Positions 1 to 64,000 of a stretch of DNA of 64,000 bases are shown here, in pieces. The notes under the pieces were generated by a model. The model was not told the origin of the DNA. It was given only the letters and a program-made list of their open reading frames with translations, and ran no database searches. The position numbers and the translations under genes are program-made. Within the stretch, counting starts at the first letter, position 1; every line of letters starts with the position of its first letter. The DNA comes from Chrysomallon squamiferum (Eukaryota; Animalia; Mollusca), in contig CM022667.1 in the NCBI GenBank assembly GCA_012295275.1, positions 13,578,001 to 13,642,000 of the forward strand, written 5' to 3'.

Positions 1-299
1 CTATAGCCATTATTACTTTTCTTGCTGCTGTTCTTCTTCTTCTTCTTAATATTACTATTGTTGTTGTTTCTGTCATTTTGATTGTTTAAAAATATTTCAG
101 TGATCAGAATCAGTAAATGTATCATAAAAAAAAATAAAATAAAATAAAATAAAAATCAAGAAATGACTCGATAGCTATTGGTGATAATGAAAATTGATTC
201 TTCATTTTCAAATCGCACAGATGTATAGATAAAACAAACAAACAAACAAATATATAAATAAATAAAATAATTTATTTAATTTTCTTTATTCAGCAAATA

Positions 300-460
300 T
301 CAAGTCAGTTTCTCAATAGTTTTTCACGCCACATTTTGCTTGTTGGAATTAATATCGCGCAATCTTCCAGGTAGTTATCGGATTCATTGTCTGATTTTTG
401 AAAAAGGACGTTTTCTCCATTCTCCAAAACAAATTTTGTTTCCACCTTTCCAAAGGTCAA
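300..460 (-). pseudogene. Degenerate orphan C-type lectin exon-4 remnant (F1)
   Basis: Reverse strand reads ..KVETKFVLENGENV..NESDNYLEDCAILIPTSKMW.., homologous to exon 4 of the cluster genes, with W lost and the C-terminus deleted. Copies lie at ~21920-22080 (+) and ~35283-35445 (-). Confidence 0.75.
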
Positions 461-479
461 ACAAGTAACAGCTATGGTA

Positions 480-517
<38 letters not shown>

Positions 518-1191
518 CTAGTAGTAGTAGTAGTAGTAGTAGGCAAAGGAAACATTTATGACCTCGTGTTACATATTCCGTTGTAGCTAAGGTTTAATAG
601 AACACAGAAAATTTGAAGGAAAAATCAATAGATGCAGAAAAATAACTGATGTGTGACATGCTGAAATAATAACGTTTTGAGAATGAATCATCCAAAGTGA
701 CTAAATATTATTTAATATTCACGGACGACAAGGTTTGTTCCTCTGGGAAAAATGAAACTTATTTAATGTTTTGTGAGCTTGACCCAATCAATATTGTAAT
801 ACCTAGGAAGAAGAAGAACAAAACATTACATTTCCATACTGTTAATCGTAAAACGAACTTTATTGGAGAAAACAAATAGAGCAGTAACAAAGACAACAAC
901 AATGACAATAATATTAGATATACAACAAATTTAAAGAAGTATAAATAATATATTTGCACTCAGATATCATAACTACTTCAACACGTACAATAAATATGCC
1001 AGGATTTCTGTACAGCTGAAATAAACATAAAAAATGTACAGATATCAATAACCAGTTTAACAATATTAACGCAAAACAATATACAGTACATTACAAACAG
1101 TAGTTCTTTAAATCAATATCTGTCTCTGTTCATTTACTAATAAAATATTTAACACGAAAACTGATATTCTCATATTCTGATATAATAATTA

Positions 1192-1277
<86 letters not shown>

Positions 1278-2560
1278 GCATCTACCGTACACACTCACTT
1301 ATAATTCGATCTAATTTTATATCGATCGGCCTTGATTTTAAACACTGAAATGTAAACAACAGACAGACTCGTTCGATGGAGGTTGATATGAATTTTAGAA
1401 TATTTCTTTTTATTCTGATTCATAAATTTTGAGAGATCTTAGATTTGTTTATCTTCTTTGCTTTGTTTGTTTTTTTCTTAAGTAAGAAGTGTTATTTGTT
1501 TACAGTACAAGAATCTTACAACATTTCACAGAAGTAAAAATTGCCTAATTAGTTAAATGCAAATAACAAAAATGTTTAACAATAACAACAGCAACAACAA
1601 TACTAAATGGTGGTATACTCAATAATAATAACAATGATTATGATAATGATATTAATAATTATTAATAATAACAACAATAACAACAAAATAATTTCGAATT
1701 AATAAAGACATAAATTTATAGAAAAAAAATGGATATACAGAAATGTCATGTGCAATTGATTTTGATTAGTTAAAACTGTAGATTACTACTGGAAACGACT
1801 TTTTCCTACACATTTCTGTGAGTGACACTTGCTGTTAGTTTAGTCACTTACAAGCAGAAAACATCACAGAACTGATTAGTGCTTGAGTCTGACGAGAATT
1901 CGCAAAGATTTTATATTAACAGTCTATATGTATATATGTATATATAGATATGTCTTTACAATTGATCTAAACAAAAATTCAGCACGGATTAAAATATTAT
2001 TAGACCCAGTGGGAACATCACAATAGGCTATTAGACTAAATGGGTAATTGACAAAGTTCCTTTCAAACTTTGTAGGTAATTATAAGAACATTATAAGTAT
2101 CGTGTGTAAACTGCCAGTCTCAAGAAGATGGAACACAGGGTACAGGCAGTAAATGAATATATGAATGTTTTACTACATCTGGAGAAGCTATCTCAAACTG
2201 TAAGTAATATAATGGTATAGATTTTACAGTTTCTTAATATACTAAACTATAACTCCGGGTGTTGTTACATCCTTTACTCTGTGGTAACTGTACTCTAGTT
2301 GGTGCATTTCTCTGAAATATTCTGTCTGTTACACGATAGAAACACAAATAACCAAACTTCTTTACGTTGAGATCAATAACAACATTACGTGTTAAACTGA
2401 GACAAGAAATGAATGAGCACGTTTACGTGTTGTGTGTGTTTATTTCTTTCCTGTTGTTCTTTAATTGGTTGTTGTGTTTTGCCATGTTTTGTTTTTTGGT
2501 TTTTTTTTTTCATCAATGTCTTTTTGAAATTCGTTAAATTTGTATCTGTTCTGGTGACGA

Positions 2561-2782
2561 TCACACAAGTTTTTCACAAATGTATTTTTCGCGTCGAGAA
2601 CATTGCACGTCGCCCCACACTTTATCTGTTGGTACTAACAGGACGCAGTCTTCAGTTCTGTAACCATCACTTGGTTCATTTTCGTTCCAGCTCGTGAACT
2701 TTGCCGCTTCACCATTCTCCCAGACAAACGTGTTTTCAACCTTCTCGTCTGTTAGACCGATGTAAAAGCTGTCTGTGGCTAA

Positions 2783-2857
<75 letters not shown>

Positions 2858-3083
2858 AATAAATAAATAAAATTAAAACCGGTATAGTAATAGTAGTAGT
2901 TGTAGTAGTAAAATATATAGTAGTGGTAATAGTAGCAGTGGTCATGGTTGTATCGGTAGTTGTAGTAGCAGTATCAATAGTAACAGTGGTAGGGATGAGG
3001 CTTGTGGTGGATGTAGCAGTATTAGTAGTTTTCTTCTAATAAATAATAAGAATATTAGTGAGGATCACGATGATTATGTTAAC

Positions 3084-3119
<36 letters not shown>

Positions 3120-3494
3120 GATTATGATAGTGATGAAAACTGCAACGGATATTGACGACGATAATAATAATAGTGATGATGATAATGATGAAGGAAACGA
3201 ATTTACATATGTGTGCAACGATGTAGTCACCAACAGCCGTATTTTTCTCTTCTGAGTCCAGTACAATCAGTCTTGAACCTATCTGACTGCAGACGTCACG
3301 TGCTTGAGAAAATGTTTTCTTATCCACAAAAGCCTTCATACACAGGTGCACTTCGTCCAAGTACACAAACCCGTCTTCTACTGGACATGAACCTGTGAGA
3401 ATAAAACAGTTCATTTCTTTCTTTCACATGTCTTATAGAAAATTTGAAAATGATTTCTTCATTACAAATAACCTGCTTCTAAACAACTAACTGG

Positions 3495-3556
<62 letters not shown>

Positions 3557-4196
3557 CATCATCATTATATTCAAACTGATATCATATCATCATCATCATG
3601 ATCATCATCATTATTATTTTGAATATAGAAAATTACATTTGATAAAGATGTAGCCAACCTATTTATTATTCGTAGTAATAGTAGTAGTTGTTATGGTAGC
3701 AGTAGTTGTATTTGAGTAGTAGTAGAAGTAGCTGTAGTTGCAGGAATAGTAGAACTGTTTCAAAAAGTTTTGATGGAATATAGAAAACGAATTATCGAAA
3801 AATTCTATTGATAATGATTTCACATTATAAAATTAATTTGCCAAAAAAAAAAAAAAAAAAAAAAATTAACAAGGAAAATTAAACTAATCTAAAATCAAGT
3901 AAACCAAAGTAAGTAAGTAAATAAATAATTAAATAAAACCTACGTTACCTGCATTCAGGTAGAAGTAGTTCCAGCCAGGTGATTTGGAGTAACTGTTGTA
4001 ATTTGAAAATCTCAAGGAATGGAGTCGACAAACACCACGCACATTGTATGAAAACGATCTACAGACAGGGTTATCTGCACATCGTATCCCACAAAACTCT
4101 GCGCTTGTAAATCCAGCTAGAGTAGTTATGAGCCCATCGTTTACATCGACATCGTTAAAATTTACATTTCTAATCCAGACAGATGGAGGGCTGCAC
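2561..4196 (-). CDS. PAN/apple + C-type lectin protein, subfamily A copy A1 (exons 2-4 open; first exon unresolved)
   Basis: Exon 2 is 4196-3949 (CSPPSVWIRN..FCGIRCADNPVCRSFSYNVRGVCRLH, PAN-type C-x3-C-x5-C-x-x-F-x-Y-x5-C). Exon 3 is 3392-3207 (CPVEDGF..LC..ARDVCSQIGSRL). Exon 4 is 2778-2561 (FYIGLTD..W.NG..EPS..EDC..WGD..C..YICE). Splice sites are GT-AG and phases are compatible (2,1,1). Confidence 0.85.
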
Positions 4197-4275
4197 CTAC
4201 AGTAATAAAACATATAGTGAAATATACACACATACATACATACAGAAGTACGTACATACATCCATTCATCCACCC

Positions 4276-4323
<48 letters not shown>

Positions 4324-6934
4324 AAATGAAAACAACAGAAAGAAATTTAAAAAAAAGAAGTAGAAATCTCACGCCTTCCTATATAAACAAGCCAATATAA
4401 ACTGCAACAGTGAGCTTAATAATACAAAATTGGTAGATCTGACAAACGTGAGACGGCCTGTATTATTTTACAGGACAAGTCCATTTTGACAATTGTTTTT
4501 ATACTGTTGTATGTGACTTTTTAAACCAGAGATAGCACTGATAGATTTCCCAATTTTTATATTTACTGTAGCGTCAAAAGAATAAAACATGGGAAAATTC
4601 CAAGAAAATCTCTCTCAGGACGTTTATACATACCTTTCTGCAGTTTCACAACACAAGAGGACAGCCCATACCCAGATTCCTTTGATAAGAAAAGTTTTCA
4701 TTTTAGCTGCCAACTTTTCTATTTTACAACTGTACGTTCACCTCATTATAAACAAATGAAACTCCATTAAACTTAGGCTGATATGGAGTATCAAATACGA
4801 GTTCCTAATAACCAAAGCTAGAAAAACCAAAATTTGTATAAACTAAATGTAACAAAAACGTGGTATTAAACTGAAAGAATGGGATTTCCTTCACACTCCA
4901 GTAAATTAAATTTAATTTTTGATGACTAAATTCATAGCCATTTTATTCTCACTAATACTCAATAAACCACGAAAGAAAAATGACATCGACCAAAACAACA
5001 TCAACATCAGGGAGAATTCTAGCAACAACTGCAATGGGAAAAGTTTCATTGTGACAATACAAATGATTATGACTAGCATTTTTTATTAATGCTATACTGA
5101 GTCAAAACATCTTTATATGGTACTGTAATAACTATACATATTTTATCAAACAACAGAACAAGTCATTAGTGGTTAAAGGTCATAGATGCAATTCAACATT
5201 TAATCATTCAGAGAGAGGTATAAATGTATACAAAATTAATGAATCAATGTAAACCGATAGTTGGCTTCACAGCAGTCAGTTGCGTCAAATGTGATTCTGT
5301 TATTTTATTTTATTTCACGCTTTGTTCGCTTTTGAGGAGTTTTATTTTTAATTATTATTCTTCTGTTTTATTTTTCTCTCTTTCTGTCTGTTTTGTTTTT
5401 TTTTTTCGTTACTATTCTTTTAATTATTATTCTTCTGAACTCATTAATATTCAAAGTTCACAGCTGGAATTTAATTTTTAACCATTCAGAGACGGATGTA
5501 AATGTGTACAAAATCAATAAATCAATGTGTTCCAATATTAGATTTCTAAACCAAATACTTGAACGGATGCATTTAAAACAACAACAACAACATCAACAAC
5601 AGCAGCAACAACAACAAGAACAACAATAATAATAATTTATCTAAATTCAGATGAGACGCCTTCTCAGTCTTTTGCTATAACCTGCTCTGTACAACAAATA
5701 CTGAAAAAAAGAAGTTATATAAAATATTAAAAGTCATTTTAAACTTCCCAAATGAGGTGAAACATTTTTTTTTTTTTTTTATACATTCATGTTTACTTGA
5801 TAGTCAGAGTTTCAGAATAGCACATGCATTTTATTTTTAATTCTTTAAGAACAGAGGTTTTTGACATAGTTTTAACAAGAACGGAATTATACTGCCAACT
5901 AATATATCAGAAATTTCCGAAGTGTTTTGTTGATATTTTCTAATTGATAAAAATATACTGATAAAATAACACAGTATGTATAGATATCTGTGTCTATGTA
6001 TTTACGAATGAATAGTGAGCGGAAGACGATACACATCGCCATCAAGATAACCATAAAAAAATGTTGCTCAGTAACCGTAATAATCGCTTCCTACAAAGCA
6101 CGCCATTCTTTGTATTTCGTCAGTATTACAAGCATTAATTTTAGGTTCAGTTAAATTTTGTTTGATACTGCCGTTTCCGATATTTTATTTTGTTGCTGTT
6201 AATAATGTTTATATTATTAGTGTTTTGACGAAAGTCCATTGTTCAAAATTTGCAAAGAACCATAACTATAATCAGCTTCTTCCTGTATTATGTTGAACAT
6301 TGCTTGCAATTTTTGTTTACAGCTGTTCCTGTTCTTAATTTTTATTTCCTGAAATACTGTTGGCGAAATGATGGTTATGATGATCACGAAATGAATAATT
6401 TACTGTGAGACAACTATTTTAATTTAATGAACCTCGTCATAACCATCATGATGACCGTTATTGTAATCATCACCACTATTATCGTAGTCGTTATCATTTG
6501 TAAACTGATTCGGTGTACTGATTTTGTTAGTTGTATTTACAACACTAACAGATTTGTTTGTTGTAATACAGAACAGTATACAACAACACACTGGACTCTG
6601 ACAATGCAGCAAAGTCACATTGGTTTCTGACAATACTCAGTTTGAATGAATAGAGGACGTATGATGATACCACTCGGCCACTAAGACAAAGTTAAAAAAT
6701 ATATACAAAGTTGCTCAATAACCGACGGTAACCGTGGATTCCTACGAAGAACGCCGGGGTTTGCCTTTTGTTATTTTTCGCGAGCATTACATTACAAGTC
6801 AGTACATTTCATATGTTGCATTTGGTTAAAAATATATTATTCGCTGTTACCTTATAATTTACTTTATATAATTCAGGAAAATCCTTGCATGAAAAATCTA
6901 TAAACTTAATTATATAGAAATTATCTGGAGGTAT

Positions 6935-6976
<42 letters not shown>

Positions 6977-6990
6977 CAATCGTAAGTAAC

Positions 6991-7569
6991 TGTAACTACA
7001 ATCAGATCCGCGCTTTTTATTGTTGACGCCATTTTTTTAACTCCATGGCGTTGTTGTAAAAGCGCTGGCATTTGGTAATTATGAACGTTCTTGCTCTGAT
7101 TAGCACGTTAATTTTTTTCAATTTCAGTTTCAGTAATTAAGCAGCTGAGTCAGGCAGGGAAACAAATGTTTTGAATGACATTGTCTTTACGGACGAGTAT
7201 GGTAAGCTATTGTCCATTCTTATTTTGATAGGGTAATGTGCAATTAACCTCTTTAGGAACATTTAATATAAGTAAAACTTTAATTATTTAATCTGTCCTC
7301 CGTGTATTTTTTTATTTTGTCTTGGTTCCCCGTCTGACCTTACTCGTATCACTTATGTTTGTATTATTATCAAGTCATCTCTATATTGTAATTAAATATT
7401 TAACTCGTATTGTGTTTATTTATCTAGTGGACCGCTAAATATTGATTATATAGATTGTTGTCAATTTAGCGTTTACATTCCTTGTTAGGTTGCCATTAAA
7501 GCACCTTGTTACCCTAAACTGAGCATTAATAAAATATCCAAGATGTTTAATGGTGTGGGCCTCGTGACA
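6991..7569 (+). mobile_element. Possible solo LTR (~580 bp), also at ~14121-14715 (inverted) and ~42025-42615
   Basis: Termini are TGTAAC...GTGACA, with AATAAA ~40 nt before the 3' end and TA-rich flanks. No matching target-site duplication found. Confidence 0.3.
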
Positions 7570-7792
7570 ATATATATATAAAAAAACTAACGATTGTTGA
7601 TTAAAACAAAATAGATGTCAAACATGTTAAGCCTTCAGTTGTGCATTAAAAATTAAATACACCGTAGCAACGTTTCATGTTAAAGCTGCAAATCGATGTT
7701 TGGGGATTTTGACTTAAGATAAGCTCAAACATTGATATTTATTACGACCTGTTCACTTCGTCGTTTTCTTCACTAAAATTTATTCATACAAA

Positions 7793-7855
7793 ATACAAAA
7801 CACTTTCATCCAGTTTCTGTTGTTGTCAGCTGTTTCGTGTGTTCTAAAAATGGCA
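7793..7855 (+). pseudogene. Start of subfamily B signal-peptide exon (B0), cut by the gap
   Basis: Matches 42839-42901 but has ATA for ATG and two compensating 1-nt indels. These may be contig-end errors. Confidence 0.7.
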
Positions 7856-8055
7856 NNNNNNNNNNNNNNNNNNNNNNNNNNNNNNNNNNNNNNNNNNNNN
7901 NNNNNNNNNNNNNNNNNNNNNNNNNNNNNNNNNNNNNNNNNNNNNNNNNNNNNNNNNNNNNNNNNNNNNNNNNNNNNNNNNNNNNNNNNNNNNNNNNNNN
8001 NNNNNNNNNNNNNNNNNNNNNNNNNNNNNNNNNNNNNNNNNNNNNNNNNNNNNNN
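7856..8055. other. Assembly gap (200 N)
   Basis: Run of exactly 200 N; the true size is unknown. Confidence 1.
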
Positions 8056-8730
8056 GTGATGATAAACAACTCCCTTTTCCTGTTTTGACCACTAGTTTTC
8101 CCTCCTTCAATACGACGTCGCCTACGGCACCCTGACTAGCTTCCTTTTCCTGGCCGGACTTACACACGTCAACATGTTCCCCATCCTAAATTATTTGCCG
8201 ACATTTTTGCGATACACTGAGCCCTACCTCGTCAAATGTACCGACTATTAATGACGGAAGCAAAATATCTACGTACTCAAGTTAAAATTACCAGTATCCG
8301 ACTGACCGTTTTCCACCTGTCGTTCCATTCTGAAACAATCGTGGAATCATCCATGTCCCTTTGTCTTCGTCCTCGCTGTTGAGACGGCTCGGTCGTCAAA
8401 AAACGAGAACGCTGGTTGATCCTCCGCTTCGATCTGCCTACATTTTTCTGGGCAGACACTTTCCTTTTCTTTTGTTTTTCAGACAATATCAGCCGTTTTT
8501 CTAATTGAAAAAAGGGTGGATGGCAATGGATGAAAAAAGCAAGTAAATGTTTTCCCCTCTTGGCTGAAATGGGGTTTGAATGAAAGAGATTGTATTGTAT
8601 AGGCTATTCAACTAGAGTTAATTCCCTTTGGCCATTGCCTCCCCTGCAACCATTTATCACTACCACACAGCTAGCTGTATTTTCCTGACATTAAATGGGA
8701 TTATAAGGTATTACGAATAATCTGTACTAA
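8056..8730 (-). mobile_element. 5' part of DIRS-type retroelement remnant (copy 1, cut by gap)
   Basis: Reverse-complement match to ~48420-49110 and ~59505-60190. ORF 8277-8486 is nearly the same as ORF 59753-59962. Confidence 0.7.
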
Positions 8731-8906
8731 CACCAAACACAGAAACGTGTATAAAAAGTTTCACATTCGTTTCTAATAGTAATCTACAGTTTTAACTAAT
8801 CCAAATCAGTTGCCCTTGACATTTCTATACAGGTCTTTTTTTTCCATAATTTTTTATTAATTCGGAATCATTTTTTCTAGGAGGAGGTCATCTTATTTTG
8901 TTGTAG

Positions 8907-8976
<70 letters not shown>

Positions 8977-9006
8977 CTGGTATACTACTATTTAGAATTT
9001 ATTATT

Positions 9007-9050
<44 letters not shown>

Positions 9051-10348
9051 TTTAATTAAAGAGAAAAACAACAAACCAACCTAAAAGCTCTCTGTATTTA
9101 TGAATTAGAGCTAAAATAAAAACAAAAAAGGTTCTAAAAAATACATCGACTTGTAAACCAGTGTAGGTACCTTTAAAATTCAGGCACATCGACATAACAT
9201 TAGAGAGATTGTTTTTCTTTCTTTTTTTAAATTAATGTTGTGAATATCAGTTCAGATGTTGATTATTTTATTCGTAAATGAATAGAGAAAGATATTGATT
9301 TAAGGAACAATTGTTTGTAATATATAGTACACTGATTTGCGTAAATAATTTATTTCTCTCTCTATTTTTTTTATGTGATTATTATTATTTTTCTGCTTAA
9401 TTTTTACTTCATGATTAACATTCGTAGTAGTAGCGTGAGTAATAGACGTACAAACAATTAAGTAAGTAAGCATCATAAATATTAGTAAGACTAACGTAAT
9501 TAGTAGTGGTGGTAACAGAAGAGTGACGTAAATAGCAGAACCAGTAGTAGTAGCGATAACACTAACACAAGTAGTAGGAGTAGTAAGTAGTATAAACAAT
9601 TAACAGTGGTTAGTAGTAGTGGCAGTGGTAGTAGTAGTAGTAGTAGTAGTAGGATTAGAAGCAATTGTAGTAGTAGGAGTAGTAGCAGCAATTGTAGTAG
9701 TAGGAGTAGTAGCTGTAGTAGTAGTAGTGGTAGTAGAAGGATTAGTGTTTTTCCTCTCTCTTTAGAAGTGAATATTTAATTATGTGTGGAGGAAACAAAG
9801 GTTTTGGTTGAATTGTCAGTGTCAAGTGTAACAGAAGCAGTACAGTTGTAATCGGTTCATCTGTTATTTTCTTCGTATTACCTCCCTTGTGCTCGCTATA
9901 TGTTTATTCTTGTTATAAATATTTCATTTTTGATTTGAATAGCGATAGATACGCTTCGTGTGGAGTGGACTGAAAAGTATTTAACTTGTTTATAGCTTGG
10001 ATTCTTTCAACAACATCGGTAGACAGACACACAGAAACACAGACGTGCTGTTATTAGCTGTTTTTCATTTCTTCAGTATATTTGAAAGTGCTCACCACTT
10101 AGATGTATTTTAAACTGATAGTATTTCTCTCTTTTTTTATCCTTTTCTTTTTCTTTTTTTTTCTTTTTCTGAAGTCACAGTGATCAGAACTGGTAATCAT
10201 TACTACGTTGATAATTTTATATATACTAATTTTAACGAGATATTGTGTTTTATTTGTTCCTTTCGAGATTTTATTTTTATTATAAAAAGAACATCTGACC
10301 TTTTGATATAATTTGTTTGATCTTTTACTAGCAACTGCTGCAGCAGTG

Positions 10349-10390
<42 letters not shown>

Positions 10391-10488
10391 CATTCTTATC
10401 ATTATTATTATTAGTATCGTGATGATAATGATGATCATATGGGCGGCTGACGTTGTTGTTGTGGTTGTTGTTATATTATTATTATTAA

Positions 10489-10545
<57 letters not shown>

Positions 10546-10863
10546 TGGACAAGGTTTCGAAACCCATATTACAATAACAGGGCTACTGATGATGTAAAGA
10601 AATATAACATGTACAATGTAGTGAACTGTTAAACAAATAGAACACGTGTAACATACTGAGGTGTTGAAGAAATGGAATATTAATAATGTTTAATATATTA
10701 ACTGGACGAACAGATACATTATATTGATAGTTTAAATGGTGTATTATGACAAGACAGAAATACAATTAAGAATAACTAAACACTTTATTGACACGTTTCT
10801 GTCAAGTATATGGTGGAGAATGGTGGACAAAATACAAGAGGAACATTTGACTATACAAAACAG

Positions 10864-11301
10864 ATTCTGAAGCACGTGACACCTGCAGTCAGATAGGATC
10901 AAAACTGATTGTACTGGACACAGAAGAGAAAAACACAGCTGTTGATGACTACATCAAAACAAACATAGGCAGGAACTTAAACATTTATAAACAATTACTA
11001 CTTCATCTACTGTACAGCAATACCCCTCCAATCACTACTACTAGTAAACTACTGCTACTACTACTGCTACAACTGTTATTTGTCATACTCTGTATGGGTT
11101 TTATACGAATCTAACAGAAGAAAAGGTGGAAAACAATTTTGTTTGGGAGAATGGACAAAACGTCCATTTTGAAAAATAGGACAACAATGAATCCGATAAC
11201 TACCTGGAAGATTGCGCGATATTAATTCCAACAAGCAAAATGTGGTGTGACATTAACTGTATACATTCAGTAAATATATATTTGTGAAAAACCGATGTTA
11301 A
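10864..11301 (+). pseudogene. Degenerate C-type lectin exon 3 (3' half) + exon 4 remnant (E1)
   Basis: SEARDTCSQIGSKLIVLDTEEKNTAV.. then FYTNLTEEKVENNFVWENG..*DNNESDNYLEDCAILIPTSKMWCDINC, with an in-frame TAG and a terminal frameshift. Confidence 0.85.
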
Positions 11302-11814
11302 AATCACATGATATTTGTTGAATAAACAAACAAAAAATTAAATTAATTTATTTATTTATATATTTGTTTGTTTTATTTATACGTATATGCGATTAAAAAA
11401 AAAAATGTAATTATCATTATCACCAACCTGTCATTCATTCATCTCTTGATTCTTTAATTCTTTCCTATGATCGATGAAAAAAAAAAAATAAATAAATAAA
11501 ATAAAATAAAAACTGTATTAAATTCACTCAGCATTGTTGAGTACACCACAACAAACTGAAACTGTTCAGAATTCAGTACTAAGACTGCAAGCAAACTGTA
11601 CAGAAATAAGCGAATGTGACAAATACAAACAGAAACTGAACAATAAAAATACAACTAAAGAAGAATTGCTTTTCAGTTTATTTATTTAACTGACCTGCAT
11701 TACAGTTATCATATAAGTCGAGGAAAATCTGTTTGAAGATATGATTTTTTATCATTTTATTTATTTTTTGTTGTTGTTGTTGTTGTTGTTGGTTGTCAGG
11801 TTCTTACGATTAAT

Positions 11815-12719
11815 TTAGAGGTTTTCACATATGTATTTTAAACGTCTTTCACATTCAACATCTCCCCATTTGCTTAAACCAGATACAAATACAGTGCAGT
11901 CTTCATAATCGAGATTATCAGGTTCATTTTCTTTCCAGTTTGTATAAATGGCTTTTTCACCATTCTCCCACACATACGTTTTCTCCTCAACTTCATTAGT
12001 TAATCCGATGTAAAACTTTTCGAAATTTGACCCTGTAAAACCAATGAATGTAAATGTAGTAATAGTAATAGCAGTAGTAGCGGTGGTATAGGAGTAACAA
12101 TAGCGATGAAGCAGCAATAGCAGAGACAGATGCAGGAAAACAAGTAGAAGTGGACGCAGTGTTAATAGTAATAGTAGCAGAGCTATTGTTGTAGTGGGAG
12201 TAGTTACTAAAAAGCATTCACTGCAGAGCTTTCCAAAGTGAATAACTGCCAGGGAAAGTATAGTTTTTGTTCATGAAATTTGAGGCAGAATGAAATTGTG
12301 TTTGCTTGAAATTTATTTTTGATAACAGACAAAATCTGCTGATGTAGGTTTATCGGGTCATACTGCTATCTGATATCGTTAGAGTATGTGGTCCAAAGTC
12401 ATAAGTGCATAGCATGGGGACAGTATTGCGAGGTGAATTTGTATATATTTAAATAGACAGGATTGGAAGTGAGGCATTTTGCCGAGATACCAATAGTGAT
12501 TATAAAGATATATAACTGCAGTAATACCTGTGGCAGTAGTTTTCGTATTTATAGCAGTAACAATTGTAGCAGTAAAGGTAGTAGTAGTAATACTAATTGT
12601 AGTAGAAGCAACAGAAGTGACAGAAAAAGAAGTAGTAGTAGCAGTAGCAGTGGCAGTTATTGTTGTCGTAGTAGTTGTAGTAGTAATAGTAATACTAACG
12701 ATCAAATGAAACAAACACA

Positions 12720-12750
<31 letters not shown>

Positions 12751-13897
12751 AAAGAGAAATAAGAAAACAGTAGACACACCTATGTTTGAAAGGTAGGGCG
12801 ACAGAATTTAGTTTTTTTCTTCCGTGTCTAACACGGTCAGTTTTGATCCCAGCTGGCCGCAAGCAACACGTGCCTCAGCAAATGTTTCACGATCTTCAGA
12901 CAACTTGAAGCACAGTGTTCCCAAAAACACGAAACCCTCATCAGTCGGACAGAAATCTATGAAACGAAAACAACTATATAACAGTCACTACAATACTAAT
13001 TTTATATACACAATTATGCACACATCGTTACCGCCGTTATCCCAATAAAATTTTAAAAAATCAAAAAAAAAAAAAATCAAAAAAAAATCAGACGATTACA
13101 ATATAATGTAAAATACATACTGTTACGATAGAAAAATAAAATTCATTTCACTACCATACAAAGATAAAATTTTAGCTGTTGCCATAAAAAGATGAACTTG
13201 AACATAATGTTATTCAAAGATCAAATTCAAACAGCTAGTATATAGAGAAAACGATTCAAATGAGACTGTCGCCAACCATAATACAAAATTCAGAATGTTA
13301 CCACTGAAAAGTCATATTATTATTATTATTATTATAATACAAAGGTTAAATTTAGCCTGCTACCTGAAGGAATGTAATAGTGCTTCCAGTTTGCCGTGTC
13401 AGACGTACTGACGTAAGTACCAACCCTCACAGAATAATGGCGACATTTTCCGTTGTCGTAGGCAAACGAAAGGCATTCAGGATTCTTGGTGCAGTCAGAG
13501 CCACAGTGCATCATGGTCTTGACGTCAGTGGCTTCGTATATTTCAGCGTTAGGTGCAGTGACGTAATCATATTTTTCTTTCTCAATCCAAATCCATCTGG
13601 TGCCAATGCAGCTTCATTGACAGTAAAATAGAACTATTTTCATTACTTGTATTAAATAGTGACATTTAGTAAGATATAATTCAGTTGATGACGTTAATCT
13701 ATTTATCATTCTATCAGTTCATCTACTCATTTACAGTATATGTCTATTTGTCTATCTAACTTATGCATACATCCACACTGTTATTCAGTTTCAGTATAAA
13801 ATAAAAAGAGTACGTATATTTATACATACCTGTCTGCCATTTTAGAACACACGAAAACAGCTGACAACAACAGAAACTGGAGGAAAGTGTTTTGCAT
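11815..13897 (-). pseudogene. PAN-CTL subfamily B copy B1; full 4-exon structure with premature TAA in exon 3
   Basis: Exon 1 is 13897-13830 (MQNTFLQFLLLSAVFVCSKMAD, signal peptide). Exon 2 is 13611-13364. Exon 3 is 12956-12780 with GAA AAA AAC TAA (stop at 12810-12808). Exon 4 is 12032-11815, open, with EPD and WGD. Confidence 0.85.
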
Positions 13898-16096
13898 TTT
13901 GTATGAATAAATTTTAGTGAAGAAAACGACGAAGTGAACAGGTCGTAATAAATATCAATGTTTGAGCTTATCGTAAGTCAAAATCCCCAATCATCGATTT
14001 GCAGCTTTAACATTAAAGGTTGCTACGGTGTATTTAATTTTTAATGCACAACTGAAGGCTTAACATGTTTTACATCTATTTTGTTTTAATCAACAATCGT
14101 TAGTTTTTATATATATATATTGTCACGAGGCCCACACCATTAAACATCTCTTGGATATTTTATTAATGCTCAGTCTAGGGTAACAAGGTGCTTTAATGGC
14201 CACCTAACAAGGGAATGTAAAGGCTAAATTAACAACAGTCTATATAATCAATATTTAGCGGTCCACAAGATAAATAAACACAATTCGAGTTAAATATTTA
14301 ATTACAATATACAGATGACTTGATAATAATACAAACATAAGTGATACGAGTAAGGTCAGACGGGGAACCAAGACAAAATAAAAAAATGCACGGAGGACAG
14401 ATTAAACAATTAAAGTTTTAGTTATATTAAATGTTCCTAAAGGGTTTAATTGCACATTACCCTATCAAAATAAGAATAGACAATAGCTTACCATACTCGT
14501 CCGTAAAGACAATGTCATTCAAAAACATTTGTTTCCCTGCCTGACTGAGCTGCTTAATTACTGAAACTGAAACTGAAAAAAATTAACGTGCTAATCAGAG
14601 CAAGATGTTGTGAAGAACGTTCATAATTACCAAATGCCAGCGCTTTTACAACAACGCCATGGAGTTGAAAAAATGGCGTCAACAATAAAAAGCGTGGATC
14701 TGATTGTAGTTACAATTAGTTACGATTCTCGATATATATATGATATACCTCCAGATAATTTCTATCTAATTATATTTATAGATTTTTCATGCAAGGATTT
14801 TCCTGAATTATATAAAGTAAATTATAAGGTAACAGCGAATAATATATTTTTAACCAAATGCAATATATGTAATGTACTCACTTGTAATGTACTGCTCGCG
14901 AAAAAAACAAAAGACAAACCCCGGCGTTCTTCGTAGGAATCCACGGTTACCGTCGGTTATTGAGCAAATTTGTATTTGATTTTTTAACTTTGTCTTAGTG
15001 GCCGAGTGGTATCATCATACGTCCTCTATTTATTCAAGCTGAGTATTGTCAGAAACCAATGTGACTTTGCTGCATTGTCAGAGTCCAGTGTGTTGTTGTA
15101 TACTGTTCTGTATTACAACAAACAAATCTGTTAGTGTTGTAAATAAAACTAACAAAATCAGTACCCCGAATCAGTTTACAAATGATAACGACTACGATAA
15201 TAGTGGTGATGATTACAATAACGGTTATCATGATGGTTATGTCGAGGTTCATTAAATTAAAATAGTTGTCTCACAGTAAATTATTCATTTCGTGATCATC
15301 ATAACCATCATTTCGCTAACAGTATTTCAGGAAATAAAAATTAAGAACAGGAACGGTTGTAAACAAAAATCACAAGCAATGTTCAACATAATACAGGAAG
15401 AAGCTGATTATAGTTATGGATATTTGCAAATTTTGAACAATGGACTTTCGTCAAAACACTAATAATATAAAAATTATCAACAGCAACAACATAAAATATC
15501 GGAAACGGCAGTATCAAACAAAATTTTACTGCCCCGGTACTCAAATCTGAACCTAAAATTAATGCTTGTAAAACTGACGAAATACAAAGAATGGCGTGCT
15601 TTGTAGGAAGCGATTATTACGGTTACTGAGCAACATTTTTTTATGGTTATCTTGATGGCGGTGTGTATCGTCTTCCGCTCACTATTCATTCGTAAATACA
15701 TAGACACAGATATCTATACATACTGTGTTATTTTATCAGTATATTTTTATCAATTAGAAAATATCAACAAAACACATCGGAAATGTCTGATATATTAATT
15801 GGCTGTATAATTCCGTTCTTGTTAAAACTATGTCAAAAACCTGTTCTTAAAGAATTAAAAATATAATGCATGCGCTATTCCGAAACTCTGACTATAAAGT
15901 AAACATGAAAGTATAAAAAAGAAAAAAAAGTTTCACCTCATTTGGGAAGCTTAAAATAACTTTTAATATTTTATATAATTTCTTTTTTTCAGTGTTTTTT
16001 CTACAGAGCAGGTTATAGCAAAAGATTGAGAAAGCGTCTCATCTGAATTTAGTAACCAAATTTTGATGAATTATTATTATTATTATTATTATTATT

Positions 16097-16135
<39 letters not shown>

Positions 16136-18391
16136 GCTGCTGCTCTTGTCGATGTTTTCTTTTTATGTTTTTGTTATTGTTGTTGTTGTTTATTTGCATC
16201 CGTTCAAGTATTTGGTTTAGAAATCTAATATTGGAACACATTGATTTATTGATTTTGTACACATTTACACCCGTCTCTGAATGGTTAAAAATTAAATTCC
16301 CACTGTGAACTTTGAATAATAATGACTTGTTCTGTTGTTTATTAAAATACCAGGTACTACAAAAGAAAATTATATTTAGTAAGTATCAAAATTAATAAAA
16401 TGTTAGTGATGATCATCGTTATAATCACCTGTGCTTGTTTCACTTGCTGTCCATTTTGATGATTTTGTTTTAGATGATGTTCATTGTTATGGTGATGTTC
16501 CGTTTTGTACTCACATTTATTGAAGATCATTAAAAAACAAAAAAACTTAAAATTAAAAAATATACAAATCCTTTGCACTATATAACAGTTTTATTAACAG
16601 TTTTCATGTAATTATTTCGTTCCTATTGCAGAACACTAAACAAAAACGACAACAACAAACAAAAACGACAACAAACAACAACAACAACAACAACAAAAAA
16701 AAATGAAGAACAAACAAAAGAAAAAACAAAACAAGGATGGTAAAATAAAAATTCTATTAGAAATGTTCTCAGGAGTTATCAAGTCGATTTTCCGGATAAA
16801 AAATGAAACCTGTCTTCTAATGGGTTCTTTCTTCTACAACAATTACAGAAACAACAACGACCACAAGAACAACCATTGCTACTAATAGTAATAGTAATAC
16901 TGCTAGTAGTACCTATTTAAAGGAAACATCATATTTTCTTATGCAAGAATAAAAGTAAACACGAAAGAAAAATATCCCTTTCTGGATGATTAACAATAAC
17001 GACGAAAACGTGAACAGCCTGCAGATATTCAACTCCAGCAGCGTAAATTCGAGTAAATGTCAGAATCTTCACAGGCTGGAAAACACAACAGCAACGTCAA
17101 CGACAACAGCAACAATAACAAGAAAGCACACTAAACTAAATTAAATTGACATAAATAAAGCAGAACCGACAAACACGAAAAAGGAAATAAGAAAAGAAAA
17201 AAACAAACAAAAAACAGACAGACAGAGAGAAAAGTAAAACAGAAGAATAATAATTAAAAATAAAACGCCTCAAAAACAAATAAAGCGTGAAATAAAATAA
17301 AATAATAGAATCACATTTGACGCAACTGACTGCTGTGAGGCCAAATATCGGTTTACATTGATTCATTAATTTTGTATACATTTACACCTCTCTCTGAATG
17401 ATTAAATGTTGAATTGCATCTATGACCTTTAAGCACGAATGACTTGTTCTGTTGTTTGTTAAAATATGTATATTTATTACAGGTACCATATAAAGATATT
17501 TTGAGTCAGTATAGCATTAATAAAAAAGACTAGTCATGATCATTTGTATTGTCACAATGAAGCTGTTCCCATTGCAGTTGTTGCTAGTGTTGTCCCTGAT
17601 GTTGATGTTGTTTTGGTCGATGTCATTTGCTATCGTTAGTTATTGAATATTAGTTAGAATCAAATGGATATGAATGTAGTCTTCAAAAATTAAATTAAAT
17701 TTATTGGAGTGTGAAGGAAATCCCATTCTTTCAGTTTAATACAACGTTCTTGCTGAATTTAGTTTCTAAAAGTTTTTGTTTTTCTAGATTTGGTTATTAG
17801 GAACTCGTATTTGATACTCCATATCAGCCTAAGTTTAATGGAGTTTCATTTGTTTATATTAAGGTGAACGTACAGTTGTAAAGTAGAAAAGATAGCAGCT
17901 AAAATGAAAACCTTTCTTATCAAAGGAATCTGGGTATTGGCTGTCCTCTTGTGTTGTGAAACTGCAGAAAAGTATGTATAAACGTCCTGAGAGAGATTTT
18001 CTTGGAATTTTCCCATGTTTTATTCTTTTGACGCTACAGTAAATATAAAAATTGGGTAATCTATCAGAGCTATCTCTGGTTTAAAAAGTCACATAAAACT
18101 GTATAAAAACAATTGTCAAACTGGACTTATCAGTTAAAATAATACAGGCCGTCTCACGTTTGTCAGATCTACCAATTTTGTATTATTAAGCTCAATGTTG
18201 CAGTTTATATTGGCTCGTTTATATAGGAAGGTGTGAAATTTTTTATTTTTTTTTATTTCTTTCTGTTGTTTTCATTTTATAATAATAATAATAATAAGAA
18301 GAAGAAGAATAATAACGGGTGGGTGAATGGATGTATGTACGTACTTATGCATGTATGTATGTATATTTTACTAGATGTTTTATTATTGTAG

Positions 18392-18646
18392 GTGCAGCCC
18401 TCCATCTATCTGGATTAGAAATGTAAATTTTAACGATGTCGATGTAAACGATGGGCTCATAACTTCTCTAGCTGGATTTACAAGCGCAGGGTTTTGTGGA
18501 AAACGATATGCAGATAACTCTGTCTCAAATACAACTACTGCTACCATAAGAGCCGATACTATTACTACTTCTAATAAATAGGTTAGCTCCATCCTTATAA
18601 AATGTAATTTTCTATATTGAAAATAATAATAATGATGATCATGATC

Positions 18647-18713
<67 letters not shown>

Positions 18714-19336
18714 TCCAGTTAGTTGTTTAGAAGCAGGTTATTTATAATGAAGAAATCATTTAAAAAAAATTCTATAACACATGTGAAAGAAAGAAATTAA
18801 CTGTTTTATTCTCACAGGCTCATGTCCAGTAGAAGACGGGTTTGTGTACTTGGACGAACTGCATCTGTGTATGAAGGTTTCTGTTGAAAAGAAAACATTT
18901 TCTCAAGCACGTGACACCTGCAGGCAGATAGGTTCAAGATTGATTGTACTGGACTCAGAAGAGAAAAATACGGCTGTTGGTGACTACATCGTTGCATACA
19001 TAGGTAAATTCGTCTCCTTAATCATCATCACTATATATTATCGTGGTCAATGATGTTAGCATTATTCTCATCACTATCATAATCGTCATTATTATTATTA
19101 TTATTATTATTAACATAATCATCGTGATCCTCACTAAAATTCTTATTATTTACTAGAAGAAAACTACTAATACTGCTACATCCACCACCAGCCTCATCCC
19201 TACCACTGTTACTATTGATACTGCTACTACAACTACCGATACAACCACAACCACTGCTACTATTGCTAGTATAACTTTTAGTACTGCTAGTACTACCATA
19301 CCCGTCTCAATTTTATTTATTTATTTGTTTTATTTA

Positions 19337-19377
<41 letters not shown>

Positions 19378-19598
19378 TTAGCTACAGACAACTTTTACAT
19401 CGGTCTAACAGACGAGAAGGTTGAAAACACGTTTGTCTGGGAGAATGGTGAAGCGGTAAAGTTCACGAGCTGGAACGAAAATGAACCAAGTGATGGTTCA
19501 GAACTGAAGACTGCGTCATGTTAGTACCAACAGATAAAGTGTGGGGCGACGTGCAATGTTCTCGACGCGAAAAATACATTTGTGAAAAACTTGTGTGA
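18392..19598 (+). pseudogene. PAN-CTL subfamily A copy A2
   Basis: Exon 2 is truncated at ~18526 by a deletion that removes its donor, and has C>Y. Exon 3 (18818-19003) is open. Exon 4 (19382-19598) is 217 nt instead of 218, a 1-nt deletion just after EPSDG. Confidence 0.9.
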
Positions 19599-21804
19599 CG
19601 GTCACCAGAACAGACAAAAATGAAGGAATTTCAAAAAGATATCGATGAAAAAAACAAAAACAAAACAAAAAAACATGCACAAACACAACAAACATAAAAA
19701 GAACAATAGGAAAGAAATAAACACACGCAACATGTAAACGTGCTCATTCATTTCTTGTCTCAGTTTAACACGTAATGCTGTTATTGATCTCAACGTAAAG
19801 AAGATTCGATATTTGTGTTTCTATCGTGTAACAGACATAATATTTCAGAGAAATGCATCAACTAGAGTACAGTTACCACAGAGTAAACGCTGTAACAACA
19901 CCCGGAGTTATAGTTTAGTATATTAAGAAACAGTAAAATCTATACCATTATATTACTTACATATTGAGATAGCTTCTCCAGATGTAGTAAAACATTCATA
20001 TATTCATTTACTGCCTGTACACTGTGTTCCATCTTCTTGAGACTGGCAGTTTTCCCACGTTGCTTATATTGTTCTTATAATTACCTACAAATTTGAAAGG
20101 AACTATCTCAATTACCCATTTAGTCTAATAGCCTATTGTGATGTTCCCACTGGGTCTAATAATATTTTAATCCCTGCTGATTTTTTTTTTAGATCAATTG
20201 GGAAGACATATATATATATATATATATATATAGACTGTTAATTTGAAGGTTTTTTGAATGATGGAACAGAGTCCCGTGTTAAAACCTGGCTACGCTGTGC
20301 ACAAAATGATTGCGTCGGATGTTTTCACTTATTTTTGCGAATTCTCGTCAGACTCAAGCACTAATCAGTTCTGTGATTTTTTTTGCTTGTAAATGACTAA
20401 AGTAACAGCAAGTGTCACACACTGAAAGGTGTATAGAAAGTACCGCCTTAGTGTCCAGTAGTAATCTACAGTTTTAACTAATCAAAATCAATTGCTCATG
20501 ACATTTCTGTATAACCATTTTTTTTCTATTAATTTGTGTCTTTATTAATTCGAAATTATTTTGTTGTTATTGTTGTTATTATTAATAATTATTATTATCA
20601 TTATCATAATCATTGTTATTATTATTGAATATACCACCATTTAGTATTGTTGTTGCTGTTGTTATTATTAAACTAATTAGGCAATTTTTACTTCTGTGAA
20701 ATGTTGTAAGATTATTGTACTGTAAACAAATAACACTTCTTACTTAAGAAAAAAACAAAACAAAGCAAACAAGATAACCAAATCTAAGATCTGTCAATAT
20801 TTATGAATCAGAATAAAAAAAATATTCTAAAATTCATATCGACATCCATCGAACGAGTCTGTCTGTTGTTTACATTTCAGTGTTTAAAATCAAGGCCGAT
20901 CGATATAAAATTAGATACGGTAGATGATATTTTATTATTATCATTATTTTTCAATTACCCTTGAGAATATGAGTTTCCGTGTTAAATATTTTATTAGTAA
21001 ATGAACAGAGACAGATATTGATTTAAACAACAACTGTTTGCAATGCATTGTACATTGTTTTGGGTTAATATTGTTAAACTGCTTATTGATATTGTACATT
21101 TTTTTATTTTAATTTGAGCTGTACAGAACTCCTGGCATATTTATTGTACGTTTTGAAGTAGTTATGATTTATTTGTGCTTCTTTAAAATTGTTGTATCTC
21201 TAATATTATTATGGTTGTTGTTTTCTTTGTTACTGTTCTATTTGTTTTCTCCAATAAAGTTCGTTTTACGATTAATAGTATGGAAATGTTAAGGATAAAT
21301 CATGTTTTGTTCTTCTTCTTCCTAGGTATTACAATATTGATTGAGTCAAGCTCACAAAACATTAAATAAGTTTCATTTTTCCCAGAGGAACAAACCTTGT
21401 CGTCTGTGAATATTAAATAATATTTAGTCACTTTGGATGATTCATTCTCAAAACGTTATTATTTCAGCATGTCACACATCAGTTATTTTTCTGGATCTAT
21501 TGATTTTTTCCTTTAAATTTTCTGTCTTCTACTAAACCTTAGCTGCAACGGAATATATAACACGAGGTCATACATCTTTCCTTTGCCTAGTTAAATAAAA
21601 AAAAATTAAAAAAAATTCTGTCAGATCGAATGTCATCTCGATCAATAATATAACATTTTTATGTCTAAATCCTGAGTTTTGGGAGATGTCTACATTCAAA
21701 TTAGGAACTTAAATATTTATATACGACTACTACTGCATCTGCTTTACAGAAATATTACAACTATTCTACAACTTCAACCAATACCACAAGTGGTAATCGT
21801 AAAG

Positions 21805-21899
<95 letters not shown>

Positions 21900-21919
21900 T
21901 TATACCATAGCTGTTATTT

Positions 21920-22080
21920 GTCTGACCTCTGAAAAGATGGAAACAAAATTTGTTTTGGAGAATGGAGAAAACGTCGTTTTTCAAAAATCAGACAACAATG
22001 AATCCGATAACTACCTGGAAGATTGCGCGATATTAATGCCAGCAAGCAAAATGTGGCGTCAAAAACTATTGAGAAACTGA
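21920..22080 (+). pseudogene. Degenerate orphan CTL exon-4 remnant (F2)
   Basis: KMETKFVLENGENV..NESDNYLEDCAILMPASKMW in ORF 21679-22080. Confidence 0.75.
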
Positions 22081-22401
22081 CTTGATATTTGCTGAATAAA
22101 GAAAATTAAATAAATTATTTTATTTATTTATTTATATATTTGTTTGTTTGTTTTATCGATACATCTGTGCGATTTGAAAATGAGAAATGTAATTTTCATT
22201 ATCACCAACAGCTATCGAGTCATTTCTTGATTTTTATTTTATTTTATTTTATTTTATTTTTTTTTTTATGATACGTTTACTGATTCTGATCACTGAAATA
22301 TTTTTAAACAATCAAAATGACAGAAACAACAACAATAATAATATTAAGAAGAAGAAGAAGAACTGCAGCAAGAAAAGCAATAATGGCTATAGTAATTATA
22401 A

Positions 22402-22454
<53 letters not shown>

Positions 22455-23490
22455 GATGATTCTTTCCCAGAAGAATTAAAAGAAACTGAAGAACTTAAAA
22501 AAAGATATCTATATGAAAAGAAATAAATAAATAAATAATAATAAATAAATAATTGTATTAAATTTAAACAATCAGTTTAGCTATCACGTTAGCCATAATG
22601 ACTATTATGATCACGACAACGACAGCGATTACAAAAGTTAATGTAAAATAATTGCTATTAGAAAACTCACAACTGCATCTTCTTTAACAGCCATACGAAT
22701 CAATGAAAAAATGAGAACCAGTTTTGGTATACACTTGACTCTACAGTCAATTTTGATCAACTGCTCCTACTACTATATTATTAGAACACCTACTACTAAC
22801 ACTACTACAACAATAAAGATTCTCTTACATGAACTACCACTATTAGTATTACTACTACTACAACTACTACTACTATTACTACTACTAATACTATTACTAC
22901 TACAATTACAACCACTGAACTGCTACAACAACAATTTCTACTGCAATTACCATTACTACGACTGCTGCTACTAGTAGTATTCTTGTTATTTTATAATTAG
23001 TGCTGTTACAACAACGTCTACTACAGCAATACCAGCAAAATCAACTACTACTACAGCCATCATAACCAATACTACTACTAAAAATACTAACGCTATCAAA
23101 GAATCATAACCAGAATTACAACTTTTACAGTGAATTTGGTTAATGAAGATAAATTATTGTTCAATTAATGGACTCAAGAAATCACCCTAGTTTTCCGACT
23201 GATGACACATTTATGTGTTAAACATTAACCGCTTTAAGCAGTAACTTCAATAAAAATATCTTCCACCAGTTTCTATGGCTCTTTCATTTATCTAAAATTG
23301 ATAGCAGCTTAATTTTAGATGGGATCACCAAGAACTACAATAACAAAAACAACTACTATTTCTACTATTATGATTACTACTATAACTATTACTAGTACTA
23401 TAAAACTTCTAGTACAAATACTTTTACTACGTTGATGAATACTACAACTACTACTACTACTACTAGTACTACTACTACTACTACTACTAC

Positions 23491-23524
<34 letters not shown>

Positions 23525-23921
23525 ATCATCATCATCATCTTTATTATTTTATTACTACTGGTGCTGTACAAGGTCTACTACAGCAACGCCAAGAAAATCA
23601 ACTACTACTACGACCATCATAACCAGTACTACTACTACAAATACTATAGCTATCAAACAGTCATAACAAACTACTATTTTTACAGTAAATATGGTTAATG
23701 AAGATAAATTATATATATATATATATATAGGTTGCGCTTGATGATAAAAAAAAAAAAATAAAAATGTTAAACAGCCCGTAAAACATTAAAAATTAAATAC
23801 ACTATAGAACATTTGAACTTGATACAGCTTCAAATCGATCAGTGCTTGGTGACAGTTCTACTTAACTAGCTCAAAGACTGAAGTTTCTTACGACATATTC
23901 ACTGCAATTTATTTAGACAAA

Positions 23922-24058
23922 ATGCAAAACACTTTCGCCCAGTTTGTGCTGTTGTCAGCTGTCTTCGTGTGTTCTAAAACGGCAGACAGGTATGTGTAAA
24001 TTTTGTTTATGTTGAAACAGAATAATTGTGTGGATACATGCATCAGTCACGTGTGTGT

Positions 24059-24105
<47 letters not shown>

Positions 24106-24489
24106 ACGCCTCTTGATAGACAGATAGTTAGATAGAGATTACATAGATAGATAGATATGGGAAATGAATGGATGGATGGATAGAAGGATAGATAGATTGT
24201 TACACTGATACATAGACTGACGTCATCAGTTGAATTATATCTTAGTAAATGTCTATTTAATACAAGTAATGAAAATAGTTTTATTTTACTGTCATTGAAG
24301 CTGCATTGAAACAAGATGGATTTGGATTGAGAAAGAAAAATATGATTATTTCACTGTAGCTAACGCTACAATTTACGAAGCCACTGACGTCAAGACCATG
24401 ATGCACTGTGCCGCTGCCTGCACCAAGAATCCAGCATGTTTTTCGTTTGCCTACAACAACGGAAAATGTCGCCATTATTCTGTGACATT
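23922..24489 (+). pseudogene. Subfamily B copy B4: intact signal exon plus 3'-truncated PAN exon
   Basis: Exon 1 is 23922-23989 (MQNTFAQFVLLSAVFVCSKTAD, ag|gtatgt). Exon 2 starts at 24301 and breaks at ~24489 after CRHYSVT, so its donor is lost. Confidence 0.85.
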
Positions 24490-24721
24490 AGAAATTAACT
24501 TTTCATCATCTTATTTATATTTTATTTTACTGTTAACAGAAGTGTTGTTTGAGGTAGGCAAAACGAAGCAAATTATTTTAGATGGTGGTAGTGTAACCAA
24601 ACTGATTCAAACAAAAAGCTATTGTTATTACTATGCTTACAATCACAGGTGCAACAAGACAATAATATGGATGAAAAATCCTAATTTTGTAAATGCTGAG
24701 ATAAACTAGGCTCTCAAATAA

Positions 24722-24787
<66 letters not shown>

Positions 24788-24792
24788 CACAG

Positions 24793-25952
24793 GTGCAACA
24801 CAATAATGACATGGATAAAAAATCCTAATTTTGAAAATATTGAGATAACCAAGGCTCTCATATCTTCTGCTGAAAGAATTACATCACGAGGGCATTGTGG
24901 GATACGATGCGCAGATAACTCGTCCTGTGTTTGGTTTTCGTACAACGTGTATGGAACTTGTCGTCTGCATTATTTGAGATTTATGAATTCGAGCAGCTTT
25001 TCAGCTTCACCTGGCTGGACGCACTTTTACCTGAGTGCAGGTAGAAAATTACAGACACACGCACATACAGACAAATATTTTAAAAAATGTACTTAAAATC
25101 ATCAAAACACACACAGACAGTAATAATAATTTAAAAATATATATATTGTAAATATATTTGTAGGATAGAAAAGAAATTTCTAGAACTACTCTTTCAACAG
25201 AAATTAATCCATATATGACTTTACTATAAGTATTATTCTTAATTCTGAAAACAAATTATAATTTTAAAAACTTTTTAGAAATTATTATCATTTCCTGGCA
25301 GGTTCCTGTCCAGTGGAAGATGGGTTTGTTTATCTGGACAATCTGAATCTATGTTTCAAAGTAGTCAGCGATAAGAAAAATTTTACTGAAGCACGTGACG
25401 CCTGCAGTCAGATAGGTTCAAGACTGATTGTACTGGACACAGAAGAGAAAAACACAGCTGTCGGTGACTACATACAAGCAAACATAGGTAGGAATATATA
25501 CATACATATAACTACCACTGCTCATAGACAGTTAGTTAAAAAATAATTAAAAAGAAAGAAAAAAGAAAAAGAAGAAGAAAAAAACGTCTTCATCAGTACC
25601 TACCGTCTTCATCTGTGTGGTCTAGGTAAAATATGCATTAGCTTTATATTGTTTTCATTGTTGTTTTTGTTTTCATTGTTGTTGTTGTTATTGGTATTGT
25701 TATTATTACTATTATTTTTATTATTATTCAGACGCAGAGAACTATTTGTACATCGGACTGACTGACTTGGATACAGAAGACGTGTATGTTTGGGAGAACG
25801 GAGTTCAGGCAGTGTTTTTCAGCTGGGGAGTAAATCAACCTAACGTCGGTATTTCTAACGAAGACTGTGTTATGTTATATTTTCGGGTGAACACATGGCA
25901 TGATTTTGACTGTACTGTAAAAGGAAATTTCATTTGTGAGAAATCAATGTGA
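24793..25952 (+). CDS. PAN-CTL subfamily C copy C1 (exons 2-4 open; probably uses B4 exon 1)
   Basis: Exon 2 is 24793-25040, exon 3 is 25302-25487 and exon 4 is 25732-25952 (QPN, EDC, WHD, all Cys present). A partial duplicate of the exon-2 start with a TAG lies at ~24648-24720. Confidence 0.85.
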
Positions 25953-26962
25953 TTTTTCTGTAGTGTCAAAATATATATATCTGATTCTGTTACAAATGAA
26001 ACTGACAAAATCAGTTCATTCATTTTATCATTTTACTCTCTAATGAATCAGTAATTTATAAATTCTGACGATAATGCTGATTATTGTGTTAATCCTGATA
26101 TTCAGATGACGTTGATTAAACTATTGTAGTTGCCTGAAACAGAGTTATGCTTTCCTTCATCATGTTTTGCTCGCCTCACTGTCAATAGCATTTCATAAAT
26201 GAATCATTTAGAGCAGGAATCGCTGTAGTTCAAAAGCAACAATTAATTAATTAAATTTTAAATAGGTCTCCTCTACTAAAAGCATGTCAACAGAACGAAA
26301 GCAAGAAATTTAACTAAACTGCATGCAAAGCAGTCAGTTACTTCTTGTCAGTCTAAATGTAACCATGTCTTTAGTAGCGAATAATCTGAATTTGTTTCAG
26401 TCATTTTATAATTGAGTAATACATCTAATCAGGGAAAGTTACTCAGAATTGAAATAAATCTAATTAAACTTCTAGTAGGAAATAAGAATTATATAAAATG
26501 TATTTCTTAAACAGTCATCGGAGAACATTTTGGATTTCCGAGTTAAATTCATTTATGTATCGTCAGAGGTAACGAAAAAAAGTGCAACAACAAGAACAAT
26601 AACAGAAACAAGCAAAGCCTAAAGAAAATTAAATTAAAATAAATAAAGCAGAATCAACCAACATGAAAATAAATACAAACAAAGAAACAAAAAAAAAAAA
26701 AAAAAAAAAAAACCAACAATAACAAAGGAAATAAAACAAAAATGTAATAATTAAGAAATAAATCCTTTAAAAAAATAATAATAAAAATATAAATAAACAA
26801 ATTGTTCAGTGTTTCTGCTTTACTAAAAGCATGTTAATATAAACAAAGCAAGAAACGTAAGTAAATTCCTTGTAACGTAATAAAATTGACTCATACAAAC
26901 ACCCTCGGTTAAAAGAAAAGAATCTCACAACAATAATAGTAACAACAACAACAACGAGAACA

Positions 26963-26995
<33 letters not shown>

Positions 26996-28819
26996 ATAAT
27001 ATAAATAAATAACAACAAAACAAAACAAGGGCTACAAAATAAAAATTATATTAGAAATGTTCTCAGAAGTCCTCTAATGAGATCTTTCTTCTACAACAAT
27101 CATCACAACAGTACAAACAACAACAAGAACAACAACAACTACTACTACAACTGATAGCAATAGTACTAGTACTAATCATACATAGTTAAAGGAAAAATTA
27201 TATTTTCTTATACAAAAGTAAATATATATACAAAAAAAATAGTAAATTTCTGAATTTTCACTAGAAAGAAAACAGAAAAACAACAACAACAAACACGCCA
27301 AAAAAAAAAAAAAAAAGGTTTGTAGAGAGAACTAACAATAAAGGAAGTAAAACAGAAGAATAATAATTAAAAATAAAACTCCTCAAAAAGAACAAACAAA
27401 AACATGAAATAAAATAATAGAATCACAGTTGACTGCTGTCAAACCAAACATACCAAATATCGGTTTACATTGATTCATTGATTTTGTATACATTTACACC
27501 TGTCTCTGAATGATTAAAAATTAAATTTCAAGCATGAACTTTGAATAATTATGACTTGCTCTGTTGTTTATTAAAATATCTGTAGTTATAACAGTACCAT
27601 ATACTATATAAAAAATGTATTGAGTCAACATTATCATTGTCATGGCAAAGAAGCTGTTCTGTTGCAGTTGTTGCTTTTGTTGTCCCTGATGCTGATGTTC
27701 TTTTGGTCGATGTCATTTGCAATCCTGGGGATGTGTTTCGTACATTCATTTATTGATTATCAGTTACAATCAAATGGTCTTGAATGTAGTCATCAAAAAT
27801 TAAACTACATTTACTGGAGTATAAAGCACTTCAATTGGCATTTTAGTCATTACTTCTTCACCATTCTTTGAGTATAATACCACGTTGTATTTCAATTAAG
27901 TTTCTAAGAGTTTTGTTTATTTAGATATTATTAGGACTCATATTTGATACTGATAAGTTTCACGGAGTTTGTGATATATATTACGGTGAACTGCCAGTTA
28001 TAGAAAAGTTAGCAGCTAAAATGAAAATCTTTCTCATCGAAGGAATCTGGGTTTTGGCTGCCGTCTTATGTTGTAAAACTGCAGAAAGGTAGGTGTGAAT
28101 TTGCTGAGAGAGATTTTCTTGGAATTTTCCCATGTTTTATTCTTTTGACGCTACAGTAAGTATAAAAATTGGGTAATCTATCAGTGCTATCTCTGGTTTA
28201 AAAAGTCACATAAAACTGTATAAAAACAATGGTCAAAATGGACTTGTCCTGTAAACTAATACAGGCCGTCTTACGTTTCTCAGATCTTAATAGGTATTCT
28301 TCAAGATGCGTTTATAAATTAATAAGACTTTCTTGGAATTTTCCTCTGATTTCTTGCTTTGACTCCGCAATAAATAAAAAACAAATTGGGTAATCTTAAT
28401 GTACACATCTTCCATTTGCTACGATTTATTTTTGTTTCAATGCTAACTCTGATTTAAAAAGTCACCTAAAACTGTATGAAGAAAATTTCGCTTGAAAAAC
28501 TTTTTTGTTAAATCAATCAATTCTGTATTTTAATTTCACTGTGGCAGTGTACATTGGTTTGCTTATTTTAAATTTGGTAAGGCGGGAAATTCCTTGTTTT
28601 GTTCTTTCTTTCCTTCTTTTGTTTTTAATTTATTATTATTATCTTAGTTTATTTTTGAGAAAGGCTTTCGGCTACAAACAGCGTATTATTAACTTAGAGT
28701 AAAACACGTGTTGTTAAAATCAGAGTATCAATGTATGTTTTGATTCTAAAAATACATGTGCTTTTCGAAGTATATATATATATTTGCTTTCTTTCTTAGT
28801 AGATGTTTTATTATTGTAG

Positions 28820-29183
28820 ATGCAGCCCTCCATCTATCTGGATTAGAAATGTAAATTTTAACGATGTTGATGTAAACGATGGGCTCATAACTTCTCTAGC
28901 TGGATTTACAAGCGCAGAGTTTTGTGGGATACGATGTGCAGATAACTCTGTCTGTAAATCGTTTTCATACAATGTGAGTGGTGTTTGTCGACTCCATTCA
29001 GTGAGATTTTCAAATTACAACAGTTACTCTAAATCACCTGGCTGGAACTACTTCTACCTCAGTGCAGGTAACGTAGGTTTTATTAATTAATTAATTATTT
29101 CTTTGTTTCTTTCTTTCTGTCTGTCTATCTTTAAGAGTTTATGAACTTATTAGTTGCCTACATCTTTATCAAATGTAATTTTC

Positions 29184-29217
<34 letters not shown>

Positions 29218-29597
29218 CAATTAGTTGTTTAGAAGCATTTGTAATGAAGAAATCATTTTCAAATTTTCTATAAGACATTTTGATCGAAAGAAATTAACTG
29301 TTTCATTCTCACAGGTTCATGTCCAGTAGAAGACGGGTTTGTGTACTTGGACGAAGTGCATTTGTGTATGAAGGCTTTTTTGGATAAGAAAACATTTTCT
29401 CAAGCACGTTACGCCTGCAGTCAGACAGGTTCAAGACTGATTGTACTGGACACAGAAGAGAAAAATACGGCTGTTGGTGACTACATCGTTGCACACATAG
29501 GTAAATTCGTTTCCTTCATCATTATCATCATCACTATTATTATTATCGTCGACAATATCGCATGCATTGTTTTCATCACTATCATAATCATCATAAC

Positions 29598-29632
<35 letters not shown>

Positions 29633-29833
29633 TTACTATTATTATTATTATTATTATCATCATCGTCGTGATCCTCACTGATATTATTATTATTTACTAC
29701 TAATTCTACTACATCCACCACCAGCCTCATCCCTACCACTGTTACTATTGATACTGCTACTACAACTACCGATACAACCATGACCACGGCTACTGTTACT
29801 ACTACTACTACTACTACTAACTCTACATCCGTT

Positions 29834-29872
<39 letters not shown>

Positions 29873-29885
29873 CATCATCATCATC

Positions 29886-29931
<46 letters not shown>

Positions 29932-30153
29932 TTAGCCACAGACAACTTTTACATCGGTCTAACAGACGAGAAGGTTGAAAACACGTTTGTCTGGGAGAAT
30001 GGTGAAGCGGTAAAGTTGTCGAGCTGGAACGAAAATGAACCAAGTGATGGTGCCAGAACTGAAGACTGCGTCCTGTTAGTACCAACAGATAAAGTGTGGG
30101 GCGATGTGCCCTGTTCTCGATACGAAAAATACATCTGTGAAAAACTTATGTGA
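28820..30153 (+). CDS. PAN-CTL subfamily A copy A3 (exons 2-4 open; first exon unresolved)
   Basis: Exon 2 is 28820-29067, exon 3 is 29315-29500 and exon 4 is 29936-30153 (EPS, WGD). Splice sites are canonical and there are no stops. Confidence 0.85.
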
Positions 30154-30653
30154 CGGTCACCAGAACTGACAAAAATGAAGGAATTTCAAAAAGATATCGA
30201 TGAAAAACAAAAAAATGAAAATAAATAAAAAACATGCAAAAACACAACAAACATATAAAGAACAATAGGAAAGAAATAAACACACACAACATGTAAACGT
30301 GCTCATTCATTTCTTGTCTCAGTTTAACACGTAATGTTGTTATTGATCTCAACGTAAAGAAGTTTTGTTATTTGTGTTTCTATCAAAAGGATATCGATGA
30401 AAAGAAAAAGTAAATGAAAACAAAAAACCCCTAAAACTGTTGATATAAATACTTTTTTTTTTGTATTGTTCAGTATACCACATTTAACTGAAATTGTTCA
30501 GAATTCAGTACTAAGACTGCAAGCAAAATGTACAAAATGAAACGAATGTGACAAATATAAACACAAACTAAACAATAAAAATACAACAAAGAAGAATTGT
30601 GTTTCAATTTATTGATTTAACTGACATGCATTACAATATTTTCACTGGTGCAG

Positions 30654-33589
30654 TTAATACAAATGTGATTCACATATGTAAAACATAGCTGGATAACTAG
30701 GAATACCAGCCCATTTTTTTATATCGACATCAAACACAGTGCAGTGTTCGTTATTATTTTCATCCCAGTTTGTAAAAGTGGCTTTTTCAACATTCTCCCA
30801 GATTATCTCATCTTTCTTAGTTAGGCCAATATAGAACCAACCTGAATTTAACCCTGTAAAATAAATAATAATAACTACAGTAACACACGTGTTAGTAGAA
30901 ATTGTAGCTGTAGTAGTAATAGTAGGACAAGTAGCAGTAAAGGCAATAGTAGAAGTAACAATATCAGTTGTAGTAGCAGAAATATTAGTTGTAGTAGGAG
31001 TAGTAATATTAATAATATAATGGCAGTAGTATAGATAGCAATACCAGTAACAGCAACAGCAGAAATGATAGCAGTAGTCATAGTAATACTAGTAGTGGTA
31101 ACAGTTGCATTAGCAGTAGTGGTTGCAGTAGCAGTAGAAAGTATAGTAGAAACAGCGCAGTAGTAGTAGAATTCGAATTAGTTGTATCAGCATAATTAGT
31201 CGTAGTAATATTAATCGTAATAGTAGTAGTAGATATAGTAATTGTTCTAACAGTTTCAGTAGAGTTAGTAGTAGTAGCAGCTGTGGCATCAGCAGTAATA
31301 GTATTACTGATTTTGCTACTGGGAGTAGTAGTGGGAAAGTAGTAATAGAAGTAGTAGTTTTAATACTACTAGTAGTGGTGTTAGTAGTAGCAGGAGTGGT
31401 ACAAGTAGTAGTGATAATAACAGTAGTATTAGCAGTTGTATCATATGAAGCAGTAGGAGTAACATGAATAATATTACTAGTAGTAGTAGTAGTAGTAATA
31501 CTTTTACAGGTGTTAATAAACAGTAGCTGCATTAGTAGTAGTGTGATAATAGTAATAGTAGTACAAAAGCATCCACACCAGCAGAATTAGTAGTAGTAAG
31601 AGGAGAAGGAAGGAGGACTGAATGAGAAAATAAAGTAACTGAATGAGTAGTAAATAAAGTAATAATAGTAATAATAGTAATAGCAGCATGTGTAGTAGTA
31701 GGAGTAGCAATGGCTGTACTAACAGTAGTAGTAGTAGTGGTAGCACTAATAACAGTTGAAGTAGTAATAGTAGTAGTAATAGCTGTAGTGGCTGTGGTAA
31801 CATTAGTAGTAATTGTAATGCCAGGTGTAGTGTTAGTGGCAGCAGTAGTGGTAGTAGCAGCCTTTGTAATTGTTGTTGTAGTAATAGGACTGGTAGCATT
31901 CGTGAGAGTAGAAGCAAAACTAGTAAGTAATAACAGTATCAATAATAAATACAGCAGCCCTTGTAGCAACATACATAGCAGTATAACACTGGTAGTTACG
32001 GCAGGAATACTAATAGAGATTAATACTAATACTATTAGTAGAGATTGTGGTAGCAGCAGGAGAAGTAGAAATCGTAGAAGTGGTAATCCTACTAGTATTA
32101 TTAGTAGTAACAGTCGTAGTGGTAATAGAACTGGTAGAAATAGAGCAATTAGCTGTTTGCAGTTCTTGTTCTGCTTCTTTCATTTTTATTTAATTCTTTC
32201 TGCTGTTTCTTTGAAATATTTCTTTCTTTATTACTTTACACAAAACAAAGTAAATAAATAAATAAATAAATAAATAAGAGAAATGAAGAAAGCTGACATA
32301 CCTATGTTTGAAAGGTAGCTCGATAGAATTATATTTTTTTGTTCCGTGTCTAACACGATCAATCTTGACTCCAGTTGGTTGCAAGCATGACTGCATCAAC
32401 AAAGTTTTTATCATCTTCAAACAACTTCAAGCACAGTGTGCCCAAAAAGACGAAACCCTTTTCAGTTGGACAGACATCTTTAAAACGAAACAGCCATAGA
32501 ACAGAAACAATAACACACATACAAACTCATACACGTAAACAAAGAAAAAAAAAGAAATAGTAATTAAAATAATATATTCGTGTTTCTATATAAAAATAAA
32601 ATTCCCATTGTTACGATCTAAAGATAAACTTCATCGTGCGACCTTACAAAGACAAAATTAGACTTTTGTCATAAATAGAGTAGAAAGATAAAGTTCTGAG
32701 TTTTGTGATATAAAGGTAAAATTTCATTATTCTACAATACAAGATAAATTCAAACTTTTATCATACGAAAATAAAATTCTAGAATATTACTATAAACAGA
32801 TAGAATTCATTATACTATCATACAAAGATAACATTCAAACTGTTAGTATATAAAGAAAAATTCTGATCGTAACCACGGAAATACACAAATCAGAAATTTA
32901 CGTTAAACTGTTACCACTGGAAGATAAAATTTAGATTATGGAAAGATCCAGATTCGCCTGATACCTGAAGGAATGTAATAGTGTCTCCAGTTTGCTGTAT
33001 CAGACGTACTGACGTAAGTACCAAATGTCACAGAATAATGGCGACATTTTCCGTTGTCGTAGGCAAACGAAAAACATGCTGGATTCTTGGTGCAGGCAGA
33101 GCCACAGTGCATCATGGTCTTGACGTCAGTGGCTTCGTATATTGTAGCGTTAGCTGCAGTGAAATAATCATATTTTTCTTTCTCAATCCAAATCCATCTT
33201 GTTCCAATGCAGCTTCAATGACAGTTAAAATAAAACTATTTTCATTACTTGTATTAAATAGACATTCAGTAAGATATAATTCAACTGATGACATCAATCT
33301 ATGTATCATTGTAACAATATATCTATCCTTCTCTCCATCCATCCATTCATTTGCCATATCTATCTATGTAATCTGCATCTATCTATCTGTCTATCAAGAG
33401 GTGTGGAAACACACACATACACACACAAACACACTCACATACACGTTACTGATGCATGTATCCAGAGAATTATTCTGTTTCAACATAAATAAAAAGTGTA
33501 CGTATATTTATTTATACATACCTGTCTGCCATTTTAGAACACACGAAGACAGCTGACAACAGCAGAAACTGGAGGAAAGTGTTTTGCAT
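30654..33589 (-). pseudogene. PAN-CTL subfamily B copy B3
   Basis: Exon 1 (33589-33522) and exon 2 (33212-32965) are open. Exon 3 (32477-32302) is 176 nt, a 1-nt deletion. Exon 4 (~30853-30654) is degenerate with internal deletions. Confidence 0.88.
30870..32150. repeat. Long degenerate (TAG/TAA/CAG)n trinucleotide array in B3 intron 3
   Basis: About 1.3 kb of gta/gca/ata triplets, which generate the spurious poly-V/L/T ORFs. Confidence 0.9.
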
Positions 33590-35282
33590 TTTGTCTAAAT
33601 AATGTTTAGTGAAGAAAATGCTGAAGTGAATAAATCGTAATAAAATTCGGTATTTGAGGTTATGTTAAGTAGAACTGTCACCAAGCTGTAACAAGTTGAA
33701 ATGTTTCTATAGTGTATTTAATTTTTAATGTTTTACGGGCTGTTTAACATTCTTACTTCTTCTTTATCATCAAGCGCAACTTATATATATATATAATTTA
33801 TATCTTCATTAACCATATTTACTGTAAAAATAGTAGTTTGTTATGACTGTTTGATAGCTATAGTATTTGTAGTAGTAGTACTGGTTATGATGGTCGTAGT
33901 AGTAGTTGATTTTTTTGGCGTTGCTGTAGTAGACGTTGTACAGCACTAGCAGTAATAAAATAATAAAGATGATGATGATGATTATAATAATAATAATAAT
34001 AATAACAGTAGTAGTAGTAGTCGTAGTATTCATCAACGTATTTGTTCTAGTAGTTTTATAGTACTAGCAATAGTTGTACCAATAATAAAAGTAGTAGCAG
34101 TAGTAGTGTGTTTTTATTATTGTTGTTCTTGGTGATCCCATCTAAAATTAAGCTACTGTCAATTTTAGATAAATGAAAAAGCTGTAGAGACTGGTAGAAG
34201 ATATTTTTTTTGTAAGTTACTGCTTAAGGCGGTTAATGTTTAACATAGAAGTGTGTCAGAAAAGTAGAGTGATTTCTTGAGTCCATTAATTGAACAATAA
34301 TTTATCTTCATTAACCAAATTCACTGTAAAGGTAGTAATTCTGGTTATGATTGGTAGCGGTAGCATTTGTAGTATTGGTTATGATGGCTGTAGTAGTAGT
34401 TGATTTTGCTGGTATTGCTGTAGTAGACGTTATTGTAACAGCAATAATTATAAAACAACAAGAATAATACTAGTAGTAGCAGTCGTAGTAATGGTAATTG
34501 CAGTAGAAATTGTTGTTGTAGCAGTTCAGTGGTTGTAATTGTAGTAGTAATAGTATTAGTAGTTGTTGCTTTAGTAGTAGTAGTGGTTTTAGTAGTAGTA
34601 ATATTAATAGTGTTAGTTGTTGTAAGAGTATCGTTATTTTTGTAGTAGTGTTAGTAGTAGGTGTTCTAATAATATAGTAGTAGGAGCAGTTGATCAAAAT
34701 TGACTGTAGAGTCAAGTGTATACCAAAACTGGTTCTCATTTTTTCATTGATTCGTATGGCTGTTAAAGTAGATGCAGTTGTGAGTTTTCTTATAGCAATT
34801 ATTTTACATTAACTTTTGTTATTCGCTGTCGTTGTCGTGATTATAATAGTAATTATGGGTAACGTGATAGCTAAACTGATTGTTTAAATTTAATTCAAAG
34901 TATTTATTTATTATTATTTTTATTTTTTTATTTTTATTTTTTATTTTTATAGATATCTTTTTTTAAATTCCTTAATTAAAATTACTATAGCCATTATTAC
35001 TTTTCTTGCTGCTGTTCTTCTTCTTCTTCTTAATATTACTATTGTTGTTGTTTCTGTCATTTTGATTGTTTAAAAATATTTCAGTGATCAGAATCAGTAA
35101 ATGTATCATAAAAAATAAAATAAAATAAAATAAAAATCAAGAAATGACTCGATAGCTATTGGTGATAATGAAAATTGATTCTTCATTTTCAAATCGCACA
35201 GATGTATAGATAAAACAAACAAACAAACAAATATATAAATAAATAAAATAATTTATTTAATTTTCTTTATTCAGCAAATATC

Positions 35283-35445
35283 AAGTCAGTTTCTCAATAG
35301 TTTTTCACGCCACATTTTGCTTGTTGGAATTAATATCGCGCAATCTTCCAGGTAGTTATCGGATTCATTGTTGTTTGATTTTTCAAAAAGGACGTTTTCT
35401 CCATTCTCCAAAACAAATTTTGTTTCCACCTTTCCAAAGGTCAAA
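35283..35445 (-). pseudogene. Degenerate orphan CTL exon-4 remnant (F3)
   Basis: Duplicate of 300-460. Confidence 0.75.
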
Positions 35446-36141
35446 CAAGTAACAGCTATGGTATAGTAGTAGTAGTAGTAGTAGTAGTAGTAGGCAAAGG
35501 AAACATTTATGACCTCGTGTTACATATTCCGTTGTAGCTAAGGTTTAATAGAACACAGAAAATTTGAAGGAAAAATCAATAGATGCAGAAAAAGAACTGA
35601 TGTGTGACATGCTGAAATAATAACGTTTTGAGAATGAATCATCCAAAGTGACTAAATATTATTTAATATTCACGGACGACAAGGTTTGTTCCTCTGGGAA
35701 AAATGAAACTTATTTAATGTTTTGTGAGCTTGACCCAATCAATATTGTAATACCTAGGAAGAAGAAGAACAAAACATTACATTTCCATACTGTTAATCGT
35801 AAAACGAACTTTATTGGAGAAAACAAATAGAGCAGTAACAAAGACAACAACAATGACAATAATATTAGATATACAACAAATTTAAAGAAGTATAAATAAT
35901 ATATTTGCACTCAGATATCATAACTACTTCAACACGTACAATAAATATGCCAGGATTTCTGTACAGCTGAAATAAAATAAAAAATGTACAGATATCAATA
36001 ACCAGTTTAACAATATTAACGCAAAACAATATACAGTACATTACAAACAGTAGTTCTTTAAATCAATATCTGTCTCTGTTCATTTACTAATAAAATATTT
36101 AACACGAAAACTGATATTCTCATATTCTGATATAATAATTA

Positions 36142-36221
<80 letters not shown>

Positions 36222-37587
36222 GCATCTACCGTACACACTCACTTATAATTCGATCTAATTTTATATCGATCGGCCTTGATTTTAAACACTGAAATGTAAA
36301 CAACAGACAGACTCGTTCGATGGAGGTTGATATGAATTTTAGAATATTTTTTTTATTCTGATTCATAAATTTTGAGAGATCTTAGATTTGTTTATCTTCT
36401 TTGCTTTGTTTGTTTTTTTCTTAAGTAAGAAGTGTTATTTGTTTACAGTACAAGAATCTTACAACATTTCACAGAAGTAAAAATTGCCTAATTAGTTAAA
36501 TGCAAATAACAAAAATGTTTAACAATAACAACAGCAACAACAATACTAAATGGTGGTATATTCAATAATAATAACAATGATTATGATAATGATATTAATA
36601 ATTATTAATAATAACAACAATAACAACAAAATAATTTCGAATTAATAAAGACACAAATTTATAGAAAAAAAATGGATATACAGAAATGTCATGTGCAATT
36701 GATTTTGATTAGTTAAAACTGTAGATTACTACTGGAAACGACTTTTTGCTACACATTTCTGTGTGTGACACTTGCTGTTAATTTAGTCACTTACAAGCAA
36801 AAAACCATCACAGAACTGATTAGTACTTGAGTCTGACGAGAATTCGCAAAAATACGTGAAAACATCCGACGCAATCATTTTGTGCACAGCGTAGCCAGGT
36901 TTTAATACAGGACTCTCTTCCATCATTCAAAAAGATTTTATGTTAACAGTCTATATGTATATATGTATATATAGATATGTCTTTACAATTGATCTAAACA
37001 AAAATTCAGCACGGATTAAAATATTATTAGGCCAAGTGGGAACATCACAATAGGCTTTTAGACTAAATGGGTAATTGAGAAAGTTCCTTTCAAACTTTGT
37101 AGGTAATTATAAGAACATTATAAGCAACGTGTGTAAACTGCCAGTCTCAAGAAGATGGAACACAGTGTACAGGCAGTAAATGAATATATGAATGTTTTAC
37201 TACATCTGGAGAAGCTATCTCAAACTGTAAGTAATATAATGGTATAGATTTTACAGTTTCTTAATATACTAAACTATAACTCCGGGTGTTGTTACATCCT
37301 TTACTCTGTGGTAACTGTACTCTAGTTGGTGCATTTCTCTGAAATATTCTGTCTGTTACACGATAGAAACACAAATAACAAAACTTCTTTACGTTGAGAT
37401 GAATAACAACATTACGTGTTAAACTGAGACAAGAAATCAATGAGCACGTTTACGTGTTGTGTGTGTTTATTTCTTTCCTGTTGTTCTTTAATTGGTTGTT
37501 GTGTTTTGCCATGTTTTGTTTTTTGGTTTTTTTTTTTCATCAATGTCTTTTTGAAATTCGTTAAATTTGTATCTGTTCTGGTGACGA

Positions 37588-37809
37588 TCACACAAGTTTT
37601 TCACAAATGTATTTTTCGCGTCGAGAACATTGCACGTCGCCCCACACTTTATCTGTTGGTACTAACAGGACGCAGTCTTCAGTTCTGTAACCATCACTTG
37701 GTTCATTTTCGTTCCAGCTCGTGAACTTTGCCGCTTCACCATTCTCCCAGACAAACGTGTTTTCAACCTTCTCGTCTGTTAGACCGATGTAAAAGCTGTC
37801 TGTGGCTAA

Positions 37810-37875
<66 letters not shown>

Positions 37876-38091
37876 AATAAATAAAATTAAAACCGGTATA
37901 GTAATAGTAGTAGTTGTAGTAGTAAAATATATAGTAGTGGTAATAGTAGCAGTGGTCATGGTTGTATCGGTAGTTGTAGTAGCAGTATCAATAGTAACAG
38001 TGGTAGGGATGAGGCTTGTGGTGGATGTAGCAGTATTAGTAGTTTTCTTCTAGTAAATAATAATAATATTAGTGAGGATCACGATGATTAT

Positions 38092-38144
<53 letters not shown>

Positions 38145-38541
38145 TAATAATAATAATAATAATAACGATTATGATAGTGATGAAAACTGCAACGGATATT
38201 GACGACGATAATAATAATAGTGATGATGATAATGATGAAGGAAACGAATTTACATATGTGTGCAACGATGTAGTCACCAACAGCCGTATTTTTCTCTTCT
38301 GAGTCCAGTACAATCAGTCTTGAACCTATCTGACTGCAGACGTCACGTGCTTGAGAAAATGTTTTCTTATCCACAAAAGCCTTCATACACAGATGCACTT
38401 CGTCCAAGAACACAAACCCGTCTTCTACTGGACATGAACCTGTGAGAATAAAACAGTTAATTTCTTTCTTTCACATGTCTTATAGAAAATTTGAAAATGA
38501 TTTCTTCATTACAAATAACCTGCTTCTAAACAACTAACTGG

Positions 38542-38603
<62 letters not shown>

Positions 38604-38857
38604 CATCATCATCATGATCATCATCATTATTATTTTGAATATAGAAAATTACATTTGATAAAGATGTAGCCAACCTATTTATTATTCGTAGTAATAGTAG
38701 TAGTTGTTATGGTAGCAGTAGTTGTATTTGAGTAGTAGTAGAAGTAGCTGTAGTTGCAGGAATAGTAGAACTGTTTCAAAAAGTTTTGATGGAATATAGA
38801 AAACGAATTATCGAAAAATTCTATTGATAATGATTTCACATTATAAAATTAATTTGC

Positions 38858-38893
<36 letters not shown>

Positions 38894-39221
38894 ACAAGGA
38901 AAATTAAACTAATCTAAAATCAAGTAAACCAAAGTAAGTAAGTAAATAAATAATTAAATAAAACCTACGTTACCTGCATTCAGGTAGAAGTAGTTCCAGC
39001 CAGGTGATTTGGAGTAACTGTTGTAATTTGAAAATCTCAAGGAATGGAGTCGACAAACACCACGCACATTGTATGAAAACGATCTACAGACAGGGTTATC
39101 TGCACATCGTATCCCACAAAACTCTGCGCTTGTAAATCCAGCTAGAGTAGTTATGAGCCCATCGTTTACATCGACATCGTTAAAATTTACATTTCTAATC
39201 CAGACAGATGGAGGGCTGCAC
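37588..39221 (-). CDS. PAN-CTL subfamily A copy A4 (exons 2-4 open; nearly identical to A1)
   Basis: Exon 2 is 39221-38974, exon 3 is 38439-38254 and exon 4 is 37805-37588 (EPS, WGD). Confidence 0.85.
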
Positions 39222-39300
39222 CTACAGTAATAAAACATCTAGTGAAATATACACACATACATACATACAGAAGTACGTACATACATCCATTCATCCACCC

Positions 39301-39353
<53 letters not shown>

Positions 39354-41966
39354 AAAATGAAAACAACAGAAAGAAATTTAAAAAAAAAGAAGTAGAAATC
39401 TCACGCCTTCCTATATAAACAAGCCAATATAAACTGCAACAGTGAGCTTAATAATACAAAATTGGTAGATCTGACAAACGTGAGACGGCCTGTATTATTT
39501 TACAGGACAAGTCCATTTTGACAATTGTTTTTATACTGTTGTATGTGACTTTTTAAACCAGAGATAGCACTGATAGATTTCCCAATTTTTATATTTACTG
39601 TAGCGTCAAAAGAATAAAACATGGGAAAATTCCAAGAAAATCTCTCTCAGGACGTTTATACATACCTTTCTGCAGTTTCACAACACAAGAGGACAGCCCA
39701 TACCCAGATTCCTTTGATAAGAAAAGTTTTCATTTTAGCTGCTAACTTTTCTATTTTACAACTGTACGTTCACCTTAATATAAACAAATGAAACTCCATT
39801 AAACTTAGGCTGATATGGAGTATCAAATACGAGTTCCTAATAACCAAAGCTAGAAAAACCAAAATTTGTATAAACTAAATGTAACAAAAACGTGGTATTA
39901 AACTGAAAGAATGGGATTTCCTTCACACTCCAGTAAATTAAATTTAATTTTTGATGACTAAATTCATAGCCATTTTATTCTCACTAATACTCAATAAACC
40001 ACGAAAGAAAAATGACATCGACCAAAACAACATCAACATCAGGGAGAATTCTAGCAACAACTGCAATGGGAAAAGTTTCATTGTGACAATACAAATGATT
40101 ATGACTAGCATTTTTTATTAATGCTATACTGACTCAAAACATCTTTATATGGTACTGTAATAACTATACATATTTTATCAAACAACAGAACAAGTCATTC
40201 GTGCTTAAAGGTCATAGATGCAATTCAACATTTAATCATTCAGAGAGAGGTATAAATGTATACAAAATTAATGAATCAATGTAAACCGATAGTTGGCTTC
40301 ACAGCAGTCAGTTGCGTCAAATGTGATTCTGTTATTTTATTTTATTTCACGCTTTGTTCGCTTTTGAGGAGTTTTATTTTTAATTATTATTCTTCTGTTT
40401 TATTTTTCTCTCTTTCTGTCTGTTTGTGTTTTTTTTTTCGTTACTATTCTTTTAATTATTATTCTTCTGAACTCATTAATATTCAAAGTTCACAGCTGGA
40501 ATTTAATTTTTAACCATTCAGAGACGGATGTAAATGTGTACAAAATCAATAAATCAATGTGTTCCAATATTAGATTTCTAAACCAAATACTTGAACGGAT
40601 GCATTTAAAACAACAACAACAACATCAACAACAGCAGCAACAACAACAAGAACAACAATAATAATAATTTATCTAAATTCAGATGAGACGCCTTCTCAGT
40701 CTTTTGCTATAACCTGCTCTGTACAACAAATACTGAAAAAAAGAAGTTATATAAAATATTAAAAGTCATTTTAAACTTCCCAAATGAGGTGAAACATTTT
40801 TTTTTTCTTTTTTATACATTCATGTTTACTTGATAGTCAGAGTTTCAGAATAGCACATGCATTTTATTTTTAATTCTTTAAGAACAGAGGTTTTTGACAT
40901 AGTTTTAACAAGAACGGAATTATACTGCCAACTAATATATCAGAAATTTCCGAAGTGTTTTGTTGATATTTTCTAACGTAAAAATATACTGATAAAATAA
41001 CACAGTATGTATAGATATCTGTATCTATGTATTTACGAATGAATAGTGAGCGGAAGACGATACACATCGCCATCAAGATAACCATAAAAAAGTGTTGCTC
41101 AGTAACCGTAATAGTCGCTTCCTACAAAGCACGCCATTCTTTGTATTTCGTCAGTATTACAAGCATTAATTTTAGGTTCAGTAAAATTTTGTTTGATACT
41201 GCCGTTTCCGATATTTTATTTTGTTGCTGTTAATAATGTTTATATTATTAGTGTTTTGACGAAAGTCCATTGTTCAAAATTTGCAAAGAACCATAACTAT
41301 AATCAGCTTCTTCCTGTATTATGTTGAACATTGCTTGCAATTTTTGTTTACAGCTGTTCCTGTTCTTAATTTTTATTTCCTGAAATACTGTTGGCGAAAT
41401 GATGGTTATGATGATCACGAAATGAATAATTTACTGTGAGACAACTATTTTAATTTAATGAACCTCGTCATAACCATCATGATAACCGTTATTGTAATCA
41501 TCACCACTATTATCGTAGTCGTTATCATTTGCAAACTGATTCGGTGTACTGATTTTGTTAGTTGTATTTACAACACTAACAGATTTGTTTGTTGTAATAC
41601 AGAACAGTATACAACAACACACTGGACTCTGACAATGCAGCAAAGTCACATTGGTTTCTGACAATACTCAGTTTGAATGAATAGAGGACGTATGATGATA
41701 CCACTCGGCCACTAAGACAAAGTTAAAAAATCAAATAAAAAGTTGCTCAATAACCGACGGTAACCGTGGATTCCTACGAAGAACGCCGGGGTTTGCCTTT
41801 TGTTATTTTTCGCGAGCATTACATTACAAGTCAGTACATTTCATATGTTGCATTTGGTTAAAAATATATTATTCGCTGTTACCTTATAATTTACTTTATA
41901 TAATTCAGGAAAATCCTTGCATGAAAAATCTATAAACTTAATTATATAGAAATTATCTGGAGGTAT

Positions 41967-42010
<44 letters not shown>

Positions 42011-42838
42011 CAATCGTAAGTAACTGTAACTACAATCAGATCCGCGCTTTTTATTGTTGACGCCATTTTTTTAACTCCATGGCGTTGTTGTAAAAGCGCT
42101 GGCATTTGGTAATTATGAACGTTCTTCACAACATCTTGCTCTGATTAGCACGTTAATTTTTTTCAATTTCAGTTTCAGTAATTAAGCAGCTGAGTCAGGC
42201 AGGGAAACAAATGTTTTGAATGACATTGTCTTTACGGACGAGTATGGTAAGCTATTGTCCATTCTTATTTTGATAGGGTAATGTGCAAATTAACCTCTTT
42301 AGGAACATTTAATATAAGTAAAACTTTAATTATTTAATCTGTCCTCCGTGCATTTTTTTATTTTGTCTTGGTTCCCCGTCTGACCTTACTCGTATCACTT
42401 ATGTTTGTATTATTATCAAGTCATCTCTATATTGTAATTAAATATTTAACTCGTATTGTGTTTATTTATCTAGTGGACCGCTAAATATTGATTATATAGA
42501 TTGTTGTCAATTTAGCGTTTACATTCCTTGATAGGTTGCCATTAAAGCACCTTGTTACCCTAGACTGAGCATTAATAAAATATCCAAGATGTTTAATGAT
42601 GTGGGCCTCGTGACAATATATATATAAAAAAACTAACGATTGTTGATTAAAACAAAATAGATGTCAAACATGTTAAGCCTTCAGTTGTGCATTAAAAATT
42701 AAATACACCGTAGCAACGTTTCATGTTAAAGCTGCAAATCGATGTTTGGGGATTTTGACTTAAGATAAGCTCAAACATTGATATTTATTACGACCTGTTC
42801 ACTTCGTCGTTTTCTTCACTAAAATTTATTCATACAAA

Positions 42839-44896
42839 ATGCAAAACACTTTCATCCAGTTTCTGTTGTTGTCAGCTGTTTTCGTGTGTTCTAAAATGGC
42901 AGACAGGCATGTATAAATATACGTACTCTTTTTATTTTATATTGAAACTGAATAACAGTGTGGATGTATGCATAAGTTAGATAGACAAATAGATATATCT
43001 TGTAAATGAGCGGATGAACTGATAGAATGATAAATAGATTAACGTCATCAACTGAATTATATCTTACTAAATGTCACTATTTAATACAAGTAATGAAAAT
43101 AGTTCAATTTTACTGTCATTGAAGCTGCATTGGCACCAGATGGATTTGGATTCAGAAAGAAAAATATGATTATTTCACTGCAGCTAACGGTATAATTTAC
43201 GAAGCCACTGACGTCAAGACCATGATGCACTGTGGCTCTGCCTGCACCAAGAATCCTGAATGCCTTTCGTTTGCCTACGACAACGGAAAATGTCGCCATT
43301 ATTCTGTGAGGGTTGGTACTTACGTCAGTACGTCTGACACGGCAAACTGGAAGCACTATTACATTCCTTCAGGTAGCAGGCTAAATTTAACCTTTGTATT
43401 ATAATAATAATAATAATCTGACTTTTCAGTGGTAACATTCTGAATTTTTTATTTTGCTTGGCAACAGTCTCATTTGAATCGTTTTCTCTATATACTAGCT
43501 GTTTGAATTTGATCTTTGAATAACATTATGTTCAAGTTCATCTTTTTATGGCAATAGCTAAAATGTTATCTTTGTATGATAGTGAAATGAATTTTATGTT
43601 TCTATCGTAACAGTATGTATTTTACATTATATTGTAATCGTCTGATTTTTATTTTTATTTTTTTTAAATTGTTTGGGGATAACGGCGGTAACGATGTGTG
43701 CATAATTATGTATATAAAATTATTATTGTAGTGACTATTATATAGTTGTTTTTGTTTCATAGATTTCTGTCCGACTGATGAGGGTTTCGTGTTTTTGGGA
43801 ACACTGTGCTTCAAGTTGTCTGAAGATCGTAAAACATTTGCTGAGGCACGTGTTGCTTGCGACCAGCTGGGATCAAGACTGATCGTGTTAGACACGGAAG
43901 AAAAAAACAGAATTCTGTCGCGCTACCTTTGAAACATAGGTGTGTCTACTGTTTTCTTATTTCCCTTTTTATTTATTTATTTATTTGTTTATGTGTTTGT
44001 TTCATTTGATCAGTAGTATTACTATTACTACTACAACTACTGCGACAACAATAACTGCCTCTGCTACTGCTACTACTACTACTTTTTCTGTCACTTCTGT
44101 TGCTTCTACTACAATTAGTATTACTACTACTACCTTTACTGCTACAATTGTTACTGCTATAAATACGAAAACTACTACCACTGGTATTACTGCAGTTATA
44201 TCTCTTTATAATCACTATTGGTATCTCGCCAAAATGTCTGACTTCCATTTAAATATATACAAATTCACCTCCCAATACTGTCCCCATGCTATGCACTTAT
44301 GACTTTGGACCACATACTCTAACGATATCAGATAGCAGTATGACCCGATAAACCTACATCAGCAGATTTTGTCTGTTATCAAAAATAAATCTCAAGCAAA
44401 CACAGTTTATTTCTGCCTCAAATTTCATGAACAAAAACTATACTTTCCCTGGCAGTTATTCACTTTGGAAAGCTCTGCAGAGAATGATTTTTAGTAACTA
44501 CTCTCACTACAACAATACTACTTACTAGCTCTGCTACTGTTACTGTTAACACTGCTTCCACTTCTACTTGTTTTCCTGCATCTGTCTCTGCTATTGCTGC
44601 TTCATCGCTATTGTTACTCCTATACCACCGCTACTACTGCTATTACTATTATTACATTTACATTCATTTGTTTTACAGGGTCAAATCTCGAAAAGTTTTA
44701 TATCGGATTAACTGATGAAGTTGAGGAGAAAACGTATGTGTGGGAGAATGGTGAAAAAGCAATTTATACAAACTGGAATGAAAATGAACCTAATAATTTC
44801 GATTTTGAAGGCTGCACTATATTTTATTCTGGTTATAGCAAATGGGCAGATGTTCCTTGTCAAAGACATTTCAAATACATATGTGAAAACCTCTAA
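42839..44896 (+). pseudogene. PAN-CTL subfamily B copy B2; GC donor after exon 1 and premature TGA in exon 3
   Basis: Exon 1 is 42839-42906 (ag|gcatgt). Exon 2 is 43125-43372. Exon 3 is 43763-43939 with TCA>TGA at 43930-43932. Exon 4 is 44679-44896, open, with EPN and WAD. Confidence 0.85.
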
Positions 44897-45574
44897 ATTG
44901 ATCGTAAGAACCTGACGAGCAACAAACAAAATAATATTAAAATAGAAAAATAAAAAATCATATCTTCAAGCATATTTTCTTCGACTTATATGGTAATTGT
45001 AATGCAGGTCAGTTAAATCAATAAACAGAAAAACAATTCTTCTTTAGTTGTATTTTTATTGTTCAGTTTCTGTTTGTATTTGTCACATTCGCTTATTTTT
45101 GTATAGTTTGCTTGCAGTCTTAGTAATGAATTCTGAACAGTTTCGGTTTGTTGTGGTGTACTCAACAATGCTGAGTGAATCTGACTGTTTAAATTTAATA
45201 CAGTTTTTATTTGATTTTGTTAATTTTTATTTTCATCGATCATACTTTTTAATCCCTTCAATGTTGTTTAATTCTTCTAGGAAATAATCATCATTTAATA
45301 TCTGTACTACATCTCATTTGTTTATTGCTTTTCTTACTGCTGTTGTTCTTGCTGTCATTTTAATTATTCAAAACATTGCGGTTGTAAGCATCCGTAAAAA
45401 AAAAAAAAAATGAAAGAATCAAGAAATGAATGAATGACAGGTTGGTGATAATGATAATTACATTTTTTTTTTTTTTTTTTTTGACGCATGGACGTATAGA
45501 TAAAACAAACAAATATATAAATAAGTAAATAAATTTAATTTGTTTTTTGTTTATTCAACAAATATCATGTGACT

Positions 45575-46008
45575 TTAACAACGGTTTTTCACAAATCTAT
45601 ATTTACTGAATGTATACAGTTAATGTCACACCACATTTTGCTTGCTGGAATTAATATCGCTCAATCTTCCAGGTAGTTATCGGATTCATTGTTGTCCCAT
45701 TTTTCAAAATGGACGTTTTGTCCATTCTCTCAAACAAAATTGTTTTCCATCTTTTCTTACTTTTAGATTTGTATAAAAACTCATAGTACCTAAAACGTAT
45801 GACAAATAACAGTGTGTAGCAGTAGTAGTAGCAGTAGTTTACTAGTGGTAGTGATTGGAGGGGTATTGCTGTGCAGTAGATGAAGTAGTAGTTGTTTATA
45901 AATGTATAAGTTCCTGCCTATGTTTGTTTTGATGTAGTGTTTTTCTCTTCTGTGTCCAGTACAATCAGTCTTGAGCCTATCTGACTGCAGGTGTCACGCG
46001 CTTCAGAA
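45575..46008 (-). pseudogene. Degenerate CTL exon 3/4 remnant (E2), inverted copy of E1
   Basis: Reverse-complement match to 10864-11301 with an additional deletion. Confidence 0.8.
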
Positions 46009-46334
46009 ACTGTTTTGTATAGTCAAATTTTCACTCTTGTATATTGTCCACCATTCTCCCACATATACTTGACAGAAACGTGTCAATATAATGAAAGTGT
46101 TTAGTTATTCTTAATTGTATTTCTGTCCTGTCATAATACACCATTTAAAGTATCAATATAATGTATCTGTTCGTCCAGTTAATATATTAAACATTATTAA
46201 TATTTTATTTCTTCAACACCTCAATATGTTACCCGTGTTCTATTTGTTTAACAGCTCACTACGTTGTACATGTTATATTTCTTGAAATCATCAGTAGCCC
46301 TGTTATTGTAATATGGGTTTTGAAGCCATGTCCA

Positions 46335-46398
<64 letters not shown>

Positions 46399-46692
46399 GA
46401 ATATAACAACAACCACAACAACAATGTCAACCGCACATATGATCATCATTATCATCATGATAATAATAATAATAAGAAGAATGCACTACTACTACTACTA
46501 CTAATACTACCACTGCTGCAGCAGTTGCTAGTAAAAGATAAAACAAATTAGATCAAAATGTGGGATGTTCTTTTTATAATAATAAAAAAAAAACTCGAAA
46601 GGAACAAATAAAACACAATATCTCGTTAAAATTAGTATACATAAAATTATCAACGTAGTAATGATTACCAGTTCTGATCACTGTGGCTTCAG

Positions 46693-46727
<35 letters not shown>

Positions 46728-47162
46728 AAAGGATAAAAAAAGAGAGAAATTCTATCAGTTTAAAATACATCTAAGTGGTGAGCACTTTCAAATGTACTGA
46801 AGAAATGAAAAACAGCTAATAACAGCACGTCTGTGTTTCTGTGTGTCTGTCTACCGATGTTGTTGAAAGAATCCAAGCTATAAACAAGTTAAATACTTTT
46901 CAGTCCACTCACACGAAGCGTATCTATCTATATTCAAATCAAAAATTAAATATTTATAACAAGAATAAACATATAGCGAGCACAAGGGAGGTAATACGAA
47001 GAAAATAACACCAAATGAACCGATTACAATTATACTGCTTCTGTTATACTTGATACTGACAATTCAACCAAAACCTTTGTTTCTTCCACACATAATTAAA
47101 TATTCACTTCTAAAGGCAGAGAAAAACATTAATACTTCTACTACCACTAACCACTATTACTG

Positions 47163-47195
<33 letters not shown>

Positions 47196-48419
47196 ATTAG
47201 GTTATTGTTATACTACTTACTACTCCTACTACTACAATTGCTGCTACTACTACTACTACACCACTGCCACTACTTCTAATTACGTTATTGTTATAGTACT
47301 TACTACTCCTACTACTTGTGTTAGTGTTATCGCTACTACTACTGGTTCTGCTATTTACATCACTGCTTCTGTTACCGCCACTACTAATTACGTTACTGTT
47401 ACTAATATTTATAATGCTTACTTAATTGTTTGTACTTCTATTATTCACGCTACTACTACGAACGTTAATCATAAAGCAAAGATTAAGAAGAAAACTGAAC
47501 TTTCAAAAGAAAAAAAATCAACAAATCCAGAAATATAACTGATGTGTGACATGTTGAAATAATTATTTTCTTGATAATAATCGTTTCTAGTGACAAAATA
47601 TTATTAAATATTCACGGACGACAAGGATTGTTCCTCTGGGAAAATGAAATTTATTTAATGTTTTGTCAGCTTCACACAATCAATATTGTAATAACTAGGA
47701 AGAAGAAGACCAAAAATTGTTTTATCCTTATCATTTTGATACTGCCAATCGTAAGATGAATTTTATTAATAAAATAATAATAATAATAATGACATAAAAA
47801 AAAAATAGAGAGAGAATTAAATTATTTACGCAAATCAGTGTACTATATATTACAAATAATTGTTCCTTAAATCAGTATCTTTCTCTATTCATTTACGAAT
47901 AAAATAATCAACATCTAAACTGATATTCACAACATTAATTTAAAAAAAGAAGAAAAACAATCTCTCTAATGTTATGTCGATTGGCCTGAATTTTAAAGGT
48001 ACCTATACGTGTTTACAAGTCGATGTATTTTTTAGAACCTTTTTTGTTCTTATTTTGGCTCGAATTCATAAATACAGAGAGCTTTTAGGTTGGTTTGTTG
48101 TTTTTCTCTTTAATTATATGATGTATATATACGTATGTTTATATGTATGTATAATAATAAATTCTAAATAGTAGTATACCAGATAATAATAATAATAATA
48201 ATAACAATAACAACAACAAAAACAACAACAACTACAACAAAACAAGATGACCTCCTCCTACAGAAAATGATTCAGAATTAATAAAAATTTATGGAAAAAA
48301 AATGCCTGTATAGAAATGTCAAGGGCAACTGATTTGGATTAGTTAAAACTGTAGATTACTATTAGAAACGAATGCGAACTCTTTATACACGTTTCTGTGT
48401 CTGACGTTTGGTGTTAGTA

Positions 48420-49920
48420 CAGATTATTCGTAATACCTTATAATCCCATTTAATGTCAGGAAAATACAGCTAGCTGTGTGGTAGTGATAAATGATTGCAG
48501 AGGAGGCAATGGCCAAAGGTAATTAACTCTAGTTTACTAGCCTTTACAATAAAACCGAGATACAAAAAAAACAGTCTTTTCGATTCAAGCGTCATTTCAA
48601 CCACGAGGGGAAAACATTTACTTGCTTTTTTCATCCATTGCCATCCAGCTTTTTTTCAATTAGAAAAACGGCTGATATCGTCTGAAAAAAGAAAGAAAAT
48701 GAAAGTGTCTGCCCAGAAAAATGTAGGCAGATCGAAGCGGAGGATCAACCAACCTTGTCGTTGTTTGACAACCGAGCCGCTTCAACAGCGAGGACGAAGA
48801 CAAAGGGCCATGGATGATTCCACGATTGTTTCAAAATGGAACGACAGGTGGGAAACGGTCAGTCGGATACTGGCAATTTTAACTTGAGTACGTAGATATT
48901 TTGCCTCCGTCATTAATATTCGGCACATTTGACAAGATAGGGCTCAATGTACCGCAAAAATGTCGGCAAACAAATCTGGATGCGGAACATGTTGACGTGT
49001 GTAAGTCCAGACAGGAAATGGAAGCTAGTCAGGGTGGCGTAGGCGACCTCGTATTGAAGGAGGGAAAACTAGTGGTCAAAAACAGGGAAAAGGGAGGTTG
49101 TTTTACATCAGTCCACCCGTGGACGTCGGCTGTCATGATTTTTATGTGTGTTACTGGACGCTCAACAAATCTTGACTTTTTTTAACGGATATTAGGATGT
49201 TAGCCGACAGAAGCAGTTCATGGCCATTTTATGATGAACAATTCCGAATAAAATACGTCAGACACACGGAAAATTAATTGTGGAGAGTTAACAGACAATG
49301 AGCTCTGGTTGCTGTCCATGTCAGGAATAGGGGGAACTGGAAAAGCTGGAGCACATGACAAAGGTTCTGCTATGTCCACTATGGCCAGTTCCTGTGGATC
49401 ACTTAGAACATTTCACTGCTTTCTTGTCATTACAGCAATTAGCCCCACCTACTATAAAAACGTATATTAGTGGGATCAGTAGATGGCAAACATTAAGGGC
49501 GATGGGGTTTCTACAAGGTATTCTTATTTCATAATTCCTTGAAGGATGATGGAGGGGACATGCATGAGTACACACGTGCAACCCCATCATTTTCTCAATT
49601 TTGGAGAAAATTGTGGCTCCACTATCTATTATTTCTTTATTTCAGTTTGAAGCCGATTTATTTGAAACCCTTTTCAAAATGGCGGTCTTTGCATTTTTAC
49701 AGGTGGGAGAAATAATAGCCAAAACACCAGCGGACAATTCGAACAGAACATTTGGGGATATTGACTTCAAGATTAGAACTGAAGAAAAACGACCCTACCA
49801 GCTGAAACTTCTCATAAGGAAATCGAACAATGATCAAAGAGGTAATGGCTGTCTACTGTATCTCCACAGTTTCGCAGATGAAAACGTCTGAAACTGTTGT
49901 AGTTATTCAGAGAGATTAAT
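48420..49920 (+). mobile_element. Internally deleted DIRS/Ngaro-type tyrosine-recombinase retrotransposon remnant (gag-like + YR, no RT/RNase H)
   Basis: Gag-like segment: WTSA..IF / IRMLADRSSSWPFYDEQFR..ELW (~49115-49325). YR-like segment: WPVPVDHLEHFTAFLSLQQLAPPTIKTYISGIS, LFKMAVFAFLQVGEI (cf. AFFGFLRxGE, catalytic R>Q) and LLIRKSNNDQRGNG (cf. IRxSKTDQxGxG). Many stops; boundaries approximate. Confidence 0.8.
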
Positions 49921-50352
49921 ATTTGTATATATCGGCCTTATTTTTGCGATTTCTCGTGAAACTCAGATGCTAATCAGTTGTGATGCCAAGGTTCCCAGTC
50001 TGCAACTGCCCTAATTAAAGCATCTCTTACGATTTTTGCATTGTTTATGTTGACATGTTTTTAGTAGAGCAGAAACACTGAAACTTTAATTAATTAATTT
50101 TAGCTCTTGAACTACGACTATTCCTGCTCTGAATTTTTAATTCATGAATTGCTCTTGACGACGAAACATTTTGATGAAGGAAGGAATAACTCTGTTTGAG
50201 ACATCTATTTTATTTTAATCAACCAGTTCATAACTATCAGAATAATCATTGTTGATTAATTACTGATTCATGAAAGATTTAAAAAAATGAATGAACTGAT
50301 TTTGTTAGTTTCATTGTAACAGTAGCTGATTTGCATTCAATATTATAGAAAA

Positions 50353-50573
50353 TCACATTGGTTTCTCACAAATGTAATTTTCTTTTTTAAAACAGAAAAT
50401 ATCATGCCATGTGTTTAAAGGAAAATATAACGTAACACTGTCCTGGTTACCGTTACTACTGTGAGGTTCATTGGTTCCCGAATTGAAAAACATTGCCTGA
50501 TTTCCGTCCTCCCAAACATACACGCCTTCTGTAACAACATCAGTCGGTCCGATGTATAAATATTCATCTGTGT
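50353..50573 (-). pseudogene. Orphan CTL exon 4, subfamily D copy D1
   Basis: Open 221-nt exon with acceptor: YLYIGPTD..NSGTNEPH..QDSV..WHD..C..YICEKPM. It carries L>P, W>S and C>S lesions, and no upstream exon 3 was seen. Confidence 0.8.
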
Positions 50574-50959
50574 CTGAATAACAATAACAGAATTAATAAA
50601 GATACCAATGACAACAAAAACAGCGACAACCACAACAACAGCAATACGGATTGAATATTGATTATCTTTCCAGTACAAGCAAATTCGAATAGAGAAGCCC
50701 ACGATTTGAGACAATGTGTCTGGTTTTGTATTAATGAGAATGTTACAAATACCTGATGACAAACAACATTAATTTTTCAACTCTGGCATACTATGCCATT
50801 TTGCTTTTTTGTATTACTGACAAAAAATCAATGAAATATTTTATAATGCAAATAAATTAAATATATGTGTCCTTATATAACAAAGACGATTAAATAAACT
50901 GTAAAATCATAATTAGTAACAAGTTGTAATCAATTGTAGACATTTCAGTAGAACTTTGT

Positions 50960-51440
50960 GATATAATAAAAATGTTGGTTGGCTTTGAAAGGATTGATTC
51001 ATATTTTCTGACATAACATAATCCCTCACGACACTGACTAGTAGAAAACACGTCAACTAATATGCCGAAAACAAGTGTGTTTCACGTGAAATCCATATAA
51101 ATTCACGATAATTTGCATAAATATCACACGTTCTTTTTGTGTTATCCATGTGTTTATTGTTCGAAAAAAGTCCACGAGATTTAAGATATCAATAGGTTTA
51201 TCCTTCATAGGCATTTCAAATCTATGAGGGTTCCATATATAACTCATGTTCCTTCACAAGGTACATTGCGTCCAGATAAGACCTACCAATGCAGTGCAAG
51301 TTACTTTTTTCTGAGATGGTTGATGTGTTTTCGTCCACTGAAACATGATCTGTGAAGTATTTTACTCTAAACCGTTTTATATACTCGTTTAATATCTGTA
51401 GAATCTTTGAGATATAATTAAGACGTTTGAGCTGATTAAT
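50960..51440 (-). mobile_element. Possible degenerate piggyBac-like transposase fragment
   Basis: Reverse strand reads SKILQILNEYIKRFRVKYFTDHVSVDEN, then SYIWN and IYMD, in the order of the piggyBac LSVDE / GYxxN / YxDN motifs. No TIRs identified. Confidence 0.4.
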
Positions 51441-52199
51441 GTTATAAATGAATTAATGAGTGAAATTTATTAATGCTCGAAACATGCTTAAAAAAATGCA
51501 TACCTCTCGAACTCATAAAAAGTTTTATTTTATATATATTTCATATATGTTCGTTTAAAACTATACGAGTAACTCAGTGTTTATGTTGTCAAATGACTGA
51601 AAGGAATAACAGTTTCTCCGTACATTACGAAGTAAAAATTACAATGAAATTTGTTGAGATACGAATTCGTAAATTATTTCATATCAGTGATATCAAGATA
51701 TCTTGATCTGCAACTGGAAATAATTAAGTTAACAGCTAAAAATGAGAACCTTTCTCATCAAAGGAATCTGGGTTTTGGATGTCCTGTTCTATTGTAAAAC
51801 TGAAGAAAAGTATTCATGAATTTGTTGAGAGAGAGAGAGATAGAGAAAGAGAGAGAGAGAGAGATAGAGAGAGAGAGATAGTGTTGCTACATGCATTATT
51901 ATTGTCATCATCATCATCATCACAAATGATAATTTTCAAAATCTAGTTATTAAATTTGTAATATTGCTGTGCAAATCAAGCTCTTGTTATTAGGTTTTTG
52001 CTTAGTATATTGATTATGTTTTCGTTCTTTTGTTCCAATGTTGTATTTTTCTTCAGAAAAATCTAGGAGTAAAAGTGTGGTTAAAATTGGGATATGAGCC
52101 TCTGTTTTGAGTGTAAAAGTAGATACATATTTATATTAAGAGGTAAGTAGAAAATATGTTTGGAACAGCACACACACACACACACAGAGATATTAACCA

Positions 52200-52270
52200 G
52201 ATGTTTTATTATTGTTGGTCCATCTGTTCACCTATTTGGTTTAGAAATCTAAATTATAACGATGTCGAGG
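52200..52270 (+). pseudogene. Truncated A-like PAN exon start (also 58828-58879; shorter relics at ~16195-16235, ~5535-5575, ~40565-40605)
   Basis: SPIWFRNLNYNDVE and CIRSPLWFKNLNFNDVE align to A-type CSPPSIWIRNVNFNDVD. Confidence 0.6.
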
Positions 52271-52677
52271 TAATTATGTAATGAAATAAATCAGTGAGTG
52301 TGTTATATTTTCATTTAGGTGAATGGTAGTGATTTAAAACTGAATTTTTCTTTTTTTAATTTTTTTTTTCATTATTAGTTTCAAATTTAAAACTGTATGG
52401 AAATTGTCTGAAATCAATGAACAGTCAAACGGTAGCAGCAACAGCGACAACAATAATAATAATAACAATACTAATAAAGATAAAGAAGAAAAAACAAAAT
52501 AATTAAAACAGTGCAAAATAAAATATGTAAATGCGAAGAACATACATATGTTACACATATGCTATAACAAAGCTTTTGTTCGATTTAAGTCGTTTTTATC
52601 GAATCACTTCTACAACAAAAATTCACCTTCCTTGTCAAAATAATAAACGATTTGTTATTTAGTTATTTATTTATTCA

Positions 52678-52738
<61 letters not shown>

Positions 52739-53261
52739 GATTGATTGATTGATTGACTGATTGATTCTTATATTTATTTACGTATTTATTTATTTATTTT
52801 TATTTCATTTTTTTTTTCATTTCAATTTTATCCACACACACGAAATATATCATGAGTTTATAGTGTATTTAATCCCCTCTGTTATTATGTAATCACATAT
52901 ATTTCATAAATAAACAATTAGAGCGAGCGATATTGACTTAAATTGTAAAATATTTCATTGACTATTTTTCAGTATATTTTTCTGCACATAATACAAAAAA
53001 GAAAAACAATAACAAATAAATAAATATATAATGGTATCGTATTTCCGAGATCTATTGGGGTTTACTATTTTCAGGCATTTGATAATTCTCTTGTTAACAC
53101 AACACCAAACATATCGACTGAAGTTGTGTGCATCTATACTCGAATTTCATTCTGTTGGAAAGGTTATCAGTATTTAATACGAACCAGCTTAAGCAAGACA
53201 CAGTATAGTACGAATTATTATACTGGTCAGTTTGGGTGAATTTCGTTCATATTTGCCAGAG

Positions 53262-53484
53262 ATGCACTACTCACCATTTATTTTGTTGGTAGCATTTGTA
53301 ATCTGTAGCCACGGTAACGAGAGGTATGTAATATCTGAGTTTATATGTTGTTAACTATATGTGAGGACAGAGATAAAATTTACAACAAAGATATTGCAAT
53401 AGGAGAAATGTGTCGTTATAAAATCAAATCAACTTTTTATTGATTGATTGATTTTAATTTTATTAAAAAAATAATAATAATAAC

Positions 53485-53520
<36 letters not shown>

Positions 53521-53584
53521 TAATAATTTAATAACATTTTTAAGATAAAATTATTATTTCTATTATTATTATTATTATCATTGA

Positions 53585-53632
<48 letters not shown>

Positions 53633-54834
53633 CATCATCATCATCATCATCATCCTCATCACAGATGCAAAAAGACAACGACGTGGATTAAAAATCCTAG
53701 TTTTAAGAATGTTGATATAACCAAGGCTCTCATATCTTCTGCTGAAAGAATAACATCACAGGCGTATTGTGGGATACGATGCTTACATAATTCTTCCTGT
53801 GTTTGGTTTTCGTACAACGTGTATGGAACTTGTCGTCTGCATTATTTGAGATTTATGAATCCAACAAGCTTTTCACTTTCACCTGGCTGGACGCACTTTT
53901 ACCTTAGTGCAGGTACAAACACACACACGCACACACACACAAACACACGCACACATACACATAAAAAATACCTTAAATTCATTAAACACACACACACACA
54001 CAGACAATATTAATAATAAGAAAACAAAAACGTATTATTGTAAATATATTTGTAGGATTGTAAAGAAATTTATAGAACTATTCTTGTAACAAAAATTAGT
54101 CGATATATGACATTACTGTAAGGATTATTCTTAATTCTGAAAACGAATTACTATTTTAAAACTATAAAATTATTACAGGTTCCTGTCCAGTGGAAGATGG
54201 GTTTGTTTATCTGGACAAACTGAATCTATGTTTCAAAGTATTCACCGATCAGAAAAATTTTTCTGAAGCACGTGACGCCTGCAGTCAGATAGGTTCAAGA
54301 CTGATTTCACTGGACACGGAAGAGAAAAACACAGCTGTTGGTAACTACATAGCAGCAAACTTAGGTAGGAACATAAATATTGATATACAACTACTACTAC
54401 ACTATAATCAACTATTTGATTTACTTTGACAAAAAAAACTTCGGTAATAAATACGGTATTTTTTTACCAGTTGTAAGTAAATGCATTTTCAATTAATCAT
54501 TATTATTATTATTGTTATTATTATTATTGTTGTTGTTGTTGTTGTTGTTGTTTTTTTTCGTTGTCGATGTTTTTATTGTCGGAATTTTTATTATTTCTGT
54601 TATTATTATTCAGTCACAAATCTGTTTTTATACATCGGACTGACTGATGAAGTTACAGAAGACGTGTATGTTTGGCAGAACGGAGTTCAGGCAGTGTTTT
54701 TCAGCTGGGCACCCGGTGAACCTCACAGTAATAATCTGAACGAGGACTTTGTTATGTTACGTTTACAATGGAACACATGGCATGATATGACCGGTTCTAC
54801 AATAGGAGATTACATTTGTGAGAAACCAATGTGA
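53262..54834 (+). CDS. Complete secreted PAN-CTL protein, subfamily C copy C2 (238 aa predicted)
   Basis: Exon 1 is 53262-53323 (MHYSPFILLVAFVICSHGNE, ag|gtatgt). Exon 2 is 53665-53912, exon 3 is 54179-54364 and exon 4 is 54614-54834 (EPH, WHD). The 717-nt spliced frame is open. Confidence 0.9.
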
Positions 54835-56476
54835 TCTTCTGTATTGCAGATGACACTAACAAAACCAGTTCATTCATTTTTTAATCTTTTACGATCCAGT
54901 AATTTATAAATTGTGTCGTCAATCATGATTATTATGACGATTCTGATGGTTATGATGTGGTTGATTAAAATAAAATAGTTGTCTAAAACAGAGTTACTCA
55001 TTCCTTCATCAAAATGTTTCATCGCCAAGAGCATTTCATGAATTAAAAATTCAGAGCAGGAATAGTTGTAGTTCAGAAGCAACAATTAATTAATTACATT
55101 TCTAGTGTTCCTGCTCTACTAAAAACATGTCAACTTAAACAGCAAAAAATGTAAGTAAATTATTTGTAACGTTGTCAGTTACTTCCGATTACTTTAAACG
55201 TAACCCGATGGTAAGTAGGAAATAATCAGCACTTGTTTCCATCATTTTATAATTAAATCAAACATTTAGTCAAGGAACGTTATTCAGAAGTAAAATAAAT
55301 GTAATTAAACTTTGAAATCGTTAATGTCAAAAGAAACATGACAAATGGATGTAAAGAAAATTACAATTACAAACGATAGTTTATTTATTTACATATGGCA
55401 AAATAGAAAGTAGCAATGATGACCTTAGTAAAAGGTAGTAAATCGATACATACTGAAGCAAAGAAACAAAGAGAAACCGTGGAAAAACAAACATATCTGT
55501 TTCTAGTACTACAATTACAACTGCAACTACTACAAATAGTAATAGTACTACTACTAATAATCCATATTTTTATGGAAACATTATATTTTCTAATACAAGA
55601 ACAAAAGTATATATGAAAAAAAAAAATGTATCCCATTATAGATGATTAATAATAACGATAACAACATGAGCACCATGCATATATTGATGGAATATGTATC
55701 TTATCAAATTTATTTATTTATTCAAGCAGACATCCGAATAAATTTCATAATCGTTACAGGTAAGAAAACACAACAACGACAACAGCAACCATAAAACAAG
55801 CGACACTAAATTAAAATAAATACAGGAGGAAAAGAAACACCAAAAAAAAAAAAAAAAAAAAAAAAAGAGAGAGAGAGAAAAGTAACAGAGAAAAATAATA
55901 TTTGAAATACAATAAATTAATAAAATCACATTTCAGACAATTGAATGCGGTGAAACCAAATATCGGTTTACATTGATTCATACATTTACACCTCTATCTG
56001 CATGATTAAAAATTAAATTTCAAGCAAGAACTGTGAATATAATTATTTGCTGTTTTGTTTGTTGAGATGTTTGTAGATATAACGGTACCATATTCTATGT
56101 AATAAAAATGTATTTAGTAAGTACATTTATTGATTATCAGTTACAATCAAATGGTTTTGAATGTAGTCATCAAAAATTAAACTAAATGTTTTGAGCGTAA
56201 AGCTGTTCTGTTGACATTTTTTATGTCGTTATTTTTCCCCATTCTCTGAGTTTTTGCTAAAGTATTTTTTGACGGTTTTGGTTATTTAGATGCTATTAGA
56301 ACTCATATTTGATACTCATTATTAGCCAAACTTTCACATAGTTTCATTTGTTATATTATGGTGAACTGACAGTTATAAGTAGAAAACTTTACAGTTAAAA
56401 TGAAAAGCTTTCTGATCTGTCGTTATAAAATAAAACCAAACTAAATAGAAATTAACTTTTCATTGTTTTTCTTCTT

Positions 56477-56560
<84 letters not shown>

Positions 56561-57754
56561 TTTAAAAGGAAAAGTTATATTTATCTTATACAAAATAAAA
56601 GTGTATACGAAAATAAAAATAAATTCGCCTTCTAGAAACAGGAGAAACATTCACATATTCACTTCTAGTAGGAAATTAGAATTATATAAAATGTATTTAC
56701 TTCAGCAGTCTTCCGAGTTAATTGCAGATATCTGAGTTAAATTGATTTATATATCTTCAGAGGTAAAAACTCTACAACAATAACAATAGCAAAAACAAAT
56801 TACACTAAAGAAAAATAAATTAAAATAAATAAAGCAGCATCAACCAACATAAAAAAAATAATAATAAAAAAACAAAACAAAAAAAAAAACATCCATGAAT
56901 AAAGAAGCAAATAAAAAATTTAATAATTGGATTTTAAAAAAATAATCATAATAAAAAATATAAATACATGAACAAAAAATAATAATAAAAACGAGCAAAC
57001 TAAGAAAGAAACAAACAAAAACAACAACAAAAAAAAAAAAAAAATTAATAAATAAAAGGCAAAACAACAACAGCAACGGAAAACAAGGAAGGAAAGAAAT
57101 TCCCATAACCAGTATAAAATTACATTTGATGCAACTGACTGCTGTCAAACCAAATATCGGTTTACACTGATTCATTGATTTTCTATACATTTACACCTCT
57201 TTCTGCATGATTAAAAATTAAATTTCAAGCATGAACTTTGAATATAGCTCACTTGCTCTGTTGTTTATTAAAATATCTGTAGTTATAACAGTACCATATA
57301 CTATATAACAAATGTATTGAGTAAAATTATCATTATCATGGCAAAGAAGCTGTTCCTGTTGCAGTTGTTACTTTTGTTGTCCCTGATGCTGATGTTCTTT
57401 TAGTCGTTGTCATCCTGGGGATCTGTTTCGTACTTTCATTTATTGATTATCATGATTAAAAATTAAATTCCAGTTGTGAGTTTTGAATACTAATGACTTG
57501 CTCTGTTGTTCATTGAAATATATGTAGTTATAACAGTACCATATACTACATAAAAAATGTGTTTTCTGTGTATCATCATTAACAACAAGTTAGAAATTAT
57601 TAATTTTTCTTGTGTTTATTTATTCATTTTACATTTTTTATTGTCATGGGCACCAATACTATATAAGAAAAAAATAGTCACTATAATAATTACCATAATA
57701 TTAATCACGATCGTTGATATCAACAGAGTAAAGCTGACAGCACACAACCGTGAA

Positions 57755-58318
57755 ATATAGAAGTATGCACTAATATTTATTTAATCACCACACACAAACG
57801 TGTACTGAATATAGCAGTATGCACGAATGTTTATTTAATCACCACACACAAACGTGTACTGAATATAGCAGTATGCACGAATATTTATTTAATCACCACA
57901 CACAAACGTGTACTGAATATAGCAGTATGCACTAATATTTATTTAATCACCACACACAAACGTGTACTGAATATAGCAGTATGCACGAATGTTTATTTAA
58001 TCACTATACACAAACGTATACTGAATATAGCAGTATGCACGAATGTTTATTTAATCACCACACACAAACGTGTACTGAATATAGCAGTATGCACGAATAT
58101 TTATTTAATCACTACATATACAGTAAAACGTGTACTGAATATAGCAGTATGCACGAATGAATATTTAATTAATCACACACACAAACGTGTACTGAATATA
58201 GCAGTATGCACGAATGTTTATTTAATCACCACACACAAACGTGTACTGAATATAGCAGTATGCACGAATATTTATTTAATCACCATACACAAACGTGTAC
58301 TGAATATAGCAGTATGCA
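57755..58318. repeat. 54-bp minisatellite, ~10 copies
   Basis: Unit AAACGTGTACTGAATATAGCAGTATGCACGAATGTTTATTTAATCACCACACAC repeated head-to-tail (e.g. 57796, 57850). Confidence 0.95.
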
Positions 58319-58725
58319 GATAAAATAATACCATCCAGATAAAGAAAGACACAGTATAGTACGAATTATTATACTGGTCAGTTTGATTGAAATTATTATT
58401 ATCGTCATCATAGTTATCATCGTCATCATCATCATCATCAATCTGGTTGTTAAATTTCACATTGTCATATTGTCTAACCCTTTGTTTTCAAGTTTTTGCG
58501 GAGCATTTTGATTCTGTTTTTGTTCTTTGTTTCTATGTTGTTGTTCTTTTTTTGGAGGGGGGTTTTGTGGGTTTTTTTCAGACAGATGCAGGAGTAAAAG
58601 TCACGTGTTGTTCAAATTAGGATATCAGTCTCTATTATCATTCTAAAAATACATGTGGTTCTCCAGAAATATTTCCTACTTAATATTTGGATTAAGAGGT
58701 AAGTAGGAAATAGTTTTGGAGAAGT

Positions 58726-58726
<1 letters not shown>

Positions 58727-58800
<74 letters not shown>
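58727..58800. repeat. (CA)n microsatellite; representative of many STRs, e.g. (AAT)n 1192-1277, (TAC)n 21805-21900, (GA)n 51826-51880, (CT)n 62452-62543
   Basis: Directly visible. Confidence 0.95.
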
Positions 58801-59504
58801 TATTAACTAGATGTTGTATTATTGCAGATGCATCCGTTCGCCTCTGTGGTTTAAAAATCTAAATTTTAACGATGTCGAGGTAATTATGTAATTAAATAAA
58901 TCAGTTAGTGGGGGTATATTTTCATTTACGTAAATGATAATCATTTAGAACTGATTTTTGGTTTTGTTTTACAATTTTATGAGTTTCAAACCTAAAGCTG
59001 TATCGAATGTGTGTGATATAATTGAACAGAGAAACAGCAGCAGCAAGAACAACAACAATAATAATATAGTTAAAGAAGTAAAAACAAAATAATTAAAACA
59101 AAACAAAATATCTAACTGCAAAGCATATGCATCTGTTACACTGCTATAGCAACGCTTTTGTTCGATTTAAGTGTTTTTTATCAGATCACTTCTACAACAA
59201 GAACAGACTTTCCTTGTAAAACGAACAAACGATTATTTATTTGTTTATTTATTTACTTATTTTTGGTTTGTTTAACGAGTTGTTTTTGTTTTGTTTTATT
59301 AAATTTTATTTCAATGTAGTTCATATAACGAAACAGCCGATCGAACTATATTTGTATTGCTTTTTGGATTTCAACAGAGAAGTATTATTATACAATTATC
59401 TTTCACTTAAAAATGAATAATTGAAAATGAAAAACTGTAGATTACCATTCGAAACGAATGCGAATTCTTTATACACGTTTCTGTGTCTGACGTTTGGTGT
59501 TAGT

Positions 59505-60965
59505 ACAGATTATTCGTAATACCTTATAATCCCATTTAATGTCAGGAAAATACAGCTAGCTGTGTGGTAGTGATAAATGGTTGCAGGGGAGGCAATGGCC
59601 GAAGGGAATTAACTCTAGTTGACTAGCCTTTACAATATAAGCGACATACACAAAAAACACCAAGCGTCATTTCAGCCACGACGGGAAAACATTTATTTGC
59701 TTTTTTCATCCATTGCCATCCAGCCTTTTTTCAATTAGAAAAACGGCTGATATTGTCTGAAAAAAGAAAGAAAATGAAAGTGTCTGCCCAGAAAAATGTA
59801 GGCAGATCGAAGCGAAGGATCAACCAACCTTCTCGTTTTTTGACGATCGAGCCGTCTCAACAGCGAAAACGAAGACAAAGGGCCATGGATGATTCCACGA
59901 TTGTTTCAGAATGGAACGACGGGTGGAAAACAGTCAGTCGGATACTGGCAATTTTAACTTGAGTACGTAGATATTTTGTCTCCGTCATTAATAGTCGTTA
60001 CATTTGACGAGATAGGGCTGAGTGTATCGCAAAAGAATGGCGGCAAATAATTTAGGATGGGGAACATGTTGACGTGTATAAGTCCAGCCAGGAAATGGAA
60101 GCAAGTCAGGGTGGCGTAGGCGACCTCCTATTGAAGGACAGAAAACTAGTGGTCAAAAACAGGGAAAATGGAGGTTGTTTTACATCAGTCCACCCGTAGA
60201 CGTCGGCTGTCATGACTTTTATGTGTCTTACTGGACGCTCAACAACTCTTGACTTTCTTTAACGGATGTTAGGATGTTAGCCGACAGAAGCAGTTCATGG
60301 CCATGTTATTATGAACAATTCCAAATAAGAAAAGGCCAAACTTCTGGAAAATTCATTGTGAGGGGGGTTAACAGACAATGAGCTTTGGTTGCTGTCCATG
60401 TCAGGAATAAGGGGTAGTGGAAAAGCTGGAGCACATGAGAAAGGTTCTGGTGTCTCCACTATGGCCAGTTCCTGTGGATCACTTAGAACATTTCACTGCT
60501 TTCTTGTCATTAGAGCAATTAGCCCCACCTACTATAAAAACGTATATTAGTGGGATCAGTAGATGGCAAACATTAAGGGCGATGGGGTTTCTACAAGGTA
60601 TTTTTATTTCATAATTTTTAGTACACACATGCAACCCTATCATTTTCTCAATTTTGGAGAAAATTATGGCTCCAATATCTATTATTTCTTTATCAGTTTG
60701 AAGCCGATTTATTTGAAACCCTTTTCAAAATGGCGGTCTTTGCATTTTTACAGGTGGGAGATATAATAGCCAGAACACCAGCGGACAATTCGAACAGAAC
60801 ATTTGCGGATGTTGACTTCAAGATTAGAACAAGAAAAACGACCCTACCAGCTGAAACTTCTCATAAGGAAATCGAACAATGATCAAAGAGGTAATGGCTA
60901 TCTACTGTATCTCTACAGTTTCGCAGATGAAAACGTCTGAAACTGTTGTAGTTATTCAGAGAGAT
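59505..60965 (+). mobile_element. DIRS-type remnant copy 3 (within duplication ~59430-61700 of ~48345-50650)
   Basis: Same gag/YR fragments and same internal deletion as 48420-49920; ORF 60417-60614. Confidence 0.8.
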
Positions 60966-61408
60966 TAATATTTGTATACATCGGACTTATTTTTGCGATT
61001 TCTCGTGAAACTCAGATGCTAATCAGCTGTGATGCCAAGGTTCCCAGTCTGCAACTGCCCTAATTAAAGCATCTCTTACGATTTTTGCATTGTTTATGTT
61101 GACATGTTTTTAATAGAGCAGAAACACTGAAACTTTAATTAATTAATTTTAGCTCTTGAACTACGACTATTCCTGCTCTGAATTTTTAATTCATGAAATG
61201 CTCTTGACGACGAAACATTTTGATGAAGGAATGAGTAACTCTGTTTTAGACACCTATTTTATTTTAATAAACCACATCATATCCATCAGAGTCATCATTG
61301 TATCTGAATTGATAAATTACTGATTCATTGAAGATTTAAAAAATGAATGATGTGATATTGTTAGTTTCATTGTAACAGTATCTGATTTGGATTCAATATT
61401 ATAGAAAA

Positions 61409-62051
61409 TCACATTGGTTTCTCACAAAGGTAATTTTCTTTTTTAGAACACAAGACATCGTGCCATGTGTTTAAAGGAAAACGTAACATAACACAGTCCT
61501 CGTTACCGTTACTATTGTGAGGTTCATTGGTTCCCCAATTGAAAAACACTAAATGATTTCTGTCCTCCCAAACATACACGTCTTCTGTAACAGCATCAGT
61601 CAGTCCGATGTATAAATATTCACTTGTGTCTTAATAACAATAACAGAACTAATAAAAATACCAATGAAAATAAAAACAGAGACACCCACAACAACAACAA
61701 AAACAACAATAACAATAATAATAATAACGATAATAAGAACAATTCCTGGAAAATGTATTTAGTTACAACTAGCAAAAAATACCGTATTTATTATAGAAGC
61801 TTTTGTTGTCAAGTAAATGAAATAGTTGTAGATTTATCAGTAGTAGTTCAATAGTTATCTTCCTACTATGTTTGCTTGTATGTGGTCACCAATAGCAGTG
61901 TTTTTCTCTTCTGTGTCCAGTACAATCAGTCTTGAACCTATCTGACTGCAGGCGTCACGTGCTTCAGAAAATGTTTTCTGATCACTGAACACTTTGAAAC
62001 ATAGATTCAGTTTGTCCAGATAAACAAACCCATCTCCCACTGGACAGGAAC
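61409..62051 (-). pseudogene. 5'-truncated PAN-CTL subfamily D copy D2 (exons 3-4 only)
   Basis: Exon 3 (62051-61867) lacks the final G before the donor (ata|gtagga, 185 nt, frameshift). Exon 4 (61629-61409) is open with EPH and WHD. No exon 2 lies between it and D3. Confidence 0.8.
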
Positions 62052-62448
62052 CTGTCAGGAAATGATAATAATTGCTAAAAAGTTTTTAAAATAATAATTA
62101 GTTTTCCTTTGTATAACTTTTGTAATCTCCCAAAGATTTCAATTTTTGATGAGTTTATTTATTAACATTCGACACTATCTGATAATCAACAAATATAAAA
62201 ACAAAAAAACTGGAAGTCAGCTTTATTCTGTTGATATCAACTTCCAAAGACATTACAACAAAGTGTTTTCTTCTGGATCATCTATTAAACAAAACTGTGC
62301 ATAGTCAAGTATTCCATTTCACTGCCTTTCTCTCTGTATGACTTGTTTGATACATGACTATTGGAACGTGTGACTATACGACATAAAGCTGTATATTGTC
62401 AGAAATCAATGTGATGACAATGGTAACAATGGTAATGACAACAACAGG

Positions 62449-62538
<90 letters not shown>

Positions 62539-63747
62539 CTCTCTGGCTCTGTTAGCAAATTCGTGAATTGGTTTCACAGCAGTCAATTGTCTCAAATGTG
62601 ATTTTATGATTTAATTTAATTTAATTTAATTTTATTTATTTTTATTACTTTTTGTCGATGAGTTTAATTTTTGAATTATTATTCTTCCGTTTAACTTTTT
62701 TTCTCTCTGTCTAGTTACTTTTATATGTCTTTCTTCTTTATGATATGTCTATTTTAATTTAATTTACTTTAGTGTCGCTTTTTGTTATGATTGTGTTTGC
62801 CGTTGTCGTTGTTGCGTTTTCTCACCTGTGAAGATTATGAAATTTATTCGGATGCCTACTTAAAAATAAATACATTTGATAAAATACAAATTCCCTGATG
62901 GAGTTGAATATAAGCAGGTTGTTGAGGTTCTCATCCTTATTATTAATAATCTAGAACGGGATATATGTTTTTCGTATATACCTTTATTCTTGTATGAGAA
63001 AATATAATGTTTCCTTTAAATATGTTTCATTAGTAATAGTACTATTACTATTTGTAGTAGTACTTGTTGTCGTGGTCGTTGTTGCTCTTCTAATTGTTTG
63101 TTTTTGCTGGGGTTTTGTTTGTTTCTTTGTTTCATTATGTATCGATTTACTGTTCATAGTTACTTTCTATGTTCCATATGTAAATGTATAAACTATCATT
63201 TGTTAATTGTAATTTTCATTACATCCATATCTTTTGTAATTAACGATTTCAAAACTTAATTACATTTATTTTAGTTCTGAGTAACCTTTCTTGATTAAAA
63301 GTTTGATTTAATTGTAAATTCATGGAAACAAGTCCCTACTTACAACCGGGTTACGTTTAAAGTAATCGTAGGTAACAGACAACGTTACAAGGAATTTACT
63401 TACGTTTTTTGCACTGTTTATGTTGACTTGTTTTTAGCAGAGCAGAAACACTGAAATGTGAATTAATTAATTGTAGATTTTTAACTATAACTATTCCTGC
63501 TCTGAATTTTTAATTCATGATATGCTCTTGACGAGGAAACATTTTGATGGAGGAATGAGTAACTCTGTTTTAGACAACTATTTTATTTTAATCAACCTCA
63601 TCATAACATCAGAATCATCATAATAAGCATGTTTGTCGTCAGAATTTATAAATTACTGATTCATTAAAGATTAAAAAAAAAAAAAAAATCTGATTTGTTA
63701 GTTTCATCTGTAACATGTATCAGATTGTGATTCAATAATACAACAAA

Positions 63748-63968
63748 TCACATTGGTTTCTCACAAATGTAATTTTCTTTTGTATAACACAAGAAATCAT
63801 GCCATGTGTTCAAAGGAAAACGTAACATAACACAGTCCTCGTCAAAAAGATTATCATGTGGTTCATTGGTTCCCCAATTGAAAAACAGTGCCTGATTTCC
63901 GTCCTCCCAAACATAAATGCCTTCTTTAACAGCATCAGTCAGTCCGATGAATATATATTCACCTGTTT
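63748..63968 (-). CDS. Terminal exon 4 of subfamily D copy D3 (gene continues beyond window)
   Basis: TGEYIFIGLTDAVKEGIYVWEDGNQALFFNWGTNEPHDNLFDEDCVMLRFPLNTWHDFLCYTKENYICEKPM*, with a cag acceptor and all Cys/Trp intact. Confidence 0.85.
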
Positions 63969-64000
63969 CTGAATAACAATAAGAGAAATAATAAAAATAC

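Follow-up and report, generated by a model that had tools for sequence, protein, structure and literature searches.

Within the 64-kb stretch of DNA analysed here (hereafter the window), the fourth exons of two C-type lectin genes, C1 and C2, differ in a block-wise manner, which raises the question of whether this divergence goes back to diversifying selection, to drift or to a process rewriting the blocks in a targeted way. C1 and C2 are inherited paralogs, i.e. neighbouring copies of a tandemly repeated lectin gene, of which the window, to which this count refers, contains at least 12 copies, complete or partial, many of them broken (Table 1). The genes of the cluster consist of four exons encoding a signal peptide (recognised by eye in exon 1), one PAN domain and one C-type lectin domain (CTLD), altogether about 240 amino acids. 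The Lectin_C profile scores 43.6 bits with exon 4 of C1 and 28.7 bits with exon 4 of C2 (cut-off 22.6), the PAN_1 profile 24.5 bits (cut-off 21.4). A C-type exon 1 was searched for upstream of C1 and found to be absent, that of C2 being single-copy within the window; upstream of C3 no match to exon 2 or 3 was found. Neither C1 lacking an exon 1 of its own nor the loss of inner-disulfide cysteines in C2 (see below) had been part of the original prediction. Degraded exons are also present near positions 11090 and 21900, and the window is rich in microsatellites and contains one N gap as well as recent near-identical duplications. In contigs of other samples the summed depth, which does not equal copy number, is 10-25 times higher for the framework than for the loop, a hint at many further paralogs.

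Table 1. Positions of the lectin gene copies and of sequence features within exon 4 (window coordinates).
Feature	Position	Strand	Remarks
C1 exon 2, PAN domain	24793-25040	+	GT..AG introns, stop-free
C1 exon 3, first half of lectin domain	25302-25487	+	GT..AG introns, stop-free
C1 exon 4	25732-25952	+	Pfam Lectin_C E 5e-11; AG acceptor, open frame
C2, intact four-exon gene, 238 aa	53262-54834	+	GT..AG introns, zero internal stops; Pfam PAN_1 and Lectin_C
C2 exon 1, signal-peptide-like	53262-53323	+	
C2 exon 2, PAN	53665-53912	+	
C2 exons 3 and 4, lectin	54179-54364, 54614-54834	+	
C3, orphan exon 4	50353-50573	-	framework damage L>P, W>S, C>S
C4, exons 3-4 only	61409-62051	-	exon 2 absent; exon 3 donor 1 base short
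C5 exon 4	63748-63968	-	remaining gene beyond window end
B1, subfamily B, intact, 239 aa	2561-4701	-	
B2, broken	18393-19598	+	exon 2 truncated; 1-base deletion in exon 4
B3, intact paralog, 239 aa	28021-30153	+	
B4, intact, near-identical duplicate of B1	37588-39733	-	exon 4 same as B1
A1, subfamily A	42839-44899	+	stop codon within exon 3
A2, subfamily A	11812-13897	-	stop codon within exon 3; A1/A2 repeat variable-block pattern
A3, subfamily A, broken	30654-33589	-	exon 3 frameshift; exon 4 divergent
33-nt tract, C1 = C2	25795-25827 (C2 54677-54709)	+	possible gene-conversion tract
Variable block 1, codons 32-41	25827-25856 (C2 54709-54738)	+	long loop with QPN/EPH
Variable block 2, codons 49-52	25878-25889 (C2 54760-54771)	+	beta3-beta4 turn
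Variable block 3, codons 58-63	25905-25922 (C2 54787-54804)	+	after W-H-D
C2 codon 45 Cys->Phe, codon 60 Cys->Gly	54748-54795	+	both inner-disulfide cysteines gone

According to the original prediction, exon 4 of C1 and C2 differs, in the absence of any indel, at 31 replacement and only three silent codons, the replacements being gathered in blocks. Coordinates, frame and lack of indels proved correct upon rechecking and the 31:3 count was reproduced, as were those of 16:6 for exon 2 and 9:2 for exon 3. The 72 whole codons of exon 4 yield, by the codon table, 30 replacement and three silent differences; 31 is obtained because the codon split over the exon 3/exon 4 junction (D versus V) was included. 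The framework blocks singled out there are indeed identical at silent sites, with 33 nt as the longest identical run. The 31:3 ratio is, however, close to the neutral expectation and by itself not significant: neutral simulation at the divergence of the 3' flank (5000 runs) gives a mean of 31.2 replacement and 6.8 silent codons, and a silent share of 3/33 or less occurs with a probability of 0.077. The Nei-Gojobori estimates for the exon amount to dN 0.30 and dS 0.24 (ratio 1.3). The real signal in exon 4 of this pair is the clustering of the differences (codon permutation p=0.0097), not their raw count. In the three variable blocks, which were picked post hoc, 33 of 60 bases differ compared to 19 of 156 elsewhere in the exon; codons with two or three changes number 14 against 10.5 expected, and triple changes five against one.

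Such a pattern could arise in the absence of any adaptation if unconstrained loops drifted while multi-base mutation, together with conversion of the framework only (perhaps also of the flank), faked an acceleration within a largely decaying cluster. This explanation, which we judge to be rather unlikely, is in line with exon 4 as a whole having diverged to the same extent as the 3' flank (52/216 versus 71/316 bases; p=0.68), with adjacent differences being about equally common in flanks (37/71) and exon (32/52) and with most copies in the window being broken. We programmed the site models ourselves, fixing branch lengths to scale in the 10-copy, subset and simulation tests. The alignments span only 70-72 codons, comprise several pseudogenes (including A1 and A2) and, with respect to recombination, were each analysed as one unpartitioned segment. 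B4, the exon 4 of which equals that of B1, as well as the poorly alignable A3 and degraded exons near 11090 and 21900 were omitted, as were codon 1 of the A and B copies, codons 71-72 in the 10-copy test and the A copies in the exon 2 and exon 3 controls. For the five C copies, M8 versus M8a yields a 2dL of 27-29 under three codon-frequency models. For 10 copies, M2a versus M1a gives 32.1 (p 1e-7) under the plain model and 11.0, 11.5 and 7.75 (p 0.004, 0.003 and 0.02) once codon rate variation and/or multi-base changes are allowed for, the fast class comprising 11-14% of the codons at dN/dS 4-6. The plain test is strongly anti-conservative on these data, as a simulated null that includes rate variation as well as multi-base mutation exceeds 5.99 in 30 of 35 runs and reaches 32 in one of them. 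Under simulated true selection the strictest test gives values from 2.1 to 17.7 (18 runs), for which the observed 7.75 is typical, and its p of 0.02 argues against mere drift.

The same applies to exons 2 and 3 which, although sharing the mutational context, show no selection signal (2dL 1.1 and 2.3), whereas exon 4 of the very copies used in these controls reaches 16.3 and 24.1. Removal of C1 and C2 leaves a 2dL of 20.5 with codons 40, 49 and 59; under the strict model significance is lost in all four exon 4 subsets tried (p=0.06-0.18). Codon 59 in block 3 is the most robust fast site (posterior 1.0 in four of four model variants), and codons 33, 38, 40 and 41 are flagged in block 1. In the held-out pair A1/A2, 12 of 46 replacement sites within the blocks differ, compared to 52 of 1052 non-coding (p=4e-6) and 5 of 126 silent sites (p=8e-5), with about one silent change in the blocks. 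The blocks of this pair thus exceed its own silent and non-coding divergence 3-6 fold, which is difficult to reconcile with drift. In B1/B3 the block pattern is not significantly replicated (p=0.25). When calibrated by the 3' flank, dN in the blocks amounts to 2.9 times the flank value in C1/C2 and to 1.9 times in the held-out C3-C5 (p=0.03-0.04); measured against the blocks' own dS it is not significantly raised (2.9 versus 1.9, p=0.24; C3-C5 1.9 versus 2.3). The diversifying selection initially proposed for the ligand face is supported, yet more weakly than the raw count implied, with p falling from the order of 1e-7 in the plain test to 0.02-0.04 in the strict ones. That the excess peaks in exon 4 holds for the site-model signal, which is found in this exon only, but not for the replacement-to-silent ratio, which is not significantly different from that of exon 2 (p=0.13), nor from that of exon 3 (p=0.59).

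Relative to the flank, the silent rate is 1.9-2.3 fold in the blocks and 0.2-0.5 fold in the framework. Since silent sites are raised in the blocks, gene conversion or, as the non-adaptive explanation would have it, drift may contribute. In a run test, the 33-nt tract shared by C1 and C2 reaches p=0.002 for the pair itself and about 0.02 once 10 pairs are accounted for. PHI indicates recombination with p about 0.01 for two window sizes out of three. Selection under gene conversion leads to local peaks of divergence according to PMC3924837.

The assignment of the blocks to the surroundings of Ca2+ site 2 is consistent with the Pfam and PDB matches and with a review (PMC5877582), their surface placement being derived from alignment rather than from measured distances; the same review describes the site-2 motifs, which the blocks flank, and their wide variation among molluscan C-type lectins. 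These motifs read QPN..E..WHD in C1 and EPH..E/Q..WHD in C2-C5 (canonical: EPN/QPD, WND). We take codons 35, 37, 43, 56 and 57 to be equivalent to E185, N187, E193, N205 and D206 of mannose-binding protein A (MBP-A), and codons 39 and 58 presumably correspond to its specificity residues H189 and I207. A CTLD fold is predicted for the Gigantopelta homolog P0002, which was modelled in place of C1 and C2 (pLDDT 78); the top Foldseek matches of this model are all C-type CRDs (E about 1e-10). In sequence and fold the lectins resemble MBP-A and other Ca2+-dependent C-type CRDs, but differ from MBP-A in carrying His for one or both Asn ligands, in an N-terminal PAN domain replacing the collagen stalk and, in C2, in the missing inner disulfide. 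Codons 40, 41, 49 and 59 are candidate specificity codons. The four conserved CTLD cysteines are retained in C1, C4, C5 and the B copies, while C3 lacks one and C2 both inner ones. C2 being intact and its two cysteine losses forming a matched pair again speak against drift.

The original prediction had also considered a targeted, CDR-like diversification. Somatic hypermutation, somatic gene conversion or an element of the diversity-generating retroelement type rewriting the blocks would account for the block-like pattern and the raised silent rate therein; pseudogene exons lie nearby as possible donors, additional loop variants occur in contigs of other samples, and the C-type lectin fold is reported to be the usual target of such retroelements. 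The blocks of C1, however, are nearly the same in contigs from all four other runs, the main contigs showing two coding differences, I40V (four of four runs) and R51W (three of four), both of which are replacements inside blocks (chance about 0.15, a hand estimate from two events). At base 25851, C1 deviates from all four other runs, perhaps owing to an error. Run X1 contains a contig identical to C2 over 54680-54838; in X7 three differences occur over 54680-54987. Change rates by source base are similar (A 0.62, C 0.91, G 0.71, T 0.75), ruling out an adenine- or cytosine-specific mutation spectrum, and adenine enrichment was found in none of 20 template-variant pairings. Inspection by eye of the 21 ORFs of at least 120 aa in the window revealed none resembling a reverse transcriptase, and no Rfam family matched the 64 kb. 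A diversity-generating retroelement was rejected, as neither adenine-specific changes nor a template repeat nor a reverse transcriptase was found in the window. Since the blocks are nearly identical across samples, and there is neither base bias nor a reverse transcriptase-like ORF, targeted or somatic diversification is unsupported and, in our opinion, very improbable, although contigs drop rare variants, so that low-level somatic variation would escape this comparison. These contigs also bear on a reading of C1 and C2 as assembly or sequencing errors or as two haplotypes of one gene, which the microsatellites, the N gap, the recent duplications and the possibly wrong base 25851 might suggest. 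Contigs of independent runs reproduce both exon 4 versions almost to the letter, by which this reading is already largely refuted; the C1 and C2 flanks differ by 22% and the coding comparison is free of indels, leaving it hardly credible.

The closest relatives are PAN and C-type lectin proteins of the vent snail Gigantopelta aegis (P0001-P0004, P0008, P0011, P0145 and P0146; automatically named "macrophage mannose receptor 1-like" or "perlucin-like"), which share length (215-244 aa), domain order and 57-68% identity over exon 3. Columns variable in the C copies are variable in a set of 11 Gigantopelta paralogs as well (identity 0.25 versus 0.52), which is in line with selection but is also what any loop would show. 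Like C2, P0011 lacks both inner cysteines and has Phe at the first position. W-N-D and E/Q-P-N are mostly retained in the Gigantopelta proteins; the corresponding motifs of the C subfamily are W-H-D and, in most copies, E-P-H. Genes of Mytilus, Haliotis, Lottia and Biomphalaria glabrata with PAN/Apple and C-lectin domains share the domain pair at only 21-30% identity; B. glabrata gene model 41 is listed in PMC13712769 as a candidate in a pathogen-interaction region. A homolog search with exon 4 of C2 among longer proteins gave zero matches, and the 16 loci from a metagenome scan (28-42% identity), all distant lectins, were set aside. In the open-access literature (main texts) we found general lectin papers but no description of this PAN and C-type lectin family, nor did a literature search reveal any selection analysis of the Gigantopelta proteins.

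What is established is the gene structure, the presence of at least 12 copies in 64 kb, the restriction of the block-wise divergence to exon 4 and the constancy of the blocks across samples. On this basis we consider it likely that the predicted ligand face of the inherited paralogs C1 and C2 diverged by diversifying selection, with gene conversion patching the framework. Copies would have been born by segmental duplication and inversion, and replacements adjoining Ca2+ site 2 (in the long loop, the beta3-beta4 turn and after W-H-D) would have been favoured, as we propose, because they alter the binding of each protein, with microbial glycans as the most likely ligands. Conversion in short tracts would homogenise the conserved framework while selected patches resist, leading to peaks of divergence in which silent sites take part; later on, many copies would die as pseudogenes. 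A more far-reaching scenario, which strikes us as quite improbable, regards the cluster as an MHC-like repertoire of secreted lectins, encoded in the germline of a vent-snail lineage. Three modules of the binding face would here be shuffled by gene conversion among tens of copies and the exons of pseudogenes. Some members would repeatedly discard the inner disulfide and gain histidines for new glycan or metal specificities, possibly choosing or policing symbionts.

Comparable systems are conger eel galectins, duplicated lectins with accelerated evolution (dN/dS 2.6; PMC3269628), and MHC and plant R-gene clusters, where selection acts along with gene conversion (PMC3924837). Duplicated recognition proteins there also diverge at the binding site, accompanied by pseudogenes and conversion footprints; folds and taxa are different, and with a whole-exon dN/dS of 1.3 the evidence is weaker here. 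With antibody CDRs and diversity-generating retroelements the lectins share the layout of framework and hypervariable segments on a binding scaffold, but in the present cluster it is the inherited gene copies that differ from one another. As a mechanism this is not novel, since tandemly arranged recognition genes are well known for rapidly evolving binding surfaces. The value of the locus consists in a concrete, little-described PAN and C-type lectin family, for which candidate specificity codons have been mapped, and in the repeated loss of a normally conserved disulfide, in C2 and in one Gigantopelta paralog. C-type lectins are discussed as symbiont-recognition receptors of the symbiotic vent snail from which the nearest relatives originate (PMC7895826), and the peltospirid shell matrix is reported to hold C-type lectin domains as well (PMC11871041). 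The PAN and C-type lectins may therefore serve in immunity or in biomineralisation.

The window holds a tandem cluster of genes with four exons each: the first encodes a signal-peptide-like sequence, the second the PAN domain, and the last two the C-type lectin domain. The genes fall into three subfamilies (A, B and C) and have undergone recent segmental duplications and inversions. Four copies are intact and have GT..AG introns, namely C2 (238 aa) and B1, B3 and B4 (239 aa each); C5 continues past the window end, and C3, C4, B2, A1, A2, A3 and a fragment at 23922-24500 are broken. In C1, exons 2-4 are intact and a C-type exon 1 is absent; given the A-type exon 1 listed in the table, this gene is either chimeric or a copy that lacks its first exon. 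Directly upstream of C1, at 23922-25040, this A-type exon 1 and a truncated A-type exon 2 are followed by a second, incomplete copy of C1 exon 2 (24649-24720). At 58326-58394, a piece of the sequence found upstream of C2 adjoins the tandem array of 54-bp units. The higher-GC repeat, which contains a single 130-aa ORF, is probably a decayed transposon.

Features accompanying the lectin genes (window positions)
Feature	Position	Remark
A-type exon 1	23922	would join C1 in frame upon splicing, yielding 240 aa
Degraded lectin-family exon 1, 3 and 4 remnants	10857-11300, 21676-22080, 45881-46016, 51718-51834	
Recent segmental duplications, 97%	1-7855 vs 34985-42901	carry whole lectin genes
Inverted duplications, about 91%	11466-16328 vs 40470-45244	carry whole lectin genes
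N gap	7856-8055	at one end of a duplication
Higher-GC repeat, ~2.3 kb, 2-3 copies ~90% alike	8057-9392, 47776-50644, 59431-61700	adjoins C3 and C4 remnants
Tandem array, 54-bp unit, 10.3 copies	57754-58318	189 codons open in one frame

The alignment of exon 4 between C1 (25732-25952) and C2 (54614-54834) holds up, keeps the reading frame and contains no indels. The 31 replacement and 3 silent codons of the original prediction are confirmed (30:3 in 72 whole codons, the codon split by the exon 3/4 junction, D vs V, being the 31st replacement), and the ratios of 16:6 for exon 2 and 9:2 for exon 3 were reproduced. By itself, the 31:3 ratio is weak evidence, and overstated as a headline statistic, because replacement sites make up about four fifths of the total and multi-hit codons conceal silent changes. 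The Nei-Gojobori method yields a dN of 0.30 and a dS of 0.24, and a neutral simulation set to the 3' flank's divergence leads to a mean of 31.2:6.8, with a silent share equal to or below the observed one in 7.7% of 5000 runs. Exon 4 as a whole (52/216 differences) and flank (71/316) are equally diverged (p = 0.68). The uneven spread of the differences exceeds chance, as 33 of 60 bases differ within the three variable blocks picked out in the original prediction (codons 32-41, 49-52 and 58-63) vs 19 of 156 elsewhere (permutation p = 0.0097).

Codon site models were fitted using our own implementation. For the five C copies, the M8-type test with AT bias considered, as the original prediction had suggested, turned out positive, with a likelihood-ratio statistic (2dL) for M8 vs M8a of 27-29 under three codon-frequency models; when rate variation and multi-base mutations were allowed, M2a vs M1a gave 6.2-14.3 (p = 0.04-0.0008). 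With ten copies, the latter comparison resulted in 2dL values of 32.1, 11.0, 11.5 and 7.75 in four model variants (strictest p = 0.02), assigning 11-14% of codons a dN/dS of 4-6. The plain test is shown to be unreliable for these data, a simulated null exceeding 5.99 in 30 of 35 runs and reaching 32 in one of 35. When true selection is simulated (18 runs), the strict test returns values of just 2-18; the observed 7.75 is therefore a value that selection can be expected to produce at this sample size. In the same set of copies, the site models detect a signal in exon 4 and none in the control exons 2 and 3. Upon omission of C1 and C2 the signal in exon 4 remains in the plain test (2dL 20.5); in the strict test, significance is lost in all four exon-4 subsets (p = 0.06-0.18). 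Codon 59 is fast in all four ten-copy variants, codons 2 and 40 in three. Codons 2, 3 and 12 (25734-25742, 25767-25772), which lie outside the predicted blocks, are also among the fastest model sites.

Relative to the flank clock, block replacement sites have changed 2.9x, block silent sites 1.9x and silent sites of the framework, the remainder of exon 4, 0.44x. C1/C2 codons with identical amino acid show 11/101 silent differences vs 71/316 in the flank (p = 0.01), the PHI recombination test yields p of about 0.01 for two out of the three window sizes tried, and a 33-nt identical C1/C2 tract has a pairwise p of 0.002. According to PMC3924837, such a pattern is expected if gene conversion evens out framework sequences that are alike and patches under selection withstand it. 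Loosely constrained loops, mutations arising in clusters and conversion acting patchily could also give rise to it without adaptation, a mix that we consider the less likely source of the block pattern. Within the blocks, dN is not significantly above dS (p = 0.24). The cleanest held-out check is the A1/A2 pair, for which block positions were set beforehand from the C1/C2 finding: 12 of 46 block replacement sites differ vs 52 of 1052 non-coding (p = 4e-6) and 5 of 126 silent sites (p = 8e-5). Both copies now carry a stop. The B1/B3 pair points in the same direction without significance (p = 0.25). The strong diversifying selection originally suggested is upheld in part: the strictest ten-copy test and the A1/A2 repeat speak for it, the weak raw ratio and the four strict subsets against its strength. 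Selection on the blocks appears probable to us; gene conversion would act alongside it, in a lectin cluster that evolves by birth and death.

All eight of the closest protein matches belong to Gigantopelta aegis, a vent snail, with 52-68% identity over exon 3; Haliotis, Lottia and Mytilus harbour more distant relatives of the same domain architecture. By these matches the source is a mollusc and probably a gastropod close to Gigantopelta. The predicted structure of the Gigantopelta homolog P0002 matches solved C-type CRDs. For the C1 and C2 blocks we assume a residue-level mapping onto mannose-binding protein A. Their predicted placement around Ca2+ site 2 is reasonable since they flank both site-2 motifs described in PMC5877582. 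In the C subfamily, His would replace one or both Asn ligands of this site, judging by the sequence. C2 is devoid of both inner-disulfide cysteines (codon 45, 54748-54750; codon 60, 54793-54795), which C1, C4 and C5 retain. In P0011, one of ten complete Gigantopelta paralogs, both cysteines are likewise missing, and Phe occupies the first site as in C2. As C2 nests among cysteine-bearing copies, the two losses are likely independent, and the absence of both partners at once suggests that such a variant is functional and not decaying.

The targeted diversification also put forward in the original prediction found no support. Other samples of the organism yielded contigs in which both exons are nearly unchanged: the C2 stretch 54680-54838 recurs without a difference in sequencing run X1, C2 in X7 shows 3 differences in 308 bases, and the main C1 contigs carry two listed coding differences across all four runs. 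The base changes reveal no adenine or cytosine bias, and no ORF across the window resembles reverse transcriptase. Judged from contigs, which drop rare variants, the variation is therefore one between inherited paralogs; an antibody-like or targeted diversifier appears very unlikely on these grounds. Ordinary diversifying selection with gene conversion is the best reading, with no sign of an antibody-like mechanism. Compared to contigs of other runs, C1 differs at 25851 (four of four runs) and 25884 (three of four) by replacements within variable blocks, the former of which may be an assembly error. Loose contig ends contain additional loop and beta3-beta4 variants not present in the window; hence, the lectin family is larger. 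In one class of contigs, a loop resembling that of C1 is linked to a downstream block resembling that of C4, a possible hint of module shuffling which is a lead, not proof.

Excerpts of the literature count C-type lectins among peltospirid-snail pattern-recognition receptors (PMC7895826), place them in peltospirid shell matrix (PMC11871041) and mention the PAN and C-lectin domain pair in Biomphalaria (PMC13712769). The word "lectin" is absent from the main text of PMC7142155, and PMC514892 offers general statements only. Our search of main texts retrieved no published study of this PAN plus C-type lectin family, whose genes may be listed in supplements. Accelerated evolution in duplicated lectins is already known from PMC3269628; the PAN plus C-type lectin family is little described.
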